A stretch of DNA of 63,893 nt, filler included, from Octopus bimaculoides (taxonomy: Eukaryota): NCBI RefSeq assembly GCF_001194135.2. It is 7 parts of 5 records of this genome, joined end to end, with 100 filler letters (N's around TTAATTAATTAA, not from the genome) between each part and the next. Parts side by side here need not be neighbours in the genome. Positions count along the whole stretch, not along the records: positions 1 to 8,376 come from NC_068982.1; positions 8,477 to 34,616 come from NC_068984.1; positions 34,717 to 47,233 come from NC_068993.1; positions 47,334 to 53,312 come from NC_068982.1; 3 more parts are not named here. One strand, written 5' to 3'. The notes beneath the pieces were generated by a model. It saw only the letters and a program-made list of their open reading frames with translations. It did no database searches and was not told the DNA's origin. A program made the position numbers and the translations under genes. Shown here piece by piece: positions 1 through 63,893 of the stretch (position 1 is the first letter of the stretch; every line of letters starts with the position of its first letter).

Positions 1-63
1 TAGATTAATGTGAAATTGTTTTTATTATAACTGAACATAAAAGCAAACACTAATATGTTTGTT

Positions 64-109
<46 letters not shown>

Positions 110-910
110 TACGTGTGTGCGTCTTTGTGTTTGCACCTGTGCACCCCTTACACACACATCAGCGCTTGACATCTAGGCTGGTTTGTTTGTATCCCCAAAA
201 CGTAGCGGTGTGGAGGTTCGGCATAACAGTTCGATAAAAAGAGTGCCAGACTTAAAAAACAAAAAACAGAATCAAAACAAAATAAAGACACAAGTGGGGG
301 GGCCGACTTGTTCGACTAAAACCTTACAATACAGTTTTCGAGTGAATAAATGATAACCTCTATACAGCCTGTGTATATGCGAACATGTTTAGGGCAAAAA
401 ACTGTTTAGGGCTCGACCAGATAAAATAATTGCAGTCACAACACGTCCGAAACGCAATTTGTCAGAAATATTCAACAAACGTTTCAAAAGCAAACATAAA
501 ACGAAGAAATTTATCCTTCATTAAAATAACTGAAAAAAAGAAAACTTACACAAAACGAAACTTACACAAAACGAAACACATACACAAAACGAAACAAATA
601 CGAAACAAATAGAGAAATAAATAATAACACTAAAACGTAAAAGAGAGAAGTGAAATTTCTAAGCAATTAGCAATGACTTATTTCTTTCTTGTAGGTTAGA
701 TTTACTTCTATTTCTTTGATTTTTCTCTACGGCTTTAGGTTTTGTGTCTTATTTACTTTTGTTTGCTCTTTTCACAACAATGATTGACTTCACTAATCTT
801 GAATTACCAATTTACTACAGAATCAGGCCATAACTTTTGATAGGTGAAGCAAAACTAACACGATACTTCTTTTTTCATTCTGTACACAAACACACGCGCT
901 CGCACGCACG

Positions 911-997
<87 letters not shown>

Positions 998-1099
998 TAT
1001 GTAGGTATATGCATACATGATGCATACAGACATTTATACATACGTATACATACATGTGTACATAGATACATAGATACATACATACATACATATATATAT

Positions 1100-1148
<49 letters not shown>

Positions 1149-1461
1149 NNNNNNNNNNNNNNNNNNNNNNNNNNNNNNNNNNNNNNNNNNNNNNNNNNNN
1201 NNNNNNNNNNNNNNNNNNNNNNNNNNNNNNNNNNNNNNNNNNNNNNNNNNNNNNNNNNNNNNNNNNNNNNNNNNNNNNNNNNNNNNNNNNNNNNNNNNNN
1301 NNNNNNNNNNNNNNNNNNNNNNNNNNNNNNNNNNNNNNNNNNNNNNNNNNNNNNNNNNNNNNNNNNNNNNNNNNNNNNNNNNNNNNNNNNNNNNNNNNNN
1401 NNNNNNNNNNNNNNNNNNNNNNNNNNNNNNNNNNNNNNNNNNNNNNNNNNNNNNNNATATA

Positions 1462-1494
<33 letters not shown>

Positions 1495-2031
1495 TTATAT
1501 GCAAACACGTACATATATAACAAATTTCAGTGAATTTGCTTTTCTATATCTAATTGTTGTTGACGTAATTTGTTTTTATTATTTTATCGGCATGGATTCA
1601 ACAGCTCCTACCACTGCTGCCGCTGCTCCCCCCTCTCTCTCTCTCGCCTACAGCTATTGCTGTTGTAGTTATATCAACATAGCTCTGTGAGGGTGGATGT
1701 ATGTATTACCTATTTTGTGCAAATGATCAGAAAAACAGAATTTCTAGTAAGAAAATTAATTTCTGTTACTATGCGAGAAATTGGAGGTGATGTGTATATA
1801 GTGGTGAACATATCATTATATAAACATGAGTGATACTTATTTTATCAACGATTTTAGGGTGTAAAAGATAGGTTGATATTACCGGGAAATGAACTCAGAT
1901 TGCAAAAGGATCATAAGTAAACGCAGCAAAATATTTTATGGGTCGCTATCTTGATTCTAGTATTCCAACATTCTCAGATATATTGCTTACAGCAATGTAA
2001 ATTACTAAACAGGTTAATTTATATTTCTATA

Positions 2032-2543
2032 CAGGGTGTCCATAATTAACTATCTTTCAATGAAATCAGGCAAATTTAAAAAAAACAAAAATGGCCGAAT
2101 TTTATTTTTAGTACTTAATTGTGATACCAAAAGAAATAGATTTACGTCAGAACTTTATTGAAAATTTTCAACATGTGTTGCATCTATATCCTGGCTAATT
2201 TCAATTCTATCCTTTAGTGTTGCGAAACACGTTTTGAAGCATTTCAGGAGTTCCTGCACTGCTAACTGAATGCGTTTTTTAAGTTCAGCTAAACTATTGC
2301 TCACTCTTGGGGATGAAAGTAGAGTAAATGATTGCAACCAAATTGGAAACAAGCTGTCGTGGACAGATGAGTGGAATCTTACAGTAATGAAAATAAAATT
2401 ATAACAAGAATTATAAAAATTATAAAATTATAAACAAAATTAAAATTTATACACATATTAATATGATAAACATAAATAATAGTGAGGTTTTAAAAGAATT
2501 CTCCGATTTCACTGAAATCGATAGTTAATTCTGGGACACAATG
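2032..2543 (-). mobile_element. Tc1/mariner deletion derivative with both TIRs and a transposase C-terminal remnant
   Basis: TA|CAGGGTGTCCATAATTAACTAT at 2032 and an imperfect inverted copy ATAGTTAATTCTGGGACACAATG|TA ending at 2543. The minus ORF 2155-2352 ends SLAELKKRIQLAV...DATHVENFQ, resembling the ELK.RI...G.HVE C-terminus of Tc1/maT transposases. Confidence 0.7.
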
Positions 2544-3618
2544 TATAAGTACAAAATATTGTATAAATGACCAAGTGTACGAGGTGGCCGGTACGTTCAC
2601 TGTGAAAATTGAAAGTACTTAGAACATACTTCACTGGTTTTTATACAATGAATATAGAATAAAGGATTTGTTCAGAGTTGTTTTATATGACCAAGGCGGA
2701 AAGTTTAGTTTCCTTATATTGTACTCTTACTGTTTAATTTCTCCTTACTACAAACCTATTATATTGTGACACGTTGTTTGATAAAAATACAAATAAAAAG
2801 CTAACACTAAACATGCAAGTTTATAGTATCCCTTTAAGCTTTCTTTGTTCAGAAAAGATTTTCTTTGGTTTTATTACGCTTTTATGCACCAGTATAAAAT
2901 GTATAAGATAAATACTTTCGCTCCCCCCAAAGTAACAAATCCTCGCCTCTCCAACAAAAACTATCAACGTTTAAGAATTTTGAAACAGAAATAAGTAGGT
3001 TGCGTGTATAACAGTGACACAATACCAGTAATAATTGGGGGTTCAAAGTAGAACATTGAAAAGAAATCAATAGAAATCATACGAGGGCTCACAATTCGAC
3101 GCACAGGCTTCACTTCCCAAAAGAGCTGTGCTAAGCAACGTGCACGTCTTATGTAAGACAGTTTCAGTCCAACTGCATAACTCAAGCGGTCCACTTTTTG
3201 TACCGCTGACACATATCGCATGCATTCAGCAATAAATAAAATAACACAATTCGTACGACATATATTTTATGGAATCACAACTGAGGGGCTTACTACAACC
3301 ATCCAATAAAATAACATGACAAATACGCATATAATCCACGGAACATTTCCTCCGATACTTACATTTCACACAATTGTTTCCCTATAATATAATATAATTC
3401 GCACAACCCAAACAACAGAAACACTACAAGAATTTGGCGGAATGTGAACTCAGAACATAAAGAGCCAGAAGAAATGCTGCTAAGTGCTCTGTCCGGCGAG
3501 CGCTGGTGTGGGCATGTGGTGAGTATGAATGGGAACAGTTGCATAAAGAAGTGCCATCACTCAAAAATACAATATCATGTCGTATCAGCAATTCAACTGG
3601 AGCTAATACTATTGTAGT

Positions 3619-4000
3619 GGAGGTGCAATGGCCCAGTGGTTAGGGTAGCGGACTCGTGGTCGTAGGGTCGCGGTTTCGATTCCCAGACCGGGCGTTGTGA
3701 GTGTTTATTGAGCGAAAACACCTAAAGTTCCGCAAGGCTCCGGCAGGGGATGGTGGTGAACCCTGCTGTACTCTTTCACCACAACTTTCTCTCACTCTTT
3801 CTTCTTGTTTATGTTGTACCTGTGTTTCAAAGGGTCAGCCTTGTCACACTCTGTGTCACGCTGAATATCCCCGAGAACTACGTTAAGGGTACACGTGTCT
3901 GTGGAGTGCTCAGCTACTTGCACGTTAATTTCACGAGCAGGCTGTTCCGTTGATCGGATCAACCGGAACCCTCGTCGTCGTAACCGACGGAGTGCCAACC
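3619..4000 (+). mobile_element. tRNA-derived SINE family A, full-length copy
   Basis: A-box-like TGGCCCAGTGG, B-box-like GGTTTCGATTCC, and a 3' tail ending CTCGTCGTCGTAACCGACGGAGTGCC(AAC). A near-identical inverted copy lies at 32446-32837. Confidence 0.9.
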
Positions 4001-5350
4001 AATACTATGGTAAGCCTATCATGCTAAATTTTAGATGTTGAATATTGTTACTAAACTCGTATAAAAGCACTGATGTAGTCGTGTTTTTCTTGAAATATTT
4101 CATTGTAAACAAGGGTATATGTAAGACTAATAAAAGTTTGAACATTTTACAGAAACTTCTGAAAAATTATGTTTACAATAAATCAAATGTCTGAATTGTC
4201 AATATATTAATTAACGCAACAATTATTGCTAATATTTGTTACAGTCTCTAAAAACGCGTGAGAACTAACAGGTTTAGATAACACTATTAAAATTTGGAAG
4301 ACGGGTCAAAAACAGATTTTCTCTGTCTCTAGCTAGATTGGGGAGTTAGTTTGATAATATGTACGCAAAGTCGCTAGCCCATTGCCAAATCATTTCACTT
4401 TCTCTTTAAGGATGTGCGTGAGTGACATTACAATGGCGTCAGAAGTGTCTAAAAAGAAATAAAATATTGATAAAGACTACCAAGTGTTCGTTAGTTTCTC
4501 CTGTAGTTATTGTTTGGCGTCGGTCTTTAGGTGTTGACATCTCTCCACCCATGATAATCGGATTTTTACTGTGATTTTATTAGTAAATGCTAGTCTCTAG
4601 ACATGCTTAATAGATTCCAATGTAGGTAATGACTTAATGAAATTTACTTCTTACGCCCCTTTCCACCGCGAGCTCAGTCGCTGTGTCCCACTCTGCATTC
4701 AACAGATGGCGCCACTCATTCTCTCAAGAAACTTATTTGTTCAGAATTGTTCTATCAGATCAAGACATAAGGTTTAGTTCTCTTACATTGTACTCTTACT
4801 GTTTAGTTTCTCTTTACTACAAGCCTCTCACATTGTGACATCTTGATTGATAAAAATACGGATGAAAAAGTAACAATAAAACTATAAGTTTATATTATTC
4901 CTTTAAGCTTTCTTCGTTCAGAAAACTCTTTCTCTTTTCTTTATATTATTTATTTTTTTTATTTTTAACAGGCTAAATCTAGTTTACTCTCTTTCTCTAA
5001 ATCTTTTAGCTGATATAGTTACCTCTACTAAGAACAACAACCAGATTTAAATATAATCTTGTTCAATTTTCTATGAATAGTAAATGTCTCCTACTTAGAG
5101 AATTATTTATTCCTTGGTCTCTGTAAACTAGAGAAGTACTTTGTCCCTAACACATACAAGACCTGAGCAAATAATCAAGACGTGTAATTGAATAAACCGA
5201 AACTCAATACAGTCTGAATGCTCTCTCTGATTTGGAAAATCACTTAAAAGCGCTCATATGGCGCCAAGATTTCTTTCGCTTCCTTCTGTGTCGCAGTTGT
5301 ACTTTGACATTAGTGTTCGGATATTTTAATTGGAATTTTTTTTTCTGGAA

Positions 5351-5432
<82 letters not shown>

Positions 5433-5850
5433 ATGTGCATATGTATATATATATATATATGTATNNNNNNNNNNNNNNNNNNNNNNNNNNNNNNNNNNNN
5501 NNNNNNNNNNNNNNNNNNNNNNNNNNNNNNNNNNNNNNNNNNNNNNNNNNNNNNNNNNNNNNNNNNNNNNNNNNNNNNNNNNNNNNNNNNNNNNNNNNNN
5601 NNNNNNNNNNNNNNNNNNNNNNNNNNNNNNNNNNNNNNNNNNNNNNNTATATATATATATATATATGTATATGTATACATCTATATACATGTTATGTATA
5701 AATAATATATATATATATTAAATATGTATTTAATATATATTTGTAAGTGCATATCCGTATACATAAGCGCACGTGAGCACACACAAACTTATAAACACAT
5801 ACACATTCTTACACATACATACTCTTACACAGATACATGTGTGTGTATGC

Positions 5851-5906
<56 letters not shown>

Positions 5907-6289
5907 TCGTTTTATATAAACATACGTATACACACATACACATGTATATATGTTATGCTCCGTAAAATATTGCATTTAGAATAAGGCTCTATGTTAACAA
6001 ATATGTATTTCTGAGAAACCAAGCTAAAAGCGACTGTGTACGGAGTCTCTCGATCTGCTAGAAATAGAAGGTATATATCTCTCAAATTACTCTCTTGATC
6101 TCCTGTATATCGAAAGAAAATGAGATGGACATAACTTTAGGGCAAAATACAAATAATTTCTATTTGACAGTATGTAATTAGAAAACTATAAAATAAGAAA
6201 ATGATGATTTTGGCAGTTTTAAAAGAAAATTCATTTGAAATCATAACAGAGATGACATCAGTTTGCTGCAATATTTGCAAGTGACAATA

Positions 6290-7024
6290 TCTCTGATGGA
6301 CGTGTTGTGTTTAAAAAGACAGAATATATATGAAGGAGATGAAAACCGTCACAGCAGCGGTAAGCGAGAATGTTTGGTGCATTCAGTGACGCAGCCTATT
6401 TTCCCTAAGCCTTTTGAGTGTCTCAATGTACTGCTTGCTCATCTACATTCCAGAAAATCAAAGAGAATGACGCCTTTGTTATACTACAAAACAGTTACCT
6501 CGACTATCTGCGCTGATCGCTGGTTCTTGAATGTCTTAGGCATGGTAAAAGCGGTATGATGCCATTCCATGGACTGAGCCCTTGTTTCAGGCTCATGAGG
6601 TTACGCCTATGTTTCGTCCCCTATTACCAGATCAGAAAGAGACGTATTCTTTGGCTTCAAGAAACATCAAGCAGAGCAGAGCTAATATCCACCACACTCT
6701 CCTTTAAATCAAGTATGAGATGCCGCGGTATCCAATTTGCATATATTTTTCCGATACAAAAGTCTTCTCTCATCGTTTATAATGCATTGTGACCATAGAA
6801 TAGTTGCCCACGTGAATCAGTTCGTTCATTCACTGGTGATTCGTGTAAATGGTCGCAGTTAATGTTCTTTCACTGTGTAGCTTGTCTTTAATGCTGCCTT
6901 TCCGTTGTTTGAATTTCTTCATCCATCTATGCACATTGCTCTTGCCAATGGTATCACTTCCGTAAATAACCTGTAGCATTTTATGGGAATCGAACAGCCT
7001 GCACCCTTTCAACGTCGTGAACAC
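6290..7024 (-). mobile_element. mariner transposase pseudogene fragment
   Basis: Minus-strand translation gives the HTH region VIYGSDTIGKSNVHRWMKKFKQ, then IGDET...PHEPETRAQSMEW and PKTFKNQRSA...KGVILFDFLE, with stops and frameshifts. Confidence 0.85.
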
Positions 7025-7025
7025 A

Positions 7026-7110
7026 ATGACGGCGAACTTTCCTTGCGGTGAATTGATGACGGCGAACTTTCCCGGCGGGGTGTTGATAACGGCGAACTTA
7101 CCGGATATGG
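7026..7110. repeat. Three 30-bp tandem repeats with core ATRACGGCGAACTT
   Basis: Cores start at 7026, 7056 and 7086 (exact 30-bp period) with variable spacers. Confidence 0.9.
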
Positions 7111-7631
7111 TTTGAAAGACCTATACCAATTACTATAAAAACTTTCATGACCCCTTTTGCGTCAGTTTCCGGGCAACCTGTGTATTTGAGATGAAGTAGT
7201 AATCCCTGTTGATATTATTTTACTATTGTTGTTAATGTTACTTCTGCTTCTGTAGTTGTTGTAGTTGTTGTTGTTTCACCTTAGGTCAGAACTGACATCG
7301 AATAGATTTACAATCAATGGCATTTCATCCGTTACTACCCATATATGGTTATTTCTTCTCAAAACATTGTATTTTCATGCTATCTCTACTTGGACACTAA
7401 CAGCCCACTTGCTTATCTACCTCTATCCTCCACGTTATGTGCAACACCTTACGTCCCACAATAACCACAACTCATTGCATTTTCTCCCCAGAACGTCGAC
7501 TCTTCAGGATTTCCTCTCAGTTCATATTATTCCTGCAAGTGTTGCTTGAAACGTTGATAACTTTAATCTCATCAGTTTTTGCGGGAAGCTGCGAAGGCCA
7601 TAAAAACTTTCCCTTCTTCAGGACTCCAAAA

Positions 7632-7870
7632 ATGAAAATATATACTCTCTTTTTATTTGTTTCAGTCATTTGACTGCGGCCATGCTGGAGTACCGCCTTT
7701 AGTCGAGAAAATCGACCCCAGGACTTATTCTTTGTAAGCCTAGTACTTATTCTATCGGTCTCTTTTTGCTGAACCGCTAAGTTACGGGGACGTAAACACA
7801 CCAGCATCGGTTGTCAAGCGATAGTTGGGGGACAAACACAGATACACAAACACACATACATATATATATA
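7632..7870 (-). mobile_element. SINE family B, 3' half
   Basis: Reverse complement of the family tail GGCGGTGCTCCAGCATGGCCGCAGTCAAATGACTGAAACAAATAAAA, ending in a (CA)/(TA) microsatellite. Confidence 0.9.
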
Positions 7871-7898
7871 CATACATACATACATACATATATATATA

Positions 7899-8366
7899 TA
7901 TATTTATATAAAGGGCATTATTACAGAAAAATAATAACGCCACACAGTGGACTTCTCAAAATAACGACATTTAGTACCTAATGCGAGGAAAAAACAACCA
8001 ACAGAAGATGACAAACTTTCTTTTAAATAAACTTAACTGTGTTAAATTAGACCGATTTCGCGATTACTAGAATGAATCTAGATTTCGTTCATCAGCACAG
8101 TATTGTCCCAAAAATATATATAAATAAACAGAATTCTCACCTCACCAAAAACGAACACACTACGTATCCGACAGAGTAAAGGGAATGAAGTTTATCTGTA
8201 TATATCTTCATCAAAGAAGCGGGACACAGTTAAGTTTATTTAAAAGAAAGTTGGTCATCTTCTGTTGGTTATTTTTTCCTCGCATTAGGTACTAAATGTG
8301 GTTATTTTGAGAAGTCCACTGTGTGGCGTTATTATTTTCTCTAATAATGCCCTTTATATAAATATA
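7899..8366. mobile_element. Fold-back element of the AAGGGCATTA family, probably a non-autonomous Penelope-like derivative
   Basis: Inverted arms at 7899-8042 and 8224-8366 (about 143 bp, roughly 5 differences by eye) around a 181-bp spacer, embedded in (TA)n. Confidence 0.8.
8050..8095 (-). ncRNA. Degenerate type-I hammerhead ribozyme-like motif
   Basis: Minus strand reads CTGATGA-ACGAAATCTAGATTCATTCTAGTAATCGC-GAAA-TCG-GTC. It has the core order and a stem II, and differs by one base from the palindromic GAAACCGGUC stem III of Penelope-associated ribozymes. Stem I is weak and the 10.1-11.1 pair is broken. Confidence 0.5.
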
Positions 8367-8420
8367 AACGAATAATNNNNNNNNNNNNNNNNNNNNNNNN
8401 NNNNNNNNNNNNNNNNNNNN

Positions 8421-8432
8421 TTAATTAATTAA
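8421..8432. other. Artificial gap spacer TTAATTAATTAA
   Basis: The identical 12-mer sits in the middle of N runs at 8421, 34661, 47278, 53357, 58142 and 61769. It is palindromic and carries stops in all six frames. Confidence 0.9.
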
Positions 8433-8619
8433 NNNNNNNNNNNNNNNNNNNNNNNNNNNNNNNNNNNNNNNNNNNNAAATGTATACAAACATATTTACAA
8501 AGACACACGTGTGTATGCGTGCGCGCGTGCGTGCGTGCGTGGGGTGGGGGCTCCACAATCGCCATTTATTTCAATTACTCTTCTGAGGATATTCACGTAA
8601 ATCATTTTTATCATTTAAT

Positions 8620-8750
8620 CATCATCATCGTTTAACGTCCGCTTTCCATGCTAGCATGGGTTGGACGATTTGACTGAGGACTGGTGAAACCGGATGGCAA
8701 CACCAGGCTCCAATCTAATTTGGCAGAGTTTCTACAGCTGGATGCCCTTC
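8620..8750 (-). mobile_element. 3' end of a SINE/LINE with an (ATG)n tail
   Basis: Minus strand reads GAAGGGCATCCAGCTGTAGAAAC...GCGGACGTTAAACGATGATGATG, a typical retroposon 3' terminus. Confidence 0.7.
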
Positions 8751-9180
8751 TATGTAGTATATATACTACATAGAAATAAGGATAAAATCATGTTACTGAT
8801 ATCAAGTGGCCACAATGAGATAATACCTTCTGGATAAATTAAATACAAGATTAATGATTATATATATAGATTATATAGTTATATTAAAGAGATCAGGAAA
8901 TGACCTGCTTCAACATGTTATAGGAAGACGTCAAAAGGCACTGTAAGCCACAGTAAACTCCTACAAAAACACGGGTTGTAAGGAAGCAAATGAAAAGAAC
9001 AGAATAAAACTTGACAGTAAATTGTGTATTAGATCCAATTTTGAGATTAAAGCAGTATTAATAGCTTATTTCTCATCTTCAGCACAATATTCATAGAAAC
9101 ATAATCACAAATATTTACACATACCCATACGGAGTAAAATCACACGTCCATGTGCAAATATCCGCTCTTATGCATCATAA

Positions 9181-9842
9181 TAATGTCAAATTTTTACTTC
9201 TTCTTATTTCAGCCGCGTATTTTTTAACCGAAATAGCCTTTTCATGGAACTAGCTTCTTGACTGACCTTAACCAGGAAATTACCTGCAATGGACCGGAAC
9301 GCTATACTCATTTTTTTGGAGCGAATACACGCGTCCTTCACGTTTCTTTATGCGCGAATACAGACATACACACACACACACACTCACACTCACATTCACG
9401 ATTAATCTCGTTTTCATTTCGAGTGTGAGTATCCTCTGATTTGTGCCATTCTCTCTCACGGCTCATGAACTCCCAGCTATTCACCGATATCTACCAACGA
9501 GCGGCATATTCGATTTTTATTACAAATCGATCGATCAGTGACAGTTGTATTTACATGTGAGAATATTTTCGACATTCCTGCTTGGTTACGCATGTCTTTG
9601 AGGTTAGATAGTAAGAAGCTGACTCTAACCATTTCTATGTGTTTTGATACAAGCCGGCAATTTGTGTGTGTGTATGTGTGTGTGTGTGTGTGTATTCGTG
9701 TGTCTGTATTCGTGCATAAAGAAACGTGAAGGACAGGGGGTGATTTCCTGGTTTAGGTCAGTCAAAAAGCTAGTTCAATGCAAAGGCTATTTCGGTTAAA
9801 AAATACGCGGCTGAAATAAGAAGTAAACATTTGACATTTATG
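9181..9842. mobile_element. Fold-back/MITE-like element with arms of about 180-200 bp
   Basis: 9181-9285 pairs with 9740-9842, and 9332-9390 pairs with 9660-9735. The left arm has an extra ~45 bp and the loop is about 270 bp. Confidence 0.75.
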
Positions 9843-9854
9843 GTGTAGTTTAGA

Positions 9855-10079
9855 AAAACAAGTAAGGAGTCGATATCCTCCACCATCATCACTATAGGAA
9901 CTGGAGACTGTTTTAGCTGAAGAATGAATGAAAATTCCTTTGGAAATAATTCAAAAATTTGTACGAGTCCATACCTCGTAGAATTCAAGCTGTAATTACT
10001 GCCAAAGGTGGTCCTACCCCATATTAAAATACATTTGCTTGAAATTTTAAGGTGTTTCTATTATTTTGTCCAACTCCTG
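9855..10079 (+). mobile_element. Tc1 3' end (transposase C-terminus plus TIR)
   Basis: Translates to LYESIPRRIQAVITAKGGPTPY* and ends TATTTTGTCCAACTCCTG|TA. Confidence 0.8.
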
Positions 10080-10081
10080 TA

Positions 10082-10290
10082 CACACACACATACACACAC
10101 ACATACACACACACATACACACACACACACACATATGACTGGCTTCTTTCAGTTTCTGTCAACCAAATCCCCTCGCCATGACCGAGACCATAGTACAAGA
10201 CACTCTTGCCAAAGGTTCTAAGCAGTGGAACTGAACCCGGAACCATATGGTTGGGAAGCAAACAATTTCTTACCACACAACCACACCTGC
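10082..10290 (-). mobile_element. SINE family B, 5' half
   Basis: Reverse complement of the head/core (GGTTCCGGGTTCAGTTCC...GGCAAGAGTG...GAAACTGAAAGAAGCC) followed by a microsatellite. Confidence 0.85.
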
Positions 10291-10319
10291 CCCTATTTTT
10301 AATCGAAAGGATTTATGAA

Positions 10320-10900
10320 GAATCTTTACATCCGAGCTTCGGTTTTGAAAAATTGCATTTGCCTTCCTGTAATTTTTCAAAGAACGTTGAATTCGGAAAT
10401 TGTCACTTCCTCATGGAAACATGATCAGATCAACGGAGAAAGTTCTTTTACTTCTAATATTTTGAACTTGGAAACAACCTTCTCTCAAGAACTTTGATCC
10501 TCGGAATATTTGGAATCTGAGACGTCCAGTTAATATAAAGGATATGCTGAAGACATGTTTAATGGAAATTTAGCGTTATTGCTGATAATCCGTTTTGCTG
10601 ACGTACAGTGGAATGGTTAAAGTGCATTCTTTATATCAAGAAATGTAAGTCACTATTTTTATGCTGCATCTAACTCATGAATATTTTCGAAGTCTTGATA
10701 AGGATCCTGATGATATTTGAGCATGAAAACTGCTTCGATTATACGGTAACCATCTCTGTAAGAGTTCTACAGAGATCCACAAAAGCCCGAGCTATATGTT
10801 GAGGATGAAGGGCTGAACTTAAGGACGGATAAGTATAAGAAGCATGGTCAAATACTATTCAAAATTTAGGCCAAGTCGGAAGTGATCGCTAGTTAGTTGT
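10320..10900 (+). mobile_element. Heavily decayed CR1-clade reverse transcriptase fragment
   Basis: Remnants occur in the expected order across frameshifts: NFSK (DFSKAFD), SQ.T.ILG (PQGS.LG), GYAED (YADD), F.IKKCK and DKD (EKDLG). Confidence 0.4.
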
Positions 10901-11004
10901 AGTGTAGTCACAGTATGTGTTAATGTGTTGCATTCTCTGAGCAAGGATCATCGATACTTCTGCTGAAAATGAAGTTGAGTATATTGTACAAAGTGTAATG
11001 TTTA

Positions 11005-11225
11005 GAATACTTGCTTATTGTTTCACTCATTGGACTGCGGCCATGCTGGATTTAGTCTTGAGGGATTTAGTCGAATAAATCAACCCCAGTACTTTTTAAA
11101 GTTTAGTACCTGTTCTATCGGTCTCTTGAGCCGAACAACTAAGTTAAGGGGACATAAATTACACCAACACTATTATCAGGCGGTGGTTGTGGGGACACAC
11201 AAACACTAACACACACACATACACA
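11005..11225 (-). mobile_element. SINE family B-related 3' half
   Basis: Reverse complement of the tail CCAGCATGGCCGCAGTCCAATGAGTGAAAC plus the body, running into (CA)n. Confidence 0.8.
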
Positions 11226-11244
11226 TCGATAAATACGTACATTA

Positions 11245-11385
11245 TGTAGGAGTGACCGTGTGATAAGTAGCTTGCTTACCAACGGCATGGTTCCGAGTTC
11301 AGTCCTACTGCGTGGCACCTTTAGCAAGTGTCTTCTACTATAGCCTTGGGCCAACCAAATCCTTGTGAGTGGATTTGGTAGACGG

Positions 11386-11446
<61 letters not shown>

Positions 11447-12700
11447 NNNNNNNNNNNNNNNNNNNNNNNNNNNNNNNNNNNNNNNNNNNNNNNNNNNNNN
11501 NNNNNNNNNNNNNNNNNNNNNNNNNNNNNNNNNNNNNNNNNNNNNNNNNNNNNNNNNNNNNNNNNNNNNNNNNNNNNNNNNNNNNNNNNNNNNNNNNNNN
11601 NNNNNNNNNNNNNNNNNNNNNNNNNNNNNNNNNNNNNNNNNNNNNNNNNNNNNNNNNNNNNNNNNNNNNNNNNNNNNNNNNNNNNNNNNNNNNNNNNNNN
11701 NNNNNNNNNNNNNNNNNNNNNNNNNNNNNNNNNNNNNNNNNNNNNNNNNNNNNNNNNNNNNNNNNNNNNNNNNNNNNNNNNNNNNNNNNNNNNNNNNNNN
11801 NNNNNNNNNNNNNNNNNNNNNNNNNNNNNNNNNNNNNNNNNNNNNNNNNNNNNNNNNNNNNNNNNNNNNNNNNNNNNNNNNNNNNNNNNNNNNNNNNNNN
11901 NNNNNNNNNNNNNNNNNNNNNNNNNNNNNNNNNNNNNNNNNNNNNNNNNNNNNNNNNNNNNNNNNNNNNNNNNNNNNNNNNNNNNNNNNNNNNNNNNNNN
12001 NNNNNNNNNNNNNNNNNNNNNNNNNNNNNNNNNNNNNNNNNNNNNNNNNNNNNNNNNNNNNNNNNNNNNNNNNNNNNNNNNNNNNNNNNNNNNNNNNNNN
12101 NNNNNNNNNNNNNNNNNNNNNNNNNNNNNNNNNNNNNNNNNNNNNNNNNNNNNNNNNNNNNNNNNNNNNNNNNNNNNNNNNNNNNNNNNNNNNNNNNNNN
12201 NNNNNNNNNNNNNNNNNNNNNNNNNNNNNNNNNNNNNNNNNNNNNNNNNNNNNNNNNNNNNNNNNNNNNNNNNNNNNNNNNNNNNNNNNNNNNNNNNNNN
12301 NNNNNNNNNNNNNNNNNNNNNNNNNNNNNNNNNNNNNNNNNNNNNNNNNNNNNNNNNNNNNNNNNNNNNNNNNNNNNNNNNNNNNNNNNNNNNNNNNNNN
12401 NNNNNNNNNNNNNNNNNNNNNNNNNNNNNNNNNNNNNNNNNTATATATATATATATATATATAGATACATATGTATGTATGTATGTATGTATGTATTTGT
12501 GTGTCTGTCTTTGTCCCCCTACATCACTTGACAACCGATGCTGGTGTGTTTACGTCCCCGTAACCTAGTGTTTTGGCATAAGAGACCGATAGAATAAGTA
12601 CTAGGTTTACAAAGAATAAGTCCTGGGATCAATTTGCTCGATTAAAGATGGTGCTCCAGCATGGCCGCAATCAAATGAGTGAAGCAAATAAAATAATAAA
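11245..12700 (+). mobile_element. SINE family B head and tail separated by an assembly gap
   Basis: Head at 11245-11388 and tail at 12497-12700. The two parts may be different copies joined across about 1 kb of N. Confidence 0.75.
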
Positions 12701-12893
12701 AGAATATCTATATATATACATACACATATATACACATATATTCATATATATATATATGTGTGTGCATGTGTATGTATGTATGTATGTATACTTTCACAGA
12801 CCCACACACATACATACATATATATATATGCATACATATATGTATATTTATATATATGTGTGCTTGTGTATGTATGCATGTATGTATGTATGT

Positions 12894-12934
<41 letters not shown>

Positions 12935-13974
12935 CCACACACATACACATGCACACGCACTCATCCGCATATATACACACATCTAAAAATCGTTTTAAAT
13001 AAATGGGATGATATAGCGTTCACACTACATACATCTCATCTAGACTCGTATTATATCGTAAGAATAATTATATCGTAAGAATAATTACTATATAAATACT
13101 TTGGACCATTTAATTTTAAAGGAAATTATAAAGCTTTATATAAATTATTTTAATATTTTATTAAGGTTAAAAACAAAATTTTAATTAATTGTTGAAAATA
13201 TCTCCAGCTATTATTTTAACTCATGAACAGCGAAATTAAATTTCCTGACTGTTCCAGTAATAATGCTAATTAAATATCTACAGAAAAATGGAACTTTTAA
13301 TTTTTTCAAGTCACATTACTTCAGTAAACTTGAAATATCTCCATAAACGATAGACTGGTGTATAAACCTGCTTTCTGCAGTTAGGCGTAATGAAATTTTA
13401 AACGGAAATATTTGATTTCCGCAGTAAAAGAGTTAATGTATCACTAACACACTTGTCTCCTCAGAAATGTCAGCGGTTCCCACATATATAAAAAACCATT
13501 AATATTTATAATTTATGCAAAAAATGGAAAAATGCGAAAATATCTGAAGAGTTTGGTGTCAAGAGTATACATTTACTTTCGTTTAAATATGAACGATTTC
13601 ACCATCAAAATTCCTTGCTAATGTTCGTCACTAAAAGAGTTGAATACCTGGTCTTCTTCGTGAGAACTATCTCTGAACTACATGTTAAGCAATTTTGCAA
13701 AGAATAAATATAAATCTATAAGTTGGGGAGCTGGCAGAATCGTAAACACGTCTGGCGAAATGCTTGGCGGTATTTCGTCTCTGTGAATTATCTCGTGTCA
13801 TATGAAATTGGTGAATTATTGTCAATACTGCTGTGTTACTCTGTGAAAACTGTGTGAATTACTGTAAGTTGACTCTGTGAATAATTGTGATTTTTGTGGA
13901 ATTTATTGTTGTTACGTTTCACGCGAGCCGCAGCATCCCCCCCCCCCCNNNNNNNNNNNNNNNNNNNNNNNNNA

Positions 13975-14297
13975 GCTGCGGCGAGTGGTAGTGTCTCCAG
14001 TATGGAAGAAGAAGTGTGAGAATACGTATTCCGAGAGTGCCACCAGAAATTAAACCGGAGTGGTTGGTTCAACAGTGCTGGCTGCAACCAAGGAGGATCC
14101 GGAATTGGGACCAGTGGCGGAAACAAAAGTGTGCAACTGGTGAGGAGGATTTGGACTCGAAATGTGGCCTTTTGCCACATTCGAGAACATAGAAAGAATT
14201 CCCTACCAGATAGAAGTGGGGGACGAGAGAACGTTAAATGTCGTAGTCGAGAGAAGAAAACCAAATTGTTACATATGCGGGGAGAGAATATTTCAAA
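13975..14297 (+). mobile_element. L1/Tx1-like ORF1 fragment
   Basis: Translates IRIPRVPPEIKPEWLV...ERIPYQIEVGDERTLNVVVERRKPNCYICGE, the start of a CCHC knuckle typical of L1/Tx1 ORF1. It is truncated by a SINE-C. Confidence 0.55.
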
Positions 14298-14505
14298 GGC
14301 GGCGAGCTGGCAGAAACGTTAGCACGCCGGGCAAAGGGCTTAGCAGCATTTTTGTGACTTTACGTTTTCAGTTCAAATTCCGCCGAGGTCGACTTTGCCT
14401 TTAATCCTTTCGGGGTCTGTAAAGGAAGTGCTAGTTACGCACTGAGGTCGATCTATTCGACTGGCCCCCTCCCCCAAAATTTCAGGCCTTGTGCCTAGAG
14501 TAAAA
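14298..14505 (+). mobile_element. tRNA-derived SINE family C, representative copy
   Basis: GGCGGCGAGCTGGCAGAAACGTTAGCACGCC...CAGTTCAAATTCCGCCGAGGTCGACTTTGCC...GCCTAGAGTA. Other copies lie at about 15210-15395(+), 22775-22915(-), 29850-29960(+), 30475-30645(+), 33432-33650(+), 43452-43620(-), 44000-44215(+), 51470-51642(+) and 54745-54942(+). Confidence 0.9.
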
Positions 14506-14926
14506 ATGAATATATATAAGTTTGTACGGTGGTGAGCTGGCAGAAACGTTAGATACGTACACACCCGTGCATCCTGATACGGGAAAATTGCTATTTCAGA
14601 TGAAACAGTGCAACTGTTAACCTTTACATAAAATCTCCATGTAAATCCATGTAAATCCATTAACATCTGTTTTCCGCATTTCGTTTGGTATTATATTTAT
14701 TTGAATAGATTACAGAGTGTATAACCAAGGTCAGAATAGAAGTGGATGGAAAGAGTTAATTACGTTTTTTTCTGATTATCTAGCAAGCATGTAGGGTGAT
14801 TTTACAATAGTCTTTGTTACGATTACTGCATAACATACATGTATACGCCAACGAAACACTTGTAAAAATTGTGTAACTTATGCTCGAGCTGAATCGCCAG
14901 CTGGATTCTGAACTTGTATATATAAA

Positions 14927-14958
<32 letters not shown>

Positions 14959-15628
14959 CTTTAGTGTGTCTGTGTATTTGATGGAAAATAGATTTGTATC
15001 TGTGATCTGGGAAATGAGTGGGAGAAAAACAACAAATTTTCATGCTGCGTGATAATAAGCTGTCATATTTCTATATCGCTATGCTCAGCCTTTATAACCA
15101 CATGCCTCTTTATTCCTTAAGTAAGTTGAGGGTCTGCTATTATTATTTTCTGAAACAAAGATTATACGATTATACAATGTAATTAAAGAATGCAGCAGTG
15201 AACCAACAAAAGGTATGTCCTCAAATACTTTACGCACCCTGTATTTCGTCTGTCTTTACGTTCTGAGTTCAAATTCCGCCGGGGTCGACTTTGCCTTTCA
15301 TCCTTTCGAGGTCGATAAATTATGTACCAGTACTAAACGACTGCCCCCCCCCCTCCCCCAAATTTTGGGCCTTGTGCTAAGAGTAGAAAAGGATAAATAT
15401 AAATCTATACGATTACCAGTACAGAACCGACACACTCATAGACACACACAGAGACACAGCCACACACATACAAACACACAAGTTTAATATTTTGTCCATG
15501 TTCTTTTGCCACGTCATGTACCCAGTTATGTATCTATATGTACATGTGGATGAAGGTATATACATACATGTACATATATATGCATATACTCATATATTGT
15601 TTGTATCACGACAGAACGCACGCGTTAT

Positions 15629-15672
<44 letters not shown>

Positions 15673-15977
15673 CATATAAAGTATATATATATACATACAC
15701 ATATGTATGTATANNNNNNNNNNNNNNNNNNNNNNNNNNNNNNNNNNNNNNNNNNNNNNNNNNNNNNNNNNNNNNNNNNNNNNNNNNNNNNNNNNNNNNN
15801 NNNNNNNNNNNNNNNNNNNNNNNNNNNNNNNNNNNNNNNNNNNNNNNNNNNNNNNNNNNNNNNNNNNNNNNNNNNNNNNNNNNNNNGATAAAATCTTTTT
15901 AAGAATTTATCAAGTAGTCAGCGTGAAAAAAACCTCATAAGGAAAAAAACCATCATTTTTCCCCATAAATATATATA

Positions 15978-16136
15978 ATATAATCTATATAAGGGCATTA
16001 TTATAAAATAAAGCCTCACGCTTAGAGGGACTTAATAAGTCAAAACTACCAAGGAGGTTAGCTTTGAAGGTTGCATTCCCCGCGATCGGTAAACATGAGG
16101 CTTTATTTTATAATAATGCCCTTATATAGATTATAT
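15978..16136. mobile_element. Medium fold-back element of the AAGGGCATTA family
   Basis: Perfect 41-bp inverted arms (15978-16018 and 16096-16136) around a 77-bp spacer, in TA-rich sequence. Confidence 0.75.
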
Positions 16137-16204
16137 ATATATATATATATATATATATGAATGTATATGTATGTATATCGTTATGTTCGATATAGTGTGC
16201 TGAA

Positions 16205-16930
16205 GATTAACATCACTGATACAGTCCAAATCGGCCATATCAGGATTACTAAAAACAGAGCAGTACTGTTTCTGCAGTATCTTACTCATAGTTTTGTCAT
16301 TATCATGGATATTGCTCTTTTCATCAATCAGAGGCCCAACAGTGAAGACAGTGACCTTGTGTTTTTTCGTAAAAGAGAACTCTTTGGGGGTTAAGTTTGG
16401 TTTTCTCGACGCTCCATTTCTCCTCAGCTGTTCTTTGGTTATTGATGATGGTCTTCATGTATTGCTGGAGGTTATTTTTTTAATTTTTTTTATTCGAGCA
16501 GGGTGATAGCCGTCGAATTAATGTGTGGCTGTTGGCAGGATTTTAGTTTGTTAATTTTTTTGTTTGTTCTTTTATTTTTCTGATAATAGTTTTTCTGTTT
16601 TGGGAAATTCCGCACTTAGTTTTCTTCACAGCCCATGGTGGGGTGTGTTTTGTGACAGTGTCTACAAAGATCTGCCAAGATATTTTGATGCTGGAGGTGG
16701 TGTGTGTGTATGTATGAAAGACCAGTCAACATGTGATAGCTCGTTTATGATTGCATCCCAGTCGACATCATAGAGATCCACAGTATCAAATGTGTGAGCT
16801 GGAGAGAGGTCACTAGGGTTGACGTTCGGCTGGTGGAATCCCAGGTTACAACGAACCATGTCATAGTCTGAAAGAAGGGTTTTTCCCTCTGTAATATTTT
16901 GTATAGTGTTAGTGTGGCTACTAAACACAA
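16205..16930 (-). mobile_element. CR1-clade LINE ORF2 fragment (end of endonuclease to linker)
   Basis: Translates NITEGKTLLSDYDMVRCNL...DWDAIINELSHVDW and, further on, VGPLIDEKSNIHDNDKTMSKILQKQYCSVFS, matching CR1-like SDH, DW..I...L...DW and VGPL...QY.SVF motifs. Confidence 0.7.
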
Positions 16931-16945
16931 GGTTTAAAACAATCT

Positions 16946-16980
<35 letters not shown>

Positions 16981-17221
16981 NNNNNNNNNNNNNNNNNNNN
17001 NNNNNNNNNNNNNNNNNNNNNNNNNNNNNNNNNNNNNNNNNNNNNNNNNNNNNNNNNNNNNNNNNNNNNNNNNNNNNNNNNNNNNNNNNNNNNNNNNNNN
17101 NNNNNNNNNNNNNNNNNNNNNNNNNNNNNNNNNNNNNNNNNNNNNNNNNNNNNNNNNNNNNNNNNNNNNNNNNNNNNNNNNNNNNNNNNNNNNNNNNNNN
17201 NNNNNNNNNNNNNNNNNNNNN

Positions 17222-17268
<47 letters not shown>

Positions 17269-17699
17269 ATATATCTCATAAAATTGAAGAATATCTGATA
17301 TTTGACATACCATTAATAATTCTTTATACGCATAAAGAAAATTTATCGTGCAAAAATTTGTCATGTGAAAAATTCATATGATTTTCTGTAGTAATATTTT
17401 TACCGTCAATTTTTAATAATTTATTCTGAGTAAAGCTTCACCTGATCATGCCTTCTCGAAACTTCCCTCGATGAGTTTTGTTTTCCCAGTTTTTGCTGAA
17501 ATCCAAAGGCTTTTGCTCAAATCCAAAGGTTTTTGTTATTACTTTTTTTTTCACTACAAATGTTGTTTTACCAATTTCCTATTTTGATAACGATATGTAC
17601 AACTTTTCTAATGCCATTTCAAATAAAAAACGAAATGCTACCAGGGAATTCTAATTTGATATTTAAAAGCTGTTTGAAAGAAAAATTAAGTTGGCTCAT

Positions 17700-18510
17700 G
17701 ATATAGAAGAACATATTCGTCTTGGAGAATAACCTCAATATGAAGAAACTTATTACCACGTCATGTTGCACAGATTTCATCTGGAGAGAAAGGATTTGAT
17801 TGATAATTAAATTCTAGCTCAGCAACATTTAATCTCAAACCAAAATGAAAAGAACCTTACTATTGATGCTTAATCAAAAATTAAAGTAGTTTCAAAATGT
17901 CAATTATTGTCAACGCTTGTCATCCAATTACTGAATAGATTGAATATAATTCTGCAGCCTGTAGCATAGCTGATAAAAGAAAGGATTGCATCATGATAAC
18001 GCTGATCAGTGATTACTAACGAAGGTCGCTAGCAACAAGGATCAATAAAAAAAGTGGGTTCAGTTTTAAAAGAACGACATAACAGTGATGTCATTGTTAT
18101 GCAAGTTATGGTACCATTGCATATAAGCTGGTCAAAGCCATCCAGGGACAGCAAGCGGCAGTAGTAATGTACGCCACAGCACAACACAACCAATATCCAG
18201 CGTGTTTGTTCTCTATACTTGTACTTCAATTGTTACGCTTCTTAAATCATATTTTGCTGGTCGGAGGACTAAAGGTGTTACAACATGGTCTGAATTTGTA
18301 CTTCTGGCCATTTCAGCAAAGTATCATAGAAAACTTCCGGGGTTATCACGATTTCAGATTTGTGCAATTGTTACGGGTAGACCTCCAGGGTGCCGAATCT
18401 ATAAATTAGGAACCCATGTTGGCATACGCACTTATAAATGCGCATCTTTGCGTGTGAGTTCGCATGAGTTCTTGGCTAATGAATGCATTCAGGAGGTGTC
18501 TACTCCAGGA
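17700..18510 (+). mobile_element. Possible decayed pogo/Tigger DDE transposase
   Basis: FWPFQQSIIENFRGYH resembles QP.DQGII..FK..Y and LMNAFRRC resembles I.N.F.KC. There are many stops. Confidence 0.35.
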
Positions 18511-19279
18511 AGATTAGTTTCTCTCTGTCTCTCTCTCTTTCTCAGTTTGTATGTATGCATATATATATATAAATATAAATAGATAAGTAGATATGTATAT
18601 GCATATATATGTGAGTATATATATATATATATATNNNNNNNNNNNNNNNNNNNNNNNNNNNNNNNNNNNNNNNNNNNNNNNNNNNNNNNNNNNNNNNNNN
18701 NNNNNNNNNNNNNNNNNNNNNNNNNNNNNNNNNNNNNNNNNNNNNNNNNNNNNNNNNNNNNNNNNNNNNNNNNNNNNNNNNNNNNNNNAAAAGAAAGTAT
18801 TTATTTCTTTTACCAAAATATGCTAGTGGTTTCATTCGGTTTTTAAGATAATCTATTCATGCAGAAGGGAAAATCTACTGCAAAAACACAAACAAAAAAA
18901 TGTTTCATGATATCAATTCTTGAAATGTTTTTCTTACAAAACTCACAAGGCCTTGTTAGTTGGATTTCTCCTGATGGGTTTTGGGTTGTAGAAGTAGTAG
19001 TGACAGTTTCAGAAGAGGCTGTTATTGTCATTCCTTACTGGGAATACTGGTTTGAAGGAGTAGCTACTAGTAGTAGTAGTAGCAGCTGTTTTGCCCTCAT
19101 CACGTCCCTAATTTTCATCGATAAAAAGTATCATTAAGGACAAAGCAGATATTCTCTAGAATGAATCTTAGCTCCTCAATTATTAATTTTTCTTTTAGGC
19201 GTCGCTGTAATTCAACTCTATAATAACCTGACAACAATCAAACTGCTTTAATTCCGAAATCGCGAGGAATATTTGAATA

Positions 19280-20405
19280 AAGGAAGTTTCATAAGAGACG
19301 AGTTAGATATATTAAACCATTTTCCGAAAGCATTCAGTGAAAATCACTGTATCATTCGATGGAATGAATCTTTTACAACGCATTGAATATGAATTAATAA
19401 CAGAAGAACTGAAATGTATTCTAGTGAATAACTATCTCTTGCTTGAAAATATATGTTATTAATAAAATCCAGGGACAATGATGGGGACGAAAACAACCTA
19501 CTTCTTTGTAAACTTATTTATTATCCATTGATTACGATGTACTAAAAATCATTACAAAAATATGGGAGCAGTCTCTTCAAATGTGTAGAAGAAAACTAGA
19601 AAGCATATTTCAATGATTACTTCATTCTATGGAATTAAAGCATAGGAAAATTAAAAGAGTTCAAAACACTGCTTGATGGAGTTAGCAAAAATATGCAGTT
19701 CACCATGGAATATTGTCAAAACCAACTCCCTATTTTTAGACACCCTAAAAGAGCTAAATAGGGATAAAAATATTTGCGTTTCAATTTGTGCCATCCAAGA
19801 CACACCAAGATAAATGTCCATTATAACTTCGTCAAAAAGATGTGCACAATTGTATTCGATAAAAACATACGTGACATAAAACTTCATGAACTAAAGACGC
19901 CTCATTACAAGAATTATCAACTATCCTTAATCAGTAAAGGTCTCAAGTAATTTAACATCCAGGAACTACAGCTAACCCCCAAAATATATCAGAATTGAAA
20001 GTCTTACCATATTTCTCCACCTCTGATTCTGAAAAAGGAAGCTTTCACCATCATATTTCAAAACACAACGACACTGAAAAAGGAACCAAATCTTCCAAAA
20101 ACATACCATCATAAAAAGCAGAAGACGGTCCCCACCAGAAAAACATTAACACAGGCCAAACTTCTCACAATAATAACAGGAGCAACAGTAAAAATGCGCA
20201 AGATTCAAGTGTGATATATATTTTAAATTTGTCGAAAGAACAGGCGTAGGAGCGGCCGTGCGGTAAGTAGCTTGCTTACAAACCACATGGTTCCGGGTTC
20301 AGTCCCATTGCGTGACACCTTGGGCAAGTGTCTTCTACTATAGCTTCGGGCCGACCAAAGCCTTGTGAGTAGATTTAGTAGACAGAAACTGAAAGAAGCC
20401 CGTCG

Positions 20406-20466
<61 letters not shown>

Positions 20467-21030
20467 ATGTGTGTGTGTGTGTATGTATGTGTGTATGTGT
20501 GTGTGTGTGTGTACGTGCGTGTGTATATATTTGTGCGTCTGTATTTGTCCCCAAACATCGCTTGACAACCGATGCTGGTGTGTTTACGTCCCCGTAACCT
20601 AGCGGTTCGGCAAAAGAGACCGATAGAATAAGTACTAGGCTTACATAGAATAAGTCCTGGGGTCGACTAAAGGCGGTTCTCCAGCATGGCCACAGTCAAA
20701 TGACTGAAACAAATAAAAGAATAAAAAAATAAACGAATTTTTCACAATGAAAATTAACTTCAAAGCTGAAAACTTAATCTGGGCAATTACATGGTCAGGA
20801 AATAGAGAAAACTACTTAGGACAAACGAAAATATCCAAAAGATAACACATAACATTGCATAGATCCAAATTGAAATACCGGAATACAAACAAATAGAACT
20901 CAGTGAAAATATATATGCAGGTGCAGATAAGGAGCAACCAAATTTTACGATCTCCCCCTTTTACCAATTTGCCGATTGCACATCACAAAAAAAAAATGCA
21001 TCAACAAAACAACTTTCATAATCATATATT
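19280..21030 (+). mobile_element. Decayed Penelope-like element (RT plus GIY-YIG endonuclease), interrupted by a SINE-B
   Basis: Remnants across frameshifts: GT.MGTK, DYFILW (YLDD region), MQFTMEY..NQLPF, CHP.HTK, IIKSRR and ENLI.AIT...ENYLGQT...PFYQF. Confidence 0.8.
20242..20728 (+). mobile_element. SINE family B, full-length, with internal (TA)n(TG)n
   Basis: tRNA-like head (GGTTCAGTCCC B box), core, internal microsatellite and a tail ending GACTGAAACAAATAAAAGAATAAA. Confidence 0.92.
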
Positions 21031-21228
21031 GACTACGTGAGACAGAAACGACGACAGTGACCAAACTACAATTGATTCTACTGACACTGCTGATGCTCTT
21101 ACTAATACCACGGCTTCTACTTATTCTGCCACTATTGCCACCACTACTGCTACGACCACTATCCACATTCTTACAACCGAGGGACAAGAAAAAAGCCACT
21201 CCCGCTACATCTAGAACGCCTACCATTC

Positions 21229-21289
<61 letters not shown>

Positions 21290-21574
21290 GTAACTGTCAG
21301 AAGGAAACCAACTACCAGCACAATCTGAGTTTGTAAGAAAAACATGTGAATTTCAAGAATTGATATCATTGAAAGAATAATTTAATTTGTTTCAATTTAT
21401 TTTCCCTTACAGCATCAGAAAATCATGTTTCTAACAACAGAAAGTGATAGTGTATTTTGATAAGGACGGTAATAGTTTCTTTTGTCTACGATGAAGTTCT
21501 CAAAGTGTTGTATTCGTTTCTATTCTTTAATACAAATTTACCTATGTAAAACACTTTAATCTTGTCACTCTTTC

Positions 21575-21815
21575 AACAACCATAGGCATACATACATACC
21601 TACATACATACACACATACATTCATACATACATACATACATACATACATACATACCTACATACATGCATACATACATACATACATACGTGCATACATGCA
21701 TGCGTACATACATACATACATGCATGCGCACATACATACATGCATACATGCATACATACATACATACATACATACATACATACATACATACATACATACA
21801 TACATACATACATAC
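21575..21815. repeat. (CATA)n/(CATG)n compound microsatellite
   Basis: Directly visible in the sequence. Confidence 0.95.
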
Positions 21816-21818
21816 TAC

Positions 21819-21905
21819 GGCACTCAAACGGTTACGACGACGAAGGTTCCAGTTGATCCAATCAACGGAACAGCCTGCTCGTGAAATTAAGGTGCAAGTG
21901 GCTGA
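21819..21905 (-). mobile_element. SINE family A, 3' end only
   Basis: Reverse complement of ...GCTGTTCCGTTGATTGGATCAACTGGAACCTTCGTCGTCGTAACC...GTGCC. Confidence 0.85.
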
Positions 21906-22015
21906 GGCTGCGGGCGCAGATCTCGGAGGTAGTAGCAAATATTCGATATGATTAATAGAATATGAATGGTATATGGGATATATGAGGATTGGTGGGATTA
22001 TTGGTATTAGTAAGG

Positions 22016-22720
22016 TCAGTAGTGTTCTGTATTAAGTTGTATGTTCATGTTAAGCTTTGGCTGATATTTATTAATGAAAGGTGCCTCTTTATTCAATCTT
22101 TGCTGCACTGAGTTGTTCTGGGGGCATTCATAAAAAGGAAAAATTAGCAAGTTTGGTTTAAGGTTCCTAACACATCTTTCTATGTGCTTACTAAATTGGA
22201 TCTGGCTATATTGTTGGAAGCGGATTTGTTCTTTGTGAAGTGTTGTTCTTTGTCTGAGGGACATTCATGTTTGACCTTTATAGTGGTTTCCGCAACTTAA
22301 GCAGGTAATAACATAGATTAAGTTTTTAGAGACACAAGTGAAATTTGATTTTATCTTAAATAATTCACCTTGTTTGAAATGAAATTCAGTACCCTCCAAA
22401 AAGTGGGGGCATGTGTCACAGTTAGGCCGCCCGCATTTTTCCACTTTCAGTTCCGTTGTTAAGGGATATAGTCTTTCGCCGGTTAATATTTTTCTTCAAT
22501 GATTTCGGTTACATCTTGCTTTTGATTATTTTGTGTGAGCCGAAAATTTCGTCCAGTGAGAATGGATAGATTTTGGATGATGGTGTTAAGTGCTTCATTG
22601 TTTCTTGGGTCATGTGTGGAGAAGTATGGGTGTACTTTTAAATTTAGTGTGGTATTTCGGCTAACTTCCCTTAATGTTTGTATGTCTATTTCTTTTGCTC
22701 GTTTATTCCCATTAATAGAT
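22016..22720 (-). mobile_element. Penelope-like 3' fragment (linker plus GIY-YIG C-terminus)
   Basis: ORF 22016-22264 ends FSKHIERC...IFPFYEC...RLNKEAPFINKYQPKLN. Upstream HPYFSTHDPRNNEALNTIIQNLSIL is homologous to the 20000-20100 region. Confidence 0.8.
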
Positions 22721-23586
22721 GATGGAATTTTGAGGGGAGGGAACAAGTCCATTGCATGGATCTCAGTGCCTGAATGGTACTTTATTTTATTTATCCCCAA
22801 CGGATGAAAAACAAAAGTAACCTCGGCTGGATTTGAACTCAAAACGCAAAGAGCCGTAAGGAATGCTGCTAAGCATTTTGTCTAACTTGGAAGCTACAAT
22901 GGATTCTGCTAGCACGCCGCCACCTCACCACTCAAATACTGGGGTTGACGTGATGGTGTATTCCCCGCGCTCAATTTCAGACATTGTATCTAAGTTAGAA
23001 ATAATATATTTTGCTTTTCAAAATCGTAAACGTCCACATAACATACACGTAGGCAAAGCTTTAATCTTTCTTTTACCTTTTACTGGATTCAGTCATTGGA
23101 TTGCGGCCATACTGGGGCACCACCCTAAAGAATTTTACTCAAGCAAATCCCTTTCAGTATTTATGTTGTTTCTTTTTAAGTTTGGTAGTTATTTTATACG
23201 TTTCTTTTGTCAAAGCTCTATGTTACGCGCACAAATTAACACCGATTCTCCAGCGGTAGGGTAGTGTGATAAACGCAGATACAATGTGACACTCACATTT
23301 AGATAGATAGATAGATAGATAGATAGAAAGATAGATGGACGGATGGACGGATGGATGGATGGATAGACAGGCAGACAGTCAGACAGACATAAATAGATAA
23401 ATAGACAGACATAAATAGATAAATAGATAGATAGATAGACAGATAAATAGATAGACCAAACAGACAGATAGATTGACAAACAAACAGATAAAAAAAAATA
23501 CATAGACAGATAGATCGGACAGACAAACAAATAGATAGACAGGCAGATAGATATATAGTTAGATATGTAGAACCCGCAAGCAATTG

Positions 23587-24000
23587 GGCAGCAAAATCTG
23601 ATGCACTTTTAAAAGCTTTTCTACCTTTCAACTAAATAGGTTTTTAATGACTTCATTTTTATGGTGTCTCAGTGAATTTGCTTTCATACTTGCTCTTTAA
23701 TATAAATTCTGCGTACGTTTTTGGAAATCATTGAATTTATTTGTTCCGTAAATCTATTTAAGACAAACTGATCTGAGACATGAAAAAGAATTTTTTTAGG
23801 GTTATTACTGCATATGAATCTCAAGTAGAATATAATATTTGTAATAAATATAATTTTGAAGCAAATCATAAAATATGTAACATATTCGTGTAAACAAAAC
23901 TGAACTCCGTTTTACCAAGTATTTATTATATGAAAACACTATAAATTTCAGGTTTTAGAAGCTGTATGCTATATTCTCTATTTTAAAATAGTAAGAAAAG
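23587..24000 (-). repeat. Unclassified AT-rich repeat of about 420 bp, inverted copy of 29100-29523
   Basis: Shared blocks include CTTGAGATTC, ATGTCTCAGATCA, GATTTACGGAACA and AAAAGTGCATCAGATTTTGCTGCCC. Confidence 0.8.
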
Positions 24001-24016
24001 TGAGGAAAAACAATTA

Positions 24017-24675
24017 CAGTAGAACCTCGGTTTTCGAACAACTCTAATCACGAATAAATCGTACTCTCTCTCTCTCTCTCTCNNNNNNNNNNNNNNNNNN
24101 NNNNNNNNNNNNNNNNNNNNNNNNNNNNNNNNNNNNNNNNNNNNNNNNNNNNNNNNNNNNNNNNNNNNNNNNNNNNNNNNNNNNNNNNNNNNNNNNNNNN
24201 NNNNNNNNNNNNNNNNNNNNNNNNNNNNNNNNNNNNNNNNNNNNNNNNNNNNNNNNNNNNNNNNNNNNNNNNNNNNNNNNNNNNNNNNNNNNNNNNNNNN
24301 NNNNNNNNNNNNNNNNNNNNNNNNNNNNNNNNNNNNNNNNNNNNNNNNNNNNNNNNNNNNNNNNNNNNNNNNNNNNNNNNNNNNNNNNNNNNNNNNNNNN
24401 NNNNNNNNNNNNNNNNNNNNNNNNNNNNNNNNNNNNNNNNNNNNNNNNNNNNNNNNNNNNNNNNNNNNNNNNNNNNNNNNNNNNNNNNNNNNNNNNNNNN
24501 NNNNNNNNNNNNNNNNNNNNNNNNNNNNNNNNNNNNNNNNNNNNNNNNNNNNNNNNNNNNNNNNNNNNNNNNNNNNNNNNNNNNNNNNNNNNNNNNNNNN
24601 ATATATATATATATATATATATATAAAGCACGATTTATTCGCGATTAGAATTGTTCGAAAACCGAGGTACTACTA
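24017..24675. mobile_element. pogo/Tigger-type MITE
   Basis: TA|CAGTAGAACCTCGGTTTTCGAACAACTCTAATCACGAATAAATCGT and its inverted copy ending at 24675|TA. The interior is microsatellite and gap. Confidence 0.85.
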
Positions 24676-24790
24676 TATCTAATACACATAAGTACAAAAA
24701 CACATTTATATTCGTAAATAGAAATATATAACCATATATGTACACACACATACATGCATACATACATACATACATAAATACATACATAAA

Positions 24791-24825
<35 letters not shown>

Positions 24826-25714
24826 TTATATTTATATATATGAACTTTAGGTTAGTTAAAAATATGTTAGTAACATTTAAACTATCAAAGGTAAATTCAC
24901 TGCAGTTACTGTAGAGAAGAAAAAAGAAGAGTCTCTGTTATGGCAAAAAGTGTAAAACCACATATCTAGCCAGTGCTTCCTCTTTCAGATTCTCAGACTC
25001 GCATTTTTGGCGCTTTAGCCTTCCTCGATGGGAAAAAACCACGGCTTTGAATCTACCCAGGATTATGTCTCATCGGTATTTCCCATTAAGGAAAGTTAAA
25101 GAGCCAGAAACGGCCCTCTGGGAATCCGTGAGAATCTTCAGCGATTAAGCCGACTGGGCTTGCCTAGTGAGGAGCGTTGCTAGAAACCCAGTAGTACTAA
25201 AAGACAAGGCCTGTGAGAAGGATGGATGAAAGTAGTGCAGCCTCAACAAGTATCAAGCTGTAGCACACTCGCTTAGAAATTCTGTGTTGCTGTCCAGCGT
25301 GCTAGAAGACCACTGGGAACGAGGCATTCCTCCGATTTTGCTAACGTAAGTCTCTAGAAAATGTGCGGATATGCAAGGAATGGCAGTGGATATTCTGGTG
25401 AACTTTTGCTTGTGTTTGAGATCATGGCGTTCCCCTATTCCTGAACCTGCGACACATATTAGCATTGGGAATCTTGCCCAGGCTTGTCTTTGGATTATGT
25501 CAATAGGGTGGAGAGAGACTGCGAAGGGTTGTGTAAATCTTATTGAACCTGAAATTTTAGGTTGCGCAATCGCCGGCGAATCCACTTTCCGATGCCAGGT
25601 CGAGTAAGAACGCATCGCGGCGAGCACAGAAGCTGCGGGTTTAAACCCGGGCGAAGCCGATAGCTGGTTTGATAGCCCTACGCACAGGCAACACTGACAT
25701 TTTCATGGTCATTT

Positions 25715-26140
25715 GTCAGTGATGGTCTTCCTCGGTCACCGTTTCTGCAAAGGATTGAAGAAGCAAAACCGTTGGGCGAGGCTAGCCTCATTTAATTGAT
25801 GTGGAACCCATACTTCGAGCCTGCTGATAAGGCTAAATTGATGCAGATACTTTTCAATGCTCGATTTCGATATCTGCAGAATATCTGTGATCACCCTGGT
25901 GGGGTTGGTGTCCACTAACTAATTCATTTTGTCGTTGTTAATCTTAGTTAGCCAGCCTGAGCGAGGACCCCACATTTTCCCAATAGAAACCTTGTAAACC
26001 ACTTCTGGCACACAGGTTCCCTAACTGCATCCCCTCTGTACACAACGTATATTTACCTGCAGGTTTCCGCCGCTTTCTTGCCTTTTCTTAAAAAAAAAAG
26101 AGCTCACGAGTTGTCAATAACGTTCATTCTAGTTCTCCAT
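25715..26140 (-). mobile_element. mariner transposase N-terminal fragment
   Basis: KAAETCR...VYRGDAVREPVCQKWFTRF...ISRLEVWVPHQLNE, containing the WVPHEL-like motif. Confidence 0.8.
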
Positions 26141-26320
26141 TTTCAGTGTGATCCCAAGCACACATCTTGTAGAACCTGTCACGTTGCAGTTCGCGTTAAA
26201 CTACACTGAACTGTCAAGTAGCTAACGAGTGAGCATGCGCAAGGGACATACTAAAGTTAGCTACTTATTAGTGTTTAAAGTTTAGCATCCACAAAAAACA
26301 AATGGACTTTTTGGCTAGTC

Positions 26321-26435
26321 GTACGTATCCACTGTCAAACGTATACTCAGACAAATTTAATCTTTACTGATTTATATGGTATACACCAGTGAAAATTAAA
26401 TTTGTCTAAGTATGAATTTGACAGTCGATACTTAC
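26321..26435. repeat. Imperfect 115-bp hairpin (49-bp arms, 41/49 matched, 17-nt loop)
   Basis: 26321-26369 is the reverse complement of 26387-26435. Confidence 0.85.
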
Positions 26436-26806
26436 TACTAATGACGTGCAAAGATAAAGAAATGGTTTGGCTGTCTTGGCAGCTCGTTTTTCGTCTGTTA
26501 CTGACTTACTTTTGTATTTGATAGTACTATACATCTAGACAAGAAGCTTTCTGAAGACGAATGCTACAATTTTTTTTTCTTTTTTGATTTTTGGTAGTAT
26601 ATTCATGTTGAATAAGATATACAAAATGCTAGTGTGTTTTCATAAACTGGATTATCTCCTTATTCCTAAAGATTTCGTGCAACTAACACTTATTGAAGAA
26701 GTTTATGCGTATGTGTGTGTGGGCGCGTATGTATGTATTTACATTCACAAATCCACTCTCATATACATACATACATACGCGTACACACTCACACACTCAC
26801 ACACAA

Positions 26807-26862
<56 letters not shown>

Positions 26863-27286
26863 TCAGATACGCACAAAAGCAAGAAAAAAATGCGCGTAGT
26901 TCTGTCAGAATTAGTTAGTGCTTGACTACTTTCCATACAAGTTAATATTTCGTCGACTCGTAGGACGAACGTAGCTCGTAGCTGGTCAAACATATGGAGA
27001 TCAAGTAACAGGAAACGAAACAAAATCAAGATGGCTTCTAGATGCTAGTCATCTGTTGATCAACTCAGATCACGCGGTGTTATTTGTATGGAAGTGACAT
27101 CCAATTTTTTTTCTTCGTTCTCAGATTCACTTTGTTGGACAAGATATTGGTTGGTTGCTCTTGGCGCTTTGTCTGGAGCTTGCGGTATTGTTATGTAACA
27201 ACATCAGTTCATTGCATTTGCAGCCACACACAGAAGAGCCGGGTATTGTCACGGGTTAGTAGAAAGCTAAAACTAAAGCAACAACA

Positions 27287-27635
27287 GACTTTTCGTGGAA
27301 CTAATCAGACTCGAACTGTCTGCATTATTAAGACTGCATTCTATACGGCTGGCAAGGTTTAGCTGCCATGCAATTGAGTACAGAGCAGACAAGACTAAGG
27401 TGGTATATCTGGATGGTTAGGTGCCAGTGGGTTGAAGTTCATTAACAGAGCATACCCCTAGTGGTAACAGTCATATAATTCAATCTTCCTGTTGATAGAT
27501 ACTGTAGGTTGGTTGAAGATGTGTAATCTCTCACAGAGTTGGCCCCTCCGTAACTCCAGGTGAGTTACGGAGAGACCTTGTCAACGAGACTCCATTCGAT
27601 GTTGTTCCGGTGGTCACGGAATCTCCAGATAAAAT
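27287..27635 (-). mobile_element. Penelope-like GIY-YIG C-terminus and 3' region with a degenerate minimal hammerhead motif
   Basis: NIEWSLVDK...QLCERLHIFNQPTVSINRKIELYDCYH.GYALLMNFNP. Downstream, CTGATTA-GTTCCAC-GAAA-AGTC lies at 27308-27287. Confidence 0.65.
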
Positions 27636-28485
27636 AGGATAGGGTGGAAGATTTTTTCATACACACACTCATAGGTACTGGATTCAATGTAATCAACATA
27701 AACCCTGCCCCGAAATAACTAGCCTTGTGACAAAATCTCAAACCAAATTTTTAGAGCAGATGGTGTAAGACTTGGCAGTGTTCACAGCTTATTACATTAT
27801 TGTTTGAGCATTAACGGAAACATTAACTTTACATTACCTTGGCATGTAGTCTTAGTTTGAAGTTTGGTCGAGAGAAAACTTCTTGATTCAGTTTGTCATT
27901 CTATAAACTTGTTCAGCACAGTCTCTGTGGTGAATAGAATTATGTTCGATAATAGTTGCTTCAGAGGTTTCACTGCCGAATGAATGTGAACTAATGACGT
28001 TCAAGAAGTACTAATTCATATGTGTATGAGTTTAGATATATATGCACACGAATTAAAATTCAGAAAATTGAGATGTAGCATTAAAATAATTTATTAACTG
28101 CAAAAATCCAACATGTTCTTTTACAGCTGTTTTCTTTCTTTTCCCAAAGATTAAATTCCAATAATTAAATCATGTCTTTTCTAAAAATCTTTTACTTGTT
28201 TCAGTCATTTGACTTCGGCCATGCTGGAGCACCGCCTTTTGGGCAAAATCTCATTAGAGAAGAGAAAAGACATACCGTTAGGTTATTATGTGAATATCAT
28301 TTAGTTGCTAATAATGGTGTAAACTGAGTCCAGCGGGTAATAGGTTGTTTTAGTGAGTAATGGATAATGTGGATAAAATCTGGGTAATAATTGGTAAATA
28401 AATAAATAAAGTTTAGATAGTGAGTTACAGTAAATAATATTATCGTATGAATGAGATAATAAATAAATGAATACTTTTATAATTT

Positions 28486-28551
<66 letters not shown>

Positions 28552-28553
<2 letters not shown>

Positions 28554-28732
28554 AGGCGCAAAGGCCCGGTGGTTAGGGCAGCGGACTCACGGTCGTAGGA
28601 TCGTGGTTTCGATTCCCAGACCGAGCGTTGTGAGTGTTTATTGAGCGAAAACACCTAAAAGCTCCACGTCCGAGAACTACGTTAAGGGTACACGTGTCTG
28701 TGGAATGCTCAGACTTAATATCACGAGCAGGC
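28552..28732 (+). mobile_element. SINE family A with an internal deletion
   Basis: The head is intact, then AAAAGCTCCACG is joined directly to CCGAGAACTACG, with the central ~165 bp missing relative to 3619-4000. Confidence 0.85.
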
Positions 28733-29099
28733 AAATAGAAGATGAGGACTCAGTATGCTAGAGTGCTTGTGGTTCATTTACTATGTGGTTTCTTGAGTGT
28801 TCGGTTTTCCACTCAGTTTCTGTCAAATTCACTCGCAAAGCATTTTAAAAACTTCATCTTCGCTCAATCGCGACTTATCTTCTCGACATATCAATTTACC
28901 CCACAAGTGTGACTGTTTCTCTTTCCAAAAACCAACAGTTTTAGGCCTATTTTTTCGCATCCACAAACAGCGAAAGGAATTATTATATTTTACATTCCCC
29001 TCGGCAAATGAGCTTTTCCAATTTCCTAGTCTTTATATTGACTGATTTTCTCGTGTAACAACCTTCTGATTAATTTTCGCTGCAAAACATTAAAGACCT

Positions 29100-29523
29100 T
29101 TGTTTTCTATTATTTTGAAATACGTAGTATAATATAAAGCTTCTGAAACTTGAAATTTGTAGTCTTCATATAATACTTCACCAAACGAAGTTCAATTTTG
29201 TTTATATGTACATGTATATTCTATGTACTTTTTGAAAAGCAACATTTAATAAAAATATTATATCTCACTTGAGATTCCTATACAATAATAGCCGTAACAA
29301 AATTCTATTTTATGTCTCAGATCAATTTATCTTAAGTGGATTTACGGAACAGACAAACGCACGTGAAGTTTATATTAAAAGCACTTATAATAAAAATAAT
29401 TAACAAAATGTAAAGAGCGAATATGAAAACAAGTTCGCTGAACTCGTAACAATGAAGATATTTAAAAATTGTTTAGTTGAAATGTACGAAAGAGTTTAAA
29501 AGTGCATCAGATTTTGCTGCCCT
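29100..29523 (+). repeat. Unclassified AT-rich repeat of about 420 bp, inverted copy of 23587-24000
   Basis: Same shared blocks as the 23587-24000 copy. Confidence 0.8.
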
Positions 29524-29643
29524 CTAGTGGTTAAGAAGCTGACTCCACAACGGAGTGGTTTCGGCTTCAGTGCTATTATGAGGTGTCATGGGCAAGTGCC
29601 TTCCACTGTAGCTCTGAGTTGACCAATGCCCTGTGAGTGTCTG

Positions 29644-29694
<51 letters not shown>

Positions 29695-30340
29695 GACTGT
29701 CTGTCTGTCTATGCGTATTATGCGAGTATTTACGAGTTTGAAAAACAAAAAAAATTATTATTTCTAAGATAAGCACAATGCCTGAAATTCAGGGAGGGGA
29801 ACAGACGATAATATCATACCCCTGTACTCGAGTGGTAAGCTGGTAATGAGCATGTCGGAAAAAATGCTTAGCATCATTTCTTCCGGCTTTTTACGTTCTG
29901 AGTTAAAATTCTGCCGAGATTAACTCCGCCTTTCGTCCGCGTCGGATCGATAAAATAACATACCATCTCTGTTGGTCGCTAGACGAGGTCCGTAAAGCCC
30001 AGTGCAGGTTATCTTCACTCGTAAACACCCGGTCATTGGTTTTCTTGAGATTCCACCGCTCTGGCCGCTGGTCATTGCCATAACTCTTTAATTCGCCTCG
30101 TGGTACAGTGTTAACATCACTTTGTCATGTCAACCACCCCACCAGTACTGGATGGTATAACCTGGAGCCAACACATGAGAAATTTAGCGGGTGAGTGAAA
30201 GTCAGTGATGCCGGCCACCCTACCAAACAGGGAGCAGCGTGATAGAGGCTAAAGGTACTATCTCTAACCAGAGTCTCCTATATCCTTGAACCAAATTGTC
30301 GGACTACTGTCTTTTATTCATCAATCATTTCAGTTTAGAT

Positions 30341-31178
30341 CAGTGGTTCTCAACCATTTTTTTTACTTGTGGGCCCCTTTATTTCCTATTTACCCTACTG
30401 GACCCTTATCGCAATTCAAGGCTTAAAAATATCCTATTATATCTTTATAATTCAATGTTATCAGGAATTGGAATGGTAACAAGCGGGCATAATCGTTAGC
30501 ACGCCAGGAAAAATGCATAGCGGTATTGCGTCGACTTTACGTTCTGCGTTCAAGTACCGCTGAGTTCGATTTTGCCTTTCATTCCTATCGAGATCGATAA
30601 AATAAGCACTGGGGTCGCGATGTAATCGACTTAACCCTACCCCAATATTGTAAGGAATTGTATAAAAAATTGTTGAAATGTTTTGTGTATTGTAGAAGTA
30701 TAACCTATTTATTGCTCGCTTTACTCTTTTACTTGTTTCAGTCATTTGACTGCGGCCATGCTGGAGCACCGCCTTTAGTCGAGCAAATCGACCTCAGGAC
30801 TTATTCTTTGTAAGCCTAATACTTATTGTATCAGTCTATTTTGACGAACTGCTAAACTCCAGGGACGTAAACACACCAGCATCGGTTGTCAAGCGATGTT
30901 GGGGGGACAAACACAGACACACAAGCATATACACACATACACATACGTATATATATATGCATATATACGACGGGCTTCTTTTAGTTTCCGTCTACCAAAT
31001 CCACTCACAAGGCTTTGGTCGGCCCGAGGCTATATTCGAAGACACTTGCCCAAGGTGCCACGCAGTGGGACTGAACCCAGAACCATGGGGTTGGTAAGCA
31101 AGCTACTTACCACACAGCCACTCTTGCAGATAAATTTTAACAACAAACTCTTATATGGACCCCGATTGAGAACAACAG
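30341..31178. mobile_element. hAT (Charlie-type) MITE with 8-bp TSD and two nested SINEs
   Basis: Begins CAGTGGTTCTCAACC and ends GATTGAGAACAACAG. Identical GTTTAGAT flanks lie at 30333-30340 and 31179-31186. Confidence 0.8.
30720..31125 (-). mobile_element. SINE family B, full-length, nested in the hAT MITE
   Basis: Reverse complement of the 20242-20728 type copy. Confidence 0.92.
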
Positions 31179-32445
31179 GTTTAGATAGTTATTGTGGAAA
31201 AGGAATCGCATTTTTTTAAATAATAATATAGACATACTTTGTATAACTTGCTATATTATCCTAGATGTGTCAGATGACGCAGGTTATCACTATGAATTTG
31301 TTGCACCACTTATTGTGTTGATCTGAATCTCATAAAGACAGAAAAGATATTCTACATAAAGTTTGCCATGAGTCATACATATCCATTAAGTCCACAGGCA
31401 ATTGCTGTTGGTGTTGTCGAAACACTTTACAAAAACAACGTTCATGGTATGGTATATCGCCAGCTTTCTATTAAATCTCTGCTGTCTTGGTGACCGTTCT
31501 TGTAACATCGTGTTCTCCAGAGTGCTCCTTCTGAAACTCCTAACAAATGTAGATATATATCAGGGATACAATAGGACAAACATGATTAAACAGTGGAGTT
31601 ACAGAATGAAAGAATTTCAACATGTCTTTCAATAATACTTTTGAGAAAAATTATTGGTGTTTTTGCTGTTAAGAAAGAGAGAAAACTTTTCTTTTCAGAA
31701 CTGGATATGGTGCAATTTGTGTTGTGCATCGTTAAGTAATAGAAAGAATCCTATTTTTTTTTTTTTTACTTGAAATTAGTTTTTGGATTTTTATTTTTTT
31801 ATTTTTGAACAATTTTGAACAAATCAAGTGCTTTACATCTCCTTTAACTAAAGAGCTCTTTAAGTTTATGGATACATACGTTGTTGATTTTAATTGCTTT
31901 GATGTCAATATTCTGGACAATTATCTCGCTTACGTAAATTTTCAACGATCAAAATATTGTTGCTGTTTCAACGAGATTCGTGTGAGGAGATGCGTTGTTA
32001 AAATTGAATGTTAACCCTGATAACGGGCTGGATGTTGCAGAGTTGGTAACGATTCTGCCAGCTCAACGTCGTCTTACCGCTCAAGTACTTGGGTTGATAC
32101 AATCGACTGTTCGACTCCTCACCAATTTCTGGCTTTGTGTCTGTGTTACAAATAATTATTTTAGCTTTGCAAAATCGTAAACACCAACATAATACACACA
32201 CACACTTACACACACACACATACACACACACAAACACACACACACACACACGTATTTTATCAAAGAAATTATCTTATTCTTTTTCACAGTCATACGACAT
32301 AGTTGCAACGTAAGCTGGTATCAAACAAATAATATTTTTTAGTGTAACCGCAAGCAGTCCATACGTTACTGTAGGGTAGGTTAACTAACTGCAGCTGATT
32401 AATGAAACTGATTAGCTTGTTGACGTCTGGTAAATCATACGTACA

Positions 32446-32837
32446 AGTTGTTGTTGTTGTTGGCACTCCGTCGCTTACGACGACGAAGGTTCCAGTTGAT
32501 CCAATCAACGGAATAGCCTGCTCGTGAGATTAACATGCATGTGGCTGAGCACTCCACAGACACGTGTACCCTTAACGTAGTTCTCGGGGATATTCAGCGT
32601 GACACAGTGTGACAAGGCTGACCCTTTGAATTACAGGCACAACAGATACAGGAAGAAAGAGTAAGAGAAAGTTGTGGTGGAAGAGTACAGCAGGGTTCGC
32701 CACCATCCCCTGCCGGAGCCTCGTGGAACTTTAGGTATTTTCGCTCAATAAACACTCACAACGCCCGGTCTGGGAATCGACACCGCGATCCTATGACCGC
32801 GAGTCCACTGCCCTAACCACTGGGCCATTGCGCCTCC
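32446..32837 (-). mobile_element. SINE family A, full-length
   Basis: Reverse complement of 3619-4000 with an (AAC)n tail. Confidence 0.92.
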
Positions 32838-33673
32838 ACCATACGTAAATACCCATGATTATACACTCCGATGCAATCCCACTCCCACACTCATATATTT
32901 GTGTTTATTAATGTCCACATGTTTGTCTGTATAATATGCATATCTTACAGTAACCAAAAACAAGAAACAGAAATTACTTGGAATTTTAACAATCTCTTTT
33001 ACTAATTGATTTTGCGTAATGATTACAATTAGCATGTGAGCGATTTACTCCTTCAAATAGTAAACAGTCTGTTTAATACGTTCCATATTAGATGTTAGAA
33101 TAATCACCATGGTGATATAATTAACGGAAGCTACTTTTAATGAGAGGTGAGAGATTAGCTTTAGCTTCACTTCAGATTTCTTTGAAGAAGTGATACAGAA
33201 GATAAATTAAGCCCCAAGATTTCCCCATGAAAGTTGTCATAATAGGATGGACACAATATCTAATCAAGCAGAAGCAGACATGTCATAGCATTCCGGCCAT
33301 GGCCTTATCATCTTACTGTGGCTGTGCGGTACTCCACATATTTTGATCTAAGTTTGCTCCATACCTTGTGATACTGAATTATCTCTTCCTTTCAGCATTC
33401 TAAATCTTTGTTGATATTTCTATTAGATTTAAGGATGCGAGTTGGCTGAAACGTCAACACGCCGAGCAAAATGCGTAGCGGCATTTCGTCCGCCTCTACG
33501 TTCTGAGTTAAAATACCACCGAGGTCAACTTTACCTTATATCCTTTCAGGGTCGATAAAATAAGTACAAGTTGAACACTGGGATCGATGATGATATCAAC
33601 TTAACCCTTCTTCCGAAATTGCTGGCCTTGTGCCAAAATTTTAAACCAATATTTCAATTAGATTATTCTCTAT

Positions 33674-34070
33674 AGGCGTAGGAGTGGCTGTGTGGCAAGT
33701 TCCGGTTTCAGTCCCGCTGCGTGGCACCTTGGGCAAGTGTGGCACCTTAGGCAAGTGTGGCTTCTACTATAGCCTCGGGCCGACCAAAGCCTTGTGAGTG
33801 GATTTGGTAGACGGAAACTGAAAGAAGCCCGTCGTATATATGTATATATACATGTGTGTGTGTGTGTGTATGCGTCTGTGTTTGTTCCCCCAACATCGCT
33901 TGACAACCGATGTTGGTGTGTTTACGTCCCCGTAACTTAGCGGTTCGGCTAAAGAGACCGATAGAATAAGTACTAGGCTTACAAAGAATAAGTCCTGGGG
34001 TCGATTAGCTCGACTAAAAAAGGCGGTGCTCCAGCATGGCCACAGTCAAATGACTGAAACATGTAAAAGA
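33674..34070 (+). mobile_element. SINE family B, full-length
   Basis: Head, core with a small internal duplication (GCACCTTRGGCAAGTGTG twice), microsatellite and tail. Confidence 0.9.
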
Positions 34071-34085
34071 GTATATATCGTTTAT

Positions 34086-34497
34086 GTTTTATTGTTTACT
34101 TGTTTCAATCATTGGTCTGCGGCCATGCTGGTGCACTGCCCTGCAGAGTTTAGTCGAAGAAATTGCTCCCAGCACTTATGTTCTAAGTCTGGTACTTATT
34201 CTATCGGTTCCAGTTCCCGAACCTCTAAGTTACGTGAAGTAAAAAGAAACCATCACCCGGTTGTCAAGCAATGCTAGGGGGACAAACACAGACACACAAA
34301 CATACACACATATATATATATATATATACATATATACGACGGGCTTTCAGTTTCCGTCTACCAAATCAACTCACAAGGCTTTGGTCAGCCCGAGGCTATA
34401 ATAGAAGACACTTGCCCAAAGTACCACGCAGTGGGACTGAACCCGGAACCACATGGCTGGTAAGCAAGCTACTTACTACACAGCCACTCCTGCGCCT
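34086..34497 (-). mobile_element. SINE family B, full-length, tail-to-tail with 33674-34070
   Basis: Reverse-complement copy with a well-conserved head and a more diverged tail. Confidence 0.9.
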
Positions 34498-34716
34498 GGA
34501 ATGCCGACACTTCATACAAAAGTCCGCTGGAAAGTAGAGTGGACAAGAAATCAGAACTAGAAATAAACTTCTATTCAAGCAGTGAATTTTGCACACACAC
34601 ATGTATGTATACACGCNNNNNNNNNNNNNNNNNNNNNNNNNNNNNNNNNNNNNNNNNNNNTTAATTAATTAANNNNNNNNNNNNNNNNNNNNNNNNNNNN
34701 NNNNNNNNNNNNNNNN

Positions 34717-34753
<37 letters not shown>

Positions 34754-35494
34754 CATATATATATATATATATACATACACATATACATGCATACACATAC
34801 AGCACATATATTGAATCATAAATATATTTTATGGTTTATCCAGATGAAATGGGCACATTGACAGAGCTTTTGAGACTGCTAGAAGATATAGGGCTTTTCA
34901 CAGCGGAGAGTAAAACTTTGATATATTGAAACCTGGTTTGAATATTTATAACAAAAATTTACACGAGCCAGGTAGTGGTGTTAAAACTGTTGTCGTTTTA
35001 AGTCTACCAATCACGGACAAACACAAGCGAATATGCTGCATTACAGTTTTCGTCTGTCTCAATTCAACCACAAAACTTTGGACGGCTGACTCTTTGTTAG
35101 AAGACCATAATACTCTAGGTGTCAAGCAGTCATGTCGAACTTGAACCATGCGTTGCGAAGCGAACATTTCAACCACCTAGTCACACCTGAATCGTCTCAA
35201 CATGACAGAAAATTTCGATTAATCATATTTTTGCTGGGAATAATTCGCAAATATTATAAAACGTCACCCAATTCTCCTCAGAAACCATAATGCTTTATTA
35301 ATGGAATTCGGTAGACAGAAACTCAGGGCAAGTAGCATACCTTTGTTGTGCGTGTGTGTGCTTTTAACTGCATCCGATAGTCGGGCCCTGGTTCGGGACT
35401 TTGAAGGTTTTGAGGGGTGTGGAACCACCTCCTCTTAGTCACTTTCCTCCCAAGTGTACTCTAACCCGATGTAGTAGCACATGTGAGGGTCCAG

Positions 35495-35528
<34 letters not shown>

Positions 35529-35539
35529 TTATATATAAA

Positions 35540-35665
35540 GCGCAGAAAAGAAGACAAGAAAAAAAAATAACAAGGTGAGGACGTAGTACATGCAAAGTAT
35601 TAATGAGACGCTCAGATAAGGAAAGAAAGAGTGGTTGTTTTACGTTTTGAGCAAAGCTCTTCTTC
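35540..35665 (-). mobile_element. Penelope-like terminal repeat fragment with a hammerhead-like motif at the gap edge
   Basis: Minus strand reads (N)GAAGA-A-GAGC-TTT-GCTC-AAAAC-GTA, i.e. CUGAAGA/stem II/GAAAC-GUA with G>A and the first bases lost in the gap. It ends in (TA)n. Confidence 0.5.
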
Positions 35666-35908
35666 NNNNNNNNNNNNNNNNNNNNNNNNNNNNNNNNNNN
35701 NNNNNNNNNNNNNNNNNNNNNNNNNNNNNNNNNNNNNNNNNNNNNNNNNNNNNNNNNNNNNNNNNNNNNNNNNNNNNNNNNNNNNNNNNNNNNNNNNNNN
35801 NNNNNNNNNNNNNNNNNNNNNNNNNNNNNNNNNNNNNNNNNNNNNNNNNNNNNNNNNNNNNNNNNNNNNNNNNNNNNNNNNNNNNNNNNNNNNNNNNNNN
35901 NNNNNNNN

Positions 35909-35961
<53 letters not shown>

Positions 35962-36023
35962 AACAAACAAACACAAGCACACACACACACCCAAACACAC
36001 ACACACACACACACATTTATATA

Positions 36024-37000
36024 CAGTGGTGGGCACGGTTCTGCTAATCTGCTAACTTTTCGTTTAGGGATTAGCGTTTTCGCTAACTTTGGAAACCTTT
36101 AGCGGACCACTTAGCTTCCGCAATCCACTAACAAAATTCATACGCTTGTTCCTGTCTGTTGTGGGCGTGTCTCGAAGAGTTCGTCAGGCACGCTATTGGC
36201 TGACTACGTGTACACGTGACAAGACGTGATTGGTCGATGCAGCAGCAGCTAGCTGAGCAGCATTGTGCAATTCTGCAATTTTGAGTTGTGTTCACTTACG
36301 ATGTTGTCACATTACAGACAGTCTTACAGTGTCAGCGACAGCGGTGTACGTTATCAGCTTATCAAGTTATCGCTTATCGTTATGGAAGGTGAAGACGTTT
36401 TTGTTCGGCCTGAGGATGAAGGGTCTGTTGAGGAATCTGCAACGGCTGTGGGTGAGGCAGAGGTCGCTCAGGTTGAGAGCCAGGAGTCTCAGAATTCGTG
36501 GCCCCACATGGGGAACTACTTTGTCTTTACGTCAAGGGATAAGAGGAACGCCAAAATCTTGTATTTCCGGTGCGTCATGTGCCAGCCCAAGGAGACCACC
36601 ATCAAGGGACAAGCGGCGAGCCTCTACAACTTGAAGTCGTATGTCAAGAGGAAACACCCAGTGCATGCCATCCAGTTTGAGGAGAGGATGAAGGCTGGCT
36701 CTTCCCGTGGGAAACACAGACAATCTTCTGATAGCAGTGCCAGTAGCCAGTCGATGCAACCATGTGCAAAGAAAGCACGCCAGCCCAACATTGGTGAGGC
36801 GTTTGCCCAAACTGCTGGCACTAGTGTCCGACAGTCTACGGTGGACAGGATTGTAGACCTGTATGCTGACAGCATGCTACCGCTGCATATTGTGGAGTCC
36901 TCCACTTTCGTCGGCTTTATCAAGACGTCGATGTCCCACCGCACTCTGGGCAGGATGATCTTGGCCAGCCATTAACAGCTGGAGGAGTATCTTACAAGGT
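36024..37000 (+). mobile_element. Tol2/Ac-like hAT transposon, 5' part with BED zinc-finger transposase pseudogene
   Basis: Starts CAGTGGTGGGCAC with subterminal GCTAA/TTAGC repeats. From the ATG at 36382 the ORF reads WPHMGNYF...RCVMCQPK...NLKSYVKRKHP...SMLPLHIVESSTF...SHRTLGRMI. There is a probably premature TAA at 36973, a GT donor at 36999 and no 3' TIR found. Confidence 0.85.
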
Positions 37001-37444
37001 ATTTATAAATTAAAATTATACAAGATTATTAAATTATTATTATGGCTTACTTCATATTTTCTTAATTTAATTTAATTATTTATTGAATAATTATTTTCTT
37101 AGTTCATGTAATAACATTTATAATAGCTAATTGAAATAAATGTCATAATATATAATATACGCACAGCAAAACAGCAGCCTCTAATGCAATAACGAACAAA
37201 CGAATCTTAAGTTCTGAACTTATCAAATTCCGACCATCATTCCATCCCTCAACTAGGTTATTCATCACCCCCAACGCGTCACCTAATCAAGGTAAACTCG
37301 CTGTTTTCAAAAATTTGATAACAAGGTTTTAAATTATTAGCAATATTTCCATGACTTTACAACAACCTAGTAACAAGTGTTAAACTACAATCTGTGTGAT
37401 TTCTATAAATAAAATATGGTTATAAGATACTGCGATCAAAAGTC

Positions 37445-38210
37445 TTGCCTCCTTCCTACCCGCGATAAATTGTACAAACTACGTGCTCACAAAAACCATT
37501 GCAGCTTGCGGGGAGATGCGGATGGAAGGCTAGATTTTTTTTTTTTTTTTTTTTTTTTTTGTATTCGTAGGTTTTAATCATATTCTGGGTCAGTTTATAT
37601 ATAATGACGGTGAATTATGTTGGTTTGAAATTGCTGCTAGCCACCTTGATTATTTTATAATTTTCACATTGCCATTTTGTGAAATCAGTCACTGATTCTA
37701 ATGGCATTCTCCATGATATTGACAGGGTGAGTTTCTCTTTAAATGGACAAAATCCTTTCACTTTTATAAAAAGAATAAAATGTATGGAAGACTCTACAAC
37801 AAAAAAACTATGTCCATTTATGTCCATTTACACGAGAGCTCTGGGCAAAATATTATAGTGCATAACCATCCTTGAGACATAGTATATATAGTTTGGTGAA
37901 AATCGGTTGGGAATTGTGGAAATGTATGCGATCAGTGTTCCTACTCAATTTAATCACAGTCACTGATGGACAGACTAAATAAATAGACAAAATCCTTTCA
38001 CTTTTATAAAAAGATTAAAATGTATGTATGACCCTACATACAAAAAATTATGTCCATTTACGCGGGAGCTCTGGGAAAAATGTTATGGTGCATGACCATC
38101 CTCGGGACATAAGTAATATGTATGTAAAGTTTGGTGAAACCAGTTGAGAATTGTGGAAATGTATGCGTTAGTCGTTATACATACACATACTGTGATTTAT
38201 ATATACAAGA
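37445..38210 (+). mobile_element. Helentron/DINE-like non-autonomous element with a duplicated internal unit
   Basis: Two ~190-bp units at about 37745-37930 and 37985-38170. It has AAGTTTGGTGAAA...GAATTGTGGAAATGTATGCG and the end CATACACATAC...TTATATATACAAGAT, typical of DINE/HINE 3' ends. Confidence 0.5.
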
Positions 38211-38664
38211 TATGTGTGTCAGGGCGCATGACCTAATGGTTGCACTCGCGATCTCGAGATCGTGGTTTCAATTTCTGGACCACGTGGCCCGTTGTGTTTT
38301 TGAGCAAAGCACTTCATTTCACGTTGCTCTGCTATCACTTCGACGCCTGACGTGTGTAAGGCAACGTCAATTTGACGGAGAGAGTGAGCTGATGTGGAGC
38401 ATATAATTTTGATCACTATAAACGAATCATTTGTGCAGGTTGTTTAGTAAGAAATTACAGAACCATTTTTCTCAGGCTACGAATAACTACCATCATATAC
38501 GGAGGCATGTCTATAGTAACGCGTTTGCTTCCCAACCACACGTTTTCAGGTTCAACCCAACTGTGTTGCACTTTAGACAAGTGTCTTCTAAAGTCTTCTG
38601 AGTGAATTTGATAGACGGAGACTGAAAGCAGCCCATTGTATATGTGTGTGTGTGTGTATATATG

Positions 38665-38695
<31 letters not shown>

Positions 38696-38823
38696 GCGCG
38701 CGCACACACACACACACACACACATATATATACATATATGTATGTGTGTGTGTGTGTGCGTGCGTGTATATGTATATTTCTGTGTATGTATGTATGTATG
38801 TATGTATGTATGTACGTATGTAT

Positions 38824-39040
38824 ACAGGGTGTTCAGGTTAAATTTGACAGTTTGCATTAACGAAGACAAAACACAATATCCAAAAATAAAGATATTCTTT
38901 TATAAAATAAAAAAATATGAATTCGATTATGACTGAGAGATAACAGTTTTGCTCAAAGTAGCCGCAATCAGATTCTCCCTCGGTTTCAACACGGCTCTGG
39001 AATCTGGTCCATGCATTCTTCACTGTGTCCCAAAGAAGAA
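38824..39040 (-). mobile_element. Tc1/mariner 3' end fragment
   Basis: TIR-like TA|CAGGGTGTTCAGG at 38824. Minus translation DTVKNAWTRFQSRVETEGESDCGYFEQ resembles a transposase C-terminus. Confidence 0.65.
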
Positions 39041-40564
39041 CTTTAAACACTATAGCCTCAAACCGACTGAAGCTTTGCGAGTGGATTAAGTAGATGGAAA
39101 CTGAAAGAAGTTCGTTATACATTGCGAGTGGGGTGGGGGGCTCCTCATGGGCTAGTTACGATTGGAGCTCTTTTTATCACAGATCTACATTGTCAAAATT
39201 TACATACCTCTGCCATATTCTCCAGTCAACATTTATGTGTTGTGTTTAGTCAACATTTACAGAGTATAAATATATGCCTATGCAGTCCCTATGTACACAC
39301 TGCAATTCTCATATGTCAGACATCCACAGGATACACAATACAGAGTACAGGACCCGACTGTCGGGAAAAGTTGGTCTTCAGATTTTAAATATTTGTTTCT
39401 ATGGAACTAACATATTTGTTCCTGTTTATTTCTTGATATCTTGAGGCAGTTGAAATTGGATCGTCCCTCATCACAAAAGTTATATTCCTAAAACAAAATG
39501 GAGGAACGGAGTATCTCTGTTATTTACTAATTATACATACATACATAATACGTACATACACACACACATACATGACTCGAATGGATCGTGATTTATATAT
39601 ACGTACGNNNNNNNNNNNNNNNNNNNNNNNNNNNNNNNNNNNNNNNNNNNNNNNNNNNNNNNNNNNNNNNNNNNNNNNNNNNNNNNNNNNNNNNNNNNNN
39701 NNNNNNNNNNNNNNNNNNNNNNNNNNNNNNNNNNNNNNNNNNNNNNNNNNNNNNNNNNNNNNNNNNNNNNNNNNNNNNNNNNNNNNNNNNNNNNNNNNNN
39801 NNNNNNNNNNNNNNNNNNNNNNNNNNNNNNNNNNNNNNNNNNNNNNNNNNNNNNNNNNNNNNNNNNNNNNNNNNNNNNNNNNNNNNNNNNNNNCATATGA
39901 ATATATAGAGAGCTATATGTATATGTATATGTATATATATATATGTGTATGTATGTATTTGGATGTATGTATATTTGTATATATATATGTATATACATAC
40001 ATATATACATACATATATTCATACATACATATCGATGTGTGTGTGTATGTATATATATATATGTGCGTGTATGTATGTATGTATGTATACATATATATAT
40101 ACACACACACACATATACAAACATATTTGTGTGTGTGTGGTGAGGAGGGGTTGCTAGTAGCATTTTACTTTTTAGAAGATACTGTGGACAAAAATTTTAA
40201 GAATGGAAGTGATTTAGAGAGAAAAAGAACACATGAGTTGTAGATTTAGTAGGATGTTCTAGATTGTATTAATGGAGTCTGTCCTCGTTATAGTTTATCT
40301 CTTCACGTGTTGCCAAATTCTCAAGGACTTCTCACAGGACACGACTGAAAGTCGCCCGGTTTAACCCGAAATGATAAAGACATACGATAACAATATTCCC
40401 CTCATTCGGTAACAAACACGACTCTTTTCAATAGATTATTCTTATCTCTGTTCTACTAAGTTTCAAGTATCTAGTACAGCTCAGCAGTGAGTGTGAGCGC
40501 GAGTGCTACCATAAGTGTATGCCAACATTCAGCATATAAAAGAAACCATCAACAGAATACACAC

Positions 40565-40595
<31 letters not shown>

Positions 40596-40974
40596 ACCCG
40601 TCATGTGACGAATAACGCTGGGAATAAACTTTTGTTGCTGAGGGTGATACCAGGTAAATTGAAACAAGCACACTAATTAAAATTTTACGTTTTCTTTTTT
40701 TTTTTTCTTTTTTTTTTTTTTTTCGTGATGTTTATACAAATAGTGAAATGAATAAAACAAATTTTCGAAATAAAGCTTATTAAATTAATTTGAAATTAGA
40801 TAAAATTGCTTGTTTACCCATCATTTAATTTCCTTCAACTTAACCCTTATATATTCCTGGTAGCAGCCTAGTAAACTATAACCAAGGAAGATAGCTCCCA
40901 AAACATCGTAGATGTCTTGTATCGTGTGATGTGACCAAGACATCAACATTGAGTATTATTATCACCATATATAT

Positions 40975-41215
40975 ATATGCCCATCCAGCCATAGTGTTCA
41001 GGAACCTGGTTAAGGGCGTCAGCAGGAGAATCTCCAGCTTATCTTCAAGCAAAGAGATCTTTGATGCTGCCCGCCCCGTACTATAACCGGGATCTGGGTG
41101 CCAGCGGTTTGAAGAATAGTATCAGTTACATGCCAGACTCTAGCCTCCACACCCGAGTAAGCGTCACCGGAAAGTGCTGTGGTTCACACCACCCTTCTCT
41201 TTAAACGTTAAGACC
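40975..41215 (+). mobile_element. Penelope-like RT C-terminal (thumb) fragment
   Basis: HPAIVFRNLVKGVSRRISSLSSSKEIFDAARP...ASG...KRHRKVLWFTPPFSLNVKT. Confidence 0.85.
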
Positions 41216-41484
41216 AGATCTTCCTTAGTTTAGACGATTACACTCCCTTCGTACTAATAGATTCAACAAAATATTTAATAGACATACCCTGAGATAATCC
41301 TTTAGCTGTGCACCTAGTGTAAAAAAAAAATTAGTAGACAGGCCGACACTCGAGGCAGAAGCAGGATGTTCATGTGGGAGTAACACAACTTGTCCGCTGA
41401 TCGGCCACTGCTACATGGAGACAGCTGTATTCGAGGCAGAGGTAAAAACCATAGGACCCAATGGATACTCGAGCGTGCGGAAAG

Positions 41485-41671
41485 TATGGTACTGAAAAGT
41501 TCCGAAAGGTCTAGTTGAAGGCCCAACATTCCGAATTTATTACAGGGCTTAGAAAAACTGAAGCAATAAGTGAGTGAATCTGAGAGGGGAATATGTTGAA
41601 TAAAATCTTAATTAACTGATTGTAATGTATTTTCTTTTACCCAAGGCCAGGAACGTTTCATCATCCTCTCG
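41485..41671 (-). mobile_element. mariner-type MITE of about 200 bp
   Basis: Reverse complement of 48421-48634, with TIR-like GGTACTGAAAAGTTCC...GGAACGTTTCATCATCCTCTCG|TA. Confidence 0.75.
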
Positions 41672-42018
41672 TACGCATGTGAATAATTTGTAAGTGTGTG
41701 TGCGTGTAAATGAAAGTATACGGTAATGATATGCATATGCATGTGTGTGAGGGTGAAAAATATATTTCTGCATTTATGTAATTTTCTTAGGAACAAATCT
41801 ATTTCTTTTTTTAGGATTCCATTCCATTGACCTTCCCCGCTTCTAAATACATACACTTACCAACACAATATTATGTTCTCCTAGGGAGATATTCACTCAA
41901 TTACTGGCTATGGGTTGGTGCAATACAATGAAAAGTAGACCATACCAACTGATAATGGTAGTATAGAAATGGCAAGCATCAAAATAATAAGACGTAGTCT
42001 TAAAGCAATGTGTGTGTG

Positions 42019-42111
<93 letters not shown>

Positions 42112-45100
42112 TGTGTGTGCGCGCCTCGTTTATAAAATAGACATCGATTGACAATTTTACCACTTTTTACCATATTTTTTTTTTCATTTTATTCTGCCAT
42201 ATTTACTTGATTTCTTTTTTCCCTAAAATACAAAAATTGAGGAATAAAGGTGGAAATTTTCCTATCAATTAGAATTGTCAGTTTAAGGAAATTTGTTTGC
42301 TTCGAAAATGATAAATTTTAAGTTTTAAAGATAACCATTCTCGGAGAAGAAATTTCCTGTTGCGAGGCGCATATTTATGGTTAAGGTTTTCCTGACAGTC
42401 ACAATGAATGATTATAATAAAATCACTGGATTTTTTTTTTAAATTAATAAAAACAAAGTACTTTTTTTACATATATTTTTCTCTCTTTCAATTTGGAAGC
42501 TTCAATTTAGAAGGAATATACTTATTCGAATGGAAGAGAAAGATTTCAAAGCAATTTGCATACCAGGAATACTCAACGCTAGTAAAAGTTGTCAGGACAA
42601 AAGAAAGAAAATGCATTCAACGCGTTTACTAGTTAGTATACACTAACAATATATTTATATGAAATTTCAGTGCGATTAAATATGGCCTAACTACGATGAA
42701 TCTCAATTAAATAGTTTTGATCTGTCGATCAAAAATAGATTGCAATTTTTTCCTATTGTTCCGCCGTAATGAAGAATCCAGCCAAGAACTCTCCAGCACA
42801 TTTTCTACAACAAAGTTCTGCATCACTGTCCTTCCATATATTTTTTCTTTTCTATATATTTTCTGAAAAAAAAAATCTTTCTACAAACTATAGGAGTTTA
42901 TAAGGTTTCAGTTCTGGCCACGTTAAGCAGAAAAGAGAAAAATTCCTTCAGCCTAGAATAATTTCTACAGATCAGTTTCTCAGGAAATAAGACCGTTCTC
43001 TATACCACACACTAATACACCTTCGTTTCTATTCACTTGGCTCTTGTACTCCAGAGATTAGACATGTGGTGTAAAGTAGGACTGAGTTTCCGGCAAGCAA
43101 TGGGTTCAACTTTGCTTAATTTGCATCACCAAATGCCACTTGAAAAAAAGAATAAATATGGACGTCACATTTAATTGTTATTAGGACTTTATAAGCACTA
43201 ATATATCCCAATCCTTGGTTGTTACACATAATTAAAGATACATTGTTTTTATATTTATTTTTTTATTATTAATTGCACTTCCACTAATTGATGAGTAGAT
43301 AGAATAGTAAATAGCCAACCAAGAGATCGGTAGCTAGGATCCTGTTGATGCTCATGGCCTTCAGCACTTGAAATGCCTTGACCGCCCAGCCCCAAAATAG
43401 TATGAGTCACCATTGTAAACAACCGCAACAACATTAATATTGGTTTCATATTCTGGCGCAAGGCTAGAAATTTCTAGAGGAAATCGGTACTTATTTTATC
43501 GACCCCGAAAGGATGAAAGGCAAAGTCAACAACGGATGAATTTGAACTCAGAGCGTAAAGACAAACGAAATGCTGCTAAGCATTTTGCCCGGCGTGCTAA
43601 CGATTCTACCAACTCACCGTCTTCGCAACAACACTAATATTGGTAAATGTTCTTTTAGTTATCAATACTGAATCTTAGACTAAGATAATATGACTTATGG
43701 ACACTAACAATAGGACCCTAGCGGTGTGTTTCTTATAGGTAGTTTTCTCTGAGAAGAGAGAAGTGTTGTAAGCACCAGAAAAAAGCGCGGACAAATTGCA
43801 ACATTTAACAAAATTAAGCTAGTTTAAACTTTCTAAACCTATCTAACACCACAGTGAAGAAAGAAAAGGTATATGGATGTAAACTATGTTCTGTCTTCTC
43901 ATTAATGTAGAGTGTGAAGAAAAATCTCACAAATATTTGAAAAAAGGACATGTATTTGTCAGTTTGAAAACCGCCACTGTAATATGTAGGCCTGAATAAG
44001 GCAGAAAGCTGACAGAATCGTTAGCACGCCGGACAAAATTCTTAGCAGTAGTTCGACCGTCTTTACGTTCTGAGTTCAAATTCCACCGAGGTCGACTTTA
44101 CCTTTCAACCTTCCGGGGTCGATAAAAATAAGTACAAGTTGAACACTGGGGTCAATGTAATCGACTTACCCCTACACCCAAAATTGCTGGCCTTGTATCA
44201 AAATCTGAAACCAATATCTAGTCCCGAATAACACAACTAAAATACTAAAAGTCACGACAAATGTGACAACATCACAACCTCTGATTGTCTCTTTGGTATC
44301 CCCACTTCCTTTCATCATTAACTTTGGGGAGAAAAAATTTCCATAACATGTAGTTCGGAATGGACTTAAAAAAGAAACCATTTCACGTATATATAAACAA
44401 ACTGATTTGTAATACACAAGCTAGCGTGAGGTATACTGAAACGATTCAGTATTCTGAATGGATACAGTGAGAAATGAACCCATGAAATAAACTTGTAAAA
44501 TTGTAAAATCTATAACCGAACTGGAAACGTTTGTAAGTAAGAAAAATATCAAGAGTGATAACTGATAAGAAGCCACGTGTCTCTCTTTCTTTGTGGATAG
44601 GTATAGTAACCACTAAACTTGAAAATGCTTGAAAATTCAGTAAATATAACACCATATCAAAGATTGGGATATTGTTTTGATCTTGAAATCTTATCGTTCA
44701 CAAATCAATCACTTTCGGGATTCATTTTCCTATACCCATGTTACTTGCACCCGTACTTTGGCTAAACATGATTTAGAAACGTTAATCTTATACATTAAGT
44801 TGAAATTAGCTTGTTAACTGCTTCTCTTTTGGTGAATAACGCATAAATAAAACAATAAAGTATGTTTTTGTTGTTATTTAGCCCCAAGTCCACCCCGATT
44901 GAGTAGACTTATGATCAAAGCTACCCTAGCCTTGAATATCGCATTATTTTAGGTGTAGTTGATTTAGGACTACAATACCCAAAATGGGACACTTTTTTAC
45001 GGTGGAAGAGTGTATAATTTGAAAAAAATTTGCTTAATATTTCTAGCAGATCTCGCCAGTATAACAGAACCCATCATTTTCCAATTTGTATCCTTAGATG

Positions 45101-45817
45101 GTTTGAACTCAGTTCTCCATATTAATGAGACACTCATCAGTTATACAAAGTTGCGACTACTTGCAGTTAGGTATTAGTCACGGACAGCGTACAGAGTCCG
45201 AGACAGAATATTCTTAGACACTTGAGCATCCACGCCTTCCATTATAATTCCATTTACAAAGATGCACTATAAGAACGTAAATCGACTCCAGCCTTTGACT
45301 GGTATATTTTATCTTTCACATGCTGAGGCAGCGCCTTGAAGAATTTTAGTCGAATGAATCGACCTCAGTACTAATTCTTTAAAGTATTGGTACTTATTTT
45401 AACGGTTATATTATCTGATATCTATCAGAGGCCGGTGAGTTTTATTGAATCATATAGAGAATACGGAATATGTAGTTGTGACAGTCATGCATATTCGAGC
45501 ATTTCGTTGACATCATTAACACCATCGTTAGAAGCATGGCCACCACAACATCCTGTTGAGTCTTGCATGTGAGGAGCATTTAATTGAACGCTAATCCGGT
45601 TTCAACCCTCCTGCTTCAACGACTTTCAATTAAGTCGTTAATGATACTCTGTTAATAAATATCACCCCACCAGGCTAAAATCACTTATCTTATGCCTATT
45701 ATGCCTATTTAGGGAACAACCTTTTGACTGAACAGCTTTTCTATGCCATGAATATATGGCCGTGGCTCAACTGCTACACACACACACACACACAAAAACA
45801 CACACACAAACACAAAC

Positions 45818-45879
<62 letters not shown>

Positions 45880-46999
45880 ATACACACACACACAGAGTCT
45901 TTCCTCTAGCTAGAAAACTATTCATTGTCTACATTTCAAGCTTGCCCAATACACCGAGTTACGTATCACAACTAGACTGGACTACCCGGAACATCCAATT
46001 CCCTTCTCGTCAAACCCAAACTCCACACCAAACATCATGCTTGATATTACTCATGTTTTTCAATCAATTTCGTCAACTCTATCCATCTCCTACAAATGTG
46101 TTACTCAACCGTTTCTCCATGAAATCCACTAGACCAAGAGACTCTTTTCCTTTCCAGATTAGTCCGAGAAACAAAATTCACCAGATTAAATAAGAGAAAT
46201 ACATGCGATATTCTGCAATCAATGGAATTGATTACGACACTTCTTTACAAAGGTGGTCTTGTTTAACCAACAAACCAAATTCGAATCTTCACCAGTCTTA
46301 GATATTTCTATTTATTAAAAATTCGGGAAGCCTTGCCTTCTTTGTGTGGTTTCTTCCTGCAGACATCCCTTGAATATTTTCAGATTTATTTTTGCATGCT
46401 AGTGGTAAGCACCCATCATATAGGCCCCCAAAAAGTTATTTCGCCTAAAACATTTCGAAGGATTTTTTTTTTTAGTAAGGTTGTACAAGCACTTCATGCA
46501 ATGGGTAAGCAGAAAGTGGTGTAATATATCAGACTTTGTCTCTATGTAATGTAACAGTTATTGTCTGAACAGGTGTTTAATCGAGGAAATATAGCACTTT
46601 TTAGCTTTAATACAAAGCCACATAATTTGGATGAAGAAAGGTTGTGGTTAAGAAGCTCACCTTCCAGCCATGTGGTTTCGGGTTCAGTCTCACTACACGG
46701 CACCCTGGGCGTCATCTAATACAACACCGAGCCGACCAATATCCTGTGAGTGAATTTGCTAGAGGTAGACTGAGTGGAAGCTCATCACGCGCGCGCGTGT
46801 AGTATAGTATTCTGTGAAGGTAAGATCAACAAAAAAGTATTTCATCTGGTCAGAGCTGAATATTGTTTAATAAACACAGTATATATTTTTGTGAGCTATT
46901 AATAGTTTCATGCAATGAAAACGACACAGCATTTTATAACACGTCCGGTGCATTCATGCCATCTTCAGTCTGATTATGTACTGGACTGAGGAATAATTT

Positions 47000-47233
47000 A
47001 CGAGCGTTTTTTTTTTTTTCAATTTAAAAATGCATGAAGACATAAAACACATTGACAAAATGTTTTATGGTATTTAAAAGAGAATTTCTTGCTCTACAAG
47101 ATAGTGTTTGGATTTTAAAATTTCATTGATTTATGTGTATCTTCAGATCACTAAAATGAAATGTCGAGAGGACAAGACTGAGCATTTTCGACATCATTTG
47201 CTTTTTGCATTTAATCGAGGTGTTAAGACCGCT
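47000..47233 (+). mobile_element. mariner 5' end, truncated by a gap
   Basis: ATG at 47156 gives MKCREDKTEHFRHHLLFAFNRGVKTA, a typical mariner N-terminus. Confidence 0.8.
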
Positions 47234-47333
47234 NNNNNNNNNNNNNNNNNNNNNNNNNNNNNNNNNNNNNNNNNNNNTTAATTAATTAANNNNNNNNNNN
47301 NNNNNNNNNNNNNNNNNNNNNNNNNNNNNNNNN

Positions 47334-47383
<50 letters not shown>

Positions 47384-47694
47384 ACCAACTGTCAATTGGC
47401 ATTCATTTACACCTAAGCAACCTGGAGCAATATAAAATCTATGTACCTTACTCAATCCAGATTTGAACCCACAGCTTTCAGATCGTGAATCGAACACTGT
47501 TAGCCAGTGGGAGAAGCGCCGTCACACACGAGCACGCACACATAAATAGGTGTACTTATATCCCTACTCCTGCTTATTTTTCCATCCTTCTTATTTTCAT
47601 TCTCTTCATCAAATCGAGGCCAATAGGAGTAACTCGAGCTCCGAAGATGCTTGTCCTCCACACGTCCCTGTCCAATGTGCCAGAGCATTTATAT

Positions 47695-48011
47695 GCACAC
47701 ATACATACATACATACATACATACATACATACATACATACATACAAGCATACATAGACATACATACATACATACACACACATACATACAAACATACATAG
47801 ACATAAATACATACATAAACACATACATACACAAATACATACACACATACATACATACATGCATACATATATACACACACATACATACAAACATACATAG
47901 ACATAAATACATACATACACACATACATACACAAATACATACATTCATACATACATACATACATGCATACATATATACACATACATACATACAAACATAC
48001 ATAGACATAAA

Positions 48012-48045
<34 letters not shown>

Positions 48046-48060
48046 CATACATACATACAT
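47695..48060. repeat. (ACAT)n-based compound satellite with a ~100-bp higher-order repeat
   Basis: The block ATACATACAAACATACATAGACATAAATACATACATA recurs at 47781, 47881 and 47985. Confidence 0.9.
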
Positions 48061-48110
48061 ATATAAAGGGCATTACTACAGAATATTCTGTAGTAATGCC
48101 CTTTATATAT
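48059..48110. mobile_element. Perfect 52-bp palindrome, smallest AAGGGCATTA family member
   Basis: ATATATAAAGGGCATTACTACAGAAT|ATTCTGTAGTAATGCCCTTTATATAT, centred at 48084/48085. Confidence 0.85.
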
Positions 48111-48420
48111 ATATAAACGAATAATCATAAATTTTCAGGGATTAGCATTGAGTTGCTTCTCCAACATACTGAAAATTTAGAAATAGCAGTCAAAGAACTA
48201 CTGATTCTAAACTACAAATTTTCATACTGAACTTGGCAAAATTGTTAATTATTAATTCTATTATTAATTGACGATTCCCTGCCCTTATTCTTGTATATAA
48301 ACGAATAAGTATATTCTTGGGAATAGAAATTTCCCTTACGAATTTTTTTACACACTAGCTTCCTGATAAAATTCTTGTAAAAGATTTTTATCCTATTTTG
48401 ATTTTACATACATACATACA

Positions 48421-48634
48421 TAGGGGTGCTACAAAAGTTCCTGGCTTTGGGTAAAAGAAAATAGAGGAGGATCAGTTAATTATAATTTTATACAACATAT
48501 TCTCCTCTCAGATCCACACACTATTGGAGTAGTCCTTTATCTTTTCTGAGCCCTGTAAAAGAACTCGGAAAGTTGGGCCTCCAACCAGGTCTTTCGTGAC
48601 ACCCTTAAAGTCAGAAACTTTTCAGTACCCTTCG
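48421..48634 (+). mobile_element. mariner-type MITE of about 200 bp
   Basis: GGGGTGCTACAAAAGTTCCTGGCTTT...AAAGTCAGAAACTTTTCAGTACCCTTCG|TA. Confidence 0.8.
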
Positions 48635-48835
48635 TACATATATACATATATACATACATACATACATACATACATGCGAATGTGCACTTGTATACGTGTT
48701 CTCGTCAGAAAGATGGGAACTTATTAATCCCTTCTCATAATTCTGACAACACCCATCTTCACATACCACCCCTTTCCTATTCCATCTGACAGTTGTAACC
48801 CCCCCCCCCCAGTCATAAAAACATACACACACACT

Positions 48836-48877
<42 letters not shown>

Positions 48878-49658
48878 CCCTCGCTCTTTCCCTCCTCTCT
48901 CTTTCTTTTTCTACTTTTATTTTGCTTTTCGTGTTCTTTTTTTCAGACTTTCTCTCGATTTAGGGACTCGATAGAGACACGCGACGAACGAAGTGCCCCT
49001 TTCGTAGCATTAACGATGCTGGAGTAAATGTACACATATATTTACGCAGCTATATATAGATGTAACTGCCAAGAGCAGGGCGTTCAGGCATGTTAAGTGC
49101 AACTTCTTCACGCATTAGAAGGCACGTCCTCGGGGTATTACTGTACTGTTTTTTTTTTTCTGCACGCGCACACACAAACACAAGATTCAGTTTCTCACGT
49201 ACAAAAACACAAACACGTTAATAGACTGATACAAACATGCGCGCTGAAACACGAACACTCGTAGAAAATACGTGTGAGCGTACCTCAGAATGGTTGTGGA
49301 TGTGCGATTAACTGTGTGTGTGTGTGTGTGTGTAAGTATACGAGTTCATATATTCGAATGTGTTTTTTAGTGAATTTTTATATCTGTCGACATTTTTACG
49401 ATTCTAGTTTTAAAATACATGAATCATTAAAATGCAAAGATTACAAAAGAGAAAAAAACGTATTGTTATTGAATTGAATTGAATAAATACATATATAGGC
49501 ATAGACACAAACGCATATACATATATGTGCGCACACACACTCGTACATACACATAGAGGGAGGGAGGGAGTGAGAGAGAGGGAGAGAGAGAGAGAGGGTG
49601 TGGTATGTCAATACTGCATAGAGGAAGCGAATTGCCTATTACACACAAAAATCATAAA

Positions 49659-49771
49659 CATATAAGGTTTCGTGAATACAAAAGCATATGCTTACCTGTA
49701 ATTATATCTATATTTAACTCTTTCACTTTCTACCTTGTCTTATCTGTTTTTCCCACCCTACTTTTCGCCAT

Positions 49772-49790
<19 letters not shown>
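49659..49790 (+). repeat. ~130-bp unclassified repeat ending in (TATC)n, inverted partner of 53085-53192
   Basis: TATAAGGTTTCGTGAATACAAAAG...CACCCTACTTTTCGC is highly similar to the reverse complement of 53085-53192. Confidence 0.85.
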
Positions 49791-49810
<20 letters not shown>

Positions 49811-49828
49811 CCTATCTATTTCTCTCTC

Positions 49829-49872
<44 letters not shown>

Positions 49873-49873
49873 C

Positions 49874-49944
<71 letters not shown>

Positions 49945-50768
49945 CCTACCTATCTATCTATCTGTCTGTCTATCTATTTATCTATCGATCGATCGATCGA
50001 TCTGTTTATCTATCTATCCGTCCTCTATCGGTCTCTTTGTATGTGTGTGTGTATGAATATATATGTGTGTGTGTGTTTACCTACTCACACACACACACAC
50101 TCCCACACACATACACAAGCATACCCACACACACATAATTTATGCATACATACGACATAAATACCTACATTTATACAAACACGCAAACACACACACATAC
50201 ATACACACACACACAAACACACACACATACATACATACATACATACATACATACATACATACATACAGAAACAATGCCTTTACGTTGCATACATATAGTA
50301 GTACTCACAAAACTTCACAAATCTGAGTCATATATTAGAAAACACTCCAAAACATGCAGTTAAACAGACAATTATATATACAATTATGGTTTAGGGAGGA
50401 ACAAGAATTGCTTACGGGTATTACCTAATATGGAGAGGTAAAGTAAAGGGGGTGGAATAGTTAAGAAGGAGACGAACGTTTTTGATTCAAAGTAACGAAG
50501 GTGAAAATGAGTGGAGGAACAAACAGAGACAGAGACAGAGAGACAGAGAGACAGAGAGACAGAGAGAGAGAGAGTGAGTGAGTGAGTGAGTGAGTGAATG
50601 AGTGAGGTAGAGAGAGACAGAGAGAAAAACCCATACATATAGGAATACATGCACGCATGCATATATATATGTATATACATACACACAAACATGTAAAGAC
50701 GTACACTTATCCATACGTATAGACAAATACACGCACACACACACATACACACTCTCTCTCACGCAGCA

Positions 50769-50851
<83 letters not shown>

Positions 50852-52860
50852 GATAGATAGATAGATAGTTTAGATAGATATTATATATATATATACATAC
50901 ATACATACATACATATAAATATATATATATATATATATANNNNNNNNNNNNNNNNNNNNNNNNNNNNNNNNNNNNNNNNNNNNNNNNNNNNNNNNNNNNN
51001 NNNNNNNNNNNNNNNNNNNNNNNNNNNNNNNNNNNNNNNNNNNNNNNNNNNNNNNNNNNNNNNNNNNNNNNNNNNNNNNNNNNNNNNNNNNNNNNNNNNN
51101 NNNNNNNNNAGAGACAGAGAGACAGAGAGAAAAACCCATACATATAGGAATACATGCACGCATGCATATATATAACGCATTATGTATTATTTATTATATA
51201 TCATATATATTATAATATGTATTTTATCACTGCGTGCTTGGATTTCTAGAGGCAAAATCAGAGACTCAAAACAGATAATGGAATGAGATATTTTTAGCGT
51301 ATAATCACCGAAACGATTTTGCACATACATATATACATACATGCATACATACATACACACATATATACATAAATACATATCTATATACAAATATATATGT
51401 ATGTGTGTGTATCTGTACACATATATATATACATATCATTGCTATTATGCTAAACTGTCGTATGTGCAAATTTAGCCAAATGCGTTTTTTCCAATATTCT
51501 GAGTTCGAATTCCGCCGAGGTCGACTTTGCCTTTCATCCTTTCGGGGTCGATAAATTAAGTACCAGTTATGTACTGGGGTTGATCTAATCGGCTGGCCTC
51601 CTCACCAAGAATTTCGGGCCTTGTGCCTAGAGTAGAAAAGAATATTTATCTTTGCTTGTAAATAGCCGGTTGTTTTAGTCAAACTTGCCTCAGATGCAAG
51701 ATATCAAAAATTGTTCAACGGTTTTGTTATGGAATGGTGAAACTATTTTTTTTTGTTTTCTAAAAAAAAAAAAAAGCAACGTTTTCGATTTACGACACTT
51801 TTGCATAATAGCAATGACATAAATAAATATATATATAAATGTACACACACGCGGGCGCACACACTTATGCACATTGTCACATATACAGATATGTATATAA
51901 ATCCGTATCTACATATATGTGTATGTGCATGCGTAAATCTGTTTGCGTTTCTGTGTGTTCGTGTATGTATGTGTGTGTGCGTGTGACCGTGTGTATATAG
52001 GCAGAATAAAAACGATCCTTAAAACTCATTTCGAGTTTTCTTAAACATTCATCAGAGATCGTATCTCTTTATCTTATCTCAATGAAGAAAAATTAATAAT
52101 TTATAGCTTTTTGTTGCGCATTTCTAGCATTATATATATATTTCTCATGCAAGATTGTTTTTGAGACCATTGTTAATTGATTAGTCACAGTGTCTGCACA
52201 TGCTCTATCATGCAAATTATATATTATCATTTCAGTTATGTCTGCTGAGTTAGTATGCCCTATGTCCTATAAATAGCAAGAAGCTATTAGTCGTTCTACA
52301 CGGCATACGAACTTATCAGCTGAAGGCGGCATCTTTTTAATCGATGGTGTAAAACTTGAGAAACTCCGACTTATTCCGTTTTTACTGCTCATGGAAAGAT
52401 CAAATCCTGTGGTTTAACCTATCACTACGTTTACTGTTCACAATGATATTATCAAAATAAGCGTAAGTCACTTTAAGTTTCAATTATCCAATGACGGTAC
52501 GTAATGAAATTATTAATAAATTAGATCACGCCACTGTCAATGGAGGCAATGTTATGTAAATTAAATATAAAAGGGAGATGCTTAAAAATACATATTATAA
52601 GCTAATAATCTTAATCTCGAAACTTAGGTACTCTTAGTTTGAGGAGATTAGAGGAAACCCTTGTCAGAATCTGAGGAACTTGATGATGCTCTGCATCGGC
52701 AAACATTATACAGTTTGATTCCTGATAAGTTCGTATGCCGTGCAGAATAAAATCATCTGATGTTCCAAGACTGACTGACTACTTCGTCTTCCGGGGTGGG
52801 CAGAGATTTATTAATTCATTAGCACGTACACACGTATATGCCTCCACATACGCACGCACA

Positions 52861-52905
<45 letters not shown>

Positions 52906-53084
52906 NNNNNNNNNNNNNNNNNNNNNNNNNNNNNNNNNNNNNNNNNNNNNNNNNNNNNNNNNNNNCACACACACAGAGGTAATGACAAAATAAAATAGAA
53001 TTGAAAAGACACACAGGCAGACAGACAGGTAGACAGACAGGTAGACAGACAGACAGACAGACAGACAGATAGATAGATAGATAG

Positions 53085-53192
53085 ATAGCGAAAAGTAGGG
53101 TGAGAAAAACAGATAAGACAAGGTAGAAAGTGAAAAAGTTAAATATATAATTACAGGTAAGCATACACTTTTGTACTCACGAAACCTTATAT
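53085..53192 (-). repeat. Inverted partner of 49659-49790
   Basis: GCGAAAAGTAGGGTGAGAAAAACAGATAAGACAAGGTAGAAAGTG...CACGAAACCTTATA. Confidence 0.85.
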
Positions 53193-53242
<50 letters not shown>

Positions 53243-54149
53243 TAGATACATTTCTTTTATTAGCCACACAGGGCTCAACGAAGATGGGACAAATACAATG
53301 TAGAGCTTTTCTNNNNNNNNNNNNNNNNNNNNNNNNNNNNNNNNNNNNNNNNNNNNTTAATTAATTAANNNNNNNNNNNNNNNNNNNNNNNNNNNNNNNN
53401 NNNNNNNNNNNNAACTCCTTCCTTCAAATACACTCTATATAGTCTAGTTGACCTATGTAGCCCCTGATATACAGAATTACAAGATTATGGCAATAATGTC
53501 TACTGAATCACAGTAGTCCTCTGGGGCTAAATAAAAACAACTCTTCATAGTTTCAAACAATGCTACCGATGCAGAACTCGAAACTTTTCCAACCCTCAGC
53601 TTTTTACGTCAATTATAAATAGGATACTCTGCAATTAGTCATTTCTTAATGCTTAAATTCACATTTTAGTTTCATTTTAAAAGTAAACACTTATATTACA
53701 ATATCATTCCGGGTGAACAATAAGTGGGATATAGAACCTTGATTTCCTGTGTGGAGAGTGGGGTCCAGAAGGATATATGGAATCTATTGGGGTATGGTGA
53801 ATGCTTTCGAAGGAAGTGACAGTATTCAAACATATGTAATGCTTGTGTTAATGTCTCAATCTAAACATATCTGATATCCGCTTCAAATGATAAAAACCTG
53901 CAATCATATTTATAATTATTTTATCTCCCTATAGTATATATAGTGTTTATGATATCAACGCAAATCCTTTTATATCAAGTTATTGTATAGAGAATTTGAA
54001 AGTGCTTAGGAACCGACACTCAACAGCCAAAAGTTAAAGACGAAAACTACATACATTAAATGATTTTATAAATTATGGATAACTTTTCAAAAATTTGTGA
54101 TAAACATACAAATGACGATTATTTTGTAAAACACTTTAAAACAATTTAA

Positions 54150-54549
54150 TCAGTACTTTTGTTGTTGCAAAAATGTGTACATCTCAATTTTACTTTTTTA
54201 TTTTTGAACAATGAACGTTTACTTTTTTACATCGAGATTGAACACATCAGTGGCAGAACTGTTCGAACTGTACCTAGCTTCATGCGTTCCTCGATACATC
54301 CAATCCTGCTGGGATCATGCACCGATATCTTTACCCCCATGGGTTATAATCCACATGCTTGCACGGGAGGCCCACCTTTTGAGTTGCTTGTCCAAGGCAC
54401 CGCTTCTTGTAAGGTATTCCCTCCATATCTCGGTCCTTGTGACGGAGCACCTTCATTTTCGGAAGATCTATATTGGTATCATCAATTCGAGATTTTCTGG
54501 AGTATAACATATTGACTAACTCTATCGAAATTTCTTTCAACTATGGTGG

Positions 54550-54580
<31 letters not shown>

Positions 54581-55797
54581 GCGCAGGAGTGGTTCTGTGG
54601 TAAGTAGCTTGCTTACCAACCACATGGTTCCGGGGTCGATAAATTAAGTACCTGTTACGCACTGGGGTCGATATAATCGACCTAATCCCTTTGTCCTTGT
54701 TTGTCCCCTCTATGTTTAGCCCCTTGTGGGCAATAAAGAAATAAGAAACGTTAGCACGCTGAGCGAAATGCTTAGCAGTATTTCGTCTGTCTTCACGTTC
54801 TGAGTTCAAACTCCGCCGAGGTCGACTTTGCCTTTCATCCTTTCGGGTTCGATAAATTATATACCAGTTTCGTACTGGGGTCAATCTAATCGACTGGGCC
54901 CCTCCCGCAAAATTTCGGGCCTTGTGCCTAGAGTAGAAAAGATGATTACCTGCGTTGTTCAAAGTTCCAGTCCTTCAAATCAATTTATCGGAAAGCATAT
55001 TCCTGATTTCAGAGTGCCAACTCTGTTGTTGTAACACATGAATTTTACGATAAAAACATAGTCCGAAATAGAGAAACAACCTAAAATTTCTGCAGTAAAG
55101 TTATTTCAAAACGCATTAAATCCATCTATTTCAAAGTAAATGGACACAGCTCTTTTGGTTTCGAAGTTTAAAGGATTTCGTTGTAAGTTGCATCAAAGCT
55201 TCATGTGCACCCTACAGCATAGAACAAGAAAACAGTATGAGAGCTACGTACAGCAAAATGAATGTTATCTAACTGGTTACCAACTGGAGCTACATCAAAT
55301 GTCTCTTCACTGAACTACTTACCACTATGAGCAAGCAAAAATATAAAGTTAATTTCCATTCTCCTCTTTTATTACACATTCTTCTTCGCTTGTTGTTACA
55401 CGAAGCGCTTCCATAACACCATCATCTTCAAGACTGTCATTTATCGTTGAATTATCAATATGAAGGCTTTTTTTTATGGGGGAATCTGCGTAGGGGGAAT
55501 CTGTGTAGAAGTTTCTGTGTCATATTTGGAATAGTAGTTAATGTGTTCATTCGAGTTGGTAGCTCTTTCTTGCGTTCTAGACATTGCATATTCCATTTCG
55601 TTGCGTGCAGAATTCGGTGCGTATTAATGGTTAGTTAATTAGTTTTGAATTACATTTCCCTCAGTAGACATTCGCCTTTAACATATAGAACACTTGTCAT
55701 ATCTCTAATATAGGACATTGTTGATAGTCTTGTCGCTAACGTACGAAAAGCCATTAAGAATTAGCTTGCGCTTTCTTCTACTTAATACAAACACCAT
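54150..55797 (-). mobile_element. Decayed MULE (Mutator-like) transposase with N-terminal FLYWCH finger, interrupted by SINEs at 54545-54945
   Basis: MVFVLSRRKRKLILNGFSYVSDK (FLYWCH), ETFDVAP..QLDNIH (DGTF..P...QL.TIH), ILGCF...YRKI (GC.FH...RKI) and WNTL...VPWTSNS (WN...PRTNN) occur in the correct order. Confidence 0.8.
54580..54745 (+). mobile_element. Chimeric SINE: family B head, family C core and a third tail
   Basis: The B head runs to ATGGTTCCGGG, then GTCGATAAATTAAGTACC...ACTGGGGTCGAT from family C, then TTTGTCCCCTCTATGTTTAGCCCCTTGTGGGCAATAAAGAAAT. Confidence 0.7.
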
Positions 55798-57869
55798 CTC
55801 AGCTCTGTGCAAAAATAATCGATATCAAGCAGACACGGGAAGACCTAGAATATCGTTTTGTATTTTGTCATTGGTTAATCTGAAGTTTTGATGTACACAA
55901 GATTACATTAAAAAGCAATAAAAAATCGTATGATGCGTGTCATAAAAGATTATTCTACAAAAATAATATATCTACAAATTTATTCATTGAAAATTCATTT
56001 TGATAAAAAATCATTTCATTTCAATACTAGTATTTTCCATGAAAAATCAATGAGTTGTAGTACTGTATGTGAAACGAAAATCTCTAAAACTGTATTTTGC
56101 TACTCCAAAAGCTCACCTGCACATACAAAAGCACCATTGGTCGCTTCAAACCAATGAGACCGCCAGTTCTGACAAAGTCACTTCGATTACTCTCCAGCAT
56201 TGAGTCCTAGAGCTACCGTCTAGTCCCTCAGATCTGTTTAATCTCTCTCTCTCTCTCTCTGTCACACACATACGCACTCATGCGCGCGCACGCAAACCTA
56301 AAGTGCGTGTGGGTAAACTGGATTATTTCTTCATAACTAAAGGCTTCCTGTGATTGACTTTGGTCATATTTAGCATCAATGAGTCTGAAATAACGAATGC
56401 TGTGGTTGATTAGGATATTTTTAAAACTGCCAAATATCCAAATCGGAGGTGATGGAATATCTCTGAAATTATCTGCGTGAGAGTTAGACAGTAATTGTTT
56501 TGAAGCAGGTCTAACAACAACCCAGCATCTCAAACTTTTTATTTGAATGACGAATGTCTTGGAATAGAATAAATCACTTGTGACTTAGATATATTTTGCA
56601 GCGCAGATTCGAACAAAAGATATCATGTAAATATAGCAAATGCTTTCAAAGATTGGCCATTTGATTTTAAACGTGTGTAAACATGCTTGTTGTAGTAGTC
56701 AGTTATGCTTAGAAAGGTCTGTTTTAAGTTTTTCTTGTTCTTTGAATAAATAAGAATGAATGTTGATAACAATAAGGTTTGAAGCAATTTTAAATCAATC
56801 CGGTTTAAGTCTTTGGCATGATGCTATTGTCTAGTTAGATTTTTGCGTAGTATATTAAAGCTTTCGAGAGGTAATACCAACTAAGGGCCATGAAATTATA
56901 AACAGGCAAATAACAACACTTTAATTCTTTAAAGCCAGTAGTGTTAACAGTTTCTCAAGAATATTTAACAGTAAAAGAGTACAAACTTTTTACTCTTCTT
57001 TGTCTATTCCTTCATTCCCGGTAAAAAAAGCTTTCTGCTTTTCTTCAAGTAACAAACTGTAAAAGTCTGATACTTAATGTTTTGATTTACCACCTATACA
57101 ACTACAAACTTATCTAAACGTGAATAATTTGAATAATTTGAAACGATTTGGTCATTTTATAGATGATTTTATACTGATCGTCTGATAATGTAGTTGTACA
57201 GTTATAGCAATTTGTTAAGCCACAATGTAATGGCATTATAAAGATAAAGCAAACTTATCATAAACTATAGAAGATAGTTTATGATAAAGAGTAGGAGATT
57301 TATCACTAAGATTAACTAGTCACTAGAGATTAGGAGATTTATTACTAAGATTAATCTGGTAACTAGATCAAAATACAAGTCTTAATTGACTTAATCAAGT
57401 ATTCTGTACTATTGATTAATGTTTAATTATATGCATCACCATTATTACACTAACAGCGCTGAATTGTATTTGGCAATTGCAGACCTTAAGGATATATTTG
57501 ATTGCATTTTATTCTTTTAAAGTGACAGACAAGTAGGTGTCTTGAAAGAGAATTAGACAAAGTTCTCCACAAACCTTAACAAAATATTAGACGAATCAAA
57601 AGATTAAAAGTAGAGAGAAGAACCGAAGATGAAAAGACTAGGCGGAGGCAGATGATTACGAGTGGGTTGATCTGATCACTAAGATAAGTCGGCTGGTAAC
57701 ACTTGTTGATTGGTTGCAGTTAAAGAAATATTGAAACGGATGTACATTTAGGTGAGTTGATAATTGCGGTTTAAACATCAGTATTGTTTCGCACCAATTT
57801 TACCGTGATTCAATTGATCAATAATCAAAAGTATTCCAGCCAAGACCATCGCATCTATTCTCAAGATAT

Positions 57870-58062
57870 TCTTTTATTCTTTTACTTGTTCCAGTCATTT
57901 GACTACAGCCATGCTGGAGCACCGCCTTAAAGGGTTTTAGTCGAAGAAATCGCCCCCAAGACTTATTCTTTGTAAGCTTGATACTTATTCTATCGGTCGC
58001 TTTTTCCGAACCGCTATGTTACGGGGACATAAACACACCAACATCGGTTGTCAAGCGATGGT

Positions 58063-58075
<13 letters not shown>
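57870..58075 (-). mobile_element. SINE family B, 3' half
   Basis: Reverse complement of tail and body running into (CA)n. A similar copy lies at 63440-63650(-). Confidence 0.88.
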
Positions 58076-58097
<22 letters not shown>

Positions 58098-58197
58098 NNN
58101 NNNNNNNNNNNNNNNNNNNNNNNNNNNNNNNNNNNNNNNNNTTAATTAATTAANNNNNNNNNNNNNNNNNNNNNNNNNNNNNNNNNNNNNNNNNNNN

Positions 58198-58271
<74 letters not shown>

Positions 58272-58922
58272 TATATATATGCAAGCATATAGATATATAT
58301 TCATATACTGTTTTTGCACATTCAGAGACACACATGTATATATATATTTTCATCCATCTCTCTATCTATCTATCTGTATACATGTATATACACACACACA
58401 CACCTTCATATATAATGCACACACACAGAAAACGAATTATGAGAGTCCAGAAAGAATGTATAGAATTTTAAATACAATATTTCTGCAAAGTAATATAACC
58501 TGGATGGATGTGTGTCTTGTTGCAGACATAAATGCACTGTTAAGAATTTAGCATCCCATGGTTCAAGGTGTGTGACTATTTGGGCAAGTCCTATAGAACC
58601 TGGCTGACTATAGTCTTGTGTCAAATGAATTTATTAGAAGGAAACTGAAAGAATCCCCTCGTGCATGTGTGTGTGCATTTATGTGTGTCTCCTTGTTTTG
58701 ACATAGTGTAATATTTGCAAAAGAGCATTAGCACCATAGAAGCCATGTCCTTTGTCTCCTGTCTTTTGAGAAACCATGTCTGTCCATGGGGTATTATGTA
58801 CTTATGTGGTAATAGGTGTGTTGGGAACAGGGACATCACCCAACTATAGAAGATCTGCTTCAAAACATTGTTTCTCTTGTATACGGACAAAAAGCAGATG
58901 TTAAAATGATGATAGTGAGATG

Positions 58923-58966
<44 letters not shown>

Positions 58967-59374
58967 ATGTTGATGTGTATGTAAATAAATGTGTGTGTGT
59001 ACGTGCATGCATGTGTGTGCACACACATTATAAAAATTATAAAGTTATATAAAATTCACATAACAGTAAAATATAGGTACATATGTGTCTTTATGTGTAT
59101 ACACACACACACACACACATATATATGCATGTGTATATCTACGAAAATCATAGAATTTTAGATAAATTATATGAAATTCAAATTACAGTATTTACTTATA
59201 TACATATATATATATATGTAAATGTGCATATATATATACATATATGTGTGTGTGTGTGTATGTGTTTATATATATATATATATTTATATATATGTAGTCA
59301 AATAATTAAAATTTATGAAAATAAGTACATGTAATGCAATATATATTTGTTAGTAATATATATAATTAATAATA

Positions 59375-59406
<32 letters not shown>

Positions 59407-60732
59407 AGTTTTAGTATTGAATAACTTATATTTCCTATTTACCATTAACTTAATAAATGCATTAAATTTGCAGACGTCATATTTAGTTATAATTTTCATT
59501 TTTAAAGCTGATTTTTGATGTATGGCATTGTAATTTATTCAATGTTTTAAATTTTTAACATTGTTTATAAACTAAATAACAAACAGCTTTGATATGTGAA
59601 AATATAGTTCTATTTGTATTTAAAACTTGTATTTAAGTTCTACTTGATTTAAGACCATGTATTGAAACTAAACCAAACACATCATTGGAGAACCTTTGTA
59701 ACCACACAAAACTCTAGAATTCACTTCAACTTTTAATTTATTTTATGATGTACCCAAAGTTTTGTGGCGCAACAGTGAGACTTGGTTGGCCATTGATGAA
59801 GACCCATTCATGGAATCCATTTAAATTTGAAGTGAATTTAACAGCTTTGTATGTTATCAAATAGTTAGAATGGATTTTCCACAATGTAATTACTTCAACT
59901 AAAAATAAAAAAATATATAGGATATGATTTTTTTTTTATCTAAAAGAGATGAAGTTATGAATGCTATAACAAAACTCTAATTATTGTTATTATTTAAAAA
60001 TTGACAAATGCTTCGTTCTTGTTTTTCCATTACTTAAAAATTTTTTAAATATTAAACAAGAACTTTGGTAAATAAAAAGTAATTAAATTTTGGCAGTTTG
60101 GACGTATACTCTTTGATATCAAAGGAACTGAATTTAAGTTAAATCCAAAGGTTACTAGTTAAAATAGAATTATCAAATTACTCTAACAAAACCTAAAATG
60201 AATGCTGGGAAGTATGAAAATGTGCATCATAAGACATTTAACAGTCTTTTTATATTACTCAGGAATTTGAATTTCTCTAATGGTATGTGAAACAATAATA
60301 TGTAGGAAGTTCTGAATATATTCTAAAGAAACTATTTAGAATTTAGAAATTACTTCTAAACAAACAAAATAGCAGATTTATTTTTAATGTGTATTTGGTA
60401 AAACAAAACACAAAAGCAGTGCAATTTTTTTTTCAGAAACATAAAAAAAAAAAACGGTAACAAATTGAAATAAGGGAGTAATGTGGATTCTATTGCAAAT
60501 GATAATAGAGGTGAAACAACACACCTCAATACATATGTAATATTTAACACCTGGTGTGCATTATCATCAAAATATGTAGCAAGTAAAGTTTCCATCAACT
60601 AAAAAGCAATCCTAATCATCAAACTATTTTGATGAGTCTTTAGTGAATAACAGATAATAAATAACAACAGAAAATATATATAAAAAAAGGTATTTAATGA
60701 AGAAACTGAATATAAGTAAAACAAAAGAGGGC

Positions 60733-60767
<35 letters not shown>

Positions 60768-61825
60768 CTACTTAGATTAAACAAAAGAATTAGAAATAAC
60801 ACTTTGGAAAGAACATTCTTGATGTTCTTTTAAATCTTTGTGGGGGAAACAAAAAGTTACAAAACTAAAAAATAGAAAAATATAGAAAGATGAAAAGAAA
60901 TCAAAATTTTGAAAGAAATTTCTTAGAAAATGGGGGTTGAGTAGAAAGAAATATTCCTATAAGATAAAGAGATTATTAGCAATATAATAAGAGGGTAAGA
61001 GAGGATAAAAAGGGAAAAATCAGAAACGAAGATCAAAGAAAAGCCAAAATGTAATTAAGTCATTTTTATAAGATAATTAAACGGATAGTCTACGTAAAAT
61101 CACCACATTTTTACAAGTGATTTCTTTGGTAACACGAGATGTGCAAAAATTTCTAAAATGAAGAGACACTGTTCAATACAAAACGGTCGAACAGCTGGAC
61201 AGGCACACACACACAGAGTTTTAACTGTCCTACAAAATTACATAGTTTTATTTAACGAAATAACGACTGCATAGCCATCCATATATGTCAAACGGAGTTT
61301 TTGGTTATGATTAACGGACAAGGATTCTGGTGTATAGAAAAGAATTTCAATGAGCTCTAAGGGGAATTTTTCTTGGTGGGATGGGGCGGTAATTTGAAAG
61401 GAAATGAGTGAAAAAAAAAAAAAGGAATAAATAAATAAAAGACAGCAACAACTGAATCGTGATGTAACGTCCACATAATCTTGAAGTTCTTATCAAGGCA
61501 TGTGAAATGGAATGGTCTCAATCGGGAACCGAAACTGGTTACCGCTTCTTAAGTTCTCAGGAGTTTACCTCTACCCTCTAAAATACTTTCTGCTTGATTG
61601 TAAATGAACCTGAGTTTGAACAGACCACGAGCAGAAGAGTTAACAGACGCACGTGTGCATTAGGAGTGTATGTATTCTATGTAGTTATACATACATTGTT
61701 TAAAAGATAAAAATAACTACGGACNNNNNNNNNNNNNNNNNNNNNNNNNNNNNNNNNNNNNNNNNNNNTTAATTAATTAANNNNNNNNNNNNNNNNNNNN
61801 NNNNNNNNNNNNNNNNNNNNNNNNA

Positions 61826-63348
61826 CATAAACTAAGAATATGCAAAAGAAACTAATAAATTATAGTAACGAATGAATTTATATACAAATATAAATATTTA
61901 GGGGTGAAAAAAGTATTCGTACAGAACATAAATAACTGATAATTCTGATTTAATACTTCGTAGCATAAACATTATTCAGTTCCACTTCAACCAATCTCTT
62001 CTTGTAGTTCTTAATCAATGACTCGCATGTTTCTTTAGGAATTTTTTCCCATTTTTCTTGACAAATTTTCTTCAAATCTGGAATGCACATTGGGGTACTT
62101 GAATGAATTTTAATTTTCAAATAACGCCACAAATTTTCAATGGGATTCAAGTCAGGTGACTGGCTTGGCCATTCTAATAATTTTATATTGTGATTGACAA
62201 TCCATTTTTGGTAGACTTCGCCGCGTGCTTAGGGTCGTTGTCTTGTTGTAAAACCCACCCTTCACAAAGCTGGAACTTTTCTACAGAGTCCCATAAATCA
62301 TTGTTCAAAATATTTTGGTACATCTCTGCATTCATTCTACCATCTATCACATGTAAATTGCCAGTGCCATTTGCAGAGAAACACCCCTACACAATGATGT
62401 TGCCACCTTCAAACTTTACAGTAAGAATTGTGTTTTTCGGCGAATAGGTGGTACCATCTTTCCTCCAAACATGGCTACATGAATTTCGTTAACATTTTCC
62501 CAGAATGTATCGGATTTATCTTTATGTTCATAAACAAATTTTAAATGAGCATCTCTGTGCCTTTTAGTCAACAATGGAGTTTTTCTCGGAGAGCATGACT
62601 TCAGTTCATTCCTATGAAGTTCATTGCTGATTGTTCATAGTGTAACACTAGTCCCTGAAGCTAACAAAGCTTCTTGCAACTCCTTTCTGGTGATCATTGC
62701 GTTTTTTTCGATTGTTTGCTTCATTTTTCGTAAAGATTTAGGGGAAATCTTGCGTGGTGCACCGGATCTTATTCTGTTTTCAACAGTTCCCGATTTTTGT
62801 TATATCTTTGAATAAATGAAGATATGGTAGAAAATGGAATACAAAGGGTCTCTGATATTTTCCTCTAACTTTTACCTGCTTTCCACTGTTCAATAATTAN
62901 NNNNNNNNNCTCTGATATTTTCCTCTAACTTTTACCTGCTTTCCACTGTTCAATAATTAAGTTTTTCACTGAATTTGTGAGTTCTTTACTTTTCGCCATT
63001 ATTACGACACTATGTTGTCAAAGTGCTGAATGAAGAAGCTAGCGTTTTGACACTTAAAAATGACCACTGATAAGATTGGAACAAACGAGAAAGTTCTAGT
63101 AAAAGAAATTATTTTAACAGTATTTTGTGGCATAGAAACACATAAATTTATTCTGTACGAATACTTTTTTCACCCCTAAATATTTATAATTGTATATAAA
63201 TTCATTAGTTGCTATAGTTTATTAGTTTCTTTTGCATATTCTTAGTTTATGCATGTGTATGCAAATATAATATTGGTATATCCCATTTATGTCCATCAGA
63301 AATTAAATAAAGAATTTTGACATGTACGAATATTTAATTCCCCCACTG
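61826..63348 (-). mobile_element. Nearly full-length Tc1 (DD34E) element with long IR-DR TIRs and a disabled transposase
   Basis: The right end is ...ATTCGTAC-type repeats ending CCCCACTG|TA at 63348, with an inner DR GGGGTGAAAAAAGTATTCGTACAG mirrored at about 61900-61925. The transposase runs from the ATG at 62999 (MAKSKELT) through QQDNDPKH and WPSQSPDLNPIENLW to ATKY* at 61950, with stops, a frameshift and a deletion. The left outer TIR is in a gap. Confidence 0.92.
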
Positions 63349-63852
63349 TACATACATACACACACGCATACATACATACATACATACATACATACATACA
63401 TACATACATACATACATACTTACATATATTCTTTCATTTTTTTACTTGTTCTTGTTTCAGTCATTTGACTGCGGCCATGCTGGAGCACTGCCTTAAATGG
63501 TTTTAGTCGAAGAAATCGACCCCAGGACTCATTCTTTGTAAGCCTAGTACTTACTTTATTGGTCTCTTAGGCCGAATCCCTAAGTTACGGTTGCCAAGTG
63601 ATGGCGGGGTGAGGACAGACTCAGACACATAAAGACCTGGTATGTATGTATGTATGTATGTATGTATGTGCATATGTCTAAATATATATGTCTATATTTA
63701 AATAATAAGGGTGAAAAATTGAATATTAATTTGATTAATATCAGTTTAAAACCAGTGGCCTAGCAATTTGAAAAATCTTAAGATTCAGAAAGATTATAAT
63801 ACATACATATAAGAGGGATGTCCAATTAGTGATCATCCCTCTAATATGTATG

Positions 63853-63893
<41 letters not shown>

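What the first reader, a model, noticed from the sequence alone, without database searches (positions are those of the whole stretch)
7899..48310. Palindromic AAGGGCATTA family in (TA)n tracts: candidate snap-back, ribozyme-associated Penelope-like system
Seen: three elements share the terminus TATA(T)AAGGGCATTAYTA and its inverted copy. They are 7899-8366 (143-bp arms), 15978-16136 (41-bp perfect arms) and 48059-48110 (perfect 52-bp palindrome, no spacer). The symmetry extends into copy-specific TA-rich flank (TATATTTATATA in one, ATATAATCTATAT in another), and no TSD can be separated from the TA tract. Two copies are followed by ATAAACGAATAA, and at 48281-48309 the motif GCCCTT..TATATAAACGAATAA recurs as a direct repeat, like tandem pLTRs. 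Known: Penelope-like elements carry minimal hammerheads in their pLTRs and often have inverted 5' repeats. Inference: these are not cut-and-paste MITEs but non-autonomous Penelope-like retrocopies whose palindrome is regenerated at insertion by snap-back or template switching, with a preference for (TA)n.
Basis: partly seen in the sequence, partly recalled or inferred. Interest (0 to 1): 0.75.

Follow-up and report, generated by a model that had tools for sequence, protein, structure and literature searches.

The report
Hammerhead retrozymes with Penelope-type insertions
The three mirror-image repeats are stumps of an abundant family of roughly 500-base non-coding repeats that carry a predicted self-cutting RNA motif; they were likely pasted into the genome by the enzyme of a Penelope-type jumping gene, which likely copies the RNA twice, from two fixed start points, to build the two arms at each insertion.

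Summary
The inverted repeats are real, but the 'copy-specific flank' is subfamily sequence. All three elements are 5'-truncated copies of ~490-512-nt ORF-less units (subfamilies A, B, C) that also occur as head-to-tail tandems and carry a type I hammerhead with compensatory pairs (10 of 19): metazoan non-LTR retrozymes. Copies end at two fixed AU-rich sites about 100-110 nt apart, each after a hairpin. In 32 of 33 resolvable two-armed insertions one arm ends at each site; arm lengths and junctions differ copy by copy. A 14-15-bp target duplication exists, and one empty site in two other organisms holds the 14 bp once. This is the known Penelope signature (inverted arm, one-sided tail, TSD). 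It excludes MITEs, and in 13 of 27 cases a single fold-back. The 48281-48309 repeat is the 15-bp TSD of a nested fourth family, not tandem pLTRs. No autonomous partner shares sequence (0 of 50 GIY-YIG loci), although one Neptune-type copy shows the same end pattern. Circular RNA and cleavage are untested; RNA-seq showed only low two-strand signal. The scan noted similar elements before, in this genome and others.

The parts
7899..8224 (-). Element 1 (subfamily A), long arm: 5'-truncated piece of the 512-nt unit, 3' end at start site T1, running into (TA)n/(TACA)n
   Evidence: 95-97% identity to the best other copies
8035..8103 (-). Type I hammerhead motif (CUGAUGA 8095-8089, GAAA from 8059); stem III and the cleavage triplet are altered in this copy, intact by motif search in 23 of 30 subfamily A loci
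8224..8376 (+). Element 1, second (inverted) arm; begins at the predicted ribozyme cut (1 shared base), passes T1 at 8349-8354, enters the tail at 8367 and is cut by an assembly gap
15887..16052 (-). Element 2 (subfamily B), arm with tail; reaches the T2 hairpin, then an N gap
16052..16136 (+). Element 2, T1-ended arm with an internal deletion of about 44 nt near 16097 that limits the perfect arm to 41 bp; followed by (TA)n
48059..48085 (-). Element 3 (subfamily C), T1-ended short arm; 2-nt shared junction gives the 52-bp palindrome
48084..48406 (+). Element 3, T2-ended arm with tail (T2 at about 48387-48394), interrupted by a nested family D insertion; (TACA)n lies in direct orientation on both sides of the whole element
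48125..48293 (.). Nested two-armed insertion of family D (another hammerhead-bearing repeat with two termini; homology to A/B/C weak)
48110..48124 (+). 15-bp TSD of the family D insertion, left copy
   Evidence: single in other subfamily C copies
48294..48308 (+). 15-bp TSD of the family D insertion, right copy

Best explanation
These are truncated copies of ~500-nt non-coding, hammerhead-motif repeat units (non-LTR retrozymes) with one arm ending at each of two fixed sites and a 14-15-bp target duplication, likely inserted in trans by a Penelope-like reverse transcriptase/GIY-YIG endonuclease. Shown: unit, tandems, covarying hammerhead fold, two termini, one-of-each pairing, variable junctions, TSD and one empty site. 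Inferred: the enzyme (probably a dimer) nicks both strands of AT-rich DNA 14-15 bp apart; each nick primes cDNA on the RNA at an AU-rich stretch after a hairpin, one at T1 and one at T2, helped by 0-5 nt of pairing; both cDNAs run 5'-ward for variable lengths, often through the ribozyme site and round into the previous unit (circular or uncleaved multimer template); their ends are joined with 0-4 nt of microhomology or short filler.
For: Units of 512, 490 and 497 nt are collinear at 60-74% identity, longest ATG frame 33-55 aa; tandem spacing 492/492/490; long copies run back into the previous unit, none into an ORF. Hammerhead: 10 of 19 pairs change on both sides, 94.6% of cells paired, slid controls 24-41%; circular folds z = -10.4, -5.8, -5.3 and 26-36 kcal/mol better than antisense. 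Ends: 43 of 92 distinct insertions are two-armed; 32 T1+T2, 1 T2+T2, 0 T1+T1, 5 other, 5 hidden by gaps (my classification); in the sample chosen only by the T1 motif 9 of 9 resolvable are mixed (p = 0.002). Spacing of 16 inverted pairs among the 100 listed matches ranges 16-638 bp. TSD; empty site skipping 335 bp with 14 shared letters in contigs of two other organisms. A Neptune-type coding copy (L140) shows the same tail-on-one-arm pattern and CC(C)TT+AT ends. Literature: inverted 5' copy, one-sided tail and TSD are PLE hallmarks (PMC8557442, PMC3846280); a PLE protein nicks and extends both strands and starts at two internal RNA sites (PMC11167929).
Against: No autonomous element sharing sequence was found: best nhmmer E = 0.76 over 50 GIY-YIG loci, of 2390 first-look candidates. 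Rfam gave no hammerhead hit. Hammerhead rows were picked by a pairing filter and are related, so pairing percentages are inflated. RNA-seq: 90-168 reads per ~12 million records, both strands, no pile-up of ends. The two arms of one insertion are not more alike than other copies (at least as alike as the best other copy in 4 of 17), so 'one RNA molecule' is not shown. Junction microhomology is modest (17 of 32 junctions with 0-4 nt, mean 1.6 against 0.77; 15 have filler or were not resolved). Only 1 of 35 coding loci tested showed both ends clearly, and none gave a clean TSD. Queries for subfamilies B and C contained the tail, which biases those sets against T1+T1.
Confidence: 0.82

Rival explanations
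1. They are simply 5'-truncated pLTR stumps of an autonomous Penelope-like element whose ORF-bearing copies are hidden in assembly gaps.
For: Same insertion signature as PLEs; the assembly has gaps at many element ends; hammerhead-to-terminus distance resembles that of coding copies.
Against: Every copy that reaches far enough runs back into the previous unit rather than into an ORF; the closed unit is collinear in three subfamilies at 60-74% identity and folds as a stable circle.
Confidence: 0.08
2. One reading: one cDNA snaps back (or self-primes) and copies itself to make the inverted arm.
For: Element 3 is a perfect spacer-less palindrome; some junctions sit in RNA hairpins; self-priming was proposed for PLE inverted junctions (PMC3846280). 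In 14 of 27 cases the short arm is contained in the long one.
Against: In 13 of 27 measured insertions, including window elements 1 and 2, each arm has sequence the other lacks; some tail arms never reach T1; arms stop at fixed element sites, with a direct, not inverted, TSD outside.
Confidence: 0.06
3. Cut-and-paste MITEs of a TA-targeting DNA transposon.
For: Inverted termini, TA-rich flanks, high copy number.
Against: Arm spacing 16-638 bp, unique junctions, asymmetric ends, many one-armed and longer-than-unit copies, 14-15-bp TSD, strand-specific RNA structure.
Confidence: 0.02
4. A LINE-type enzyme mobilises the retrozyme by twin priming, and the PLE-like look is convergent.
For: 14-15-bp TSDs and 5' inversions are known for L1 (recalled); no PLE partner found by sequence.
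Against: L1 twin priming gives non-overlapping inversions and a fixed 3' end at the RNA tail (recalled); here both arms overlap and start internally at two fixed sites, as in PLEs (PMC11167929).
Confidence: 0.02

Closest known systems
Metazoan non-LTR retrozymes (Cervera and de la Pena 2020, PMC7229834; review PMC7761336; Li et al., bioRxiv 10.64898/2026.07.22.740005)
   Same: ORF-less, low-GC (30-34%) tandem unit with one type I hammerhead, stable predicted circle, TSD longer than 4 bp, PLEs in the same genome.
   Different: Unit (490-512 nt) is a little above the 150-450 bp first described but within the 51-972 bp of the preprint; most copies are dispersed sub-unit stumps with inverted arms; two fixed hairpin-marked termini give a direct PLE signature, whereas PMC7761336 says retrozymes show no motif that points to their mobiliser; circRNA not shown here.
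Insertions of endonuclease-bearing Penelope-like elements: inverted 5' pLTR, one-sided tail, TSD, microsatellite bias (PMC8557442, PMC3846280)
   Same: Outward-facing inverted truncated arm, tail on one end only, partial tandems, (TA)n bias, hammerhead upstream of the termini.
   Different: No ORF; tail about 100-110 nt instead of 30-40; TSD 14-15 bp against 8-10 bp in the rotifer examples.
PAc Poseidon element in vitro (Frangieh et al. 2024, PMC11167929)
   Same: Two internal RT start sites that define the tail; both target strands extended; AT-rich targets, including the element's own sequence (compare the nested family D insertion); ribozyme cleavage not needed.
   Different: PAc starts lie close together in an AC-rich stem-loop without homology to the target and showed no strand difference; here the sites are AU-rich, about 100-110 nt apart, overlap the TSD by 0-5 nt, and pair one-to-one within an insertion.

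Membership tests
non-LTR retrozyme | Type I hammerhead in each unit | tested here: met
   Core motifs and three stems with compensatory changes; no Rfam hit; window copy 1 is damaged; two B tandem units lack the core
non-LTR retrozyme | Short unit occurring as tandem copies | tested here: met
   492/492/490 spacing; longer-than-unit copies in A and E
non-LTR retrozyme | No ORF, low GC | tested here: met
   Longest ATG frame 33-55 aa, GC 0.30-0.34; LTR, PBS and PPT were not searched for
non-LTR retrozyme | Self-cleavage of the RNA | not testable with these tools
   Needs an in vitro assay
non-LTR retrozyme | Abundant circular or monomeric RNA in vivo | tested here: inconclusive
   Three cDNA libraries, 6% read: 90-168 reads, both strands, no end pile-up; end-to-start joints also exist in tandem DNA
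PLE-type insertion (works like) | Inverted 5'-truncated copy of variable length | tested here: met
   43 of 92 insertions
PLE-type insertion (works like) | Tail on one end only | tested here: met
   32 of 33 resolvable; tail longer than the 30-40 bp described
PLE-type insertion (works like) | Target-site duplication, AT-rich or microsatellite target | tested here: met
   one empty site
Autonomous Penelope-like element | RT plus GIY-YIG ORF | tested here: not met
Derivative of a named PLE family | Sequence homology to an autonomous pLTR | tested here: inconclusive
   0 of 50 GIY-YIG loci; sample small and gap-ridden
MITE / TIR DNA transposon | Constant TIRs and size, fixed short TSD | tested here: not met

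The most novel reading that the evidence does not exclude
This retrozyme superfamily is a minimal circular substrate for Penelope enzymes: two hairpin-plus-AU landing sites about 110 nt apart each load one half of a dimeric RT/endonuclease, so that every two-armed insertion is obligate double target-primed reverse transcription on one RNA. Thousands of copies would then record the PLE integration reaction and settle how PLE inverted ends and tails arise.
Probability: 0.4. Interest if true: 0.62.

Novelty: new variant of a known kind. Interest (0 to 1): 0.42.

Why it matters
That PLEs mobilise animal retrozymes has rested on co-occurrence and pLTR likeness. Here a closed, ORF-less retrozyme shows the full PLE insertion signature, with an empty site. 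The near-strict pairing of the two start sites and the even split in which arm is deeper favour double target priming over the self-priming proposed for PLE inverted ends, and name a 500-nt RNA with two defined sites for a direct test. The parts (retrozymes, tails, inverted arms) are all known, so this adds mechanism, not a new class. Such stumps are also easily mis-annotated as MITEs.

Tried and rejected
Rfam found no hammerhead family in element 1 or in five loci. A Pfam family for the PLE helix-turn-helix was not in the library; GIY-YIG was used instead. No homology of the units to 50 GIY-YIG loci; the long 'open frames' there were mostly N gaps. PLE fragments beside L003 and L201 are neighbours, not joined to the unit. 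Idea that RT runs off a ribozyme-cut 5' end, suggested by element 1 and three other ends: rejected, only 1 of 60 copies chosen by the post-cut motif ends there, and that one is element 1. Arm-to-arm identity did not show a shared template. No run on record as RNA was listed as holder; laid RNA reads were few. Automatic arm mapping was polluted by microsatellites and used only to locate junctions. In one search three of 30 loci failed anchoring and one (L041, with a 14-bp TSD seen) was mis-anchored. The 33-of-34 p value printed belongs to an earlier count and is not used. Family D pairing is not counted because the query had that layout. The B unit used for folding has a copy-specific inverted segment, so its z score is less reliable. 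Paper searches found no description of these families; Repbase, Dfam and the repeat library behind PMC13282606 could not be searched, and no supplements were read.
Full report
Observation. The window is a pack of seven stretches and the three elements lie on three of them. The arms are as described: 143-144 bp at 97%, 41 perfect bp, and a perfect 52-bp palindrome. One variant of the terminus has 1501 exact matches in the 2.34-Gb genome against 1 for the reversed control.

The unit. Searching the genome with each element gave 921, 2384 and 2662 first-look candidates, 40 scored each. The copies are pieces of a permuted unit: 512 nt (A, element 1), about 490 nt (B, element 2), an A-related subfamily C (element 3) and a 497-nt subfamily E. 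A, B and E are collinear at 60-74% identity, have no ATG frame over 55 aa, and occur as tandems (492/492/490). Copies that extend far enough run back into the previous unit, never into an ORF.

The ribozyme. On the strand that ends in GCCCTT each unit has CUGANGA...GAAA...UH with three stems. On 12 rows, 10 of 19 pairs change on both sides and 94.6% of cells pair, against 24-41% for slid controls; the rows were chosen by a pairing filter and are related, so this is supportive, not a probability. Stem III is short and palindromic. Units folded as circles score z = -10.4, -5.8 and -5.3, and 26-36 kcal/mol better than their antisense. Rfam gave no hammerhead match. The copy in element 1 has an altered stem III. 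Activity was not tested.

The ends. Copies stop at T1 (hairpin, GCCCTT, AU run) or about 100-110 nt further on at T2 (hairpin, ATCC(C)T, AU run). Of 92 distinct insertions examined, 43 have two outward-facing arms; many others are cut by gaps. By my classification: 32 pair T1 with T2 or a tail-bearing arm (four of these with the tail cut by a gap, one with a slightly longer T1 end), 1 is T2+T2, none T1+T1, 5 have an arm ending elsewhere (two about 45 nt past T2) and 5 are hidden by gaps, element 1 among them. The B and C queries held the tail and are biased; in the 26 insertions chosen only by the T1 motif, 12 are two-armed and 9 of 9 resolvable are mixed (p = 0.002). Inverted pairs among the 100 listed pattern matches lie 16-638 bp apart (16 pairs). 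Junctions differ between copies; 17 of 32 show 0-4 shared bases (mean 1.6, null 0.77) and 15 have filler or were unresolved. Measured from T1, the T1 arm is deeper in 13 and the tail arm in 14 of 27; in the 13, neither arm contains the other, which one folded-back cDNA cannot give.

The target. Thirteen of 27 two-armed loci have a non-dinucleotide direct repeat of 12 nt or more at both ends, against 27 of 702 mismatched pairs; the clear ones are 14-15 bp. For L076, contigs from two other organisms skip 335 bp with 14 letters fitting either side, that is, the empty site holds the target once. In element 3 the repeat at 48110-48124 and 48294-48308 is the 15-bp TSD of a nested two-armed insertion of family D into the AU-rich stretch after T1; other C copies carry it once.

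Partner and RNA. The genome has many GIY-YIG frames (150 scored of 2390 candidates), mostly C-terminal with a CxxC linker, which I read as Neptune-type from recalled definitions and PMC8557442; Pfam confirms GIY-YIG at the end of one. None of 50 loci shares sequence with the units. One coding copy, L140, has an inverted arm with a ~40-nt tail and a tail-less forward end, both ending in CC(C)TT- or CTTT-plus-AT motifs; of 35 coding loci tested, six showed an inverted repeat and none a clean TSD. Only 1 of 60 copies ends at the predicted ribozyme cut (13 of the 60 meet a gap further upstream), so the template is likely a circle or an uncleaved multimer. RNA-seq gave 90-168 reads per run on both strands with no pile-up, as expected from read-through of dispersed copies and uninformative about small circles.

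Mechanism. Shown: unit, fold, two termini, pairing, TSD, empty site. Inferred: a PLE enzyme nicks both strands 14-15 bp apart, primes one cDNA at T1 and one at T2, and the two are joined at their truncated ends. Whether both use one RNA is open. This matches the in vitro behaviour of PAc (PMC11167929, main text read) and argues against self-priming as the general source of PLE inverted ends (PMC3846280, passages).

Comparison and verdict. The elements meet the sequence criteria for non-LTR retrozymes (PMC7229834, passages and Discussion; PMC7761336, passages; bioRxiv 10.64898/2026.07.22.740005, parts 1-3 of 5) and insert like PLEs (PMC8557442, passages). Passages of an octopus repeat paper do not mention ribozymes (PMC13282606). 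Five searches found no account of these families; repeat libraries and supplements were not seen. Earlier notes of this scan describe similar elements (none by sequence); I read them after the main analysis.

Noticed in passing
window 48125-48293; L062-L071, L075, L082-L090: Family D: another abundant hammerhead-bearing repeat (motif in L085 near 1366) with two termini about 110 nt apart and two-armed insertions in (TA)n; homology to A/B/C is weak.
   Followed up: partly
L040 (G000:C5:66.745-66.748 Mb): One insertion holds about 3.6 units on one arm plus over one unit inverted; two consecutive units share the same deletion of the hammerhead core, which suggests repeated copying of one template or local duplication.
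   Followed up: partly
L078:1854-1919 (minus): A further hammerhead-like motif unrelated in sequence to A-E.
   Followed up: no
L005, L020, L016, L029, L074: Minor end sites: about 45 nt past T2 (two copies) and about 20 nt past T1 (three copies).
   Followed up: partly
L091-L140: At least eight distinct GIY-YIG retroelement families; several 3' ends carry hammerhead-like cores and run into (TA)n.
   Followed up: partly
L031 and L032: Two unlinked B insertions have junctions 2 nt apart but opposite T1/T2 assignment, hinting at preferred joining points.
   Followed up: no
window 7655-7840 and 8620-8760: Other abundant repeats (SINE-like) flank element 1 and recur beside many loci.
   Followed up: no
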